From: an uncultured Methanosarcinales archaeon
GTDB taxonomy: Archaea; Nanobdellota; Nanobdellia; Woesearchaeales; DATDXC01
Direction of reading: 5' to 3'
DNA length: 64,000 nt
Assembly: GCA_964510025.1 (NCBI GenBank)
Contig: CAZDZV010000008.1
Span: 1-64,000 of the forward strand
Positions 1-64,000 of the stretch are shown in pieces; positions within the stretch are counted from its first letter, which is position 1, and each line of letters opens with the position of its first letter. Under the pieces are notes generated by a model. That model saw only the letters and a list, made by a program, of their open reading frames with translations. It was not told where the DNA came from and ran no database searches. The position numbers and the translations under genes were made by a program.

Positions 1-12
1 AAAGTAACAAGT

Positions 13-714
13 ATGCCGGAACAGATGACAGTAGAGCAGATGAAAGAGCTCAAGGAAAAGCTCTCAAAGATGAGTCCCGAAGAGCTTAAAGAATACCAAA
101 AGCAGCAGTGCATATTCTGCCATATCGTAGCCGGCAAGGTGCAGTCGAAGAAGATTTTTGAGGATGATAGGGTACTGGCTATACTGGATATCAATCCAGC
201 CAACCCAGGCCATATCCTTATCCTGCCTAAGGAGCATTATAGCATAATGCCTCAGCTGCCTGAACAGGATCTTAGGCATATCTTTATGGTCACAAAAGCC
301 CTATCCAACTCTGCCCTAAGGGCCCTGGGTGTGCAGGGTACAAATATCATTGTGGCAAACGGCGTCGCTGCAGGCCAGAAAGCGAACCATTTCATGGTGC
401 ATATAATCCCAAGGAAAGAGAATGACGGCATAAATTTTGAGCTGCCTCAGAGAAAGATATCAGAGAAAGAGCTGCTGTCCATCAGGGACTCTATGTCCAA
501 CAAGCTTGCAGAGATGACCGGAAAAAAGACAGCTGCAAGCAAGGTTGTTGAGGCTGAATTTATTGAAGAGAAACAGCCAAAGCAGGCAATACCCAGTCAG
601 GCCAGGAAGGAAAAACCCAAACAGCCCAAACCTTCAGGCGAAAAACCCCGGAAGCCTGCGAAGCAGGCAGAAAAGAGCTCGCTGGACGATATATCGAGGA
701 TGCTAAATGGCTGA
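13..714 (+). CDS. HIT-family protein with degenerate triad and Lys/Pro-rich C-terminal tail
   Basis: CIFC zinc motif, LDINPANPGHILILPKEH and NGVAAGQ are typical HIT. The triad reads HFMVH instead of HxHxH. Confidence 0.9.
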   Translation: MPEQMTVEQMKELKEKLSKMSPEELKEYQKQQCIFCHIVAGKVQSKKIFEDDRVLAILDINPANPGHILILPKEHYSIMPQLPEQDLRHIFMVTKALSNSALRALGVQGTNIIVANGVAAGQKANHFMVHIIPRKENDGINFELPQRKISEKELLSIRDSMSNKLAEMTGKKTAASKVVEAEFIEEKQPKQAIPSQARKEKPKQPKPSGEKPRKPAKQAEKSSLDDISRMLNG

Positions 715-1234
715 AAACTGCATTGTGTGCAACATAATCGAAGGTAAGGTGCCGTCTGAGAAGGTTTATGAGGATGAGAATGTAATGGCTTTTCTGGATG
801 TCAACGGCGCAAATCCCGGGCACTGCTTTGTCGTACCTAAGAAACACTATCCGATCTTCGAGCAGATACCTGATCCAATGGTGGGCGAGCTTTTTTCCAT
901 AAGCAATAAGGTCTCACAGGCTTTGTTCGACAGCCTTGAGATACAGGGAACCAATATTTTTGTGACAAACGGCATCACAGCCGGCCAGAAAGTCGCTCAC
1001 TTCATGATAAACGTAGTGCCGAGGAAAGAGAATGACGGAATAAACCTTCAATGGAAACCAAGGCAGCTCAGCGAGGAGGAGATGTCAACAGTTGAGCTGA
1101 AGCTGAAAGATGAATCTGCCAATGTCGGAGGTTTTCAAGCTGAACCTCAGCAGGAACAGAAGCTCGTGGAAAATACTGAGACAATCAGCGGCGAGGACAA
1201 TAACCTTATCAAGAGCCTACGACGGATACCTTAG
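707..1234 (+). CDS. HIT-family protein, tandem paralog with degenerate triad
   Basis: CIVC, LDVNGANPGHCFVVPKKH, NGITAGQKVAHFMINVVPR; overlaps the upstream paralog by 8 nt. Confidence 0.9.
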   Translation: MAENCIVCNIIEGKVPSEKVYEDENVMAFLDVNGANPGHCFVVPKKHYPIFEQIPDPMVGELFSISNKVSQALFDSLEIQGTNIFVTNGITAGQKVAHFMINVVPRKENDGINLQWKPRQLSEEEMSTVELKLKDESANVGGFQAEPQQEQKLVENTETISGEDNNLIKSLRRIP

Positions 1235-2367
1235 GATTCTATGGTAACGTTCGAATGCAATTCTATTATCCTGTTTACTCTTCTGTGAACATCCCGAAGG
1301 TCATCTGCAGCGTATGCCTTGGTAGTTAAGAATGTGTTGATTCCATCTTTGACATCCTGTTCAATTGCCTCATAGCTTGGGATATAGTACCCGAACTGTG
1401 CTTTGCACTGAGGATGAGTACCTACCCTTATATATGGTTCATAGAAAGCGTAATTTGCGGCATCGATAAAAAAGATAGGTGCATTATAGAAAGCAGCAAA
1501 CAATGATGCTATAAGGCTGGCTGGATTATCATCTTCGGTGTTAACCATGACTACATGCTCATACCTATACCAAAATGCGAAATATATGCTTTCCAGATTG
1601 TCAACCCTGATCATCTGATAGCCATCACCCAGGTCACAACAAGGCAGACCAGCGGGCAGACCATCCATGGTACATAAATCTTCATCCCATCCAAGACAGG
1701 GCAGACCAGGATCATCAAAAATAAAAGCATACGCTTTTTCATCGCTTATCAGCTCTGACTTAATCTGTCCAGAAGTAATCCCATCATCATCATAGTACAC
1801 ATTATAGGGGATCCTATGAAGTCCGCTGATATCGTACCATGTTCCGACAGGTATTAGCCTTAGCATATCCCGCTGATTGGTTCCGGTGTCTTTGATGAAC
1901 AAGGCACTGTTCTCCAGCAGACGCCAGTCTTTTGTGTTGTTTGTATAGACCCTAACAATCTGGCTCTCAGAGCCTATGGCGCCCTGGTCATTAATCACCT
2001 TAAGCGTAATGTTGTATTCCCCCGGCTCAAAATAGTAGTCAATAAACGACTCCTCTCTGTGGTCAATTATATTATCAGCGTCAATATCCCAGTAAAATCC
2101 CTTTATCTTATGCTTAAGGTCATAGCTTTGCGAGCCATCGAAAGATATATCCTGGAAAACGATATGTATATCGGAAGGCCTTGGCGAAGATATGACCGGG
2201 GTCGGCGGGACAGCATACTTTTTCAGCTCTTCTTCCATGCGTATTTCTGCTTCACCCATCCATGTCCTTATAGCTAGCAATATCAGGAGAAGCACAACCA
2301 GCGCTATTATGATTATCACAATCCACCTTACTGAGAGATCCATCGCAGCTTTCTTGTTTATCTCCAT
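1231..2367 (-). CDS. PKD-domain surface protein with class III (archaeal pilin-like) signal peptide
   Basis: Probable start MEINKKA-AMDLSVRWIVIIIIALVVLLLILL (basic KKA then a long hydrophobic run). PKD motif FDGSQSYD...YWDID...PGEYNITLKV. Late SLIASLFAAFYNAPIFF resembles a cell-wall-binding-2 type repeat. Start overlaps the giant gene stop. Confidence 0.75.
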   Translation of the reverse strand: MEINKKAAMDLSVRWIVIIIIALVVLLLILLAIRTWMGEAEIRMEEELKKYAVPPTPVISSPRPSDIHIVFQDISFDGSQSYDLKHKIKGFYWDIDADNIIDHREESFIDYYFEPGEYNITLKVINDQGAIGSESQIVRVYTNNTKDWRLLENSALFIKDTGTNQRDMLRLIPVGTWYDISGLHRIPYNVYYDDDGITSGQIKSELISDEKAYAFIFDDPGLPCLGWDEDLCTMDGLPAGLPCCDLGDGYQMIRVDNLESIYFAFWYRYEHVVMVNTEDDNPASLIASLFAAFYNAPIFFIDAANYAFYEPYIRVGTHPQCKAQFGYYIPSYEAIEQDVKDGINTFLTTKAYAADDLRDVHRRVNRIIELHSNVTIES

Positions 2368-5300
2368 TCTTGATAATACCCCCATACATCGTAGAATGTT
2401 GAGTCTTCTTCATCTCTTTTAGTCCAACTGGCATCCTTACAGGTTGCATCCACTATTACGTCCTCCAGATCATATGATGTTTCAAAGGTGCTCCAAGTCT
2501 CATCTATATCATCACCGCAGCAGAAGCTATGCGGATCTGTTGTAAATGGCACTAAAGAGCCTGCCCAGCAATATGTCCTTATTGTGTCACTGCAGTCATT
2601 TGTACCATCCGGTCTTAGGGCTCTTTCTACACCAACAAACCTACAGAAATATGCATCTTTATCTGCGTCATCTATATAGATAACATCACCGCTGCCTCCT
2701 TGCCTACAGCATCCTTTGTAGACATTATCTATCCAGCATTCATCAGCATCGTCGCCGCAGCATCCGATAGTTGTGTCAGCTGGCGGCGCATCCTGGTCCC
2801 AGCAATTAGTATCTCCAAATTCACTGCATATGCCATTATAGGTTTCTCCTATTGATATGAAATGATTCCTGCAGCTTAGCTCATTAAGGTCAGGGTTATC
2901 GCCGCAGATGTCTAATTGGTTACAGTTGCCATGCTGAGCAATAGTACCATTATCTCCACAGAGGGTTTGGTTCCATGGATATACGATACATGTAATATTT
3001 GGGCAGTGTGTTACATTAACTACATAATCGGGGGCTGCAAGCCAGGATCTCGCATGGCAGCCCGATGCGTTTATCTCCCATGTCTCGCACCCATTATCCC
3101 ACGGCAGATTGGTGAGATTTTCACCGATGCACCAAGGTAATTCCTTATCGTCACATACATTATCTTTATCTACATCATCACATATACAAACAGCATCATC
3201 ACAATAGTATGGCCAGATGCATTCCTGTTCCAGTAAAATCCCTCCTGCTTCCAGCTGATCGCAGTTTCCGGAGCCATCACATTTTGTTATGTTTGTCTGG
3301 CTTGTCACATTGCTGGTTCCTTTTCCAGATCCAATACATGAGTATCGTGTTTTTGTATCGCATACAGTATCTGAACCATTATAATTCGGCAGGGCATTGT
3401 CACAGTCTGCATCTGCTATTCCTCCGATGCCATCGCATGTCCTGTCTGCAAGATAGTACTCACATGATGTGCTCTTGTCGCAATGCACCTCTTCTACAAT
3501 ATCCGACGTGTCGTTATAGTAGATGAGCCAGCATCCTGTCTTCATATCAAAGCCTTCATAGATAGTGCAGGATTCATTTGGAGGTATATTATCTGCATCC
3601 TCATCCGGGCATTCATCTATGTATTCGCATGCATCATCTATGCCGTTTGCGTTCAGGTCAGTTCCAGAGTCAAAGACTCCAGGGCACATGTCGCAGGGCT
3701 GGTCATCTCCATATAATGTGGTGTAGATGCCTTCTGTAGCCCCATCCTGGTCAAAGTCTGCTTTTGCGCAGGTCCATCCCTGACCTGATGACGAAAGATC
3801 ATCGCAGACATAGAACACCTGCCTTGCTGAACGGCCTAAGTCCCCATCCTGATCACTGACTGAGACATGTATTGTGTACATCCCATCCCCACTCGGAGCT
3901 GCTACCATCCCGTCGCATATGCACGTATTGGATATTGACGTGGCAGCTATAGCGGCTGTCGCAACCTGGCTGCCCTCTCTTTCGATATATACATTACAGC
4001 TGTTTGCGCTAAATACATCTGCAGCTATAAACTCTACGTTTATCTCAATATTCTCACCAGACCTGAAGAAAGGCTTTTGCTTGCCGATTAGGGACAATAG
4101 CGAGTTGTTGACTGGTGATATGTCTATATTGAAGGTTTCCTCGTACTCCTGGCCCAGATTGTAGGCACCGTCCCTTGCCTGAGCCCGTATCTTATAGCTG
4201 CCCTCCTTGACCAGGTTAGACAGCCTATACCTGCAATTGCCGTCTGAGCTCTGGAGGAGGGTAGACTGGCTGTCAGGATCAATCACTTCAAATTGACATC
4301 TGCAGATGCTGGATGGATCCTGGGTTATCGCCCTAATATCCAGATAGCCATCATAATCAACTGTGATCTGCCCATCCCCTTCCCCTGTTTCTATATCAGA
4401 TACAGCAGGTGCGGTATTCTCATAAAGCCTTGTAGTCAAGGCCACACTTCCTCCGAGATCGCCCTCAGATGAGCGCTCACTTGTAGCCAACGGATAGGCA
4501 TGAGCTGGTTGCGCCACCCCTGGCGTCGAACATCTAAGAGTGATGTCGAAATCCTCAATATTATCAGCTACACTCTGGATATTGCCTGCCATGTTGTTCG
4601 GGCCTGGGCTCCATCTGAAGTCAGAGGCGTCAGGGCCTTCCAGCGAACACTGCGATGGATCAAATACAAACCTGGATGCTGGTTGGTTATCTATGCCTAT
4701 GGTGGCAAGGAAATAGCTGTATGTAGAGCTTCCGACCAACCTCAGCGTGTAATCATCATTTACATGCAGCCTGCTGTGGTATTCGTAGGTTATTGTTGTT
4801 CCTACGAGCTGGCCGCTGGCGACATAAGGTATGACTGTGCAGCTGGCTGTAGACCAGTCATCTGCGCAGGAATCGGATGAAGCACACTGGGGATCAGCAC
4901 AGTCTTTTCTTCCATCATTATGATTGTCAAATCCATCGCTGCAGAGTGTCTCACCATTAGGTTGGCACTGCTCTCCCTCTGGCCCGGCTGCTGAGACGCA
5001 ATCAGCGTCTGCGCAATCCTCCTTGTTGTCAGCGTCATTGTCAAAATTATCGTTGCAGGTTGATTCCTGGTTGAGCTCGCATCTCTGGCCCTGCTGGCTT
5101 CCAAGATCACCATCGCAATCGCTGTCCCGGCAGTCTTTTCCTGAATTATCGTTCCTATCATAGTTTCCCAAGCCGTCGTCTACGTCATTGTCTATGCCGT
5201 CAGCGCATGAGTCATAGGTGTAGTTTTCATAAGCCGGACATGGACCGCAGTACCCGAATGCCTGCCAGCAGTCTGTTTGATCAGTGGCATCACTGAAATA

Positions 5301-8300
5301 GCCATCTTCACAGTCAGTTCCAGCTTTGGCCGGCCTGGGCCTCAAATCAAAGTCAAAATCATTATCTTCCTGATCTGTGCAGAACCCATAGACATTTACG
5401 AGGAACTCTGAAGACATACAGACATCATCTGAGTCAGGATCCTTTACACCTGCGCAGTCAGGATCATTGCAGTCAATGCCTCCTGTATTGTCCAGGGCAT
5501 ATGAGTCTCCATCCCAGATGTACTGGTCAAGGTCATTATCAATATTATCGAAGCATGTTGCATTGTCAATGCCGTCATACTCTGTTACAGGGCAGCTTCC
5601 AAGCCCCCTGCAGTCATAGTCATCGCAGTCAGCTCCTGTGCTGTCCAATCCAGGATCAGGTATGAACAAGCCGAGCCAATTGTCGCTTCCACCCTGAAGA
5701 TATGAGTCATGATCATCATCTGCTCCGCCGGTGCATTGGTTTTCTCTTCGTGGACAAACCTCGCCAGCGCTGCTTAACGTATCGCTCTTGCCCCAGCATT
5801 CATAAGGATCATAGCAGTCGATCTGCCTGGTTTCGCATTCCTGTGGTGTGCTGCAGGTTATTGAGGGGCCGTAAGGTGTGCTGTCAGCATCATTATCAAA
5901 TCTATCCTCGCAAACAAATGCATCTATGCTGTATGATGAGCCTTCTGGGCTTTCACAATATACTGCCTGATTGCCTGTATCATATTTTCTTGGGACCCCA
6001 TTTCCATCAAGATATGCACCAATCTCTCCGAGGCAGTCTGAGTCAGCGCAATCTACAAGGCCGTCGCCGTCATTGTCGAAACCGTCATAGCAGGTCAGTT
6101 CCTGCTGGTGCTCACAGAGTATGGGATCTTCGTTTCCGGCTTTGCCTATCTGTATTCCGCTGCAATCCGTGTCCCTGCAGTCGATATAGTAGTCCAGGTC
6201 ATTGTCTGCATCATCATTGCACCTATGGTTTGATGTCTGGGTGCCTTCTATGAATTCAATCTGGTTTTGATAGAGGCTGTCATCATTTTCATTTGTATTG
6301 TCGGGAGCATCGCTATCCACAAAGAACCTCACTGCTTCAGGCGGCCCCTGCTCGCCATCCACTGATACAACGAGCTCAAATTCGTATTCGTCATCTGCCA
6401 AGCCAGCATAGTCTACATACATCACCTGGTCCACACTTTCCCTGTCTATTATCTCCTTGGTAGAATAAGAGCTTGTGGAACTGACATCCTCCTCCAGCTC
6501 AGTATAGCCAGGAGCAGGATTTCTGTATTTCCCAAATGCGCTGAATTCAGGGACATTGTTCATGGCAGTTAGGGTATATTCGCTCTGTGAATTGATCTGC
6601 CTGTCTATGTCAAACCTGACCTTGAGTCTGCCGCCGGGCAGAATATGCTGGGTATATGCGTAATCCACATTATAGACAGTCCCTGCCTTATTTACTGTGA
6701 TTCTTCCTTCACAGATATTATCCGTTCCGCAATTTTCAGGTGGCTGAGCGACCACTGCGCCCGTAAGCAGATTGCCTATCTCTGGCAGGTATGCAATGAT
6801 CGGATGCCTGCCATAATATCCTGAGCAGTTGTAGGCAATTCCCTGGCAGAACGGATCCTCTATGCAGTCTGTCTTGCTGTTGCCATCGTCATCAATTCCA
6901 TTGTGGCAAAGCTTCTCTAAATCAAATCCTTTTGCCATCATATTTCCTGCATAATCCTTGTCGCCTGCCCAATCGCATTCAACCTCATTTGCAAAGTAGA
7001 CGTTCTTGTTTCCTAGATAGCATTCCAGGGCTTTCTGGCCGTCGCCTTCTTTTCCATCATAGTTGCCAAAGCCAGTCCATGTATTGTTGTGGACATATAT
7101 CATCCTGTTTATGCCAGTTTCTTCAAATACTTCCTGTCCAGAATAAAGCCTGCAGGCCCTTATGAGCCAGGGCTTGTCTCTGCTTAGCTTGGCAGGGTCA
7201 AGGATCTCAGGACCAGGTATCACATAGCTCAACACTATCGGATCATCAGCAGCACCGCTGTGCTTTTCAGAAACAGTCATGAGAGTTCCGTCAGAAACCT
7301 CGATGTCGCATTCAACGTCTCCCGGAGCAGCATACGCTGAATTGAATGTTATCTCAAATCTGTGAAGATGCCTGTTGCTGAGAGGCTCCCCTGTCTCGCA
7401 GTCAACGTCATTTGGATCATCCACGTCTGCGCAGTAGTCTCCTCCATCACAGCATGTGGGCTCATATATACCATCCGGATAGGTGATATTGGCCCACGGT
7501 GCCGTTGCCCTGATAGTCAAGTTAACGCTCATCTTAGTGTCGCCAAACTCAAAGCCATCAGATGGAGTTATGCTGCAGGACCAATCTGAACCCACTGTGG
7601 TGTTTCCAAATCCTATTGTGGATATGTTTTCAAGCTCTGGATGCTCTGTTCCATTTATATACCACCTAATGGCATTAATAACAGCGTCTCCATTTTCGTC
7701 GAATGTGGATATATTATAGCAGGTTAGGTTCTCATAGCTGTAGTTTGTGCCATGGGTGGAGTTTATCTTGGGCTTGCCATGCGTGGGAGCTATGTTGGGC
7801 TCCATCCTGGTTAGAGGCAGCTCATCCAGATTATTTTCATCTATAACCATCGGTGAATCGCAGAAGCCGTCTCTTGGAGCATCATCTGAGCAGGTTTCAC
7901 TGAATCCTGTTCCGTCCTGGTTAGCCCAGTAGTTGCCGCCGGTATTCTGCTGGCCGATCATGTTTATACCGGGAGCAAAGGTGGTGTTCCATAGGTTAGA
8001 GCTGTCTATCACTTCCACGGTCGAGTTTATGAAGTTGTTATAGATCGAATTTTCATTTCCGAACGCTATATATATGTAGTTCAAATAAGAATCCCTGATA
8101 GTATTTCGCTCTGACCATGACGCATTTATGCTGATATGCGCATCTTCAGCAGTTATGTTCTGCACGAGATTTTCTGAGCTATGTACAAGCTTAATCTCAT
8201 TGTGGAATTCGCTGTTTGTGATGTTTGAATAGTTCGTCAGCATCAGTACAACAGCAGGCATATATTGGCTGTGAGAAGCAATAATGGTGCGGTCTATTGT

Positions 8301-11300
8301 TGAGTTATCGGCGTTGCACAATATTATCTGTGATGCGTTCCTGTCCCAGCCTATTATCTGGACAGAGCGGTTATAGTAGACTATCGGCATGATGCCTGTG
8401 ACGTTTTCTATTGTCTGGCTGCAGTCTTCAGCTGTAGCAGGTATTATCTCAAGGTTGTTCTGCTGGCTATCCAGTTCTAGACCTATGAGCTGGTTATGTG
8501 ATATTGTATGGCCTGTCGAAGCAGCTATCCTTATGCCTTTCAGGTTGCCTTCAAAGACAGAGTTCTTCACTGTGTTATTGGGGCTTTGCATCATATCGAT
8601 GCCAAGACCTGCACAATCAGAGATATTAATATTCTCTATAAGGTTGTGGCTGCTTTTTTCCAGTGCGATTCCTGCCTGGCCCCATTCTGTTACTGTACAG
8701 TTCTTGATCGTCAGGTTATTGGCGTTATCAATGCTTCCTTCTGCGTAGATCCCATAGCTTCCTGCAAGCCTTATGCCATCTATCTTGTTGCCCTGGCAGT
8801 CAAGAGAGATGCCTGCAGCTTTGACAGGGAAGCAGATATCTTCTGTGCTGTCGATGACATCTGCTGTCAGTATATAGGCGCCCTGCTCCTGATCCAGCAT
8901 CTGGCAGCGTGTCAGAGGGATATTGTCATGTATAAACAGCATGTTGCTGAGAAGCAAGCTGCCGTCATCTATCCCATCGTTCGGAAGCACGGAGCACTGC
9001 CATGCCTCTCCTGTTGCGGTTTCGTCCGAGACGATAAGGTCTGTCCTGTTCCTGTAGAGCGCGCTTATCTGCACTTCAGAGAGGGCTGTACTGTAGATGC
9101 TTATATCATCGATAAACCCATCAAAGTGATCCCCCATATCTGGTTTAGCCCCGATTATCAATGGAGCTTCAGATGGATCAATCTCCCCTGCAACAATATG
9201 GCTGTTTTCTAGATGCCCATCCAGATATATTCTTATTTCACTACCATCATATACTGTAAAAATATGGTACCATCTGTCTGTTTCCATAGTTGTAGAGACC
9301 TGCACTGTATATCTAGTTGAATCTATATATACAGATGACATCAGGATTTTTTCGGTAGATGCACCTCCAAGGTACAGTGAATAGCTATTTTTTGACAATA
9401 ACATAGATGATTCTTCTAGACTCCTGAACCTAAACCATCCCCCAAAGCTTATCTCACCTGCAGGATTCAAAGATGGCGAGTCCTCGATTCTGATGTAATC
9501 CATGTTGCCATCAAATTCATACGCGCCCCTATGGTCATATCCAGACTCATTGGAGCGGAGGGCGTTGAAAACAGTGCCGTTATTGCCGAATGCTGAATAA
9601 TCCCTTGCAAATACGGCGTTTGAGCTTCCTTCAAAAGGCATATTGAGGATCAATATGGGTTCGCCATCCCTATACCAGTTATATATGTATTTTATGGTGT
9701 CCTGGTCAAGGTCCACTGCATCCTGAGGTATGCATGTAAGGTTCTCTTTTTGTGAGTCCGTGCCATAGCTTGATGATAACAGCGGCGTTGAATGAGTGGG
9801 CCTGTGGTTGTCTCTGTCGCAGATATCGTCTATGCCGTCTCCATCTGTGTCTATCTTGGAGTTATTTTGGGCAGCACACATATCGCAAGGCTGAGGTATG
9901 CCGTAGATATCGGTCACCAGGCCCTCTGTATAGCTGTCCTGGTCAAAGTCTGCTTTTGCGCATGTCCATCCATCACCAGAAGAGCCAAGGTTGTCGCATA
10001 CATAGAATACTGTGGAATTTGTGACAAATTCGGAATCTTCTGTAGTTATTTCCAAGTGTATCCTGTATAGGCCATCACCGAAGTCTGCCTGTACAGAGCC
10101 GTTGCATATCTTAATATCAGGATTTTCGTCATCTATTACTTCCAGCTCAGCAGCTTCATCTCCACATAGTGCCCTGCAGCTGACTGGCAATCCATAAATG
10201 CCTGTATCGAACGAGGCATTTATGTAGATTATTTCAGCTGACCTGTAGAAAGGCTTGGCTTTGTCCAGCAATGGTCTTGGAGCTTTGGAGTCATCTGTGG
10301 TATAGCTGTCTCCGCATCTCACTGCATCTTCAAGAATAAATATCTCTCCAAGGCAATCTTGATCATCACAGTCTATGTCTCCATCATAATCATTATCTAT
10401 GCCGTCAGCGCATGAGTCATAGGTGTAGTTTTCATAAGCCGGACATGGACCGCAGTACCCGAATGCCTGCCAGCAGTCTGTGCCTAGTGCAGTATGGTAC
10501 ATATCTTCACAATCAATTATGTTCGGGCCTGGATCAGCGCTTCTTTCGCTGCTCCCATCATCATTGAATCCATTGTCACAGAACTGGTAGTAGCCAGGCA
10601 TGAATTCATTGTCCTTGCAGATCCTATAGCAATCTGAGTCATCACAGTCAATACTGCTGATCCCATCAGGGCTGTCAAGATCATTGTCAATCCAGTCACT
10701 GCATTGATGGAAAGCGTCATTTCCCTCTTTGTCCTGGTCTTCCCTGAGAGGGCAATTATCATCGCCGTAGCAGTCATAGTCTGTGCAGTCTATGCCGGTG
10801 TCCGGCCTCGTGTCATAGCTTGGAAGGTAGTTCCTATCCCAGTCATTATCTATGCCATCACTGCAGTCTGTCTCTGTAGATGGGCAGCCGGTGTCTTTTT
10901 TCCAGCAGTCATCCTGGTCTAAGCAGTCTGCATCACCATCCCTATTGTTGTCAAAGCAGTCATAGCAGATTGACTCAGCTTGAAATTCGCATACAGCATA
11001 TTCGCCTGTGCAATTCTTCCCACCTACTTCAAGATGGCATTCTTCGTCGCTGCAGTCCATCTTATAGTCTAGGTCGTTATCCAGCGTGTCATTGCAGTTA
11101 TGAATGTCGAAGGTGCTTGTCGAGTTTTCCAGCCAGTTGTCCGGAGCTTCAGTGGATATTGTCAGAGGAAGGTTTATCCTTGCGTTCTGGCCAATCAAAA
11201 CCAGCAGTTCAAATTCGTATGCACTTTCTTCATAGCCTGTCAGATTCACCCACATGACAAAGTCGTAGTGGTCTCCTAGGAAGGTATTTCCATCTGTGGT

Positions 11301-14300
11301 CAATGTATATGCTGTGGAAACAGCTGCTTCCCCCTGAGGTATGAAGCTGTAGTCCGGATGGGCGTAATTGCCATATTCATTAAATCCGACCAGATTGTTT
11401 ATGGCAAACAGCATATCGCCTTCATAGCTAAACCCATCTGAACTGAATCTTACCTTAAGTGTTCCGTCTGGCCTGACGAATCTAGTGTATTGATAATCGA
11501 TAATGTTTATATGGCCCTCGCCGGAATCGATCTCAAAGCTGTCGCTGCAGATGCCTTTCTCGCAGACAGCAGGCTCTTCCATTATAGCTGCTCCCTGAGT
11601 ATCCACTCCCATAGCCCCTAACAATCCCATATGCGGCAAGCAGGAGTAGGAGATCCCGAAGCAGTCAGGGTCTTCGCAGTCTGTGAGGCTGTCTCCAATA
11701 TCATTGTTGATGCCATCATGGCAGTATCCTTCAACAGATGCACCCTGGCTCATCTTCACAGCAAAGTTAACGTCTCCCAGCCAATCGCACTTATGGGTGT
11801 TGTTGAAGTAGCTTCCTGGTATGCCCAGATAGCACTTGACAGCCCTGTAAGCATCCTGGTAATAGAATTTTGCTCTTGTCCAAATGTTTTCATGCACAAA
11901 TATCCTGCTGCCCTGCTCTCTTTCAGGCTCTATATCTATCTTATGAAGCTTGACTCCCTGCCTTATAACGCTGCATTCTGTGATGTTCCACGGCCTTAGT
12001 TTGCTTATTCTTCCCTGCTCAAGGTCAGCTTGTGTCAGGGTATAGCTTAATGATTCGCTGGCTTCAGATATATCGGCCAGGGTCTTCCTTAGAGGCAGTG
12101 ATGTACTGTCTGACCGTTCTATGAGGCATTCAAGAACATCACCGCTCTGGGCTGTGATATTGTTGAATGTCACGGTGAATCTGTGCAGGTGGGTTCCTGC
12201 CAGCTTATTTGTAGGGTCCCCCGATGTACAGTAGTATGCTTCTTCTGGGCTGCAGGCGGTTCCGCCTCCAGGGCAGCATAATGGCTCGAAGATTCCTTCT
12301 GGATATGAGACATTTGACCACCTGGGCTGCAGCCTTATGGTCAGGTTCACGCTGGAAAGCTCTTCAGAGCATACATATCTGTCACAAGGTACTATAGAGC
12401 AGGCCCAGCTGTCTCCTTCTGATGTCTCCTCATGCGAGATTGTCCTGAGGTTTCTTAGTTCAGGGACCTCTATGCCATCCTTATACCATCTGTAGATGTT
12501 AGATACTTCGTCTCCATCAGGATCACCAGTTGACCTGTTATAGCATGTCAGATCCTCAAAGGTGAAATTTGAGCCCAGTGTTGAGTTTATCACAGGCCTT
12601 GACTGGGTTGGGGGCCTGTTGACCGCTACATACAGCACAGCTGTAGTATGCCTCGTCTCCCCTTCTTCGGTATAGTTCGCGTATATCACTGTGTAGCCAT
12701 CTCCGATACCTGTTGCGACATTATCAACAACTGTGGCTACAGTAACATCTTCAGACTGGTATCTGGCTTGAGCGGTAACATTTGCGTACGAATTGTCTGA
12801 GTAGTAGGCGGTCAATGAGTAATGCACTGTACTCCCTGCGATTATGCTATGCACTTTTGGTTTTATCTCGATTGCGGACAGCTCTTTTTCTGATCCAGCC
12901 CTTGCTATTGTAAGCGTTGTCGTTGCATTTGCCTGATAGCCAAGTTCTGTGTATTCTGCAGAGATAGCTGTCCGGCCTTCTTCCAGAGCCGTTACTATAT
13001 TGTCTGACTGAAGGAAATCGGCTTTTGCTGTGTTTTGGGCTGAGAAACCAGCCTCTGCAGTTATGTTCTTGTAGCTGTTATTGCTGTAGTAAGCGATCGC
13101 ATAGTAGGGAAGCGTCAATCCCTGCTCGATCCTTGCATCTCTGGGTTCTATCATGATATAGGAAAGGTTATCCTTGTCTGTAACCACTATATCTGAATAG
13201 TCTTCTGCAGTGTATTCATTCTCAGTATAGGCCGCCCTGATCCTTGTCATTCCAATACTGTTGGCAGTTATCCTGTTGTTGTCTGCTGAGGCTATTGCGG
13301 GCTCCAGTGAACTGTAGTCTGCCTGGTAAGTAATATCCCTTACTGTTCCGTTTTCGTAGGATACTTTAGTAGATAGGAAGATGTAGTTATCTCTCTTCAC
13401 ATAGGCCAGCGGCGGCTCAACATCTATTGTGAATTCCCTGTCAAGGCATATGTCAGGCTCGCCGTTGCCATCAAAGTCTGAAAACTTGCAGATGCCTGAA
13501 GGCTGCGAGCAGACAAATACTGCTGCCCTGTCTGATTCTGTGACATTGTTTTCAGTGGATTCAGTTGCCCTTACAAATACTGAATACAGCCCCTCAGTCC
13601 CTGCTGTGCTTACTGTTCCCTCGCACCTGTTGCCGTCCACTGGTATTGTGCCTAGCGAAATCTGCTCTGCTGCATTCCTAGCAATGACTACGCAACCAGA
13701 CAGGGTATCAGTTGGCACCATATTGAACTCTGCTGCCACAGCCAGTTGCTCACCTGGCCTGTAGAACCTTTTGTCTGTGGAGATAGACTTAGGTGTAGGC
13801 ATGATGTTCAGGTTATATGTTGTTGCTAAGGGTTCGCCAACATTTGAGTAGTAGTCAACAGGCGTAACCTGCACAGTATACTGGCCTTCTGTGGTCGGCA
13901 AGAAGCTTGCCCTGCAGTTTCTTGAGTCTGCCGGATTGAAATTATCCGGTCCTGTTATGCTCCATCTGCATAATCCCAAAGCTTCATTGTCTGCTATCTG
14001 AGCCCTAATGTACACTCTTTCTCCAAAGGGCAGGGACTGAGGCGTTACCCTTATCAAGGATGCAGTGGGATCGATGTTTTCATCTATCTCATGGGGGATA
14101 TTATTATTGGTTGACTGGCCTAATCCATCTTCGTAGTAGAAAAGCTGATAGTCCAGGCTGTCAAAGGCAGCGGCAGCTGTTATGGTAAAGGTAATCCTAT
14201 ACCCTGAAGGCATCGAATTGCCCTGGGAGTCTATCCTGAATCCATTGTCAGACTCTACAACCCTGAAATAAGAAGTTGAGCCCTGGCCAAAAACCTCTTC

Positions 14301-17300
14301 TTCTACATTAGCGGTAGCCAAGTTGAAGCTGTCTTTCTGGAACGGCGCATTTTGGGTCCCTATATGCCACTCCGCAAAGTTGGATGGGCCATTTCTTTCG
14401 AATATTATGGTATATGTCTCTCCCTGCCTGACCTGTTCTGTATAGTCCACTATCTTCGCTTCTTCCAGTGAAATGCCATCGTAACCTATAGGTGCTCCAT
14501 GCCACTTTGGAAGCAGCACAGGCTGGGCTCCATCTATGTCCGTCAAACCGCAGACTGAGTTGCAGCTTGGGTCATAGCAGTCAACATAGCCGTCACCATC
14601 ATTATCAAATCCGTCCTTGCAGTCTAAGAGCGATGATTCTTCTTGCCTGCAGTAGACGCTAGTAGTGCCTACCTTACCGCCTACTTTGCCATCGCAGTCA
14701 GAATGGTCCCTGCAATCAACCAAGCTGTCAGCATCGTTATCAAATCCATCATCGCATGCCTCATCAGGCCTGCAGACAGCTCCTGTTAAGCTTCCTATCA
14801 TCCCGTAGCAGTCTGAATCCATGCAATCAAATGCGCCAGCCTGACCATTTGGAATTATCTCTCCTGCTGAGTTGTCATTGTCATTGTTAAGCTTGTCCGA
14901 GCAGCTGTCCCATGTTATGTTCTCTTCATCATAGCATGGGCCTGGTGAGCATATCCTGAACTGCTTGAAACAGTCAGCATCAGAGCAGTCCCAAGGACCG
15001 TCAGCATCATCATCAAGATCATTGCCGCAGTACATGCCAGGGTAGTCAAGGCCGGTGAAAAAACCATCTCCCGGATCATACTCTTTTTCAAGGCATATCC
15101 TTCCGTCATCTGGGTGCTGCACTCCAAGGCAATCAGGATCACCACAATCAGTCAGTTCCTTTCCAAGGGAATCATCCAGTACATATGTATCTCCGTCGAA
15201 ATAATATGCATCCAGGTCATTGTCGATTCCATCGAAGCACCAGTATGGATCCTCTGCCTCGTTGGCAGGGCATGAGCCCTTGCAGTCATAGTCATCACAA
15301 TCAGCATCTTCTGCATAATCCCGGCCAAACCTTGCGAGATAAGCCTCCTGGTTCCATCCAGCACCGGGCATGCCCGCAGCATCCCTGTCAAAGTCATTGT
15401 CAAATCCATCAGAGCATGATGACTCCTTCATAAGCTCACATAGTCTTCCTTGTTGATCTGGCTGGCCATGGCAGTCTTCATCGGGGTTGTAGTCCTGCCC
15501 GATACTGAAGTAGCCGCCCCAACGGCAGTCAATTCCCTGATTAGGGCCGCTGTTAGCTACGTATTGGTCGGAATAATAGCCTGTAATGGATATGGCATCC
15601 CAGTCATTGTCAATATTATCGAAGCACTGGCCAGCTGCTTCTGCCGATGTGGTAATCCTGCAGTAGTCCCTGCAGTCATATTCTGCGTTAGCAGGGGTGG
15701 GCATTGACGTTGTTGAAGCAACAGCGATTAGGTCACAATCCTTCAGCTGCATAGCATCGTTGTTGAAATTATCATCACAGCTCTTTTCATAGCCCCAGTT
15801 GCATCTGTCATTTGCATCTATCGGATTTCCCCTTGTATCGTTGCAGTCAGGGTCTTCGCAGTCTATGAGGCCTGCTGTATATGTCGGTTGGCTGTATTTG
15901 GTGCCGTTGTTTTCAATCTTCTGGTCGGCGGCAATCTCAGACTCGCCTCTGGTGTAGTCCCAGTCATTGTTAAGACCATCGTGGCATATCCTCTCTATAG
16001 GGGCGCAAACGGGATCGTTATGGAAGCAGTCAGCATCATGGCAGTCTGTATAATCCTTGAGCGGATGGCCATCCGGATACAGCGAATCATAGTCATTGTC
16101 AAATTCATCTTCACAGTCTGTTTCTATCTGGTAGTTGCATAATCCTGTCTTGCCAAGGCCGAACTCATTCTGCTGGTCTGCATCTCCTGTTACACCATCA
16201 CAGTCCTGGTCAAAGCAATCATAGCTGTATTCCCATACATTGCCAGGTCCAAGATAATCGAAATCATTGTTCACATAGTCTCCACAAACGCCGTTGAATT
16301 CTATGACTGCCAAAGGTGTTATCTGGCTTTCATCATCACCTCTAAGGCCATCTTGGCTAAAGGTAACATCGAATACAGCCGGCTGCTCAGCATTGTTGTC
16401 TGAGCCATAGGCTATTATCAGTTCTAGGGCCCTTGTTTGATCCAGTGCCTGGCTGAAGGATATGTTGAACACCAGGTCAAGGGTGCCTGTGAAAGGCTGC
16501 TGCTCATCCAGCCATTCATGGGATACGCTAAATGTGCCGTCCGGCTGTTCCACTGGCTGGGTAGTGATGCCGTTTCCTGTATTTTTTCCGTATACATTCA
16601 CAGATTCCACATCAACTAGGTTGGCTATAGTTATGGAGTACACCTTTGATGTCAGCTGCTGCCTTAGACGCAGCTTCAATGTCCCCATTTGGGCATCCAC
16701 ATATCTTGTGTAAGCTACGGGAGTATTGTAAGCACCTACAGCTGCTGTGAAAATCGCATATCCATTTGGATCTTCGACATAGGTAACATAATCCGGGAAC
16801 CGTTCTATAGGGTCGCATGTCGGGAAAAACATAGCATTGCACAAGTCATAGTCACATCCGGCTCCTGGATTGTTTATGCATGACTCATCCTCAAGGCTGT
16901 TGCCTGCGGCCATGTACATCGCAAACCTGACATCCTCGATACCTTCGCATTTTCCGATATTGTCAAAGTACCTATGTGGATTATTAATGCAGGACACAGC
17001 CCTTGTAACCTCGCCTTCTGTCCATTTATCTGCATGATGGGTGTATATCCTTGTCAAGACATCCTGCTTGAAAAGCACATCCCCTTCTCTCCTAATAGAG
17101 CAGTTCTTCAGAATCCAAGGCAGATAGTGTCGGTCAGGATCCCTGACAATCCTGGTAAGGTTGTCTTGCTCTTGGAGGGTATAGTCCAGGCTGTATGAGC
17201 TGTCTGATATGGAGAGGCCTGTTGCAGTTATGTTAAATACTGTATCATCTCCTGCTTTTACCGTGCAGATAAGCTCATCGGATGGGAAGATGGTCAAACC

Positions 17301-20300
17301 TTCAAACCTTATGCTGAAAGTATCCACATGCGTGCCTGAAAGCTGGCTGGCTGGCTCGAATACTCCTTCAGGGGGGATGATTGCTGACCACTGCTCGCAC
17401 CTGGAGTTATCATTGAATGTCATAGATGGCTCGCAAGGTTGGCCTATTCCTGTGTCTATGTTGCATGAGCATTCTGTATTGCATTCGCCGTTGGATGGGT
17501 AGTCTGCAAAATCGTTAATATTGCCGTCGCCTTCAGCATCAATGCACTGGTCTGCTGGACATACGCAGTCAGTTGTCTGGTCGCATTGTGCTCCGCATGT
17601 AAACGTATTTATGCCGTCTGCCGGATTATTGTCGCTGCAGTAGCTGTTTTCCATCTCACAAGAGTACGGAATGTCGCAATTTCCAGCTCCGTCACACTGG
17701 TCATATCCATCTGCGGGATAGAGCTCCACCATGAAGCCGTTGCACCCATCTGCAGGACAGTCTACGAGGTCGCCGCATTGCGTTCCCAACGGGGCGAATC
17801 CGTCTGCCGGGCAGTCTTTTGAGCTGCCTGTACAATATTCAGCGACATCGCAGTCTCCATCAGCGTCCCTGCACACATCTGAGGTTGAGTTGANNNNNNN
17901 NNNNNNNNNNNNNNNNNNNNNNNNNNNNNNNNNNNNNNNNNNNNNNNNNNNNNNNNNNNNNNNNNNNNNNNNNNNNNNNNNNNNNNNNNNNNNCGCAGAC
18001 CTCTGGAATATCGCAGACACCTTCAGCATTCCTGCATTCTGTTCCTGCAGGCCTTTTGCTGTCGCCAGGACAGTGTGGGCCTATTCCTGTGCAGAACTCA
18101 GCGACATCGCAGTCTCCATCAGCGTCCCTGCACACATCTGAGGTTGAGTTGAACACATCTGTGGGACAGAAGTCTGAGATACCGTCGCAGACCTCTGGAA
18201 TATCGCAGACACCTTCAGCATTCCTGCATTCTGTTCCTGCTGGCGCTTTCTGATCAGCAGGACAATCTGCTGCTGCTCCGGTGCATTTCTCTTCAGGATC
18301 GCAATCCCCATTGGATGTCCTGCATGTGTATCCAGCCGGCCGGAAAATGTCTTCTGGGCAGGATGGCGAAGTGCCTGTGCAGAATTCCTCTATATCACAT
18401 ATTTTGTCCGCTGCCCTGCATATTTCACTAGACGGCTCGAAATCCTGGCTGCATTCATAGTCAGCGCATACACCATCTGCGCAGCTGTCATCCAAGGGAT
18501 CGCAGTCATCATCAGCCTGGCAGCAAAGCACTTCTCCAGGCCCGATCTGGCCTGCGCACGAGGGCTGCTCGCAATCAGCGAAGGCATCGCAGTTATTTTC
18601 TGTCTCATCATCACAGGTTTCAACTGCTCCAGGATGTATGCACTTGGAGCAGGCCGAGTACTGGCCAGTGCTGCAGTCCACAGAGGATGCATCATATGCG
18701 GATATGTCAGTGGGGCATATACCCTGGTCATCAGAGATATCATCATTGCAGTCATCATGCCCTAAGAAACCCGGCTCAGATTCACAGCCCGCAGCCTCCT
18801 GGTAATAGCTGTCCTGGTCAATATCGGTGCATGGATCGCATATGTCTCCTTTTCCATCGTTATCTGTGTCAGTCTGTTCGATGTTTGCATCATAGATGCA
18901 GTTGTCACAAGCATCATCTATCCCATCCCCGTCGCTATCACTGTTCAGGTTCATTATGCCTGGGCAACTGTCGCATGAAATGGTGGATTCATATGCATCA
19001 GTGAAAAGGCCTTCTGTGGCCCCATCCTGGTCAAAGTCTGCTCTTGCACAGCTCCATCCAGGCCCTGAGGACAGCATAGAATCGCAGATATAGAAAGCTT
19101 TTTGCCCAGAGGAGACTCTGTCCCCTTCTGAGTCAGTTGCTTCTATGTAAACATAGTAGATACCATCTGCTTGAGGCGTTTCTATCTGCCCCCTGCATCT
19201 TGTTGAACTTGAGCCGAATTTAAAAAGTGGAGATGAGGCGGAAATCTCTGTCCCTGTGCTGTCCAGTACATGGGCTATGCAGTCACCAGGGAACGTATCT
19301 TCGATGCTTGTCGAGAAGGTTGCGTTGACTTCCACTGTCTCATCTGATCTATAGAATGGCTTTGTCTTATCCAGCTCAGAAGCTATCTCTACAGGCAGTA
19401 CATTTATGTTAACTGTCTTTGTCAGCTCTGAGCCAAGATTATTGGATGCATCTCGTGCTCTGACCTTTATCTGGAATCCATCCTCGTCCGAAGTTATGCT
19501 GTCTAAGGTAGCATTGCAGTTTCCGTCACTGACAACAACCACCCCGTTGAAGTCGAACTCGCAGGAGCATACATCCTCATTTGGTATGGCCCTTACCTTA
19601 ACCTTATCCCCAGCAGGGATATCTATAGTGTCTATGTTAAGCTTGTCGATCTCTATATCAATGATCTGCGGTGCCGTATTCTCATAAACCTGTACCCTGT
19701 ACTCTTTTTCTGTCAGCTTTGGATTGTCTGGGTATTCTTCCTCAATATAAGACACTATTATCGGATACAGGGCAATCTCCGGCAAGGCCAATGGATCACA
19801 TGTAAGATTTGCGTAGAAAGTGTTCAAGATGCCGTTGTATTCGATCCTTCCTGATTTCTGGTCATTAGCAACCCACTGCAGGCCCGGGCTGGCCTCCAGC
19901 GTACAGGAAGTTGCGTCGAAAGGCAGAGGATTTCCGACTCCGGTTGAGCTTCCAACACCCAGGTACAGCGAAAGATAGTTGCCTTCGCCCATTATCCTTA
20001 ATTTGTACGGTTCATTGACATACAGCCTTTCCTTATGGCTTACATAGATTGAGGTAGTTCCAATCCTGGAGAATGAAGAAGTAAAAGGAACCTCGGTGCA
20101 GGCCAATGCAGACCAGTCTTTTGAGTTGCAGTTGCCGATGCCGTAGCAGGATGGATCGATGCAGTCTATGAGCATGTCCCCATCATTATCCATATTATCA
20201 TTGCAGTAAGCTGCTGTCTGCTCAGCTGTGCAATCTCCGATCCCTGAGCAGTCGGGGTCTGCACAGTCTACAAGCATGTCGCCATCATTATCGAAGTTGT

Positions 20301-23300
20301 CATCACATGACAATTCTGGCCATTCACACTTCTGCGAAGCTGCCAATGAGCCAAGCTCCCCCTGGCATTCCAAATAATCACTGCAGTCTAAAAGGCCGTC
20401 GTGGTCATTATCCACACCATCAGCACATGAATCAAAGGTGTAATCTTCTACAGCAGGGCATGGGCCGCAGTCTCCGAATATCTGGAAGCAGTCGTCGTCT
20501 TCGCAGTCCTTGACAAGGTTCCCATTTTCATCACAATCATTGCTGCAGTACTGATAGTTATTTACAAGGAATTCATATGGATGGCATTCGCAGCCAGATT
20601 CCGGATCTACAGCATTGTTGGTTATGCAGTCAGGATCACTGCAGTCAATGCCTCCTCCTGGCCTGGGCTGCCATATCCATGGCTGGGTGGGATGGACCAT
20701 ATAGTAGTCAATATCATTGTCTATTTGGTCAAAGCACTGGGAAGGAGCTTCACTGCCGCCCAGATCATAATACTCATTGGTGATGCAGCCCGGATCGCCA
20801 TAACAATCATAGTCTGTACAGTCTATCCCTGTGCCTGGAAGGCTATCGTAATCATATAGGTAATCCCTATCGAAGTCATCATCCTCTCCATCGGAACAGT
20901 CGATTTCTGTATTGGGGCATAAGGAGCCAAACTGCAGATTTCTTTTCCAGCAGGCTGTCTCGTCAAGGCAGTCGACAAAACCATCTGCATCATTATCGAA
21001 GCTGTCGCCGCAGTTTGTATCTCCGGATTCAAGACCAAACTGACAAAGCTGGCCCTGCAAGCCACCCATTTTGCCGTCGCAGTCCTGGTCCTTGCAGTCT
21101 GTTAAATCGTTCCTGTTGTTGTCAAAGCAGTCATTGCAGGTGTTCTCTGCACCAAATTCGCATACAGCAGGCAGCCCGTTGCAGTTTTTGCCGCCCACCT
21201 GATTATGACAGTCACTGTCAAGGCAGTCGGTGCTATAGTCCAGATCATTATCCACGGTGTCGTTGCATGTCATAAACACTTCAGGGGGTATGGTGAAGGG
21301 CGTTTCACTATCGCCGTCCGGAGCCTGCGAGCTGATTATTATCGGAATTTCAGCTATCAACAGGGGCTGCGTCTGCACAATATGGATGGCAAATTCATCT
21401 TCTCCTTCGCTGTATCCTGAAAGCCGGACCCACATTGTCATGTCAAGGGTCCCTATGAAATTCTCGAGCTTGAGAACGTAGCTTGTGGCCGACATATCCT
21501 CCACCACATCAGGTATAGCCAGATCAGGGTTTACCATGTAGCCCTTGTCTGAGAATGCATCCACCATTATCGCATAAGAAAGGTTGATTACTTCCGGATA
21601 CTCGCCTTGAAGCCTTACCTTAAGCTTGCCATCAGGCCTGACATATCTAGTATATGAATATGTCAGGTCCAGACCGCCCACATTCTTTGTCTCTGTGCAT
21701 AATCCATTAGTGCATTCACCATAGAAAGGATCTCCCGCATATCTGTGCTGTTTGCATGTATAAGGGATCCCAAAGCAGTCCGGATCATCACAGTCTATCT
21801 TGTCATCGCTCGGGCCTACATCATTGTTGATGCCATCATGGCAATATCCTTCAACCGACGCACCCTGGCTCATCTTGATAACGAAGTTCACGTCTCCTTC
21901 ATAATCGCAGTAATGTGTATTGTTGAAGTATCTTTTTGGGATGCCAAGATAGCATTCAACTGCGCGGAAGCCGTCGTCATCAAAGTTCTTGAACCTTGTC
22001 CAGCTATTGCCATGTACCAAGATTGAGCCGTTAAGCTCAGTATTTGATCCAATCTCAGCATAAAGTACCTCTCCATCCCTTATGAGGCTGCAATTGTCTA
22101 TTCGCCATGGCTCCCTTTTATCTATTATATCTGCAGGTTTGATCGTATAGTTGAAGGAGGCTTGACCGTCTGTCATCTCATGCATTATGTCTTTAGACAG
22201 CCTCATTATGCTGTCGTCTGGCAGCCTTATCTCACATTGCAGTCTGTCGTTCACTTCAGCTGTGAGATCCATGAATGTTATGTTGAATGTGTGGAGATGC
22301 GTGCCTGCCAACTTGTTTAGTGGATTGCCTGATTCACAATAGTATGCTTCTGTCTCTGGGTGACATTCGAGGCTGCCGTCCGGACAGCATAATGGTTCAT
22401 AGACCCCTTCAGGGTACAGTATCTGCTTCCAGGGTCCAGGCACAATGCAGTCCTCATCGACTATCCCGTCGCAATCATTGTCCAGCCCATCGCAGATTTC
22501 CGGCTCAGGAGATACCTCTCCTATGCATTCCGCCCCCCAAAGCCCGCTGGGGCATTCCTGGTATCCTATTTCACACTCACCGACATCAGAGCCGCACTCC
22601 CTTGTCTGCCCGATATTGCAGTTGCAGCCTTCATCATAAAGGCCGTCACAGTCATTGTCAAAGTCATCACAGTTTGGCACCTCATTATCGCTGTCTGCCA
22701 TGTATGGATTGTCTTCCAGTGCATCATCACCGCAGCAGGCATGATAGCCGACCTTGGCTGTCCATATGTGGCTGCATTTCTGCGCGCAGTCATCCTGGTC
22801 AAATCCTTCATCAGTTGCACCATCGCAGTCGTTGTCCACACCATCGCAGGCCTCATCTTCGGGGAAGATCTCGCCGATGCATTCTTCCCCCCAGTGCCCT
22901 GTCTCATCGCAGAGATTATGGCCTTTCTGGCATTCTCCAATGTCTGTGCCGCATTCTCTGGTCTGGCCCGGCTCACATACCTCTGCTTCACATGCGTCTC
23001 CAATTCCGTCAGCATCTGAGTCCTGCTGATCCGGGTTGGACAGCCCGATACAGTTGTCACAGGCTTTCAGATCGCCATATATATCAGTATACAGCCCCTC
23101 TGTCGCCCCGTCATTGTCAATATCTGCCTTGCTGCAGGTCCATCCCTCGCCAGATGACTCGGGGTCATTGCAGACAAAGAATACCTTGGATGAAGAGGCG
23201 AGGGGCAATGCCCCACTTGTTATGTCAGCATTCAGGTAGTAAATACCATCCTGCAAGGAAGGAAGGTCAATTGTATCTGAACAGACAGCTTCGTTCCCGA

Positions 23301-26300
23301 TTATCTCAGCAGTTGATGCATGCGTAGCCACTATGCTGCCAAGGCTGTCCCTGATTCTGATGGCACATTCTGGCTGAAATGCCTCTGCGCTTATGAAGCT
23401 GAAGTCTCCTGTCTCCAGCTGGCTGTTGTCTGAATTATAGAAAGCCCTGTCCAGCGTATGCTCGTAGGCTGTCTCTTTTGGCAGAACATCCACTGTGAAC
23501 TGCTCATAGTAGTAAGGTTCTGCCCCAATGTTGCCTGGCCTGTCTGTGGCATACATGTAAAGAGTGTATGTACCATCTTGTGTGAAGGGTGCGCTTAATA
23601 TGCATCTACCGTTGGCCGAATCCTGCTCAAATACTATGTTGGAGTCAACATCCCTGATAATCGCGTGGCACCTGCATATAGCAGAGCCGCCTGTAAAGCT
23701 GTCATCAGCGACTCCTCTGAAAGACAGTGCACTTCCATATTCGAGTTCTGCTGATGAAGGTATCTCAACATCTGAAATAATCGGAGCAGAGGATTCCCAG
23801 ACATCAACAGTGATTTCAGGGCTTGCAGACTGACCATATGTGCCTATTGTAAGAAGGATATCATGCTGGGCAGGCGTTGCAGATGTTGTGGTCTCAAACA
23901 CAAGATCAAGGCTGTTGAGGTTGCCTATATATGTGTCATTTTCCAGCCTGACAAGATATTTGCCGCCACCAACGTACTGGTCGGCTGACTTAAAATAGGG
24001 CGCTGAACTTCCGCTGAGAACATAATTTGGGTCGAAAGGAATCGCCCTGCCCTCGTCGCCCCCTTCACCTATAAATATTATGATCTTTCCGTCGAAAAGG
24101 TCTGGATTGTTACCGTTGTCTGTAAACCGGACACGCCATGTGTCAATTCCTCCCCTGATGACATCTCTATACTGTATATCGAGCCCTGCTCTTGGGATTG
24201 TGGCTGTCTGAGGCGTTGATGAGCAGCCGATCTGCCAGTTCGGAGCGCATGAAACGCCCGCGCAATCATTATCAGCGCAGTCTGCTAAGCCATCTGCATC
24301 ATTATCAAAATTGTCGCTGCACATTGTCTCGGTAAGCTCACAGGATCCTATGCCATTGCAGTCTGCGTCTGCACAATCAGCATCCCCATCTCCATCATTG
24401 TCAAACCTGTCTGAGCAGTCTTCTGTACCGCATCGGCTTCCAGCATAGTCCCCTAGCTCTCCAATACAGTCAGGATCTGCACAATCTACGAGGCCGTCAT
24501 AATCATTGTCTATGCCGTCAGCGCATGAGTCATAGGTGTAGTTTTCATAAGCCGGACATGGACCGCAGTACCCGAATGCCTGCCAGCAGTCCGTTGCCAG
24601 GGCAGGATGCAGGTTGTCACTGCAGTCAGCTAGGGTATCAGCATCATCATCCTGGCTGTTTGCGCAGCGGTTCCAATACAAAACAGAAAATTCCGAAGGC
24701 ATGCATACCTCGTTTTCGTCCTCAGGATTCTGGACAAAGTAGCAGTCCGGGTCATTGCAGTCTATGCCGCCTGTTTCATCGACAGCATACCTGCTGCCAT
24801 CCCAAACATAGTTGTCGAGGTCATTGTCTACCCCGTCGAAGCAGGTAGAGTTGTGGTCTGGATCGCCATCCCATTCTTCTGCTGGGCACTCTCCTGAGCC
24901 CCTGCAGTCATAATCATCGCAGTCAGCTCCTGTGCTGTCCAATCCAGGATCTGGGATGAAGAGAGCCAGCCAATTATCCTGTGTATTCTGTAAGTATGAA
25001 TCATAGTCATTATCCTGCCCATCATTGCACTGATCCTCCCTTCTTGGGCAGACTAAACCCTGGCTGCTTTGTGTGTCGCTCCTGCCCCAGCATTCATAAG
25101 GATCATAGCAGTCTATCTGCCTTGCTATGCATTCCTGCAGGGTATCACAGGTTATGGAGTCTCCATAAGGTGTGCTGTCTGCGTCATTATCAAAGAAATC
25201 AGCGCACACAAATGCATCTATGCTGTATGATGAGCCTTCTGGGCTTTCACAATATACTGCCTGATTTCCTGTATTGTATTTTCTGGGCACGCCGTCATTG
25301 TCAAGGTAAGCACCTACCTGCCCCAGGCAATTAGGATCTGCACAATCTACAAGGCCGTCACCATCATTGTCAAATCCATCATAGCAGTTCATCTCTGCAT
25401 CATGGTTGCATCTTACTGTCTGGCCATCTGGATTTATTCCAATAACCACATCATCGCAGTCGATATCAGCGCAATCAATACCATCATAGTTAAGGTCATT
25501 GTCAACACCGTCATTGCAGGAGTTGTCCGTAACCTTGGATGTGCCTTCTATCACATTATTTGTATTATGTGGCAGATTTTCGTCATTTTCATTGTCATTC
25601 GCAGGCCCTGCAGCCGATACTACCACATCAAGCGTGCTGGGCGGCATAGGGTCTTTGATGATACCTTCAAATCCTACAGTATAGGTGCCTGCATTCACAG
25701 AATTTACATCTACTTTCATGACCATATCAAGGTTGCCTTGGAACACATCTGTAGAGCCTGGATCAGGCCTTGATGATGCCATATAATAATCCTGCTCAAC
25801 TGTCTCATAAGGGAGCAGGTTCTGAGGGGATGGTGCGTATTTTGCAGGATATGCTGAAAGTATGCCAAAAGGCTCGAGGTCTTTAAGGATCAGATCTGTA
25901 AGGTGGCTTATTCCGCTTTTTACAAACCTTACTTTGATGAATCCATCTGGAGATGCTGTCTTAGTATAGTAAACAGCGAGCTGGTTGTCCGGCAGTCCGA
26001 TATTGTTCCTGTAACAGATATTCCCCCTGTCTAGTGTGCATCCATCACCAGGAAGACTTGCCATCCCGGTGATACCAGCCACAAAACCAACAATATTGCC
26101 CATTCCATCATATTCCCTGTTTATATCATGGCCGCAATCAGGATAGAAGACAACCTGGCATTCTGAATCTGCACAGTCCTCTGCCCCATCCTGGTCATCA
26201 TCTATGCTGTTATCACATATTTCCATGCCAACAGCAGCTCTTTTTGCAAGAGCAAAATCAACATCATTCTGGGTCGTATCGTTGTGTGAGAAATAGTACC

Positions 26301-29300
26301 TTTCTCCAAGAACCCTTGTCAGGTGAGCAGTGGTTGTGTCAAACGGATCATCGTCCCCTGTTGCGTCATTGTGGAAATACCAATAGGTTGTCTTGACATA
26401 TAGGGGGTATTCTGTGCTGTTGATCATCTGCAGGCTGCCCAGCTGATCCCTGATAGTGCAGTTTGATATATACCATGTTCTTTCATAGTGGCCGCTGGGG
26501 TCTGTCTCCTGAGGGATACTGTCTCCGGGTTCATATGGCGTACCCTGGAGCCTGTAGCTTAATGCTATGTCTTCATCAGATGCTGGCTGGGTGAAAGTGT
26601 GCGCCAGTTCAAGTACTGTTTCATCTGGTTTGACTATGTTGCAAGACAGCGTATCTCCTGAATCAGCTGTTATATCCTGCACTTGTATCTCAAAAGTATC
26701 ACGGCTGTGCACTCCAGCAGGAAGCACGCCCTGAAGCTCATATAGTCCATGAGGATAGATGATGTCTGACCATGTCCTTTCCAGGTCAAATACGGTCAAG
26801 GCAGCATAGGCAGATTTTGGGAAAACGTCAATATAGGTTGAGTTGATGGTTGCAGTCCCCTGGCCGATTCCTGTAGCAATGTTATCTGCCACAGCTGCCA
26901 CACCTGCATCAGATGAGCTGTAAGATGCAGATAGGCTGACATCATGATTTGAACCGTCGCTATTGTATGCTGTTGTGGCGTAAGCCTGCTGGCTGTTTTT
27001 CTGAATAGAGCTTATCATCGGGGATATCCTTATGTGGCTGAGCATACGGCTGCCCGAAGCAACGACGTTGATTTCAGCATAATCATACGCGGTATTTTCT
27101 TCTTCCTGGTATTTTGCCTGGATAACAGCCTTTCCCAAAGCGACCGCAGTGGCGGTGCTGAATGATGTAGAGGCTATCTCTGGGTTTGATGATGTAAGCT
27201 CAGCTGATGATGTTATGTCTTTGCTGGTCTGGTTGTCATAAGTGAGCATTACCTTATAAGAGACAGACACTCCAGGCTCGAGGGAACTGTTCTTTGGAGT
27301 CAGGTTTATCTTGAAGTCTGGCTGGGGGATTGTCCTTATCAGAAGGCTGTTGCTTGCCTTAGCATCCCCCTGTTCCTTGCCATCAAAAGGCGTGATTATG
27401 CACTGCCATTGGTCTGCAGAAGAGGTATAGATCGAGGGTACAATTCGCATATCTTCCAGATGTGGCTGAGGGATCCCCCCCTTGAGCCACATATACCGGT
27501 TAACCACAGGATCACCATCCTCATCAAAAGTAGACTTATTATGGCAAATCAGGTCTTCATTTGTCAGATTTGTGCTGAATGTTGAGCTCAGAACGGGATT
27601 CTCATGCGTGGGCGGATGGTTTATCTCCTCATATATCTGCAGTGTGGCAGTCTTTGCCTTTGTGATCCCCTGATAGGTATAGTTAACATTTATGCCTGTC
27701 CAACCTACTGCCAGACCAGTTGCAACATTGTCAAACAGGCCCACTATTGTGCCTTCATCCAATGAGCTGAATTCTGCCTCTTGTGTAACGTTCTCTTTTG
27801 TAGCATCACTATAGTGCGCCATCACTGAATAGTGCTGCTGGGATCCGATATTTATGTCAGAGTTCAATGGTATTATCTCTATATCTGACAGCACTTTTAG
27901 CGGATTTGCCAATATATTTAAGGTAGTAGCAGCCCATCTCTGCAAGCCTCCTTCGCTGTAGAGTGCGGATATTATTATACGGTAATCCTGTTCCAGACCG
28001 GGGGTTGTATGGGCCACGTGGCCAAGCATCTGGACCTTTGTCGAATCTCCTGAGAAAAATAATGTAGTTGGCTCGGATGTGATGTTTCTGCTGCTCTTGT
28101 TGCTGTACCAGGCTGTTACATAGTAGGGCCTTTCAAAACCAGATACAATAGACGCGTCTGTCGGCCTTATCTCAATATGCGACAACATATCGAGGTCAGT
28201 GACGTTTAGGGAAGTAACTGCATGCTTGGTGGTGTAGCCTTCACTATAGATGGCAGTGATATTGGTTATCCCCTTATGGTTTCCAACAACTATGTTGTCT
28301 GTTATGAAGTCTGCCACATCAGGCTTGGAAGATGTGTAGGATGCAAGAACTGATCTGCTTGAGCCATCTTTATAATAGGCTATTGTAAAGAAATTTTGGG
28401 TGAGCCCGATCTTTATTGTGCTGTTTGCCGGGATTATCCTTATCTCCTCCAGCTCTCTTTTGGGTATTACCGCTACTGTGGAGGTATCTGACCTTGTTAT
28501 GCCGGTGTCTGTGTAGTGTGCGGTTATGTCTGTGATCCCCAGCTCTAATGCTGTTAAGGCACCTGCTGCATCCACCGTCGCTACGGAGACATTTGAGGAA
28601 GTGTAGTAGCCTGGCTCTATCGGGACGCTGTTTCCTCCGCTGTAATATGCGATTGTTGTGAAGTCGCTGTACTGGCTGCCAGCCTTTATCGACAGAGTGT
28701 CAGGTGTAAGATCAATATGGGATAATATATCGTCTGCTACAACATTCAAATCAGCTGAATCCCATCTTGTGTATGGCATTTCAGTATAGCTGGCATTAAT
28801 TGCAGCCTTCCCTTCTGACACAGGGCTTGCTATTCCGTCAGATGATATTACCGCTACTGACAAATCATCGGATTCATAGTCCGACAAGGAAGTAATGTCT
28901 TGTGCAGATTTATCGCTATAATGCGCGGTTGTGCTGTAGTGAAGGTTCATGCCCGGCTTGTTCTGTATCCAGGCATTTTTTGGCTTGATGGTTATGTAGG
29001 ATAATAAACCGGAACCCTGGCTTACAACATCCAGAACAGATGCAGCTTGATTTGTAATGCCCTCTTCGGTATATGCAGCTGTTATGATGGCTGTGCCGAT
29101 GTTGTGCCCGGTTGCACTATTATAGCTGACAGAAGCGACATTTTGATCAGATGAACTGAATCTACAACCAGATGTCACTATCTTCCTAGAACTATTTGAG
29201 TATATGGCCTCTACTGCGTACTCCTGGCTAAGCCCTACTTCTATCAAAGCAGTTGCCGGCGTTATCCTAAGCGACTCTATGTAAGGCTTCAAAGTAAAGT

Positions 29301-32300
29301 TATAGGCTGTTTCAACCAGCTTTTGGCTATAGTTCTCCAGAACCTGGCCTGTCTCATCTGTAGCAGCTATGTAAGCCCTATAAAGACCATCGCCGTTGCT
29401 GCTTGTAGACGCCTGCCAGCCGCCTGACGGAGATCTGGAGTTCCATATAGTATCCAGAGCAAGATAGTCCTGGGCGTTGATCCTTCTTCTTATTCCAGTA
29501 AGTGAATCATTGAGGAGTACAGCTTCGTTGACCCAATCCTGGCCGTCAAAATACTGTACCTTCATCATCAGGTGTACCTCCACATCATAGGAGCCAGCGT
29601 TTGATATCTTGCTCTGGTCCTGCTCAGGGATAGTCTTTGAAGAGTGCCCCATAATATACATAGGTTCTGAGAATTCAGCCAGGTACTGTTCATAATTCTC
29701 AACATACCTTACAGCTTCCTGGAGCAGGCTATCTTTTTCAGATGCGATAATAAATTTAGGATGGAGAGGATCAGCTACAGCAAGTATAACCTCATTGTCG
29801 TCATAAATCCAAGAGCCGATCATATCCTCAATCAATGGATTGCTTCCAGGGGTGCCTATGACAAGAAGCTTCTGATCAGTGGTGCTCTGGCTTACAGACA
29901 CTATCTCAGCTATTCCTGTAACCAATGAGAACTGATCTGCAGCAAATGCTTCATCCTCAGAAGGATCATCACCTGTCACTATCCTGTATTCCAAAGGATT
30001 TGAATAGATATCCTCTATCACTTGGTATATTGCGCTTATGTCACCTATTGGCCTTATGGTGTAGAAGCTGAAATGCTGCACGCTGGCAGTGTACATATCT
30101 TCTGCCGGATCGTAGGCTAGGCCACACTGCACACATGGCATCTCATTCCTGTAGACAGACGGAGATGTCATGGCACCTAATCCTGCGAATCCAAGCTTGG
30201 CAGGCTTACCTGACAGACCGGCGAGGCTCTCAGAGCTGAAGCCGATGCCGCTCGACTGAACAATCATATCTTCTCCTATGGGAAGCTTCCTTATGTCCAA
30301 GGGGCCTGACCATTCAACATAGCTGCCATCTGGGCCAGCCACCCTAAAATTTCTCGCGTAGCTTGGATCTCCATCCCAGCTGCAGTGGTAAATGCCGCAA
30401 TCAGGGCCTGTAGTGCCATATCCATCGTCTGCTGTACCATATAGATTTTCGCTCAAGGAGGCCAAGAAGCCATTTATTTGCTCCAATATGCTGTTTTGAG
30501 GCGGATCAGTTAGATTAATCCAATCTGCAATAGAGTATTCGTCTTTCAGTGTCTTTGCCTGTATTGTGAGATTATACTCCATGATCTTCGTGAAGTTGCA
30601 TATACCCAGGTTATCGGTAATATCCTTCTCTTCTTCACATGTATCGATTGTGGTGTCATCACCATCATTGCATTCGACAGGTGTTCCGCCGATGCAGTCT
30701 TCAGTTGGATCACAGGCTTCAGCCCCATCACACCAGAGACCGTTCTGGCAGATAGTATCATCAGGAGCGTGTATGATCTCATCATTTATCTCATCACAGC
30801 TGTCAATGGTGCAGCCAATCCCATCCTCAAGAATAGGGGGGGTGCCATCCTGACATTGTAGCTGGGCATTGCATGTTTCTCCTCCGTTGCAGAATAATCC
30901 ATCATCACAATCGGAATCTACAGTGCAATCCCCTCCTGCTAATGTAAAGAAATTCCACACATCACTCGTAATTGAATTTCCAATGCCGTCATCTACAAAA
31001 ACATACCATTCATATTCAGTGAGAGGATGCCTGGCAGTCCATTCATGGACAGCGTGGTCTCCGCTTGCTGTGCCTGCAAGAGTAGCCAAGTTAGTGAAAC
31101 CTGTGCTGTCCATATCATAATCAAGGAAAAATTCACTATCAGAATCTGTTTCAAACTGGCCAGTATAGGGAGAATAGGTCTGTACATAAATCTTATCTTC
31201 CGCTGGTACGAATTTCATTATACGCAGAAGTCCATTTCCACCTTTAGACCTGGCCTGATAGTTTGCCAGCAGCTGATGAACCGGCTTTCCATCCAAATTG
31301 CTGTCTGTTCTTCTGGATTCACCATCGTTCAGGTGCATATGGCCGCAAAGCACAAGCTGAAGATTTTCGTGATGACGTATGAGCTCATTCCAGATAAATG
31401 AAGTATCACCGCCATACCTGCTGCAGTCTCCTGTGTTGTCCAGCCTCTCTGCATTATCATTCAGATAGGCATGGGTGGTAAGCACAGCTTTCCTGTCTGC
31501 ATAGCTGCTTAAGATGTTGTTAGCCCATCCGATCTCATCTTCTGAGGGACAGAAGTCAATATTAAGGAATATGTAATCCTCTCCGCCGAGCGTCAATAGC
31601 TGGTAGTTGTTTGTGTTCTGATTGAAGCTTCCTCCCCAGTAATCCTTATCCTGGAACCTTGAAACAGGAAGATATTTCTCATAAAATGCAGTAGATGAGT
31701 CAGGGTCATCCTGGGTCTGATGGTCATGATCACCGGGTATGATTCCTATAGGCATATCGCCTTCTATGAGCTTCGTGAGGGTTGCGTTTGCCCTGTTCCA
31801 CTGTGTCAGGCTGTCCCAATCATCTACTATATCCCCCTCATGAAGAACCATCTCTATATTGAGCGTGTTGATGTTATCTATGATCCAGTCTACCTGGCTT
31901 CCAAATATATCCGGATAGTCCTGGACGTATTTCTGCGTGTCCGGAAGGACTATTATTGTGAAATTTTCGGTTTTCTGCCTGCCGAAAAAGCTTACATCCA
32001 TAGAGTTTCCTGCTGTGTGGGTGACATTCACAGCGAGCAAAGGAGACAGGGGGATATTTTCCGAACCATCTTCTGGATAGACCAACCTTACAATTGGGCC
32101 TGTCCTGTAGATGCATGCTCCAAGGTTGTCAGTTATGTCAATCCCCTCATCACATATATCTTCTGTTGATGGAATCCCGTCATCACAATCCACAGGAACG
32201 CCGAGCTGGCAACCTGCCAATGCATCGCACACCTCAGCCCCATCACACCACAAACCGTTCTGGCAGGCAGCATCATCTGGAGAATGGGTTATCGTATCAG

Positions 32301-35300
32301 TTGCTTCATCGCATGCATCCACAGTGCACCAGACACCATCATCCAATGCAGGAGAAGTACCTTCAAGACATTCTCCTGTCTCAAGATTGCATGTTTCTTC
32401 TCCGTTGCAATATAGACTATCATCACAATCGGCATCAGATGCGCAGCTTCCGGTTTCAATGGTGAAATTATAGTATGCTTCGATAGGATTTCCAGCCAGG
32501 CCAGTATAGACAACACCCTGGTCGTCTGTTGCAGCAACATAAGCCCTATAGAGCCCGGGGCCGAAACTGTTAGAAGATGTGGCCCAGCCGCCTTGAGGCT
32601 CTTTTATGTTCCAGATAAGATCGAGCGCCAGATAGCTTCCTGCTTCGACTGTTCTAGGCGTCCCTTCTGCGGCGTCATCAAAAAGCGTAGCTTCATCTAT
32701 CCAGCTGTCCCCATCAAATCGCTGCACCTTCATCAAGAAATAGACAGTCACATCATCGGCTTCATTGTTGGTAATCTTGCTCTGGTCTTCCTCGGGAATC
32801 GTCTTGCCGCTCTGCACAATGACATATTCTGCTGGAGAGTTGTACCATTCACCCTCTATCTTGACGCATCCGTAATATTCAAGCAGGGTGCCAAAATCAG
32901 AGAAATCAGGGGGCAATGTTATTGAGCATTCTATTGTGCCTTGATTATCATAGGCGCTGCACCCGCTGTTCAATTCTTCATTTGTATGCAGGTCATTGCA
33001 GCCCTCTGTTTTTACGTTGGCATTCCCAATATAGTAGTCATCAACAGCATCCTTCTTCAATGGATCTACGATGATATCATCCTTGATCACCTTGGTTGAT
33101 TCGTAGTCAATGTAAGTCGGTGAGCTGACAAGTTCTGATAAGGTGGTCCTGGGGCATGCAATCACAGGCCCTTCAGGTTCATCTGGTTCAGTGCCTGCCG
33201 GTATTATATTGCCGCAGAACCTGCATCCGGGGCCTGAGTAGTCTGCTGCACATAGCTGATAGGCATTCGGCATTTGGGCTCCGCCACCAGCTGAAAATAC
33301 ACCAGGTTCGATCTGTAGATTAGCTGAATCTGCATCAGCAGCGACCAGCACGGGATCTGGACAATGCTCAGGCTGCTCACCAAACTCAATACTGATGATT
33401 GTATCCGGCTCCAGATTAATGACCTTAAACCATGTGCCTTTTCTTATGGTTTTGTAGTTTGTTCTTAATGAGCCAGACGGCGGATCTGCCATTATCTTGC
33501 TTTGGGGGAAGATGCCGCATTCATCATATCCCCAGTTATTTGCAACAAAAAAAGTCACGCATGCAAAACCTGTCCCGTCAGCGGCGCCTACTTTCATGTC
33601 GAAATTCAGAAAACCATCGTTAGATGCAGCAGCAGCAGCCACATCATTCCCAAGATCAATATCCACAAATTCTGGATCCCCAATCTGATCCCAGCCGTCT
33701 TCGCCAAAGCGGAACAGCCCAACATCCTGGATATTGTTCAGCCTTCCTGCCCTGCCCTGCTGGTCTATAAATCCATAATAATCTATCTGTGTGTCCGGAT
33801 GCGGCTTAAGTTTTTGGCCGTCATCTGGATCATAGAAGAAAACCTCTATGGCAGATACAGGCACCATCCTCTCTTCATCAGTATCCTGGATATCGTAGGT
33901 GTTTATCTCATTGGTCATGTCTCTCAATACTGCCACCAGGTAGTCTTTTTCATAGTCGAGCCATTCTCCGTTAATCTCTTTCAGGAATCTGCTTCCGGCA
34001 GGTATGACTACCCTTGTTACGCCATCTGTGCAGCTTTCAGTCACCTGCGTATCGCCTGTCAGGGAGACTTCCTCAGCATCTGCAGGAGGAAGCCCTATCA
34101 TTGTGTCTGGCCCCCAATTGTTCTGTCCAGCGTCCAGTTCCTCAGCATAGGTTGCAAGGAAAGGATATTCTATGCCCTGCTGAAGCGCCACACTGGGCTC
34201 TATAGATGCGATGACTTTCATAGAATACTGCTGGTCTGCCATATAGCAGTTGCAGTTCGGGGGCTGTATGTAGTTAGATATGAAGAAAGAGAAATAACCT
34301 TGCGAGTCGGTAACAGCCCTCTCTATCTCTCTTTCTTCTCCCATCTCCTTCATCAGGACTACATCTGCGCCAGCTATCGGTATAATAGACGGGTCGTCAG
34401 GAGCCTTGAAAGAGCTATCTTCATTCATAGCAGAGGTCAGCACAATAATCCTGCCCTGAAGCCTGTTCTTCAGCTGCTGCGCATCGGAAATCAACATGGC
34501 ACCCATCGTACTTCCGCCAATAGTGGGATCTATGCTCCTCTGGTTAAGATAGTCCGCCGAGCATAACGGCTCTTCCAGCTCAGGAATATCCTGCCCCATG
34601 AAACTAACGCCGCCCGGTACAGGATCATACCCTGTTATTATCATACCAGGACCCCTGAAAAGGTTGGAAGCAAAATCATTCAGCATATTCCGGAAGATTT
34701 CAAAAAAGCCCTGTGTTTCTACAGGCGGATCAGTAAGGTTGACCCATTCTTCCAGCTGATATATGTCTTTGAGTGTCTTCGCCTGTATATCGAGGTCAAG
34801 CTGCTGTCCATACATTATTGAAAATTCATGTTGGTCCATAAGCGGACGGCCCCCAATGTCCTTCAGTACATGGCCGCTGGAGTTATGGACTGAGACAGTC
34901 GCCCTGTATAGGCCAGGCCCCACGCCTTCTGTCGTATCCCATCCAATCACATTCCACATCGTATCCAGCGGGATTACCTGGTGGGAATTAATCTCCCTTT
35001 TTGCAGATGCAGCCAGATCGTCGGCAATATCCTTGATTCTTACCCAGGAACTGCCATCATAATAGTCAACACCCATCTTGATATAGACCGGAATGTCCTC
35101 CACGTCTTCATTTTCCAGCTTTGACTGGTCTGCATCAGAAGTTGTCTTGATCCCATCACAGTAATGAGATGCTGAAGCAGCATGTGCAGCTATCGTATCC
35201 GGCGCCAGGGCAGTATTATAGATGGCAACCTCATCGATATTGCCGTTGAAAAATGATGGATTTATGTCCATATGGATGCTGGCTCCTATCCACATATGGT

Positions 35301-38300
35301 CCCAGCCAGTATAGCTGGTCTGCAGCATTTCCAGGTCAAATGTACTGTCCATGTTGCCGTCCAGGAACAGGGATAGGTTATCTGCAGCATTGTCATAAGT
35401 GACAGCTATATGGTGCCACTCATCTAGGCTGATTTCTGCATCTCCCATCATGTAGGTTCCAAAGACAGGACCATACACATTTCCTCCGCAGTCTGTGCAG
35501 AAGAATATCCTGTTATCCCTGATACCAAGCAGATATGCCTGCCTGTATACAGACATGCGCTTTGCAGCGATAGTTGCCCAATTGTCATTTCCATACTGGC
35601 CTTGGTGCTTTACCCAAGCCTCAATTGTAAGGTTATCCTGTATGTTGAGGCCCAGGGGATCTACATCTGTGCATAGTTTCCAGCCGTCTTCTGTCCTCAG
35701 CCCATTTTTAACCCTGCCCTCCTCACCGAGATAAGCGTCACAAACAAGGTCATTATTGTTAGAGGAGTCTTTAGCTATGCTGCCTTCTTTCTCGTCAAAT
35801 TTCCAGTAGCTAACCAATGAGTCTGGATTGCAGATCTCTTTTTTGCAGTCCAAAGCACATCCATCTCCGCTGAACCCATTGCCATCGTCACATTGCTCGC
35901 CGTCGTTGAGGATACCATCCCCACAAGGCCCAGCATCTGAAATTACCATCCCCTGAGGCGGATCTGTCAGCATCACTGTCTCTCCCATCTGGTACAAATC
36001 CTTAATTGTCCTGATTTGCACAGAAAGATTTGCAGCTTCGCTATAATACAGTGTCCTGTTGCCTGAGATGTTGGTATTGCTGTCCAGTGTGCAGCTGGCC
36101 CAATATTCATATGGTATGCCTTCCATAAGATCCGGCACTGTGAAGTCTGCCCATGTATCCGGACCGTTGTTATGCACATTCATCGCATAGTTTATCAAAG
36201 GCTTGAAGTTCTGCACAGATGTTCCTGATACCCCGTTGATGCTGCAACTCTGCCCGTGATCAGCCACTCTTGACGCTTCTACAGGAGCGCCTGTTCCGCA
36301 ACCTTCAAGCCCAGGACACTCCAGTATGTTAGCGCAGTTACCTGTGCCTTTGTCCACGTAGAAATCCGCCAGCCCTGTAAAGCCTTCAGCTGCTGTATAA
36401 GGCCCTGCACGGAACCCCTTTTCCACTGTTATCTGGTTAAAATCCAAGTCAGACTGGCTGAAGTCATGCACAAATTCTATGAGCGGCTTTTGGCTGTTTT
36501 CATCAAAGATCCTGATAAGATATGCTCCTTTCAGGTTTCTAACCCTTGTCCTGTCTGGGTCACCATAGCCTATGTAAGGGACAGGGACCATATCGGTGCC
36601 ATCACCGTAATATTCCCTAATATTATCAACTGTCGATGTCTGCACATATCCGATTATATCGTTGCCAGAAGTCCCGGTGCAGGCTATATGGTCCTCGCAA
36701 TATGTTTCATCGCAGCAATCAATGATGTCATTGCAATCGATCAGACCATCTTCATCTTCATCCACTGTGCTGTCGCAAACCTCGGGCGCAGGGCAGATTC
36801 CTTCCCCGTTGCAGTACGCAAATTCGCAGCAGTCTACATCATCACAGTCAATCACACCATCACAATCATTATCCTGTCCGTCATTGCAGCTTGTCTCTTT
36901 TGCTTCCTCTCCAGCGGTAGGCGAGCAGTCCAGCTCATCACAATAACCCCCTGTTGTCTCTATCTTAAGTGTATTGTATGCACCTCCGCCTATATGCCCT
37001 CTGGCAGATGTTGATGTGGCTACCGTCACTGTATTTTTTGTCCTCACAGTCTCAGGATCCAAATCAAGCACATATTCACCTACAACATTGGTGTTGGACC
37101 AGACCTTTATCAGCTGGCCGTTAAAGTATACAACCGTATCCCTTTTGCCCAGATTTGCGGTTCCTGGAGAGAATGCAATAACAAGCTTTGCATAGCCTTT
37201 CACAGGAATAAGCGGCTCAGGGACATCAAGCTCAATGGTGTAGACAGGATGATTTGGACAGACAAGGCCCCATGATGACACAGTATGCAGGGTCAACAAG
37301 GGAAGCTCTGGCCAGTCTATATTATCTGGCACAGTGTAGGTTAAGTCTATGGTCTTCTGGAATGTTGCGGCGCCAACCTCTATCTGTGCAGTCCCCGCAG
37401 GTGTATTTGGCATTGCAAAGAAGTATGCCGTGAAGCTGACACTCTGTCCAGGTTCCAGCCTATATCTTCCCAGTTTGGGCTTAAGATAAAGGTATTCTGC
37501 TAATTCGCCTTTTACACTCACAGTAAGGTCTGTAAGCACCTCCAGGCCAGTATTTGTTATGGTAAATTCCTTTCTTGTGTCGAGGCAGATTTGCCCGGCC
37601 TCACTGGCACCAGGCATTATAGCTATATCCCACAGCTGGCTGGGAGAGATATCAAAGTTATAGTTGGTTGGGTTGATCTCCGGAAGGTTAACTGTTATTG
37701 TAGTGGGCTCTATTACCTCTTCCAGGCAGGACTCTATCGAAAGGTCAAACCTGACCTGGTCTTTGTCCCATACCTCATCAAGCATCGCACCATAGATGAA
37801 TTCACCTGTCTGCTCAGGCTGTATCACTCCCGGGTATTGCGTGGAAAAAACGCCTTTGCCGCTTATCTCAGGCACATCAGCAGCTTTGATGATTCCCTTA
37901 ACATCAAAGGCAGACTCATACAGGTGCTGGTTTTCGACCAAAACAGACCCCGTCATCCTGTCCCGATGACCATCCTGCTCCAGATCTGCGGAAGCCAGAT
38001 GAAGGTCCCCAACAGTGCACTCAAACTCGAAATTATCACAGTCTGCTGCGCAATTTTCCTTGTTCTCTCCTGCAGCGCATTTAGCGTCTCCACATACAGA
38101 GCAGGAAGATGTGTCAAAGCCACATTCATCGGTGCAGCTCAAGGTTCCCCCATAAGAGTTGTAAACCTGAGTTTCGCAGCTTTCTCCATTCAGGTTTGCC
38201 CCATCGCAGTCCTCATCAGAGTCTATCTCACCGTTTCCACAATCTGTCCCATAGGGCTCATCAGCTATCCCGTACAGATTGCCGGGATTGAAAAGAGAAG

Positions 38301-40254
38301 CAAAAAAATTCCTAATGCCCTGCCAAAGACCAGTTTCCTGCCCGGGCAGCGGAGGATCCCAGTGCAGTGTGCAGGAATCTACATTTTTATTTACACTTAT
38401 ATTTACAGTAGCTTCGCCTGTATGCAGTATTGAGCCATTTGCAGGTGTCGGCTCGATAAATCCTATCCCAATATCCTGACCTGCACACAGATATTTGCCC
38501 TGCCCGTAGTTATAATGATCTGATATTTCATCTGGTGTAAGTGCCTTGCTCCAGACAGCCAGCTCGTCAATCGAGCCTTTATATTTGGCTCCCAGGAGAC
38601 TGTCGGCTCCAACAAACATATCAGCAGCTATATCTATAGCGCCTGGTTTCTGCTTGACGTCATCCTGAAGCTGGCCATCAACATACAGCTTTATCGTGCC
38701 ATCTGCCTCCCTGACACCAACCAGATGCTGCCATCTATCCTGCAGCACTGCACTGTTGCTCTTTACGCCGAGACAGGAGCCTACAAAAACATACCAATAC
38801 CAGTCATTGCCATATTTGGTGAGATAGTAGCCATCACCGGCACAGGATTCTCCGACTACCCTGTAGGCCAGCCTTCCGATGGGCTTGGATAAATCCGGCT
38901 TTGCCCACATTTCCACGGAAAATTCATCCTGGAAATTGAGATCAGCAGAATGAGGGATGGTTATGTAATCCTGGTTTCCGTCAAAGCTAAGCGCATAGTT
39001 TCTTTTTCCTCCAGAATCTATCCAAACAGCATCTGCTATAGTGCCATGATTGCTGTTGCTCGTCCAGTCGTGAAGTATGCTGCCGGTATTTGTGTCGAAC
39101 CGGTAGTAGGCTACCAAGCTGTCAGCGTCGCAGACCTCGTAGTCGCATGTGGACGAACATCCATCCCCATCAGCTAGATTGCCATCGTCGCATTGCTCAC
39201 CTGCATCAATATTGCCGTTGCCGCAGCAGAGCTCATCAGATCCATCGCAATCCTCGTCTATCCCATTATCGCAAACCTCAACTGCTCCGGGATATGTGTT
39301 TGGATCAGCATCATTGCAGTCTATTTGCGATAGATTGGCAAAATGCTCTATATTATAATATCCTGATGGACAGCTTGCCTGGCTGACTACTGTTCCATCT
39401 GAGTAAAGGTCATTATCCTGGTCCTTGTAGCAGAGCTGGCTGTCTGAGCTTAGTTGATAGCAGAAGCTTAGCGGATGGTCTAACTGATAATGAGCAGTCT
39501 GCGTATTTATGGGGCAAACAACTGTTCCTGGACCGTTGTAGTTCCCAGGATTACAGCCCGAAGTACCTCTACACTCCACTTGTGCTATTGTATCAAGGAG
39601 CTCTAGGCTCTGATATCCCTTTGGGCAGGGAAATCCAGAAGCGGCCCTGTATCCAACTACCCTATTTTGCTCTTTTCCCATACCATACATGCCGCCAAAA
39701 TGAATCGGCTCATCGCCAGTATAAGGTCTTATGCAGTAGTAGCTTAGCCTGTCAACAGAAGCACCAGCCATACCTGTCATAAATATCCTCTTGAAGCCAT
39801 CAGGGCAGCTATAGTAATCTGTTGCCGGATTCTCCTTGCCAGGAGGCATCTTCATCCTAGCTCTTCTCATCCAAGGTTCCCAGTCAATCGTGGGCTTTTC
39901 ACCGTACATACCCCCAAAATCATAAATCCCCCCTGATCCGTCCCACGGCTTGATGCAATAGTATAGGGATACATCCCCTCCCCATATAGGCTGAAAGCCT
40001 TCCTGCAGGCAATTGATTCCTGGAATAGATGTGGGGTTGGCTCCCCATGCCTGATGGGCTGTATACCCATCAGGACAGGAACATTCACCAGTTGCAGGAT
40101 TTCGAGTCATGCATCTGCCTATGGGTGCAGAATTCCTGTTGGTCGAATAAACGCCTCCAAAATAATAAAGCTGAGCAGAGAAGACTGCTGGAAGGACCAG
40201 TGCTAGTATGGCTATCCATATGCCTATTGATTTATTGCACACTCTTTTTTTCAT
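2358..40254 (-). CDS. Giant secreted Cys/Asp-rich multidomain surface protein, at least ~12,600 aa (one gene across a scaffold gap)
   Basis: The ORFs of 7464 and 5223 aa meet at the 100-N gap, and the same repeat unit lies on both sides. Sec-type signal MKKRVCNKSIGIWIAILALVLPAVFSA. Contains LamG x3, Ig-like (Big_2-type) repeats, a metallophosphoesterase, a NosD-like beta-helix, TSP3-like and disintegrin-like repeats, and dozens of D-x-D-x-DG-xx-DC-x-D-x-x-C repeats. Confidence 0.88.
5191..5273. repeat. 83-bp identical dispersed repeat, copy 1 (others at 10396-10478 and 24509-24591)
   Basis: Direct reading: tctatgccgtcagcgcatgagt...gcctgccagcagtc is identical in all three places. Confidence 0.9.
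17700..18440 (-). repeat. Array of disintegrin-like ~32-aa Cys repeats (CRxxxGxCDxxExCxGxxxxCP)
   Basis: CRAADKICDIEEFCTG, CRTSNGDCDPEEKCTG, CRNAEGVCDIPEVCDG, CRDADGDCDVAEFCTG and others. Confidence 0.85.
17894..17993. other. Assembly gap (100 N) inside a 192-bp tandem repeat
   Basis: Run of exactly 100 N. 17994-18048 equals 18186-18240, and about 17839-17893 matches 18098-18152. Confidence 0.97.
31110..31968 (-). other. Calcineurin-like metallophosphoesterase domain within the giant protein
   Basis: Ordered motifs LPDTQ, HEGDIVD, PGDHDH, TTH, LCGHMH. Confidence 0.85.
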
Positions 40255-41057
40255 CTTAGTTTTGAAAGCTTTTCCAGTGCATCTTCGCTATACTCTGCAT
40301 CCTTGTGGATATGCTTGAGCTTTGAAAAAACATCCTGCTTGTCCTGTTTTTTCTTAAGCTTATCCAATGTGACAAACTCGTCCCTAGCAGCTGTTTCCGG
40401 ATGCCTGCTTTGCTCGGGATGATTCTCATGGCTGTGCTGCTGTATATGTGATTGTGAAGTCTGCTGGCGGGCCTGTTGAGGAATGTAACGTCGCTGAGGC
40501 TGGGCAGCAGGCATTCTCTGGAATTGTTGAACTCTTTGCTGAGAAGATGTCTGGCTTTCAGCGTGCTTTTTGCTTACATGGTGCGCAAATTTCAGCATAT
40601 TGAAGATATGGGTCCTATAAGCTACAAACACAACAATAACCACTACAATCAGGATAGCGATGGCCCATATCAATGTGCGCATCAGGGTGTTCTCAACAGG
40701 CGTCAGCAGCGCGGGCTGCACAGGAACTGCAGAGCTTCCCTGCTTATCTGAAATAAGCGGGTTGGTTCCCTGTTTGAACTCATCGATATTGGATATGCCA
40801 TCATTATCAGGATCCCTTTTGGCATCATCCACATCATATCTAAGTCCATGCTTCTTTTCCCATATATCTGTCATACCATCATTGTCAAAATCAAGTGGAT
40901 GTTCATCTTCAGAATCTGGGATCCCATCAAGATCAGTATCCTGCAGCCCTGTACCCGCGCCTGTCTTTGATATCTGGGAATTATTCAAGAAAATGATCGC
41001 TCCACCTATCAAAATCAACAGTATCACCCAACCTGCAGGATTATTCCTTCTCATCAT
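40251..41057 (-). CDS. Membrane protein with TSP3-like Ca-binding repeats, two hydrophobic helices and a Gln-rich tail
   Basis: DTDLDGIPDSEDEHPLDFDNDGMTDIWE...DPDNDGISNIDEFKQGTNP; hydrophobic segments at the N-terminus and mid-protein; ATGA overlap with the giant gene start. Confidence 0.8.
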   Translation of the reverse strand: MMRRNNPAGWVILLILIGGAIIFLNNSQISKTGAGTGLQDTDLDGIPDSEDEHPLDFDNDGMTDIWEKKHGLRYDVDDAKRDPDNDGISNIDEFKQGTNPLISDKQGSSAVPVQPALLTPVENTLMRTLIWAIAILIVVVIVVFVAYRTHIFNMLKFAHHVSKKHAESQTSSQQRVQQFQRMPAAQPQRRYIPQQARQQTSQSHIQQHSHENHPEQSRHPETAARDEFVTLDKLKKKQDKQDVFSKLKHIHKDAEYSEDALEKLSKLR

Positions 41058-41181
41058 CTAACTCCTTTTTCATAAAAAGCTCTATCCTTTTAGAAAGCAT
41101 TATAGCATTCTCTTCACAGTGCTTCTTGTAGCTATCATAAACTTCAGAATCAATACTCAATGTCACCTTTTTTTTGGCCAC
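41041..41181 (-). CDS. Small ribbon-helix-helix (CopG-like) DNA-binding protein, 46 aa, missing from the ORF track
   Basis: Manual translation from GTG: MAKKKVTLSIDSEVYDSYKKHCEENAIMLSKRIELFMKKELDDEKE*. Alternating beta-strand KVTLSID followed by two helices. Confidence 0.8.
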   Translation of the reverse strand: MAKKKVTLSIDSEVYDSYKKHCEENAIMLSKRIELFMKKELDDEKE

Positions 41182-41235
41182 TTTGTTCCTGTTTTCTGTG
41201 AGTTATTGTTGTACTTCTATTTAAATATTTCTATT

Positions 41236-41263
41236 TATATTAATGTACTAATACATTAATATA
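41236..41263. promoter_or_regulatory. Perfect 12-bp inverted repeat in an AT-rich promoter region (candidate operator)
   Basis: TATATTAATGTA-ctaa-TACATTAATATA, 55-82 nt upstream of the RHH start. Confidence 0.55.
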
Positions 41264-41339
41264 TTTATTTATAATTATTTATATTTATTTTAACTTCTTT
41301 TTATTTTTATATATTTCTATTTACTTCTATGTATGTATA

Positions 41340-42203
41340 CTAAATTAATATGAACAATACATTGCCATATGCTAATGTTACTATGAATGCGATAAGGAAA
41401 CTTGGAATAAACGGAATACCTTCTTTTATCAGGACTTTGTTTAGCTTCTTTGAGCGATAAAGCTTCAGCAATTTTTTAATCTGTTTTTTGGATATACCCA
41501 GATCTTTCGGTCCGCAGATATATTTTCCTTTGATTTTTATTTCATTGCCTATCCAGTCACCTTCTGTCAGCTCTGTAGGCTTCACGTATTTATACATGCA
41601 GGCCTTTTCTATTATCTTAACATACAACCAAACATAGTAGAACAGAAGAACCATCATCACAAATATTGCCAGAAATCTTAGCAACAAATCCTGGGTTATA
41701 AATAAAATAAAAACAGCAACCAGAAGCAAAGATACCAAGATGGTATTTATCACCTTATTTTTTTCAAAAATCTTTTTTGATTCTCTTGCAAATTTCTTCC
41801 TGTTCTTAAGAGCTAGAAAAACACTCCAGATAATCCCATAAAAAGCCCCTGTAAGCAGGACATTTATCAAAAAAGACAGGAGAGAAAAGCTCTGGTAATT
41901 CAGGTTAAATATGTCCAGGCCAATGAGCGCTCCGATTGCCATTATCATCTTGGAGTCACCGCCGCCCCACTGGCCAGTATAGAACATGCCGAGAGCAATC
42001 AAAAGGCAAAGCAAAAAACCTGCAATACTGTTAACGATATAGCCCCATGTTTGGAATATTATCGAAGCAAAAAGGTTGACAGCAAATCCAGTGGCTATCA
42101 GGCTAAAGTTAAGCCAATCAGGAACTTCCCTTGTTTTCATGTCAGTAAAGGAAGCTACGACTAATCCTATGAATACTATTATCAGTATTGTCAAAACCAC
42201 CAC
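41340..42203 (-). CDS. A24-family prepilin/preflagellin peptidase (FlaK/PibD-like)
   Basis: Multi-TM protein with catalytic TDMKTREVPD and GGGDSK motifs; C-terminal IPFIPSFLIA. Confidence 0.9.
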   Translation of the reverse strand: MVVLTILIIVFIGLVVASFTDMKTREVPDWLNFSLIATGFAVNLFASIIFQTWGYIVNSIAGFLLCLLIALGMFYTGQWGGGDSKMIMAIGALIGLDIFNLNYQSFSLLSFLINVLLTGAFYGIIWSVFLALKNRKKFARESKKIFEKNKVINTILVSLLLVAVFILFITQDLLLRFLAIFVMMVLLFYYVWLYVKIIEKACMYKYVKPTELTEGDWIGNEIKIKGKYICGPKDLGISKKQIKKLLKLYRSKKLNKVLIKEGIPFIPSFLIAFIVTLAYGNVLFILI

Positions 42204-42282
42204 TTTCCCAACAGAAGTGCTTAGAAATAATAATCTTTATAAATATTACTATATTATGTATACTATCATCTAGAAGTAAAAG

Positions 42283-43032
42283 ATGGACATTGATAAAAAT
42301 ATCGTGGGGAAGGTCAGGGAAATTCTAGGGTCAGACAACGGATTCATAAGGCTGAAATTACCAAAACATATTGCTATAGTCACAGAAGGGAAAACCATCT
42401 GGGCAAAGAAGCATAATGTGGATATACAGGAAGCCTATAAGAAAAGCTTTCTGATAATAAGAAGCACAACGCTTTCTGCCATAAAGATGGATATCCCTAT
42501 CCTTACATTCTACCTTCTTGGCCCAAACATGAAGGACCTGGAGCAATTTTCCATCCTGATGGATTCCCTAAAGGATTTTTTCGCAGATATAAGCAAGCGG
42601 GATTTCATACACAAAAGCAGGGTAAAGGTAACTGTCTTCGGCAAATGGTATGACCTTCCAGGCAGAGTTGTAGAATCTATAAAGAAAGCCGTCGATGAGA
42701 CAAAGGACTATGATGATTTTTTTGTGAACTTCTGCATAAATTATTCAGGCCATGATGAAATAATCGATGCAGTCAAGCTAATAGCAAGACAGGTCAAGGC
42801 CGGCAAGATAGATGTCGATGCCATATCATCAAACATGATCAAGGAGAATATATACAGCTCTTATTTTCTGCCGCCTGACCTGATAATAGTCAACGGGCTG
42901 CAGAAGTCTATAGGGGGTCTGCTGCTGTGGGATTCAGCGAAAAGCCAGGTCTACTTCACAGGACAGCTATGGCCTGATTTTGACAGGACCTTTTTTATGG
43001 ATGCAATAAAAGACTACCAGAAAGGAAAATGA
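42283..43032 (+). CDS. cis-prenyltransferase (UppS-fold) homolog with degenerate catalytic motifs
   Basis: LPKHIAIV, INYSGHDEIIDAV, PPDLII and YFTGQLWPDF are UppS-like. The DGNRR motif is replaced by EGKTI. Confidence 0.8.
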   Translation: MDIDKNIVGKVREILGSDNGFIRLKLPKHIAIVTEGKTIWAKKHNVDIQEAYKKSFLIIRSTTLSAIKMDIPILTFYLLGPNMKDLEQFSILMDSLKDFFADISKRDFIHKSRVKVTVFGKWYDLPGRVVESIKKAVDETKDYDDFFVNFCINYSGHDEIIDAVKLIARQVKAGKIDVDAISSNMIKENIYSSYFLPPDLIIVNGLQKSIGGLLLWDSAKSQVYFTGQLWPDFDRTFFMDAIKDYQKGK

Positions 43033-43650
43033 CTATTTAGCCACTTCTTGTGCCTTGGCTGCCCTTCTTTGGCTGTCGGCGGTAGCCTGCTCCTGTCTTG
43101 CGCCTGCCTGAAGTGCTTCCACCGGAGTTCCTTGAGGAGCACCTTCTTCCTGGGCTATCTCTTGGGTAGCTTTTTCCAGATTGTCTGCCTCAGCAGCGTC
43201 CTGGCCTGCTTCTTTCGCGATATCCGCAGTAAGCTTCTCGATACTGATGTCGATAAGCTCTATCGTCTTCGTAACCCTATCCCTGTTTTCTGTGCCCATA
43301 ATTCGCATAATGTGCGTTTTAAGTCTTTCCCACTCATTTATTGCTCTCTGCACTTCCCGCTCTTCCACGACAATGTTGTCTTTTTCCAGCCTGAGAAAAA
43401 TTCTTTTGATCCCGTCGCACTCCGCTTTCACATATTTTTTGACGGCACCCTGAAAGTAACCAGGAAGCCGCCGGAAAAGGGATTTTAATTTCAGTGTGGT
43501 ACGTTCTTCGTCCATTTCAGTTCTCAATTTTCCTCTAGCTGCCTGTTCTGCCCTTCTAAGAAATCCGATTTCATTCTCTATCTGGGACTCTCTAGTGTCT
43601 TTTCTAAAAAAGATAGAAAATAGGTTCTTGAGCCAGTCAAAAATGAACAT
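43033..43650 (-). CDS. Hypothetical helical/coiled-coil protein with amphipathic N-terminus
   Basis: 205-aa ORF, E/K/R/A-rich, fills the space between its neighbours. Confidence 0.6.
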   Translation of the reverse strand: MFIFDWLKNLFSIFFRKDTRESQIENEIGFLRRAEQAARGKLRTEMDEERTTLKLKSLFRRLPGYFQGAVKKYVKAECDGIKRIFLRLEKDNIVVEEREVQRAINEWERLKTHIMRIMGTENRDRVTKTIELIDISIEKLTADIAKEAGQDAAEADNLEKATQEIAQEEGAPQGTPVEALQAGARQEQATADSQRRAAKAQEVAK

Positions 43651-43692
43651 ATTGGCTATTTTATCATTGGACTATAAAAACTTTATTCCAAA

Positions 43693-45768
43693 TCAGTACC
43701 AATTGTAGCTGTTTTCGCTGTACGGCAGGCTGATCTCATCTATCTCATCGAGACCATCAATCTCATTCATCTTGAGCGTTTTAGCTGAGACCGTATACAA
43801 CACGTCGTCCATGTAGAGACTCCTCCTTACTGCATCAGGGGAATTCCAATACCATCTGTCTGAAGCATCTTCCTCGTGTATTACCTTGCCTCTTAGCGAA
43901 ATGCCATTGGGATCAATACCAAAAACATAGGCGCCTTGTGTTAGACTGTTCCTATAGTAGCCGTATTTTGGGTCCCTGAACCGCCCAGTAACCTCTCTTA
44001 CAGGTATCACGAGCAGATTCCTTTTCCTGTCAAAAAGGAAAGCCTTATGGTCCCTTAAGGCCTCTGAATCTGTTCCTGGCTCGCCTATCTCATATTTGTC
44101 TACCTGCTTTGGGTTTTCCACGTCCGAGACGTCGAAAAGGGCAATCTTGACTCCACCAGTAGACACCCCGCCCCACTGGTTGCCTTCTGTTTCCTTGCCG
44201 ATGCCAATTATGTGGTCCTCATCGTAGGGATGCAGATAGTCGGAAAAGCCCGGTATCTTAAGCTCTCCAAGAATCTCTGGCTTTTTCGGATCAGAAAGAT
44301 CCACAACAAAAAACGGGTCTATATTTTTGAAGGTAACCATATACAACCTTTCTCCAATGAACCTGGCTGAATATATCCTCTCTTCGGGCGCGATGTCCTC
44401 GATCTTTCCAATCACGTCCAAATCATGATCCAAGACATATACATTGTTGTACATGGTAGAGCCCTGCCTATATATATAGGTGGTAGTAGCTACCCTAAGA
44501 TTGTCTTCATATTCATCCATTGAGAACTGGTTTAAGAGATAGCCTTCAACTTCACCTCTTGCTCGGTATTCAATCTTTCCATCATCTATGCTGATCTTAT
44601 GTATAACGGTTTTTCTTCGTTCGGCCTCCATCTTCGCCTCGTATTCCTCAACTGCCTGTTCGATCTCCTGAATGAGATCCTGCTTGTCATCTTCATCCAT
44701 GTTGTTATACATGTCCTCCAGGATTAGGGATATTCGGTCCCATCTTTGGTAGGAACTGATGCTGTTGTCGTTCTTAACAGAGATGATCTCTGAACGAGCA
44801 TCAGCAGGCAGCAATGGAAGGACCACATTGTAAAACCTCTCTTCATTTCGGGCGCGGTAGTCTATCCATGGTATGTTTTTCTGATAAGCTATGTATATAT
44901 TGCCTTTTGATACATAAAGGCTGTTTGAATACCCCATCATGAATGTCTTGGCATCTATAGTGCTGCCAAAAATGTCAAAGCCTGCTATTGTGTGGAAAAT
45001 GTAGTCATCCTCTGGATTGTCAAAATAATATATCTCTGGCTGAACAGCAATGCCACCCTTTTCCCTGATTACGGGCAGGTCGATGAGGTTGTTATAGTAG
45101 TAGATATCCTCTTTTACCACAAAATAAACATACTCATCGATCATCCTTGACTCAAAATAGTTTCCATTCAGGCTGTAGTCCTCTATGAGCTCTGGATTCT
45201 CCCTGTCTGATATGTCATAGATCAGGGCATGGGTTTTCTGAGCTGGCCTTCTTCTGGGAACATAGTCATATTCAGATATCACATAGGTGTCTTCGTAGTC
45301 GTCAGTGAATATAACCAGCCTGTCATCCTTCAGCAGCATGTTCCTTGGCCTTGCCTTTATTTCTGTCTCTGATATTATCTCAGCGTCTTCTGCAGGATAG
45401 GCGTCCACAATAACAAGCTTGTCCTGGGCTATCAGGTAGATATGCTTGCCATCGTTCTTGACAAAATCAGCTTCATCGACGCCCTGGACCTGCACATTAG
45501 TTGTTGAAAAATCATCAGCCTTGGCTTCAGCAGCTTCCATTACCATATCAGCGCCTGCAAGACCTCTTGCTGCACCATAGGATGGTACTGTCCTGCCAGC
45601 CTGATCCAAGAATTCTAAAATTTCCTGTTTTGACTGGAATTTTTTCAGTTCCTGTCCATCATTGCCATCCTCAGTGGCCGGCGGCTCAACCCTTACCTCA
45701 CATGCTGACAGAAGCAGCATGGATAAAAGCAAAAATGATGTAAATATTCTAAAGTCCATTGCTATCAC
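43693..45768 (-). CDS. Secreted beta-propeller-domain lipoprotein (COG4880-like)
   Basis: Lipobox LLSAC; STTNVQVQGVDEADFVKNDG, LNQFSMDEY, GELKIPGFSDYLHP. Confidence 0.88.
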   Translation of the reverse strand: MIAMDFRIFTSFLLLSMLLLSACEVRVEPPATEDGNDGQELKKFQSKQEILEFLDQAGRTVPSYGAARGLAGADMVMEAAEAKADDFSTTNVQVQGVDEADFVKNDGKHIYLIAQDKLVIVDAYPAEDAEIISETEIKARPRNMLLKDDRLVIFTDDYEDTYVISEYDYVPRRRPAQKTHALIYDISDRENPELIEDYSLNGNYFESRMIDEYVYFVVKEDIYYYNNLIDLPVIREKGGIAVQPEIYYFDNPEDDYIFHTIAGFDIFGSTIDAKTFMMGYSNSLYVSKGNIYIAYQKNIPWIDYRARNEERFYNVVLPLLPADARSEIISVKNDNSISSYQRWDRISLILEDMYNNMDEDDKQDLIQEIEQAVEEYEAKMEAERRKTVIHKISIDDGKIEYRARGEVEGYLLNQFSMDEYEDNLRVATTTYIYRQGSTMYNNVYVLDHDLDVIGKIEDIAPEERIYSARFIGERLYMVTFKNIDPFFVVDLSDPKKPEILGELKIPGFSDYLHPYDEDHIIGIGKETEGNQWGGVSTGGVKIALFDVSDVENPKQVDKYEIGEPGTDSEALRDHKAFLFDRKRNLLVIPVREVTGRFRDPKYGYYRNSLTQGAYVFGIDPNGISLRGKVIHEEDASDRWYWNSPDAVRRSLYMDDVLYTVSAKTLKMNEIDGLDEIDEISLPYSENSYNWY

Positions 45769-45877
45769 CTGTAATATTGGTTATGAAGCATATATAAATA
45801 GGTTGCCTTTATTTCAATCTGGGTTGAAGTTATTAAAAGCAAAACCTTTTTAAACTGAATCCTAATCCCTGTGTATA

Positions 45878-45942
45878 CCTATGATTAATGAACCCTATCG
45901 GGTGAATGAGGAAGTTTTCTAATTTTCCTCAGTGGAAGGTGA
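45878..45942 (+). promoter_or_regulatory. L7Ae 5' leader with tandem kink-turns and a competing hairpin next to the SD sequence
   Basis: CC-UAU-GA-UU-AAU-GA-ACCC-UAUC-GGGU-GA-AU-GA-GG; TATA-like TTTTTAAA near 45847-45854; SD GGAAGGTGA at 45934-45942. Confidence 0.7.
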
Positions 45943-45947
45943 AAAAT

Positions 45948-46292
45948 ATGGCAGAATTAGCAAAAGATGTAATTGAGAATGTATACGAAGCTATAGAGGT
46001 AGCCAAGACAACAGGCAAGATCAGAAAAGGAACAAACGAGACGACCAAAGCTATTGAAAAAGGAGAAGCAAAGCTGGCCATAGTGGCCAAAGATGTAACA
46101 CCGCCTGAGATTGTCATGCATATACCTTTGATTGCTAAGGAGAAAGAAATTCCATGCGTGGAAGTTCCGAGCAAGGAAGAGCTTGGCGCAGCTGCAGGCA
46201 TCAATGTGGGCACAAGCTCTGTGGTGATCGTCAAGGAAGGCGAAGCAAAGGAGCTTGTTAAGAAATTATCTGAAAAGCTGAAGACTGAGTAA
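45948..46292 (+). CDS. rpl7ae: 50S ribosomal protein L7Ae
   Basis: [17 protein letters not shown]...[12 protein letters not shown]...[12 protein letters not shown]-preceded ATG at 45948. Confidence 0.97.
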
Positions 46293-46294
46293 AG

Positions 46295-46582
46295 ATGGCG
46301 CAGGAGAAAAGATTTCAAAAGAAGAAAGAGGACGCAAAGAAGTCAGCGGTCCATTTCAGCCATGCATTTCCCGCAAAGGTTGAGGAGATAATCGGAAGGA
46401 CAGGTACAAGAGGCGAGGCAATCCAGGTGCGGTGCAGGGTTCTGGAAGGCAGGGACGAAAAAAAGATACTAAGAAGAAATGTCAAAGGGCCGGTGCAGGT
46501 AGGGGATATCCTAATGCTGAGGGAGACAGAGATTGAAGCAAGACCATTGACCAGCGGATCAGGCAGAGGAGGCTCGAAATAA
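46295..46582 (+). CDS. rps28e: 30S ribosomal protein S28e with N-terminal extension
   Basis: [21 protein letters not shown]...[23 protein letters not shown]. Confidence 0.96.
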
Positions 46583-46753
46583 ATGGTCAAATGCACATTT
46601 TGCGGAGAGGTTATGAGGCATGGTACCGGAAAGATGTATGTTCAGAAAGATGCTAAGGTTCTCTACTTTTGCAGCTCTAAATGCGAAAAGAACATGCTGA
46701 AACTGAAGAGAAAGCCCATAACTACCAGATGGAGCTCAAGGTATGAAAAATAA
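46583..46753 (+). CDS. rpl24e: 50S ribosomal protein L24e, 56 aa, missing from the ORF track
   Basis: Manual translation: MVKCTFCGEVMRHGTGKMYVQKDAKVLYFCSSKCEKNMLKLKRKPITTRWSSRYEK*. Confidence 0.95.
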   Translation: MVKCTFCGEVMRHGTGKMYVQKDAKVLYFCSSKCEKNMLKLKRKPITTRWSSRYEK

Positions 46754-47264
46754 GGTGGCTAAGGTGGCTGTAGAGCAATCTCTGGTGCTGATAAAGCCGG
46801 ACGGACTTGTGAAATCACTGACAGGCAACATAATAACAAAGCTGTCTGAGACAGAGCTTAAGATAGTAGGCGCGAAGATAGTCCAGGTGACAAGGGAGCT
46901 CGCAGAGGAGCACTATCAGCAGCTAAGGGAAGAGAAGTTTTTTGACGAACTTATACAGTACATAATGGGCGATTATCACACAAAAAGGGTTTTGGCTATG
47001 GTGTATCACGGAGAGAATGCCATCAACAAGATAAGAAGGATCGTAGGCGAGACAAATCCAGAAAAGGCTGATCCAATAAGCATAAGGGGGAAATACGGCA
47101 GGATAACCACATCTGGCGTCTTTGAAAATGTGGTTCATGCTTCTGTGAATGTTGAGGAAGCTGAGAGAGAGATAAAGCTTTGGTTCAGGCCTGATGAGCT
47201 CTCTCACACGATATACCCTACTGAGATAAATGAAGTAAAGATCGACAGGGTCTTTTGGAAATGA
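46743..47264 (+). CDS. ndk: Nucleoside-diphosphate kinase
   Basis: EQSLVLIKPDG, GETNPEKADPISIRG, ENVVHAS. The true start may be a slightly downstream GTG. Confidence 0.95.
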   Translation: MKNKVAKVAVEQSLVLIKPDGLVKSLTGNIITKLSETELKIVGAKIVQVTRELAEEHYQQLREEKFFDELIQYIMGDYHTKRVLAMVYHGENAINKIRRIVGETNPEKADPISIRGKYGRITTSGVFENVVHASVNVEEAEREIKLWFRPDELSHTIYPTEINEVKIDRVFWK

Positions 47265-47281
47265 TTTAGGAGGTTGTTACT

Positions 47282-49465
47282 ATGGGAGAAAAGATGGTTG
47301 AGAAGGTTCAGAGGATCATGAAGATACCTGAGCAGATCAGGAATATCTGCACATCTGCCCATATTGACCATGGCAAAACTACTTTTTCAGACAACCTTCT
47401 TGCAGGGGCTGGCATGATGTCAGAGGATCTTGCAGGAAAACAGCTGGCGCTGGATTTTCATGAGGATGAGGCTGAGAGGGGAATAACTATCGACACAGCT
47501 GCAGTCAACATGGTTCATGCTTTTGAGGGAAAAGAGTATCTAATAAACCTGCTAGATACGCCGGGACACGTGGATTTCGGAGGAGACGTGACAAGGGCGA
47601 TGCGCGCTGTGGATGGCACTATCGTTCTTGTGTGCGCAGTCGAGGGGGTCATGCCCCAGACAGAGACCGTATTCAGGCAGGCACTTAAGGAGCTAGTCAA
47701 GCCAGTGCTGTTCATCAATAAGGTAGACAGGCTCATAAAAGAGCTCCAGCTGACTCCTGACAAGATGCAGGAGAGGTTTATATCCATAATCAACAACGTA
47801 AATAAGATAATAAGGGAGATTGCGCCTAAGGAATATAAGGATAAATGGCAGGTTTCTGTCAAGGACGGAACAGTGGCTTTCGGTTCAGCCTTCCATAACT
47901 GGGCGTTGTCTGTGCCTTACATGGAGAAATCAGGCATCACGTTTAAGGATGTTATAGATGCATACAACGGCAACGATACAGAAAAGATAAAAGAGCTGGC
48001 GAAGAAAGCGCCTTTGCATAATATCGTGCTAAACATGTCAATAAGGCACCACCCTAATCCTGTGGATGCCCAGAAGTACAGGATCCCGAAAATCTGGCAT
48101 GGTGAGCTTGAAAGCGAAGAAGGAAAATCCCTGCTAGAATGCAACAAGGAAGGCCCGCTATTTTTTGTGGTCACAAAGATAACTGTGGATCCGCAAGCAG
48201 GTGAGATCTCAGCAGGAAGGCTTTTCTCAGGAAGCATGAAGAAAGGGATCAATGTATACCTTAACAGGGGAAAGCAGAATAGCAAGATACAGCAGGTTTT
48301 CATCTACAACGGAGCAAAACGTGAGATAGTAGAGGAGGTGCCTGCCGGAAACATAATAGGGATAGGCGGCGTCAAGTCATTTTCTGGAGAGACAATAACA
48401 CTTGAGCCTACAGAGCCTTTCGAGAAGATAAGCCATATTTTCGAGCCTGTCATAACAAAGGCTATTGAGGCGAAAAAGCCCAGCGATCTGCCAAAGCTGA
48501 TCGATGTTCTCAGAATGGTGGCTAAAGAAGACCCTACTGTGCAGGTTGAGATCAACGAAGAGACAGGGGAGCATCTGCTGCACGGAATGGGGGAGCTTCA
48601 TCTGGAGGTCATCGAGAACAGGATAAGGACAGAGAAGGGGGTAGATGTTCAGACTACACCTCCGATTGTCGTATACAGGGAAACGGTTATGAAAACAAGC
48701 CCTGAAATAGAGGGAAAGACACCCAACAAGCATAATAAATTCTATTTTCATGTAGAACCGCTTGAGGATAGCATATATAATGCTATAAAGAGCGGCGATC
48801 TTCCCAAGGAAACTAGGCTGAAAAAGAAGGATACAGCGATAAGAGATAAGCTGGTGGAGCTGGGCATGGATTCAAAGAAGGCAGAAAAGGTGAAAGGCTT
48901 CTTTGAAGGGAATATCCTTATAGATTCGACAAGGGGGCAGGTCCATCTTGGCGAGGTCATTGAGATGATCTTTGATATGTTCGAGGATGTCATGAAAAAC
49001 GGGCCCCTGGCAAGGGAACCTTGCACGAAGGTGAAGATCTATCTGGATGACATGAAACTGCACGAAGATGCAATACACAGGGGACCTGGACAGGTTTACC
49101 CAGCTGTGAGGGAAGGGATAAGGGGAGCTATGATGCAGGCCAGGCCGATCATCTTTGAGCCCCTGCAGATACTTCATATCGAGGCACCAGTCGACCATAT
49201 GGGCGATGTGAGCAAACTGATCAGCAATAAAAGGGGACAGCTGCTGGACATGCAGCAGCAGGGCAGCCTTGTAATTGTAAAGGCGAAGCTTCCTGTAGCT
49301 GAGATGATAGGCTGGAGCTCTGACCTAAGGTCATCTACCGGAGGCAGGGGCACGTCCAGCCTTATGGACCAGATGTTCGAGAAGCTGCCAGATGAAATGC
49401 AGCAGAAAATAGTCAAGCAGATCAAGGACAGGAAAGGCCTTTCAGATTCACAGGTAGGAGTCTAG
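47282..49465 (+). CDS. fusA: Translation elongation factor aEF-2
   Basis: AHIDHGKTT, RGITI, DTPGHVDF, NKVD; diphthamide loop LHEDAIHRGP. Confidence 0.98.
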   Translation: MGEKMVEKVQRIMKIPEQIRNICTSAHIDHGKTTFSDNLLAGAGMMSEDLAGKQLALDFHEDEAERGITIDTAAVNMVHAFEGKEYLINLLDTPGHVDFGGDVTRAMRAVDGTIVLVCAVEGVMPQTETVFRQALKELVKPVLFINKVDRLIKELQLTPDKMQERFISIINNVNKIIREIAPKEYKDKWQVSVKDGTVAFGSAFHNWALSVPYMEKSGITFKDVIDAYNGNDTEKIKELAKKAPLHNIVLNMSIRHHPNPVDAQKYRIPKIWHGELESEEGKSLLECNKEGPLFFVVTKITVDPQAGEISAGRLFSGSMKKGINVYLNRGKQNSKIQQVFIYNGAKREIVEEVPAGNIIGIGGVKSFSGETITLEPTEPFEKISHIFEPVITKAIEAKKPSDLPKLIDVLRMVAKEDPTVQVEINEETGEHLLHGMGELHLEVIENRIRTEKGVDVQTTPPIVVYRETVMKTSPEIEGKTPNKHNKFYFHVEPLEDSIYNAIKSGDLPKETRLKKKDTAIRDKLVELGMDSKKAEKVKGFFEGNILIDSTRGQVHLGEVIEMIFDMFEDVMKNGPLAREPCTKVKIYLDDMKLHEDAIHRGPGQVYPAVREGIRGAMMQARPIIFEPLQILHIEAPVDHMGDVSKLISNKRGQLLDMQQQGSLVIVKAKLPVAEMIGWSSDLRSSTGGRGTSSLMDQMFEKLPDEMQQKIVKQIKDRKGLSDSQVGV

Positions 49466-49589
49466 ATTAAGGTTCATCGTCGAAATACAACTGCATAAGG
49501 CATCGGTTTTTTCCTCTAGAAAAACCCAAAGCTTTATAAAGAAAATATAATTTCCAATTAGTGCTATAATTTAATGGAGGGTATGTAAT

Positions 49590-50873
49590 ATGGCAAAAGG
49601 AAAACCACATATAAACATTGTATTTATCGGACATGTTGACTCAGGAAAGTCAACCACAGTTGGAAGACTTCTATTCGACTCAAAAAATATCGATGAACAG
49701 GCAATGCGAAAGCTCAAAGAAAAGGCTGAAGAGCTCGGAAAAGGCGGCTTTGAGTTCGCTTTTGTGATGGACAACCTGAAGGAGGAGAGAGAAAGAGGAG
49801 TTACAATTGACCTGGCCCACAAGAAATTTGAGACAAATAAGTATTACTTCACTATAATTGATGCACCTGGCCACAAGGACTTTATCAAGAACATGATAAC
49901 AGGGGCATCACAGGCTGATGTGGGTGTTCTTGTTGTTAGCGCTCCAAGCGGAGTGGAAGCACAGACCAAAGAGCATGTTTTCCTGGCAAGAACACTAGGC
50001 GTCAATGAGATGATAGTAGCAATCAACAAGATGGATATGGTCAACTATGATGAGGCAAAATACAACAAAATCAAGGAAGATGTGTCTAACCTCATGAAGA
50101 CAGTCGGCTATAAGCCTGAGGAGATACCTTTTGTCCCAGTGGCATCACTGCCCGGGGATAATGTCTTTAACAAATCAGACAAGATGTCATGGTGGAAAGG
50201 CAAGACATTGATGGAACAGATGGACGAGATCAAGGAGCCAGAAAAGCCCACAGACCTTCCACTGAGGTTGCCTATACAGGATGTTTATAACATAACAGGA
50301 ATTGGAGTAGTGCCTGTAGGAAGAGTAGAAACAGGTGTCATGAAGATAGGTGACAAGGTTACTGTTGTCCCAGGAAGAGAAGGAAAAGGGGTCAGCGGAG
50401 AAGTTAAGACCATAGAGATGCATCATGAACAGATGCAGGAAGCCACACCCGGCGATAACATAGGATTCAATGTAAGAGGGATCAACAAGAAAGACATCCA
50501 AAGGGGAGATGTGCTCGGACATTCAGACAATGTTCCGACAGTAGCCACAGAGTTTACAGCAAGAATGATTGTGCTGAACCATCCGACTGTAATAACAGTA
50601 GGTTATACACCTGTATTCCATATCCACACAGCGCAGGTCGCATGCCAGGTAACGGCAATAGAGAAGAAGCTGAACCCGACAACAGGAGAGGTGTTGCAGG
50701 AGAATCCTGACTTTATCAAGAACGGAGATGCTGCAATAGTCAAGATAAAACCTGTTCAGCCGCTGGTCATAGAGAAGACAGAGGAAATACCGCAGATGTC
50801 AAGGTTTGCGGTAAGGGACTCTGGCGCTACAGTTGCTGCAGGCATGTGTATTGACCTCGTTAAGAAAAGCTAG
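49590..50873 (+). CDS. tuf: Translation elongation factor aEF-1alpha
   Basis: [30 protein letters not shown]; own TATA (TTTATAAA about 49533-49540) and GGAGG SD. Confidence 0.98.
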
Positions 50874-50943
50874 ATACTTTTTCCTTTAATAGGGTCATGG
50901 TGAGTTTTCACCTTATCATGAAGCACACTCCACAACAGTCAAA

Positions 50944-51252
50944 ATGCAGAAAGCAAGAATCAAATTAGCAAGCGTAGACATTGATAAGATCAATGAAATA
51001 TGTAGTGCTATCAAGGATATTGCGGAAAAGACCGGCGTGGAGATGCGCGGACCTATACCTTTACCTACAAAAAAGCTCAAGATTACCACTAGAAAGGGGC
51101 CGGATGGTGGCGGGACTTCTACATGGGAAAGGTATGAGATGAGGGTCCACAAGAGGGTCATTGACCTAGGCCTTGATGAAAGGGCCTTGAGGCTCGTGAT
51201 GAGGGTGCATATACCTGAAGGCCTCAATATCGAGATAGAGATGATCGAGTAA
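50944..51252 (+). CDS. rpsJ: 30S ribosomal protein S10
   Basis: MQKARIKL...[10 protein letters not shown]...[15 protein letters not shown]. Confidence 0.97.
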
Positions 51253-51303
51253 TCCTTAAGGTTAAATATTAAGTTTTTATAATTCTATTGCTATGTAGGT
51301 CAT

Positions 51304-52260
51304 ATGAGAGCATATCTGACTGCAGTACTGTTAGTTTTGGGGGGATGTACAATGGCAAATATCGATACTGCCACTTTTGCTGGCGGCTGTTTTTGGTGTA
51401 TAGAGGCTGCTTTCAGTCAGGTGGATGGAGTCAAGGAAGTCATATCAGGATATACAGGCGGAACTATAGAGAATCCAAGCTATGAGCAAGTGAGTAGCGG
51501 CAGTACAGGACATGTAGAGGCAGTGCAGGTATTATATGATCCTGAGAAAATCAGCTACGAGGAGCTTCTAGATATATTCTGGCAACAGATAGACCCTACA
51601 GATGCAGATGGCCAGTTCGTTGACAGGGGATCTCAATACAAAACAGCAATCTTCTATCATAATCAGGAGCAGAAAGAAAAAGCAGAAAAATCCAGAGATA
51701 GTATATCAGGAAGGTTCAACAAAGAGATAGCTACAGAAATAAGGCCAGCAGGAGAATTCTATAAGGCAGAAGAGTACCATCAGGATTACTACAAAAAAAA
51801 TAAGAAAAGATATGCTTTGTACAAAAAGAACTCAGGAAGGGATAATAATACCAAGAAAACCCGGAATGATCTGACTCCGTTGCAGTATAAGGTAACGCAG
51901 GAGGGAGGAACTGAGCTGCCTTTTGCAAATAGATACTGGAACAATAAGAAAGAGGGCATCTATGTGGATATCGTATCAGGCAAACCTTTGTTCAGCTCTA
52001 AGGATAAATTTCAGTCAGGCACAGGATGGCCCAGCTTCACCCAGCCCCTGGTAAATGAAAATATAATCGAGAAAGAAGACAGGACCTTAGGCATGAAACG
52101 AACAGAGGTCAGGACAGCTGAATCCCATCTGGGGCATGTATTTGAGGATGGCCCTGATGGGGGCAGAAGATACTGCATCAATTCAGCTGCGCTCAGGTTC
52201 ATACCAAAGGAGGATCTGGAAGAAGAAGGCTACGGTGAGTACAAGAATATTTTTGAGTAA
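51304..52260 (+). CDS. msrAB: Peptide methionine sulfoxide reductase MsrA/MsrB fusion, possibly a lipoprotein
   Basis: MsrA GGCFWC and AEEYHQDYY; Msr[29 protein letters not shown]-terminal LLVLGGC. Confidence 0.95.
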
Positions 52261-52294
52261 CTTTTATAAATCGCTGAAAATTCTTGGATTTTAT

Positions 52295-52535
52295 GCCACG
52301 GTGGCACAACGCGGACAAATCCTTTGTCCGGGTGCAATCTGGTACTGCGCAGGACTGGAATGGCCGGCTTTGGCCGGTCGACACGATGAGCATCGTGCCA
52401 GCTATCCTGTTTCCGTAAAAGGATATCCCGGACAGCCTTTGTGTTCGGCAACAATCTCCCTATGGTCGACAAATGCTGGGGAAATTCAAACTTGCGGAGG
52501 CAGCTGCCTCCGGACTGAAAGTCCGGGCCGTGGCG
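52295..52535 (+). tRNA. tRNA-Ser(GGA) with four introns (52310-52337, 52361-52403, 52432-52484, 52491-52521)
   Basis: The spliced product GCCACGG TG GCA CAATCTGGTAC TGC G CAGGA CTGGAAA TCCTG TTTCCGTAAAAGGATAT CCCGG TTCAAAT CCGGG CCGTGGC G folds as a class II cloverleaf with G73. TATA at 52262-52270 and a T-run downstream. Confidence 0.88.
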
Positions 52536-52592
52536 CTTTTTTTTGGAAATATTTATATATGCTTTTCATAGATAGGCATAATATCAACCAAA

Positions 52593-54014
52593 TTGATAAA
52601 ACTTAAGAAGCTATTGTTTTTTGACGGGGCAGGCTGGCTGCTGCTAGTGTTCTTGATTGCCATGGGGCTTATACTAGGCCATTCTAACTTCATAGTAACA
52701 GGTTCAGTACTGGGCATCTTATTATGCATCTCCCTAATTATCCACTTCAGCTCAAGGGACATAAAATCCTTCCTCAACAGGGTAGATGCAGAGAGCGAGA
52801 ACCCGATATTGGTGAGGGAGCTTATGGTCAGGGATGTTTACACAGTGTCAAAGCACGAAAAAGCCATAGATGCCGCTCAGAAGATGGTAAAGCATGATAT
52901 CGGCGGCATCATAGTAGCAGAGAAAGGCAGGCCAATAGGCGTACTCACAGAAAGGGATTTTATGCGAGAATTCTCAGCAAAAGGGAAAGCTGCCGGAAAT
53001 GTGCTTGTAATGGACATAATGACCAAAAGCCCAATCACTGTGGGCCCTGAAAAGGATATCTACGAGATTGCCAGGATCATGCTAAGGAGAAGGATAAAGA
53101 GGCTGCCGGTCGTCAGCAAGGGAAAGCTGGTAGGGAAGATAAGCCAAACTGACCTGATAGATAAGCTGGACGATATTAGGGTTGTGAAGCCGATCGTAGA
53201 CAGGCCATTCTTGACCAAAGAGCTTATGGTCAAGGATGTTATCACTGTTGGCAAAAAGGAAGGTGTGATGGATGCGGCAAAGAAGATGATGAGCCATGAT
53301 ATAGGCAGCATTATCGTAAAAGAGAAGAATCAGCCAATAGGCATACTTACAGAGAGGGACCTGATGAGGGAATTCTCAGCCAAAGACAAGAGCACAGAGA
53401 AGAGAGCTGTGAAGGATGCCATGACTTCTGATCTTATATGTGTAACCCCTATAACCTCCATCTCCAAGGTCATAGAGATAATGACAAAGCATAAAATAAA
53501 GAGGATTCCAGTTGTAGACAATGGCAAGCTTGTGGGCAAGATAAACCAGACAGACCTGGTAAGGCATCTTGGCGATGTTCAGATATCCAAGACAATAGAA
53601 AATAAGGTAAAGAGGGACAAGAAGTATGATCTGGAACCCGGGCTATATTTTGACAGGAATTGCTATGGTATATTTGCGGACCAGGTAAAGGCCGGCAAAT
53701 ACGGCCTGTGCCTGACAACGCTTGAGCCATCGGTTGTCAGCAAGAGATATGAGCTGAGGAGAACACCTATACTGGAGATAAGCTCAGATCTGGAGTATAC
53801 CTATGATACGATATTGAGGTTTATCTCAAAGGCAAAGAACCCTGTAGTCATGCTTGATGGCCTGGAGATGTTTATTGAGGATAATCCCATATCGGAGATT
53901 GCTGACTGGTTTTATAAATTGAAGGAAAAGGCAGCAAACAGAAACGCTATATTCCTGATGTGCATAGACCCGGACAACAGGGAGCATCTCGCCCTTATGC
54001 GGGAATTAAGCTAA
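52593..54014 (+). CDS. Membrane-anchored protein with two CBS pairs and a C-terminal DUF835-like (KaiC-like) domain
   Basis: Two N-terminal TM helices; duplicated VRELM...GVLTERD...RIKRLPVV CBS units; C-terminal GLCLTT...VVMLDGLE. Confidence 0.8.
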   Translation: MIKLKKLLFFDGAGWLLLVFLIAMGLILGHSNFIVTGSVLGILLCISLIIHFSSRDIKSFLNRVDAESENPILVRELMVRDVYTVSKHEKAIDAAQKMVKHDIGGIIVAEKGRPIGVLTERDFMREFSAKGKAAGNVLVMDIMTKSPITVGPEKDIYEIARIMLRRRIKRLPVVSKGKLVGKISQTDLIDKLDDIRVVKPIVDRPFLTKELMVKDVITVGKKEGVMDAAKKMMSHDIGSIIVKEKNQPIGILTERDLMREFSAKDKSTEKRAVKDAMTSDLICVTPITSISKVIEIMTKHKIKRIPVVDNGKLVGKINQTDLVRHLGDVQISKTIENKVKRDKKYDLEPGLYFDRNCYGIFADQVKAGKYGLCLTTLEPSVVSKRYELRRTPILEISSDLEYTYDTILRFISKAKNPVVMLDGLEMFIEDNPISEIADWFYKLKEKAANRNAIFLMCIDPDNREHLALMRELS

Positions 54015-54051
54015 GATTTAAATATTGGCTGGGATTTTCATCAGCTGGAGC

Positions 54052-54210
54052 GCCCCCATAGTGTAGTCCGGCCAAGCATAAGGGCTTCTCGAAGCCGGTT
54101 ACGCTCGGTTGACACGCAAGGGTCTGCAGCATCGCCAAGGCCCAAGCTCAACTTTCGATGTAACCAGTCAGAAAAAGCCTTTGACGTGGGTTCAAATCCC
54201 GCTGGGGGCA
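54052..54210 (+). tRNA. tRNA-Glu(CTC) with an 84-nt intron at 37/38 (54092-54175)
   Basis: Acceptor GCCCCCA/TGGGGGC; anticodon stem AGGGC/GCCTT; loop TT-CTC-G|A; BHB central helix TTCT/AGAA; T-arm GTGGG-TTCAAAT-CCCGC. Confidence 0.92.
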
Positions 54211-54250
54211 TACCGAAACCTTTTTTAAGGATGATGGCTATATTCTGATC

Positions 54251-56185
54251 ATGAAGACTATCGGCAAAAAAACTATGGTGAAGGCTTTTGACCTGTTCAA
54301 GAAAGAGGCAGAGCGATGGTATAGGATTGTCAGGAAATTCAGCATCCCTGACACAGAGCCGAAAAGAACAAATCAGAGGACCATGCGCCTTACCTTTGAC
54401 AATAAAAGAAAGTCCATAAAGTCAAAGCTTGTCTACCTTTATGGCGCCCAGAGAGGGACAGATACCTTTGAGAGCATAGAAAGGAAGCTTGCTGCTTTCA
54501 TCAAGAAAAAGCCGAGAAAACTAAAGCAGAGAGATGCAAGGTTCAACCCAAGGGACAGGTTCACCGAGAAGGATAGCATACTTATAACCTACCCTGATTC
54601 AATTTTGGAGGATAGGGCAACACTGAAATCCCTGAAGAAGTTTCTGGATAAGCACCTGAAAGGCATCATCAACTCCATACATATCCTGCCTTTCTATCCT
54701 TTTTCTTCAGACAGGGGGTTTTCTGTAAAGAACTACAAGAAGGTCAAGAAGGAATTCGGCAGCTGGGATGACGTAAGGAACCTGGAAGAAAACTTCAAGC
54801 TGATGTTCGATGGCGTATTCAACCATATCTCCAGGAAAAGCCGCTGGTTCAGGCAATTCCTCAGGGCCAACCCTCTTTACCAGAACCATTTCATAGCTTT
54901 CGGCAAGAAGAGCGATATATCATCAGAGGATATGAAAAAGATTGTCCGGCCGAGAACATCTGAGCTTCTTAGCGAATTCAAGACAAAGCAAGGAAAGATA
55001 TATGTCTGGACGACATTTAGCAGGGACCAGGTGGACCTTAATTTTAAGGAGCCAAGGGTTTTGCTCCGTATATTGGATGTGCTGTTCAGGTACATAAGAA
55101 ACGGGGCATCCTTGGTGAGGATAGACGCTGCCAACTATTTTTGGAAAGAGCTGGGAACATCATGCAGCAACCTCAAACAGACGCATGTGATAATACAGCT
55201 GCTAAGGGATATACTGGACATTGCAGCGCCGTCTGTGTCGATTGTTACCGAGACAAATATAATACATTCCCTGAACAAAAGCTATTTTGGCAACGGCAGG
55301 AATGAGGCGCAGATGGTTTATAATTTCACCCTGCCGCCGCTTGTGCTGTATTCATTCTATAAAGGAAGCGTAAAATACCTAAGCAAATGGGCTTCCAGGC
55401 TGGAAAATATAAGCGATCACTGCACATGGTTTAATTTTCTGGCATCCCATGATGGCATAGGGCTTACTCCAGCCAAAAGGATACTGCCTAAGAAGGAAGT
55501 TGCTTTTTTAATAAAACAGGCCAAGAAGCATGGAAGCCTTGTGCAGAACAAGACTCAGGCAGGCAGGCTAATACCTTATGAGCTCAATATAACATGGTGG
55601 AATGCAATAAATGATGACAAGAAAGAAGAGCTAAAAGGGCTTAAGCTGAAAAGGTATCTGGCTTCCAGAGCGATAGCACTAAGCCTAAAAGGTGTCCCTG
55701 GGATATATATCCACAGTCTTTTTGGCACAAAAAATGACTCTGAAGCTGTAACAAAGTCAAAGGTCAACAGGGATATCAACAGGAAGAACCTAGTGCTGAA
55801 GAAGCTGGAAAAGGAAATCGAGTCCGACAGCCTGACAAGCAGAGTGTTTGATGGATTGACCAACCTGATAAAAATCCGGACAGCCTGCAGCGCATTTCAC
55901 CCCCAGTCAGAGCAGAAAATCCTAATGGAGAACGAGTCTGTTTTTTCTGTGCTGAGGACCTCCATATCGGGAGAGGAGAAAATACTGGCATTAATCAACG
56001 TTACAGACAGGTATGTTGATTTCACCGTCAACTGCAGGAAACTGAAGCTTAACAGCAAAAGCCTTATTGACCTGGTCAGCAGAAGGAAGATTTTACCAGC
56101 TGACAGACGGATATCTGTCAATGAATTCGATATAAGGCTAGGCCCGTACGATATCATGTGGATTTCAAGTAAATATTTAAAGTGA
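54251..56185 (+). CDS. GH13_18 sucrose-phosphorylase-family enzyme (glucosylglycerate-phosphorylase-like)
   Basis: IHILPFYPFSSDRGF, WTTFSRDQVDLN, RIDAANY (nucleophile), TETN (acid/base), FLASHDGIG, YELNITW. Confidence 0.88.
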   Translation: MKTIGKKTMVKAFDLFKKEAERWYRIVRKFSIPDTEPKRTNQRTMRLTFDNKRKSIKSKLVYLYGAQRGTDTFESIERKLAAFIKKKPRKLKQRDARFNPRDRFTEKDSILITYPDSILEDRATLKSLKKFLDKHLKGIINSIHILPFYPFSSDRGFSVKNYKKVKKEFGSWDDVRNLEENFKLMFDGVFNHISRKSRWFRQFLRANPLYQNHFIAFGKKSDISSEDMKKIVRPRTSELLSEFKTKQGKIYVWTTFSRDQVDLNFKEPRVLLRILDVLFRYIRNGASLVRIDAANYFWKELGTSCSNLKQTHVIIQLLRDILDIAAPSVSIVTETNIIHSLNKSYFGNGRNEAQMVYNFTLPPLVLYSFYKGSVKYLSKWASRLENISDHCTWFNFLASHDGIGLTPAKRILPKKEVAFLIKQAKKHGSLVQNKTQAGRLIPYELNITWWNAINDDKKEELKGLKLKRYLASRAIALSLKGVPGIYIHSLFGTKNDSEAVTKSKVNRDINRKNLVLKKLEKEIESDSLTSRVFDGLTNLIKIRTACSAFHPQSEQKILMENESVFSVLRTSISGEEKILALINVTDRYVDFTVNCRKLKLNSKSLIDLVSRRKILPADRRISVNEFDIRLGPYDIMWISSKYLK

Positions 56186-56205
56186 GGGATATTCCTGCGT
56201 TTTGC

Positions 56206-56316
56206 GCCAAGGTGCCAGAATCCGGTCAATGGGCTCGCCTCGAGAGCGAGTTGGCTTCGGCCTATCCAGGTTCAAATATAACGAGAAATCGTCTGTTGGA
56301 AATCCTGGCCTTGGCG
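56206..56316 (+). tRNA. tRNA-Ser(CGA) with a 26-nt non-canonical intron at 59/60 (56277-56302)
   Basis: GCCAAGG/CCTTGGC-G acceptor; CTCGC-CTCGAGA-GCGAG anticodon arm; long variable arm; BHB central helix TTCA/TGGA with AA|T bulges. Confidence 0.93.
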
Positions 56317-56383
56317 TTTCCATTCCATAATAGTCATAAACCTTTATAAAGCTATTTTCTAATTCAGATGCAGGGATGGTGGA

Positions 56384-57187
56384 ATGAAGGTCAGCATAGA
56401 GAAAAAAGTAAATCCTAACTTAGAGAGATACAGAAAAGAGGATCTTGACCTAGCGTATAAATTCACCAAAGACCTCCATAAAGAGCTGCAGACATTTGTC
56501 AAGGCTGTCGTGCTTTTTGGCTCAGCAGCAAGAAAGACAGAAGAAAAGGGCTCAGATATCGACCTTCTGGTTGTTATCGATGACCTTAGCATCCATGTCA
56601 ATAGAGACCTGGTCGAGGCATACCGTATCATTGTCCAGAAGATAATAGCCAATGTATCCACAAGGCTGCATATCACGTCGTTAAGGCTCACCTCCTTCTG
56701 GGAATATGTGAGGAACGGAGATCCTATAGGGATAAATATACTGAGGGACGGCGTCCCCCTGATAGACACAGGATTCTTTGAGCCATTGCAGGTGCTTCTC
56801 AGGCAGGGAAGAGTAAGGCCTACAGAAGAAAGCATATGGACATATTTCATGCGGGCCCCCAATACGCTGCATAATTCAAAATGGCATATAATGCAGGCGG
56901 TTGTGGACCTGTACTGGGCAGTAATAGACGCTGCTCATGCTGCACTGATGAAAGTTGGGGAGATACCGCCAAGCCCAAACCATGTAGCTGACCTGATGGA
57001 GAAGAAGATGGTGAGGAAGAAATTGCTGGAGCATAAATATGTAATAACGATGCGTAATTTCTACAGGCTTGCCAAGATGATAGGTCACAGGCAGATTTCA
57101 GAGATCAAGGGCCAGCAATTTGACAAATATTTCAAGGAAGCTGAGGAATTCATAGGCAGGATGAAGAAGTTCATAGATATCCAATAA
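56384..57187 (+). CDS. Minimal nucleotidyltransferase (MNT) fused to a HEPN-like domain
   Basis: VLFGSAAR...SDIDLLVV; C-terminal LYWAVIDAAHAAL...RLAKMIGH helical domain. Confidence 0.82.
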   Translation: MKVSIEKKVNPNLERYRKEDLDLAYKFTKDLHKELQTFVKAVVLFGSAARKTEEKGSDIDLLVVIDDLSIHVNRDLVEAYRIIVQKIIANVSTRLHITSLRLTSFWEYVRNGDPIGINILRDGVPLIDTGFFEPLQVLLRQGRVRPTEESIWTYFMRAPNTLHNSKWHIMQAVVDLYWAVIDAAHAALMKVGEIPPSPNHVADLMEKKMVRKKLLEHKYVITMRNFYRLAKMIGHRQISEIKGQQFDKYFKEAEEFIGRMKKFIDIQ

Positions 57188-57218
57188 TTTTAAATTCTCA
57201 TCAGGTTTCTTAGGATAT

Positions 57219-57785
57219 ATGGGATTTGACCTTGACAAAAAAAATGCCCTGAACAAAACAGACAAATCGAAAAAGAAAGGCATAGATAAAAACATATCCA
57301 AGCTGGTAGCGCTTCTCAATTCTAAGAATGATTTTTACACCACAAGCAGCTGCGCAGGAAGAATACTGCTGATATCCTTTCCTGAAAATAACAGGAAATA
57401 TAATGTCAAATGGCTTTTTATCAGCCATGAGGGGGCCAGATTTGAGGACGTAAAAATATCTCTGGAGGGCAGTGATTTTGAGGATATCTGGCTGAAGCAG
57501 GAAGCTATGATAATGCATGTCTGCTGCAGGAACCTGAGGAGCGCTTCAAAGCTGATAGAGACAGCCAGGCATCTGGGATTTAAAAGGTCAGGGATAAACA
57601 CAATGGCAAAAAGGATCGTCCTAGAGCTTGTAAGCACCGAGAACATGGAAACGCCTATAGCTAAAAAAGGAAGGCTTCTAGTGGATGACAAATATCTCAA
57701 AATACTGTTGACGGAGGCCAATTCTAAGCTAAGAAGAACACATGAAAAAATAAAAAAGCTGTACGAGGAACTATCTTCTCTTTAG
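57219..57785 (+). CDS. taw3: tRNA wyosine-pathway methyltransferase Taw3/TYW3
   Basis: GIDKNI...FYTTSSCAGRI, IMHVCCRNL, GFKRSGI, STENMETP. Confidence 0.92.
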   Translation: MGFDLDKKNALNKTDKSKKKGIDKNISKLVALLNSKNDFYTTSSCAGRILLISFPENNRKYNVKWLFISHEGARFEDVKISLEGSDFEDIWLKQEAMIMHVCCRNLRSASKLIETARHLGFKRSGINTMAKRIVLELVSTENMETPIAKKGRLLVDDKYLKILLTEANSKLRRTHEKIKKLYEELSSL

Positions 57786-60700
57786 GATCATCACTGCTGC
57801 CCCAATGGCATAAATGACCGCCCCAAGCAGGATAATCATGACGATAACCAGCAGAGTCATGTAGTCTCCACTATCCCTGAAGGTTATTGTTGTGGGTTGC
57901 TTTGGAACTGTTGTCGGTGTAGGGTATATGTCGCTATCACCAGGCAGGATCTGGACATCTACTATGTCTTCCTCTTCTTCCTCATCCTCTTCAGGAACAG
58001 CTGCGCATTTCTGCACCGTGAGATAAAGTATCTCGGTCTCCACCTCGTCTCCATCATCATACTCGACTTCTATAGTGACCGGATAGCTGCCTTGTTCGAG
58101 ATCATCATCTATAACAAAGGTGTATCTTTTTTCATATTCGTTGTCATCATCATCGATGTCCTCACTGAGGTCGAAGGTGTTCCTTTCATCTAAGCCCAGC
58201 TGGCTGCTTTTTACTGTCAGCTCAACATCTTCCTCCTCTTCTGAGCCTATATTCCTTATGCCTACATCCAGTCCAACGACCCTATTGCAGCTGATTACTG
58301 AAGGCGACAGGTCTGCTTCGAATATCTTAAGCATGTGCTTGTCTTTTTCTACCTCCAGCTCTAATGTCCAATCGATCTCACTGCCGTCGTCCCCTTCTAT
58401 ATGTATCCTTATCTCATAGACATCCTCTTCAACCTTTTCAGGAACCTGGAACTCGATCTCAATCCTTTCATCTTTTCCGTCTTTTATCTCATCTATAGTA
58501 TCGTCTTCCTCCAGATCATCGCCGTCATCTATGTCAACTATAGTCACCTCTACATCAATATCTTCGATATCCTCATCTCCGATATTCTTGATCTCTATAT
58601 CCAGCTCAACAGTCTCTCCAGGCTTTGCCTCGTCGCTGATTGTCTCCCCGTTATTAAGGTTGGAATCCTTGTTTCCATTTACCTTTACATCCAGGTCTGT
58701 TATCCTAAGGTACCCGACTGCGCCATCATCTTCACCCTCAACCACCTTAATAGCAACCGTGTCCTCCCCTATAAGGCCAGCGCTATCAACTACGACTAGC
58801 CCAAACTCGTAATCTCCAAGAACGGTAGGGGTGAACTTTGCCTGGAAATCGACGCCAGTGGTTGACAGATTGACAGTCTGCGGGCCGGATATCTGAGCCC
58901 ATATATAAGCCACAATATCCCCATCAGGATCTGAGGAGCCCGAACCGTCCAATATGACTTCTGAGTCCACATCGACTGTCCTGTCGCTGCCTGCATCTGC
59001 TGCAGGCGGGTTTGATATGTTGACGAAAAACATCGAAAAGTGAGGTATCTCAAATGTCAAGGTACCGTTGGCATAATCCTTGCCGGAGCAAATGCTGCCC
59101 GGGCATGCTATGCCTGTGTCAGCTGCAAATCCGCTGTTGTAAAGGATCTCAGGCTGCTCTACAAATGGAAGCTGATACATGCTGTTATCAGATGGTGTAG
59201 ACTGGAAAACAGTGAATGCATCGGAATCGATCCCAAGCTTGCCGAGCGATAGCTCTACATACCTGTCAACATCCACCACATTACTTAGGTCTATTGTCTG
59301 GTTACCGAAATCAATCTTTCCAAACTCATTTTCTATGGTCAGGCCGGTAAAGGCATTCACGTTGGATTCATTTACATCGTTAATCGTACCGCCGTAAGTT
59401 GTAATAGGTATCAGGCTTACCTGCACGGTCCATTCTTTTCTGTCAAACGTATCTGTTGCGTTTGACACATTGGCAACAACATCGAATGTTCCTGCTGTAG
59501 CCTTGTTGAACTGGAAATCCGCTCCAGTATCTTCCAGCACATCCTCTATATACCAATTTATGCTGTGGGCTATACCGTCTGGGTCTGCCACATCCACATG
59601 GAAATCTAGGTTCAAGCCATCACCCACCAGCAAGTATGCTTGTGTCGGCAGAGCATCCTTTATATATGGCAGATCATCGAAGAGCTGGTTCACGGTCACC
59701 AATATATCCTGGGAATCGACAAATTCGCCGTCGCTGACATTAAGCGTTATCGTTTCGCTCCCATACCAGTCATCCTCCAATGTTCCAAATGTGATGACCT
59801 TGTTAGGGGCGATGCTCACTGTGATGTTCTTGTTGCCAGACCATGTCCATATAAGGTTATCACTGTCTATGTCCTCTGCATAGTCGTCCAAGTCAAGGCT
59901 GCTGTTTGTCCCATCCTCGTCAAATTCCACATCTGGTATCGCTTCAGCTATGAATGGCGGATCATTTACAGGCTCTACAGTTATCCTGAACAAGCTGTAT
60001 TCAGTATAGCTTCCTGTCGCGCTTATGTTGACATCAGAATGGCCAGTAGCATTCGCAGAGGGCTTTCCACAGTCAACATATCTGTTGGCGTTTATTGAAC
60101 AGCTTATCAATGAGCTGTTGGACTGAGATTCAACTGAATAAGTGAAATGGCTTCCAGGGTAGTTTGGATCATCTGTATAGTTCCAAAGGTCAATCCAGTT
60201 TGAAGCTGGCTCTGTGTCTTCATCTACGCTGAAATCGGGGATGCCAAAGCATTCTGATACTTCAAGATATACATTTTCCTGTATCGTTTCCGTATAGAAC
60301 CAGGTAACCTCTATGCTGACAGCGTAGCTGCCAGGATCATCTTTTGTCGTGTTGATATTGTATGTTTTTCTGATGGACGTGTTCTTGTCTATCGCAAACT
60401 GCTCCTCTATATCAATTCCCAGCTGTTCGCTGCTTACCCTGATGGTGTTTCCGTTTATCTGGTCCTTGCTTCCCCTATTGGTAATGTTAAAGGATAATAC
60501 TGCTTCCTTGACACAGCCAACCTCATCAGGTGTCAGGTTGACATCTTCAACGATCACATCATTATTGTCTTTTTTAACATCTATATATATTGTCCTTTCA
60601 ACAATGCGAAGAATATGGTCTTCATCTTCCCCTATGCCTTTTATATGGAGGGGATAAACCTCCTCTCCTATTATATTTGGAAGGCTGAACTGAAGAGTGA

Positions 60701-62900
60701 CTGTCTCTGTCTGATCCGGCTCAAGCTTTGGAATAAGTGAGGATTCCTGGAGCAATCCAAGGTCGGTGTTTATGCTGCCATTTACAGTAATGCCCCTGAT
60801 CTCCATGTCTATCAGGTTTTTCAGCTCAACATCGACTTCCATCAGGGAACCGGGCATTGCTTCTACCGTGTCAAGATCATCGAGGTTGCTGTTCTCTGTG
60901 CCATCCACTGCTATATCAAGATCGGAAATCTCCAATGAGCTCAAGATGGTGAGGGTGACTGTCTCATTATCCTGGCCGCCTTTGCCGTCTGTAACGCGGA
61001 AAAGCACATCATGCACCCCGACATCTGCATAGCAAGGTGTCAAAGTCACCTCTCCAGAGGTCTGGTTTAGCTGGAATCCGCATATGCTCGCATTTGTCTG
61101 GAATGTAAGATTATCATTTGTGGGGTCCTCGTCTGTTGCTTCAAGATCAAAGCTAAGCGTAAGGCTTTCAGTTGCAGTCTTATCTCCTATGGAAGCAAGG
61201 ACGGGATCGTCGTTTACGTTGGTTATATTTATGGTAATGTTCTGGCTGCCGGACAGAAGCCCATCTGAGGCAGTTATGGTGACGTTTTCCTGCAGAATGC
61301 CATTTGGATAGTTGAATGTGATTACCTGGCCATCAACATCTCCATATGGGCTGTCTGTTGTGATCGTCAGCTCCGATATGTTGGTATCGACATCATATAA
61401 ATATGGTGTGACATTGAGCGTCAGGTTGGTCTCTTCAACCGCATTCTGGTCTGAAATGCCGGATATGATGGGAGCGTCATTATCGGACAATACTACCATG
61501 GTAAAGTTTTCAGTTGAAAAATCCACGTTATCATCTGCTGTGCAGGTGATGTTCAGCTCTCCGTAGAAATCATTTGAAGAGGTGATATTGAGCATCTTGT
61601 CAACATTGTCAACGTCAGCTGCCACATCCGCCACATCCGCGCTGCAGCTCCAGTTGATATCATCTACTGCTGTGTCCACATCAACGACATGTTCAGAGAG
61701 GTTTATCAACGTAAATGAATCCTCGAATATCGTCAAGCCATTCAGGCTGCTGAAGCTTATCTCTGGAGCATCGTTGACAGGAAGCACGCTTATGAAAAAG
61801 GTCTTGTCTATGGTGCCATAGCTATCGTCGATCCTGATTGTACAGTTGGCTTCCCCGTAGTAATCCTGGGCAGGATTCAAGCTAATATTCGTATCGTTAA
61901 TTATAGAGCAGGCAACCTCATCTGAATCGACAACCGAGTATTCCAGCAAGTCACCATCAGGATCAGCTATATAATGCGATAGGTTGAACAATGCAGCTGT
62001 ATCCTCTTCAATAGTCTGATTTGGAATATCATCCTGTGAAAGCCGGTTATTTGTCGCGTTTGGCGTTGGTATATCAAATTCAATCCATGTCGGCAGGGCG
62101 TCATGCAGCCTCCCTATAGAGACATCCTCCTGAGCCACCCACATATATGAATACTGGCTTATTATCTCTCCCAACACATTGATAAGCTGAATTGTGTCAT
62201 CATCCTTGTTAAGCATATTAACCACATCCACATAGAAGTGGCTGCCAGGTTCAATTATTCCGCTCTCTATTGCTTTTGTGTTGTCTATGCTGTCATTTAT
62301 AGACCAGCCGGCCAAGTCTATAGCAATCGTATCATTGTTATATATCTCAACCCAGTCATGGCCAGAAGAATAAGGCATGAATTCGTTTATAATAAGATTA
62401 GGTGACGTGTAAACGTAAACTGTCCCATTCTCAACAGATGATGGGTAGACCGTAAGGGGTGCGGGTTCACTGCTGTCATAGACCTGGGCATTTTCAATTT
62501 TTATCTGGGTTGTATCCTCTCTTGTTATGGCCTTAAAAGTCAGGTTTACAAGATGTCCGCTTCCATTTAAGCCAGAATAGGTATCATCCTTGTATATAGA
62601 GACCAGGACAAACCCCTCTGAATTGTTAATCTCAGATGTGTCATGAACAGTATCTCCTGTTCTGCTGAAAAAACCGCCCTCTGTCTCAGATACTGCCTGT
62701 ATGACATCGGGATCATAGAGGACATTGAACTGAGTTCCTACAATAGAGTCTGTTGTGTCAACATCAACAGTAAGAACAAATGTGTCATTAAGGCTGAGCG
62801 TCTTTTGAACCGGATTCACATTCATTGTTGTCGCTGCAGAGACAATTGTTGTCAAGAACAAAATAAACATTAATAGGCTGTAAGTTGATTTGTTTTTCAT
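57771..62900 (-). CDS. Membrane-anchored acidic surface glycoprotein: cohesin, lamin-tail domain, cadherin/Ig-like repeats, PKD, C-terminal TM
   Basis: Signal peptide; DTFVLTVDVD...GTQFNVLYDPDVIQAVSETEGGFF (cohesin-like); IINEFMP..DWVEIYN (LTD); repeated VNDAP/VNDPP; PPAADAGSD...LDGSGSSDPDG (PKD); C-terminal TM followed by KRR. Confidence 0.85.
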   Translation of the reverse strand: MKNKSTYSLLMFILFLTTIVSAATTMNVNPVQKTLSLNDTFVLTVDVDTTDSIVGTQFNVLYDPDVIQAVSETEGGFFSRTGDTVHDTSEINNSEGFVLVSIYKDDTYSGLNGSGHLVNLTFKAITREDTTQIKIENAQVYDSSEPAPLTVYPSSVENGTVYVYTSPNLIINEFMPYSSGHDWVEIYNNDTIAIDLAGWSINDSIDNTKAIESGIIEPGSHFYVDVVNMLNKDDDTIQLINVLGEIISQYSYMWVAQEDVSIGRLHDALPTWIEFDIPTPNATNNRLSQDDIPNQTIEEDTAALFNLSHYIADPDGDLLEYSVVDSDEVACSIINDTNISLNPAQDYYGEANCTIRIDDSYGTIDKTFFISVLPVNDAPEISFSSLNGLTIFEDSFTLINLSEHVVDVDTAVDDINWSCSADVADVAADVDNVDKMLNITSSNDFYGELNITCTADDNVDFSTENFTMVVLSDNDAPIISGISDQNAVEETNLTLNVTPYLYDVDTNISELTITTDSPYGDVDGQVITFNYPNGILQENVTITASDGLLSGSQNITINITNVNDDPVLASIGDKTATESLTLSFDLEATDEDPTNDNLTFQTNASICGFQLNQTSGEVTLTPCYADVGVHDVLFRVTDGKGGQDNETVTLTILSSLEISDLDIAVDGTENSNLDDLDTVEAMPGSLMEVDVELKNLIDMEIRGITVNGSINTDLGLLQESSLIPKLEPDQTETVTLQFSLPNIIGEEVYPLHIKGIGEDEDHILRIVERTIYIDVKKDNNDVIVEDVNLTPDEVGCVKEAVLSFNITNRGSKDQINGNTIRVSSEQLGIDIEEQFAIDKNTSIRKTYNINTTKDDPGSYAVSIEVTWFYTETIQENVYLEVSECFGIPDFSVDEDTEPASNWIDLWNYTDDPNYPGSHFTYSVESQSNSSLISCSINANRYVDCGKPSANATGHSDVNISATGSYTEYSLFRITVEPVNDPPFIAEAIPDVEFDEDGTNSSLDLDDYAEDIDSDNLIWTWSGNKNITVSIAPNKVITFGTLEDDWYGSETITLNVSDGEFVDSQDILVTVNQLFDDLPYIKDALPTQAYLLVGDGLNLDFHVDVADPDGIAHSINWYIEDVLEDTGADFQFNKATAGTFDVVANVSNATDTFDRKEWTVQVSLIPITTYGGTINDVNESNVNAFTGLTIENEFGKIDFGNQTIDLSNVVDVDRYVELSLGKLGIDSDAFTVFQSTPSDNSMYQLPFVEQPEILYNSGFAADTGIACPGSICSGKDYANGTLTFEIPHFSMFFVNISNPPAADAGSDRTVDVDSEVILDGSGSSDPDGDIVAYIWAQISGPQTVNLSTTGVDFQAKFTPTVLGDYEFGLVVVDSAGLIGEDTVAIKVVEGEDDGAVGYLRITDLDVKVNGNKDSNLNNGETISDEAKPGETVELDIEIKNIGDEDIEDIDVEVTIVDIDDGDDLEEDDTIDEIKDGKDERIEIEFQVPEKVEEDVYEIRIHIEGDDGSEIDWTLELEVEKDKHMLKIFEADLSPSVISCNRVVGLDVGIRNIGSEEEEDVELTVKSSQLGLDERNTFDLSEDIDDDDNEYEKRYTFVIDDDLEQGSYPVTIEVEYDDGDEVETEILYLTVQKCAAVPEEDEEEEEDIVDVQILPGDSDIYPTPTTVPKQPTTITFRDSGDYMTLLVIVMIILLGAVIYAIGAAVMILKRR

Positions 62901-62992
62901 TATGGCATTCCCCTCTAGTCTTGATTAAACTAATGCAAATGAATATTACTTTATAAAGCTTTCGATATTTTTAGTATTCTGCAGTAGTAACC

Positions 62993-64000
62993 CTATGTGA
63001 AAGCTCTCCTGATAAATATCAGGTCCAATGTATTGATTGCACCGTCGCCAGAAACATCGTAGCGAGGATCCCAGTTCGGATCACTGGGAGTTACGCCAAA
63101 CATCCTCCTTGTCAGTATAAGGTCTAAGGTATTTACCACCTGGTCCTCGTTCACATCTCCAGGCAGGTCAGCCCACCTGTCGGGATCCAGGGGAAAATCA
63201 TCAATAAGGTCATTATAACCATCTCCATCTGTGTCAGGATTCTTCGGGTCAGTGCCGATAACAGCTTCTTCATCATCAGCAAGCCCGTCATTATCATCGT
63301 CATCATCGCAGACATCCCCCATGCCATCAGAGTCAAAGTCATCCTGGCCTGGATTTACATCTGCGGGGCAGTTGTCAGAATAGTCATCTATCCCATCATC
63401 ATCGGTGTCAGGGGGCAGAACGGTAAAGCTGAACAATGTTGAATTGGCCTCATTAGATGAATTGTCATATGCCCATATCCTGTATTCCACGAAATCCCAA
63501 AGATCGAACTCCCCCAGGTTTGCCGAGTATCGATCAGGCGCTATTTCTTCCATATCCTTTATCGTAAATACGCTGTTGTTTATCCTGTATGCAACAAAAA
63601 CATTATCCAATGCAAAGTTATCGGTGACTGCAGCAAATACAGTGACATTGCTGTTAAATTCATCAACCTCATCAGGTTGATGATAGACATCAGCTATCAA
63701 CGGAGCCGACCTGCAGTCTATATCCATGAGGTTGCGTCCGCTGACAAAGTCTCCGTTTCCTCCGCGAAGGAATGTTCCCGGATATCCGTCCCTGCAGCCC
63801 TCGAATTCAAGAAGGAAGGATTCTCCTGTATTGAATATCAGCTGATCCAGCGTATCAAAATAAGCATCTCCCTGCAGATGAGCAGGAATATTTTTACCGA
63901 CCAGGCCTTCATAAATCCGGCCTGCATTGTCACCTGATGTCACTGTTATCTGGTAGTTGGATCCTGTGGCCAGCATGACCCCATCAACAGAAAGCCTGCC
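62993..64000 (-). CDS. Dockerin- and TSP3-repeat protein, 5'-truncated by the window edge
   Basis: C-terminal GDVNEDQVVNTLDLILTRR...DVSGDGAINTLDLIFIRR duplicated Ca-loop/helix; DTDDDGIDDYSDNCP repeats; the frame stays open to position 64000. Confidence 0.85.
   Translation of the reverse strand, partial: GRLSVDGVMLATGSNYQITVTSGDNAGRIYEGLVGKNIPAHLQGDAYFDTLDQLIFNTGESFLLEFEGCRDGYPGTFLRGGNGDFVSGRNLMDIDCRSAPLIADVYHQPDEVDEFNSNVTVFAAVTDNFALDNVFVAYRINNSVFTIKDMEEIAPDRYSANLGEFDLWDFVEYRIWAYDNSSNEANSTLFSFTVLPPDTDDDGIDDYSDNCPADVNPGQDDFDSDGMGDVCDDDDDNDGLADDEEAVIGTDPKNPDTDGDGYNDLIDDFPLDPDRWADLPGDVNEDQVVNTLDLILTRRMFGVTPSDPNWDPRYDVSGDGAINTLDLIFIRRAFT

Follow-up and report, generated by a model that had tools for sequence, protein, structure and literature searches.

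A gene interrupted by a scaffold gap in a Woesearchaeota-type archaeon almost certainly encodes a single secreted, modular protein of about 12,600 residues

Two very long open reading frames on the minus strand of a 64,000-nt stretch of archaeal DNA (hereafter the window) face each other across a scaffold gap, and the question that this arrangement raises is whether they are parts of one gene and, if so, what kind of protein such a gene would encode. A sequence-only reading had proposed a single giant surface protein in a genome-reduced archaeon. The features discussed below are collected in Table 1.

The host genome is of the Woesearchaeota type (DPANN), measures 1.70 Mb and is 97.7% complete. 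Relatives of its EF-2 are archaeal, titled Woesearchaeota or Nanoarchaeota in 18 of 28 loci, and archaeal ribosomal and translation genes are present within the window; the small-genome DPANN organism that had been envisaged is thereby borne out.

In the ORF list the two frames span 17860..40254 (7,464 aa) and 2358..18029 (5,223 aa), both on the minus strand, with gap-side ends that are artefacts of read-through of the N run. The true open stretches are 17994-40254 (7,420 aa, stop-free) and 2358-17891 (5,177 aa followed by a stop codon), which confirms the earlier observation of two huge frames around a run of 100 N. Chance can be excluded for both frames, since 22 kb and 15.5 kb remain open in DNA of 46% G+C. 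The last units of the disintegrin-like array at the gap form a near-identical 64-aa (192-nt) higher-order tandem repeat, and it is because of this repeat that the assembly is broken there. By direct reading, positions 17839-17893 are identical to 18098-18152 and positions 17994-18048 to 18186-18240; the register initially proposed, in which 17893 matches 18152 and 17994 matches 18186, is correct, and the missing piece corresponds to 18153-18185, that is 33 nt or 33 + 192n. Codon starts fall on positions 0 mod 3 in the upstream part and 2 mod 3 in the downstream part, with an incomplete codon at each edge of the gap (one base, 17994, and two bases, 17893-17892). The true gap length is therefore divisible by 3, as 33 + 192n is, and the frame is kept. 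The minimum of 12,609 aa calculated from the sequence alone was reproduced as 22,261 + 33 + 15,536 = 37,830 nt, or 12,609 aa plus a stop codon. The 192-nt repeat was not found on any other contig of the genome, while Tandem Repeats Finder, run over the gene, returned just one 27-nt, two-copy repeat and none at the gap, where the N run splits the array.

Public assemblies permit the gap to be closed in silico. Logan contigs matching the repeat (17,839-18,240) at a likeness of at least 90% came from three runs (X1, X2 and X3), all of one study. In X1 and X2 only four unitigs occur across the repeat, namely L (ending at 17868), ABC (18098-18240), M (18019-18127) and R (starting at 18211), and the sole path is therefore L-(ABC-M)m-ABC-R, in which each turn of the loop adds 192 nt that are all already open in frame. 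Record 13 of X3, which is 272 nt long and free of gaps or other letters, reads 17787-17838 + 18098-18185 + 17994-18125, and thus carries precisely the predicted 33 nt between 107 nt of the left flank and 132 nt of the right. Being a contig drawn from a k=31 graph at depth 4.4, and from that one study, it is neither independent nor a physical molecule. Depths in X1/X2 were 12.9/23.3 for ABC and 14.2/15.4 for M against 5.2-6.9 for the flanks, from which m is estimated at approximately 1-3, there being neither a read nor a contig that crosses the entire array. The protein size suggested by these data is 12,609 + 64(m-1) aa, hence 12,609-12,737 aa. As contigs drop rare variants, a minor allele carrying a stop codon could escape this contig-level view.

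Based on these findings we conclude that the frames on either side of the gap belong, almost certainly, to a single gene whose product is a secreted protein of approximately 12,600-12,700 aa, and the earlier claim of a continuous gene was right in register and in frame. The only 19-residue segment of the joined protein with a mean Kyte-Doolittle value above 1.6 lies at residues 5-27, so that the signal peptide is confined to the upstream part, and the downstream part begins within a repeat unit (NSTSDVCRDADGDC...) and has no signal peptide after its first Met, both as had been predicted. Were there instead two adjacent genes, the first ending and the second starting within the sequence hidden by the gap, that sequence would have to supply a stop codon, a start codon and a signal peptide, whereas the three runs show just identical copies of the open 192-nt repeat at this position and one contig crosses it with 33 in-frame nt. 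Gene order in relatives lends the two-gene arrangement some credit: in the genome G256 the matching interval between an upstream-like and a downstream-like gene holds three separate genes (680, 2,153 and 722 aa) for predicted secreted proteins, such that a multi-gene layout is present among relatives, and in G003, a genome of the same family, super-module 3 has its orthologue in a separate protein of 5,503 aa. On balance we consider two genes at this locus very unlikely.

A mis-joined scaffold, in which contigs of different loci or strains happened to end in the same repeat family, is a reading to which we assign an extremely low probability. It would be in keeping with both contig ends falling within the repeat, with the genome being a metagenome bin and with the sequence-bearing runs deriving from one study, one of them possibly the assembly source; against it, the unitig loop has one entrance and one exit in two runs, the repeat is confined to this contig of the bin and the G+C content is even on both sides of the gap (0.46-0.49). 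Super-modules of one family also occur on both sides. Synteny with G003 likewise speaks against a mis-join, as it places the N-terminal and C-terminal neighbours around one giant gene: on C20 an orthologue of the 268-aa gene is followed by the N-terminus of a giant, and on C150 the C-terminus of a giant is followed by an orthologue of the 384-aa gene and two HIT genes. The contiguous C150 frame aligns across the gap (aa 3652-4093 versus aa 7212-7585 of the giant), with 39% identity between its residues 4071-4171 and residues 7405-7505 of the giant. In this positional orthologue the disintegrin array leads almost directly to the C-terminal domain, without modules 3-5, and the architecture of the giant is therefore not conserved; its N-terminal fragment of 548 aa likewise gave no match to the giant's first 900 aa when compared by tblastn at E <= 1e-3.

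Table 1. Features of the giant gene and its neighbours, listed from upstream to downstream in the direction of transcription
Feature	Coordinates	Strand	Details
Peptidase_A24 / FlaK-like prepilin peptidase gene	41340..42203	-	282 nt upstream of the 268-aa gene
Upstream gene, 268 aa	40251..41057	-	TGA overlaps the giant's ATG (ATGA)
Giant gene	2358..40254	-	ATG at 40254; stop codon 2358-2360; 100-N gap inside
Signal peptide	40174..40254	-	aa 1-27, MKKRVCNKSIGIWIAILALVLPAVFSA; Sec-type by eye
LamG domain 1 (Laminin_G_3)	38521..38982	-	aa 425-578; Pfam
LamG domain 2 (Laminin_G_3)	35185..35649	-	~aa 1536-1690; preceded by DUF4215 / TIGR02232 cysteine-rich acidic repeat
Calcineurin-like metallophosphoesterase domain (predicted)	31333..31851	-	PF00149, E 5.5e-6, 27.4 bits (cut-off 21.5)
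Big_2 Ig-like array	26815..29457	-	~aa 3600-4480
Super-module 1	22975..26778	-	aa 4493-5760; NF033662 121.4 bits (cut-off 41)
Super-module 2	18835..22437	-	aa 5940-7140; first 481 aa modelled
Disintegrin-like Cys repeat array	17778..18420	-	32-aa units CRxAxGxCDxxExCxGxSxxCPxD; PF00200 96.2 bits (cut-off 35.1)
Scaffold gap	17894..17993		exactly 100 N; true content 33 nt + 192(m-1), m = 1-3 by unitig depth
Super-module 3	13458..17396	-	joined aa 7598-8910, downstream of gap
Super-module 4	9816..12326	-	joined aa 9288-10124, shortened copy
LamG domain 3 (Laminin_G_3)	9063..9512	-	Pfam
Right-handed parallel beta-helix (Beta_helix / NosD)	7911..8819	-	Pfam and NCBIfam
Super-module 5	3618..7508	-	joined aa 10894-12190
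Cys-rich C-terminal domain	2361..2930	-	last 190 aa; motifs CCGDD..ECW and CCGDD..ETW
Downstream partner gene, 384 aa	1231..2385	-	overlaps the giant's end by 28 nt; PKD and CWB2-like alpha/beta domain

The joined sequence corresponds to a protein of at least 12,609 aa with a computed mass of approximately 1.38 MDa and a pI of approximately 4.05; it contains 4.5% Cys, 11.2% Asp and 130 N-x-S/T sequons, and the giant is acidic and disulfide-rich and probably binds Ca2+. Domain-by-domain HMM searches and structure prediction, both of which had been recommended, identified Pfam and NCBIfam domains and yielded tandem beta-sandwiches for the modelled piece of super-module 2, while most of the 12.6 kaa is without a Pfam match in 63 overlapping 300-aa pieces. 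Laminin_G_3 (PF13385) is found at two stretches within the first 3,750 aa (E 9.9e-46) and in a third copy (E 3.2e-25), all exceeding the cut-off of 27.6 bits, and a second Big_2-related array is located at approximately aa 8880-9290 of the joined protein. The NF033662 acidic double-disulfide repeat scored 121.4, 73.5, 56.5 and 53.3 bits (cut-off 41) in four pieces of 1,000-1,120 aa. The array at the gap scored above the gathering cut-off of PF00200 in four stretches of 17995-18654, the best of which cover profile positions 46-75 or 19-75 rather than the full 75-position disintegrin domain. The integrin-binding loop of disintegrins is of the RGD type, and no RGD is present in the 32-aa units; the predicted repeats are disintegrin-like in Cys pattern and are not a full disintegrin domain.

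Searches by BLAST with 400-aa windows revealed five super-modules of approximately 1,300 aa where whole-protein self-BLAST gave the identity match alone. Super-module 1 comprises, in this order, beta-sandwich A, a CHDGxDND motif, beta-sandwich B, about ten acidic double-disulfide repeats, a further beta-sandwich, two Ig-like domains, the motif FYVCD..SSGxGWxC..DFDQDG..TEG and TSP3 repeats. Super-module 5 shares 57-59% identity with module 1 across some 800 aa, and super-module 3 shares 40-55% identity with aa 1475-2834 of the 5,503-aa protein of G003. The five are diverged members of an unnamed family and go back to ancient duplication. This family has 227 cluster representatives at E <= 1e-30; the search for longer proteins with the 1,201-aa module covered lengths of 2,103-5,000 aa, and all searches stayed at or below 12,985 aa. 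The model of domains A and B (the first 481 aa of super-module 2; pLDDT 83.9, pTM 0.77) matches, by Foldseek, integrin alpha legs, the MSCRAMM adhesins SdrG and FnBPA, RbmA and cohesin, at TM scores on the query of 0.18-0.20, which are low and represent generic fold likeness only. When module 2 was compared with a protein atlas, the best feature score was 0.79, below the useful range.

Of 301 genomes of the order, 23 carry the Cys-rich C-terminal domain, and the proteins that bear it in relatives measure approximately 367 to 3,165 aa. A homologue of the 384-aa protein is encoded directly downstream of it, on the same strand, in 15 of the 21 published loci examined, where four of the 15 had built the partner profile and three of the six misses are at a contig end. 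The partner has a conserved N-terminus (KKAA-x-x-LS and a hydrophobic helix), which in all six aligned members reads KK[AGS]-x-x-x-LS... and continues with a hydrophobic stretch of about 22 residues, and which in the model is a long helix of residues 8-57. This N-terminus was compared with a class III (archaeal type IV pilin-like) signal, which combines a basic residue, a Gly/Ala cleavage site and a hydrophobic helix and is processed by an A24 peptidase. A gene for such a peptidase is located 1.1 kb upstream of the giant, on account of which a pilin-like N-terminus was also considered for the giant itself; this was rejected because its sequence has an n-region, an h-region and a c-region of small residues (VFSA|Q), and because its relatives likewise have Sec-type-looking N-termini. 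The peptidase gene was not found beside the cassette in either of the two relatives examined (G003:C20 and G256).

In Clostridioides difficile, it is through CWB2 modules that surface proteins are attached to a polymer of the wall. In the partner model (pLDDT 78.5), residues 158-377 aligned by VIA-align with the CWB2 regions of Cwp6 (5j72_B; Z 10.8, rmsd 3.4, 184 residues aligned), Cwp8 (5j6q_A; Z 10.5) and SlpA (7acz_D; Z 9.0), and Foldseek matched the partner model to 5j72_A (E 2.3e-4). These residues are accordingly modelled as sharing the CWB2 fold of the C. difficile proteins 5j72, 5j6q and 7acz, with about two CWB2 repeats aligned as opposed to three in those proteins, and with a sequence match to CWB2 (PF04122) below the cut-off (best E 0.016, in three of six members). 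In contrast to C. difficile, the predicted CWB2-like module resides on a separate membrane-anchored partner and not on the giant. We know of no archaeal ligand for such a module. Complex prediction for the partner ectodomain (46-384) with the C-terminal domain gave scores of 0.02 and 0.00 and a mark of 0.32, and is neutral either way. The 268-aa upstream protein has a tail rich in Gln and two hydrophobic segments that flank TSP3 repeats, and homologues of its gene adjoin the cassette in G003, G256 and G004.

It is probable, in our estimation, that the locus holds a single Sec-exported giant gene whose product would serve as a surface fibre or adhesin, with its C-terminal domain held by the presumably co-transcribed downstream partner and with the upstream TSP3 gene forming part of the cassette. 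An adhesin or attachment role would be consistent with the domain types and gene neighbours: the giant, which carries a Sec-type signal peptide for export and strings together lectin-type (three LamG), Ig-like, metallophosphoesterase, beta-helix, disintegrin-like and super-module parts, would form a cell-surface fibre that reaches out to a host cell or substrate. The conserved Cys-rich C-terminal domain would retain it on the cell, the putative holder being the membrane-anchored PKD and CWB2-like protein encoded directly downstream, and the translationally coupled upstream TSP3 membrane protein may belong to the same cassette. If true, the pair of C-terminal domain and partner may explain how anchorless giants stay on DPANN cells. 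A single gene with a function other than adhesion, whether a protective or matrix coat (as proposed for halomucin) or an enzyme-bearing scaffold that attacks the host envelope by means of the metallophosphoesterase and beta-helix (as proposed for Omnitrophota giants), would agree with the very acidic character of the protein, its sequons and its lack of a membrane anchor once the signal peptide is removed, with the predicted Metallophos domain and a beta-helix of a type seen in polysaccharide lyases, and with a link between giant genes and cell-wall degradation described for such giants (10.1101/2023.11.21.568195). We regard it as unlikely, as enzyme-type domains make up less than 5% of the length, most of the protein is made up of modules (lectin, Ig-like, Cys-repeat) that typify adhesins, and the conserved membrane partner favours retention on the cell. 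Going beyond the fibre or adhesin reading, we would only tentatively propose, as a possibility that is somewhat doubtful, that the C-terminal domain, the TM-PKD-CWB2-like protein and the TSP3 membrane protein constitute an undescribed Woesearchaeales anchoring cassette for cargo of approximately 400 to more than 12,000 aa, which here would display a 1.38-MDa fibre of five super-modules, larger than any other Woesearchaeal protein recorded so far, as a main instrument of host or substrate contact.

The giant gene accounts for 2.2% of the 1.7-Mb genome and ORFs of at least 1,500 aa for approximately 9%, a share that shows the surface investment of a reduced DPANN archaeon. Halomucin, originally used as the size yardstick, is outdated in that role: an uninterrupted ORF of 10,021 aa exists in the same genome, a relative of the same order has an open frame of 10,855 aa, and supplementary file 2 of PMC11573180, of which all 78 'archaeota' rows were taken in, lists predicted UniProt proteins from Ca. 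Altarchaeota (24,483 and 20,155 aa), Ca. Bathyarchaeota (13,237 aa) and Woesearchaeota (up to 10,670 aa). With at least 12.6 kaa the giant exceeds every Woesearchaeota entry of that list and is below three archaeal entries; it is very large but sets no size record, and it falls into a class of huge surface proteins of archaea that has been surveyed before. Being an archaeal protein of more than 5,000 aa with Laminin_G_3 near its N-terminus and again later, it shows the defining features of this class (at least 5,000 aa in an archaeon, and Laminin_G_3), in which that domain occurs in almost all archaeal proteins above 5,000 aa, Woesearchaeota are well represented and function is, according to the class description, not understood (PMC11573180). 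The five super-modules and the C-terminal domain/partner pair do not, to our knowledge, feature in the description of the class in PMC11573180. Both are conserved and unnamed, and represent more useful leads than size.

Among individual giants, halomucin of Haloquadratum walsbyi is a mucin-like protein of 9,159 aa that surrounds the cell (PMC4378361); compared by description only, both are secreted archaeal giants with an N-terminal signal sequence, whereas the present protein stems from a DPANN archaeon and consists of modules of the LamG, Ig-like and Cys-rich repeat types. The nanohaloarchaeal SPEARE SVXNc_0300 (9,409 aa) likewise is a giant DPANN protein with Ig-like arrays, for which host binding has been proposed (PMC10266531). 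The SPEAREs, which are cell-surface proteins, are there called membrane-anchored and carry a VirB4/TraG-like ATPase domain, in contrast to the giant, which is devoid of a second hydrophobic segment and in which no ATPase family was found by Pfam (E <= 0.01 over the 63 overlapping pieces) or NCBIfam. Giant Dockerin/TSP3-type proteins of Omnitrophota resemble it, by description only, in their occurrence in ultra-small or host-dependent prokaryotes, their Ca2+-binding repeats and the breakage of short-read assemblies at internal repeats, and differ in being bacterial and larger, at 30,000 aa or more (10.1101/2023.11.21.568195). The entry for the present gene in the protein database consists of the 5,172-aa half alone; gene callers split such genes.

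The register of the scaffold gap can be read directly from the sequence, as 17839-17893 is identical to 18098-18152 and 17994-18048 to 18186-18240, so that the missing piece is the counterpart of 18153-18185 in the neighbouring repeat copy, i.e. 33 nt, or 33 + 192n. Codons start at positions equal to 0 mod 3 in the upstream part and 2 mod 3 in the downstream part, and, with one codon base left over at 17994 and two at 17893-17892, the gap length must be a multiple of three, which 33 nt satisfies. The joined gene then measures 22,261 + 33 + 15,536 = 37,830 nt, or 12,609 aa, and flank identities and codon arithmetic thereby establish as correct the in-frame minimum proposed in the sequence-only reading.

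The gap flank was found in three public sequencing runs, all from one microbial-mat study and one of which may be the source of the window's assembly; their Logan contigs were compared with window positions 16800-19200. In runs X1 and X2 the repeat (17,839-18,240) is covered by just four unitigs, which overlap by 30 letters and yield one loop, L-(ABC-M)m-ABC-R; every turn contributes 192 nt (64 aa) already open in the frame of the giant gene. In run X3 the source organism, or one closely related to it, is present at low depth, and record 13 of this run is a 272-nt contig composed of 17787-17838, 18098-18185 and 17994-18125, with no other letters and no gaps. Because 18098-18152 equals 17839-17893, this contig represents 107 nt of left flank, 33 nt exactly as predicted, and then 132 nt of right flank, substantiating the proposal of one gene across the gap; the bridging evidence consists of k=31 graph contigs, all belonging to a single study, in which rare variants are invisible and none of which spans the whole array. 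Unitig depths in X1 and X2, likewise from k=31 graph contigs, allowed an estimate of the repeat copy number, suggesting an m of about 1-3 and hence a gap of 33, 225 or 417 nt and a protein of 12,609, 12,673 or 12,737 aa.

Further evidence concerns the parts on either side. The gap repeat is absent from the other contigs of the 33-contig genome, and five diverged copies (25-59% identity) of a super-module of approximately 1,300 aa occur both upstream (two copies) and downstream (three) of the gap. The sole hydrophobic segment in the joined protein comprises residues 5-27, in agreement with the single signal peptide previously ascribed to the upstream part. In G003, a genome of the same family, a gene orthologous to the upstream 268-aa one (46% identity) precedes the signal peptide and N-terminus of a giant, which runs off a 3.7-kb contig, and another contig carries a 4,793-aa C-terminal fragment, then an orthologue of the downstream 384-aa partner gene and two HIT genes, in the same order as in the window. 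This contiguous G003 frame aligns across the window's gap (aa 3652-4093 versus giant 7212-7585), with 39% identity between its aa 4071-4171 and giant 7405-7505. The layouts of G003 and of a second relative, G256, count against a simple picture: in the G003 orthologue the C-terminal domain comes almost immediately after the disintegrin array, without counterparts of modules 3-5, the giant's module 3 is closest to part of a separate 5,503-aa G003 protein, and in G256 three genes (680, 2,153 and 722 aa) lie between upstream-like and downstream-like genes. Judging from these comparisons, such genes clearly undergo gain, loss and shuffling of modules. The G003 positional orthologue is split over contigs C20 and C150; since in each the break falls within the same near-identical Cys-rich repeat, CDVNAHCDGTCV.D.GNGGSCDEHSDCSSGHCQNGFCC, its length is put at 5,341 aa at least.

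Employing Pfam and NCBIfam profile matches and super-module comparison, it was possible to divide the giant into the parts tabulated here from N- to C-terminus. The protein has a mass of about 1.38 MDa, a pI of 4.05, 11.2% Asp, 4.5% Cys and 130 sequons, while 39 of its 63 pieces of 300 aa gave no Pfam match at E <= 0.01.

Features of the giant gene, its gap and other genes of the window (nt, window positions; aa, positions along the protein)
Feature	Position	Strand	Remarks
Upstream ORF as called	17860..40254	-	7,464 aa; gap-side end an artefact of read-through into N run
Downstream ORF as called	2358..18029	-	5,223 aa; gap-side end an artefact of read-through into N run
N run	17894-17993		exactly 100 N
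True upstream open stretch	17994-40254	-	7,420 aa, stop-free; N-terminus MKKRVCNKSIGIWIAILALVLPAVFSAQ
True downstream open stretch	2358-17891	-	5,177 aa + stop
Unitig L	ends 17868		
Unitig ABC	18098-18240		depth X1 12.9, X2 23.3
Unitig M	18019-18127		depth X1 14.2, X2 15.4
Unitig R	starts 18211		
Flanks			depth X1 5.6-6.9, X2 5.2-6.5
1 Signal peptide			
2 Cys-rich region			MopE-type motif
3 LamG 1	aa 425-578		
4 Myxo-type Cys-rich acidic repeat + LamG 2	LamG 2 about aa 1536-1690		
5 Metallophosphoesterase	about aa 2800-2975		27.4 bits, cut-off 21.5
6 Big_2 array	about aa 3600-4480		
7 Modules 1 + 2			
8 TSP3 repeats + disintegrin-like array			scaffold gap inside
9 Module 3			
10 Second Big_2 array			
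11 Module 4			shortened
12 LamG 3			
13 Parallel beta-helix			
14 Module 5			
15 Cys-rich C-terminal domain			190 aa
HIT-domain gene	1-714	+	
HIT-domain gene	707-1234	+	
Beta_propel protein	43693-45768	-	691 aa; PF09826, E 2.8e-167
Cohesin protein	57771-62900	-	1,709 aa, secreted
Dockerin protein	62993-63976	-	327 aa

The super-module starts with beta-sandwich A, a CHDGxDND motif, beta-sandwich B and some ten acidic double-disulfide repeats (NF033662, cut-off 41, scores of up to 121.4 bits), and ends with more beta-sandwich and Ig-like domains, followed by a conserved FYVCD...GW.C..DFDQDG motif accompanied by TSP3 repeats. An alignment of domains A+B (481 aa) took in 18 relatives, four being the giant's own copies and 14 from other genomes, and the AlphaFold2 model of A+B reached a pLDDT of 83.9 and a pTM of 0.77. 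Foldseek searches of this model against the PDB returned proteins with tandem beta-sandwiches (integrin alpha legs, SdrG/FnBPA/SdrE, RbmA and a cohesin); since TM on the query was only 0.18-0.20, these matches point to a generic adhesin-like fold rather than to a specific relative. Among 1.84 billion cluster representatives, the A+B profile matched 3,679 at E <= 1e-3, 1,229 at <= 1e-10 and 227 at <= 1e-30, part of the weaker matches aligning solely to its Cys-repeat end. Matches at E <= 1e-10 occur in 21 of 301 sampled genomes of the order, and module-bearing proteins are mostly 1,100-7,300 aa long with one or two modules each.

The last ~190 aa of the giant are conserved (six sequences, 16 invariant columns), with CCGDD..ECW and CCGDD..ETW motifs; the corresponding profile matches 23 of 301 genomes of the order, and relatives' open frames bearing this domain range from 367 to 3,165 aa. 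A partner homologue follows the domain directly, on the same strand, at 15 of 21 loci in published genomes, four of the 15 having served in building the profile and three of the other six sitting at a contig end. The partner N-terminus is strongly conserved in all six aligned members (KK[AGS]xxxLS, then a hydrophobic helix), its PKD domain resembles that of ColH (Z 12.8), and model residues 158-377 (alpha/beta) align to CWB2 regions of Cwp6 (Z 10.8), Cwp8 (Z 10.5) and SlpA (Z 9.0); by sequence, the match to PF04122 is sub-threshold. The product of the 268-aa gene has TSP3 repeats and two hydrophobic segments as well as a Gln-rich tail; the stop codon of this gene and the giant's start codon overlap in the sequence ATGA. 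Homologues of the 268-aa gene, found in three of five genomes searched (G003, G256 and G004), all adjoin the cassette formed by the giant and these neighbours. An A24 peptidase gene near the giant is not conserved beside the cassette in the two relatives examined (G003 and G256). A tandem of HIT-domain genes is convergent with the cassette, and the same pair also follows it in G003:C150.

The giant is one very long secreted protein without an anchor of its own, carrying lectin, Ig-like and Ca-type Cys repeats; its gene lies between, and overlaps, two membrane-protein genes, with one of which its C-terminal domain is genetically paired across many families. Following Sec export, the C-terminal domain may dock on the membrane-anchored PKD/CWB2-like protein, while the remainder would project as a fibre stiffened by disulfides and Ca2+, whose LamG, beta-helix and disintegrin-like parts might bind host or substrate glycans or proteins; an enzymatic function could come in addition from the metallophosphoesterase and beta-helix.

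Concerning the organism, the window contains archaeal genes (L7Ae, S28e, aEF-2, aEF-1alpha, S10 and TYW3), and the source genome comprises 1,703,912 bases in 33 contigs, being 97.69% complete and 0.95% contaminated. An EF-2 search returned 28 loci at 58-83% identity, titled Ca. Woesearchaeota (12), Nanoarchaeota/Nanoarchaeia (six), 'archaeon' (one) and 'uncultured Methanosarcinales' (nine, all third-party MAG records); the giant's relatives, where named, are Nanoarchaeota or Woesearchaeota. In the nine Methanosarcinales-titled records EF-2 is 65-82% identical to that of the source DPANN genome, and the title looks to be a placeholder with a wrong taxon label.

That the giant exceeds halomucin (PMC4378361), as noted earlier, is true but outdated as a yardstick, since longer archaeal proteins are already on record. 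The 78 'archaeota' rows of supplementary file 2 of PMC11573180, all of them considered, include Ca. Altarchaeota proteins of 24,483 and 20,155 aa, a Ca. Bathyarchaeota protein of 13,237 aa and several entries of 10,000-10,800 aa, with a Woesearchaeota maximum of 10,670 aa. Measured against that list, the giant would rank first among Woesearchaeal proteins but not among archaeal ones overall. PMC10266531 describes a nanohaloarchaeal protein of 9,409 aa as the largest in cultivated archaea, 10.1101/2023.11.21.568195 describes archaeal genes above 10,000 aa as few and mostly from Asgard archaea, remarking on fragmentation at repeats, and PMC11573180 reports Laminin_G_3 in nearly all archaeal proteins longer than 5,000 aa, proteins whose function it describes as not understood. 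We regard the giant as belonging to an already known kind of archaeal giant; two conserved, unnamed units, the super-module and the pair of C-terminal domain and partner, merit follow-up.

Outside the window, the source genome (G000) encodes a second giant, an uninterrupted 10,021-aa ORF (contig C2:117658-147723, minus strand), and a 5,182-aa ORF (C4:84435-99983); its 16 ORFs of 1,500 aa or more together occupy about 8.9% of the genome. A relative's giant gene (G034:C7:15000-50428) likewise breaks off near an N run, with two open frames (3,434 and 7,548 aa) on the same strand, so that a further protein exceeding 10,000 aa may be concealed by this kind of assembly failure. An uninterrupted 10,855-aa open frame in G006:C1, from a different family of the same order, has only TSP3-type repeats in common with the window's giant. 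Elsewhere in the window, the 1,709-aa protein carries Cohesin, Lamin-tail, cadherin-like, Big_9, PKD and CARDB domains and adjoins the 327-aa protein, in which TSP3 repeats are combined with a type I Dockerin; together the two may constitute a DPANN cohesin-dockerin pair. The N-terminus of the 691-aa Beta_propel protein ends in LLLSAC, which is lipobox-like in appearance.

Follow-up and report, generated by a model that had tools for sequence, protein, structure and literature searches.

The window, a stretch of 64,000 nucleotides, comes from a 1.70 Mb genome (97.7% complete) of a DPANN archaeon, probably a member of the Woesearchaeales, and carries on its forward strand a tRNA-Ser(GGA) gene at 52295-52535, with msrAB on one side and a CBS-domain gene on the other. 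The gene consists of five exons separated by four BHB introns at tRNA positions 15/16, 37/38, 53/54 and 59/60. Exon 1 (52295-52309; delimited by the ARAGORN call on the spliced product, a blind finder and alignment to intron-free orthologues) supplies positions 1-15 and is followed by intron 1 (52310-52337, 28 nt). Exon 2 (52338-52360) supplies positions 16-37, including the GGA anticodon at 52357-52359, and is separated from exon 3 by intron 2 (52361-52403, 43 nt), which occupies the canonical 37/38 position on the anticodon stem; both of these introns are placed by the spliced-product call together with folding. Exon 3 (52404-52431) provides position 38, the 3′ strand of the anticodon stem, the long variable arm and positions 46-53. 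Introns 3 (52432-52484, 53 nt, at 53/54) and 4 (52491-52521, 31 nt, at 59/60), both supported by folding, enclose exon 4, a 6-nt micro-exon, TTCAAA (52485-52490), that corresponds to positions 54-59. Finally, exon 5 (52522-52535) comprises positions 60-73 and ends in the discriminator G73, the CCA not being encoded.

Directly past the msrAB stop and about 25 nt 5′ of the tRNA, a TATA-box-like element, TTTTATAAA (52262-52270, forward strand), can be read in the sequence and is a putative promoter. A comparable A/T box lies upstream of the Ser(TGA) paralogue discussed below, and a bacterial promoter scan of the locus returned no match, as expected. On the other side of the gene, a T8 tract (52537-52544, forward strand) is likely to act as an archaeal terminator. 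The wider neighborhood 5′ of the gene (45906-51252) is a conserved translation cluster, in which one ORF is identified as NDK by Pfam and the others are those we take to resemble L7Ae, S28e, EF-2, EF-1alpha and S10.

The central helix of every intron has 4 bp, all Watson-Crick, accompanied by two 3-nt bulges, namely GCAC/GTGC, CTGG/CCAG, TCCC/GGGA and TTCA/TGAA for introns 1 to 4, respectively. These helices and bulges, like the coordinates and lengths of the introns and the 6-nt exon, are all as the initial annotation had described them. The strict hBHBh′ definition calls for at least two pairs directly flanking both bulges. What we find instead, as outer/inner flanking pairs, is 1/0 for intron 1 (with an 8-bp helix after one mismatch), 6/0 for intron 2 (which forms a three-way junction), 1/4 for intron 3, and 5/0 for intron 4 once intron 3 has been removed. 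Thus, the central helices are perfect but their flanking helices are incomplete, making these relaxed BHB forms by the strict definition. The inner parts differ: behind its 1-bp outer helix, intron 1 has an 8-bp hairpin set off by a G·G mismatch, intron 2 carries two inner hairpins, intron 3 combines the 4-bp inner helix with a long stem, and intron 4 holds a palindromic hairpin, in which 52510-52516 can pair with 52520-52526 and mask the 3′ splice site. Across genes, the intron-side strand of the helix tracks the exon at 15/16 (GCAC/GTGC in Ser as against GTGT/GCAC in Glu), and likewise at 53/54, where TCCC, TCCT or CCCC pairs with GGGA or GGGG.

Removal of all four introns yields an 86-nt class II cloverleaf, which ARAGORN calls as tRNA-Ser(gga) with a score of 118.9. 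Of the 16 possible subsets of intron removal, only this one gives a call under the default no-intron setting. With the intron search switched on, three partial subsets are called as the wrong isotypes (Asp, Ala and Thr), and a lowered threshold adds two further subsets as weak Ala and one as weak Ser (96.7). The expectation that standard finders would overlook the unspliced gene was borne out: ARAGORN run on the window misses it, as does Rfam at its gathering score, with no other Rfam family being detected there. In contrast, a custom BHB-aware finder, built on a tRNA profile that may be broken anywhere by an intron with BHB boundaries, returned the same four introns as its best parse (75.1) without being supplied any coordinates, as against 54.2 for its best evident noise hit on the forward genome. 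After retraining on 32 genes, tRNA-Ser(GGA) among them, the score is 89.0 compared to at most 52.9 anywhere on the reversed genome. Since this finder seeks the BHB motif, we added a motif-free test in the form of global alignment to intron-free Ser(GGA) genes of the same order. In 9/9 such comparisons four gaps opened with ends no more than 3 nt from the originally proposed boundaries, measuring 28, 43, 53 and 31 nt (the second being 44 nt in one of the nine), and the spliced product is identical to these genes at 70-80 of its 86 positions. The GGA anticodon, long variable arm and G73 are those of an archaeal tRNA-Ser, and the precursor folds with a z of -4.66, none of 200 shuffles being equally stable. 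These lines of sequence evidence agree with the original reading of the locus, and we consider it a real and very probably functional four-intron tRNA-Ser(GGA) gene.

In the genome as a whole we found 39 tRNA genes (38 scoring above 60, plus a Pro(TGG) gene parsed separately, with one noise hit on contig C5 excluded), as compared to 22 calls, several of them wrong, by ARAGORN with its intron search. Of these genes 28 are interrupted by a total of 45 introns: 11 have none, 14 one, 12 two, and one each has three and four. A fully paired central helix is seen in 22/23 non-canonical and 14/20 canonical introns of 38 genes, counts that are partly circular as the finder needs a BHB-like helix and may favor this pattern. 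Each of the four Ser anticodons is represented by one gene, including a tRNA-Ser(CGA) in the window (56206-56316, forward strand) with one 26-nt intron at 59/60, itself missed by both ARAGORN and Rfam. The initial annotation had proposed looking for a further Ser(GGA): none is present among the 39 genes, and finder, DNA and pattern searches of this 97.7%-complete genome yielded none. Both serine codons are in use: seven genes of the window contain 23 TCC and 25 TCT. The assembly has no rRNA genes, and the Ala-TGC, Ala-CGC, Val-CAC, Leu-CAA, Leu-CAG, Pro-CGG and Arg-CCG tRNAs were not found in it. An apparent second Ser(GGA) with five introns on contig C5 (54.2) was set aside as noise, because it sits in a stretch that also yields the best hits on the reversed genome. 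This very G+C-rich contig end (G000:C5, ~99-105 kb) is the source of all spurious tRNA parses and possibly represents foreign DNA or contamination. Elsewhere, a tRNA-Ile with anticodon TAT and two introns is found at G000:C23:6579-6696, with no CAT-type Ile tRNA told apart; an Ile-TAT decoding strategy has been reported in ARMAN (PMC3239211).

The gene for tRNA-Ser(TGA) (G000:C18:11394-11194, reverse strand), the only TGA gene found, has three introns at 15/16, 53/54 and 59/60. Its 59/60 intron is identical to that of Ser(GGA) at 31/31 positions, its 53-nt 53/54 intron is 90.6% identical, and its 33-nt 15/16 intron has the same two ends with a different hairpin. The acceptor and anticodon stems differ between the two genes with pairing kept, both acceptor strands matching one another in each, and the flanks are unrelated. 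Such graded similarity would fit several conversion events that differ in age, or an ancient duplication with conversion following later. Hence, we propose that duplication or gene conversion probably copied the three introns from one of these two Ser genes to the other. In the three genomes of the same family with a match, each Ser(GGA) has only one short anticodon-loop intron, suggesting that this lineage probably acquired the three non-canonical introns. A separate 17-nt match (E = 0.003) between intron 3 and a duplicated coding stretch on contig G000:C14 was put down to chance, given that the matched part is not conserved in the intron of the paralogue. That stretch, 261 nt identical at two places 2372 nt apart in genes for large proteins (G000:C14:22366-24744 and its counterpart 2372 nt downstream), reflects either a tandem duplication or an assembly repeat.

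To place these introns in a wider context we surveyed relatives with a 15-nt pattern search of the order, which matched 79 of 401 genomes at 111 places (a tally including seven unpublished genomes, none of which is among the stretches scanned). We scanned 90 stretches from these matches along with two from another search, covering genes with intact first 15 nt. The resulting 84 Ser genes, with the G000 copy, the nested locus L073 and L030 left out, comprise 18 that are intron-free, 29 with one intron, 31 with two, four with three and two with four. The commonest positions are 37/38 (42), 59/60 (27), 20/21 (11), 53/54 (8) and 29/30 (8), while 15/16 occurs twice; some of the introns assigned elsewhere in the anticodon loop are probably relaxed 37/38 introns that were misplaced. 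A 15/16 intron with the same ends as here is found in two genes of other genomes. A pattern scan of GTDB for the T-arm pair (53/54 together with 59/60) gave at least 120 loci and was mostly noise: among the 80 that were scanned, 7 hold a tRNA gene, and three of these (L163, L101 and L103) have four introns. In all, five other Ser genes with four introns were found. One of them, the Ser(TGA) gene L074 of genome G190, belongs to another family and has four unrelated introns at exactly the same four positions; L080 (genome G015) also has four. L163 comes from a record titled Woesearchaeota, and L101 and L103 lie on short contigs titled Methanosarcinales that are possibly misbinned. Together with L156, the latter two form a set of three- and four-intron tRNA-Ser(TGA) genes on Methanosarcinales-titled short contigs, which represent DPANN DNA that was misbinned or else a case in Methanosarcinales that has gone unreported.

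With this comparative picture, the alternatives to a functional four-intron gene can be weighed. One is that we are dealing with a tRNA gene in decay, into which hairpins have inserted and which is never fully spliced, with UCC and UCU being read by an unassembled Ser(GGA) or by Ser(TGA). An assembly without rRNA genes and several tRNAs gives this some room, as does the poorly populated BHB of intron 4 in folding. However, the exons are intact with every stem pairing, all eight splice sites fall within perfect 4-bp helices, three of the introns are common to Ser(TGA), for which a sole gene was found, the same four positions recur in another family (L074), and promoter-like and terminator-like signals are present. 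Hence, we regard decay as improbable. Rather more improbable is a gene with five introns, in which intron 2 would be resolved into one at 36/37 (52360-52380) and one at 37/38 (52382-52403) around a 1-nt exon. The finder scores this parse at 74.9 as against 75.1, and intron 2 does have two hairpins, but the sub-intron BHB costs 12.1 kcal/mol compared to 0.4 for the single intron, whose helix has a probability of 0.92 in the precursor; we rejected the five-intron parse on this folding cost.

The integrity of the assembly was checked against four public DNA runs from one study, possibly the genome's own source. Contigs of run X1 cover 51863-52492 (taking in introns 1-3), 52463-52529 (the 67-nt stretch common with the paralogue) and 52500-53000, all with zero differences and with the paralogue on a separate contig. 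Run X2 covers 52062-52411, again with zero differences, X3 provides almost no cover over the gene and X4 none; a single contig across the whole gene is found in none of the four. The least probable readings of all are an assembly chimera with Ser(TGA), a structured ncRNA or a part of a 156-aa ORF (52136-52606): the paralogues do have a long near-identical stretch and no public contig spans the gene, but the contigs over 51863-52492, over the common stretch and from 52500 onward agree wherever compared, intron 4 is found in both paralogues, each gene's acceptor strands match, the ORF has no Pfam match and no other Rfam family is seen.

In established tRNA splicing, EndA cleaves every bulge behind its second base, and the exons are ligated by RtcB. 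On this precedent, the 241-nt precursor would pass through four cut-and-join rounds, EndA cutting both bulges of each BHB and RtcB joining the exons, and end trimming and CCA addition would then give a mature tRNA decoding UCC and UCU. The motifs of introns 1 and 2 would form independently. For the other two, the key residue is U54: for intron 3 it is the third base of a bulge and has to stay unpaired, but for intron 4 it opens the helix as its first base and has to be paired, so both motifs can never be complete together. In folding, the BHB of intron 4 costs 8.1-8.8 kcal/mol and has no outer helix with intron 3 in place, as against 2.0-4.7 kcal/mol without it, when a 5-bp T-stem is supplied. 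Conversely, the helix of intron 3 has a probability of 0.94-0.96 with intron 4 present and 0.12-0.31 without it. In the precursor fold the 3′ part of intron 4 pairs with exon 5, masking the splice site.

The 12 genes that have the 53/54 and 59/60 pair, all 12 with the same TTCAAA micro-exon, are consistent with this picture: in the precursor the 53/54 motif costs less than 59/60 in 9 genes and more in 2, with 1 tie, and 59/60 becomes cheaper once 53/54 has been removed in 11/12. From these models we consider it reasonably likely that intron 3 would be removed before intron 4. It would fold first, and after its removal the T-stem would serve as the outer helix for intron 4. After the removal of intron 3, the central helix of intron 4 is still improbable (0.00-0.04), on account of the competing hairpin, and with this helix so poorly populated nearest-neighbor folding alone leaves its cutting unproven.

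A single gene codes for EndA (G000:C1:208951-209496, 182 aa, PF01974/PF02778) and a single one for RtcB (contig G000:C28); Pfam and tblastn searches at E<=10 recovered no second EndA homologue in this 97.7%-complete genome. The protein is colinear with the M. jannaschii alpha4 enzyme 1A79 over the catalytic domain, keeping the acidic L10 loop and the C-terminal strand, and its alignment contains residues that we take to be the catalytic Tyr/His/Lys triad. Going by these sequence features, it looks like an alpha4-type EndA. In the alignment, an N-terminal broad-specificity loop (CSL/L1 or ASL/L2) is absent: the 10 residues inserted in 2CV8 are missing, and the region falls 3 residues short of ARMAN-2 4FZ2. 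The C-terminal region, to which the "Nanoarchaea/ARMAN-2" loop insertion (L3) of Kaneta 2018 would belong, has no insertion relative to 1A79. It has 6 residues fewer than N. equitans 3IEY_A, 5 fewer than 4FZ2, and 2 more than the 2CV8 and M. kandleri enzymes. The enzyme is 63-64% identical to those of two Woesearchaeota-titled records and 59% to one Nanoarchaeota-titled record, values that, along with gene content, underlie the probable assignment to the Woesearchaeales, and EndA looks alike in five relatives. Since a narrow specificity is ascribed to alpha4 EndAs (PMC6379350), the pairing of relaxed motifs with an alpha4-like enzyme counts against a functional reading of the gene. Kaneta 2018 links loop insertions to tRNA disruption and predicts undetected disrupted genes in DPANN.

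Taking the enzyme and the introns together, we tentatively put forward, at somewhat below even odds, a scheme in which a loop-less homotetrameric EndA would remove four introns with relaxed motifs in an order hard-wired in the RNA by the shared U54 and by a decoy hairpin in intron 4, which would mask the 3′ splice site there for as long as intron 3 is present, while the introns would spread by gene conversion between isoacceptors and grow by uptake of small mobile hairpin elements, all in Woesearchaeota-like DPANN archaea. If true, this would contradict the model requiring loop insertions in EndA before heavy tRNA interruption. The gene also offers a small and fully specified substrate for asking whether a loop-less alpha4 EndA can process relaxed, interlocked BHBs.

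The initial annotation had put the known maximum at three introns, which matches the reviews, one giving three (PMC4033280, Fujishima and Kanai 2014) and the other "two or three" (PMC6379350, Hirata 2019). Its view that four would be exceptional does not hold, as a computational preprint of 15 October 2026 (bioRxiv 10.64898/2026.10.13.758758) describes up to five intervening sequences per Asgard tRNA gene, in addition to the five other four-intron Ser genes found here. Likewise, multiple introns are described in the majority of tRNA genes from three Asgard genomes (PMC11291895). A literature search, which most subscription papers lay outside, found no report of a four-intron DPANN tRNA. Thus, tRNA-Ser(GGA) is above the reviewed maximum without being a record, heavily interrupted tRNA genes being already known.

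The closest parallels each differ in some respects. The multi-intron tRNAs of Thermoproteales (Sugahara 2007/2008 and Tocchini-Valentini 2009, as presented in PMC4033280, PMC3978253 and PMC6379350) similarly have cis BHB introns, both canonical and non-canonical. For such archaeal tRNAs PMC3978253 cites splicing that is dependent and ordered, with one motif forming only after the removal of another, as predicted here, and similar introns are common to tRNA genes of one genome (PMC4033280). However, they have at most three introns and an EndA of the (alpha-beta)2 form that carries the crenarchaeal loop, as against four in a DPANN archaeon with a one-unit, alpha4-like enzyme without the loop. 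The T-arm pair at 53/54 and 59/60 was already published for tRNA-Pro(GGG) of ARMAN-2 (PMC3239211), which is also DPANN, but Ser(GGA) has two further introns, and the ARMAN-2 EndA is a three-unit epsilon2 enzyme with the ASL loop, unlike the 182-aa one-unit enzyme here. The Asgard genes of the preprint share several introns per gene and D-arm introns missed by standard software, while belonging to another lineage and carrying 2.2 introns per gene as compared to 45 in 39 genes. They are described as showing little copying between tRNA types, whereas here near-identical introns occur in two Ser genes; this would be a direct footprint of copying, rare in the preprint, that bears on how introns arrive. 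In the three-intron tRNAs of Cyanidioschyzon merolae (PMC3728597), ordered removal of BHB introns was shown by RT-PCR and correlated with motif free energy; in that case the enzyme is eukaryotic and the motifs fold independently, while here one base is common to the motifs of introns 3 and 4. More generally, tRNAs that appear to be missing from DPANN genomes can be hidden by multiple introns.

Some of the genes from the survey show unusual arrangements. A complete two-intron tRNA-Ser(GGA) appears to be nested within another tRNA-Ser(GGA) with an inverted repeat around it (L073, G190:C65:12370-12970, read by eye). The initial 15 nt of tRNA-Ser are repeated in tandem beside the gene, at distances of 81-133 nt, in L026 (G028:C32:18880-19156), G224:C31, G034:C35 and G375:C23, and in G028 two identical 131-nt units precede a tRNA-Ser gene.

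As to the content of the introns, an exact C box of the box C/D type (RUGAUGA) occurs in 0 of the 185 distinct introns collected, including the four of Ser(GGA). The 84-nt 37/38 intron (54092-54175) of a tRNA-Glu(CTC) gene in the window (54052-54210, forward strand) consists of a conserved ~80-nt element, of which it is one copy (E = 1.9e-7 in nhmmer against the element profile). The core of this element is present in 65 metagenome stretches, both in tRNA introns of many isotypes (19/20, 37/38 and 59/60) and at non-tRNA sites, and it often lies between duplicated flanks. Intron 2 of Ser(GGA) has in common with it an 11-nt word (seen in 1/300 shuffles, on a post hoc comparison) and the two-hairpin layout, and might be a decayed copy. 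With the profile at E<=20, nhmmer matched the Glu(CTC) intron and one other site, not intron 2. A partial copy of the element is located just upstream of tRNA-Pro(GGG), at G000:C16:25440-25473.
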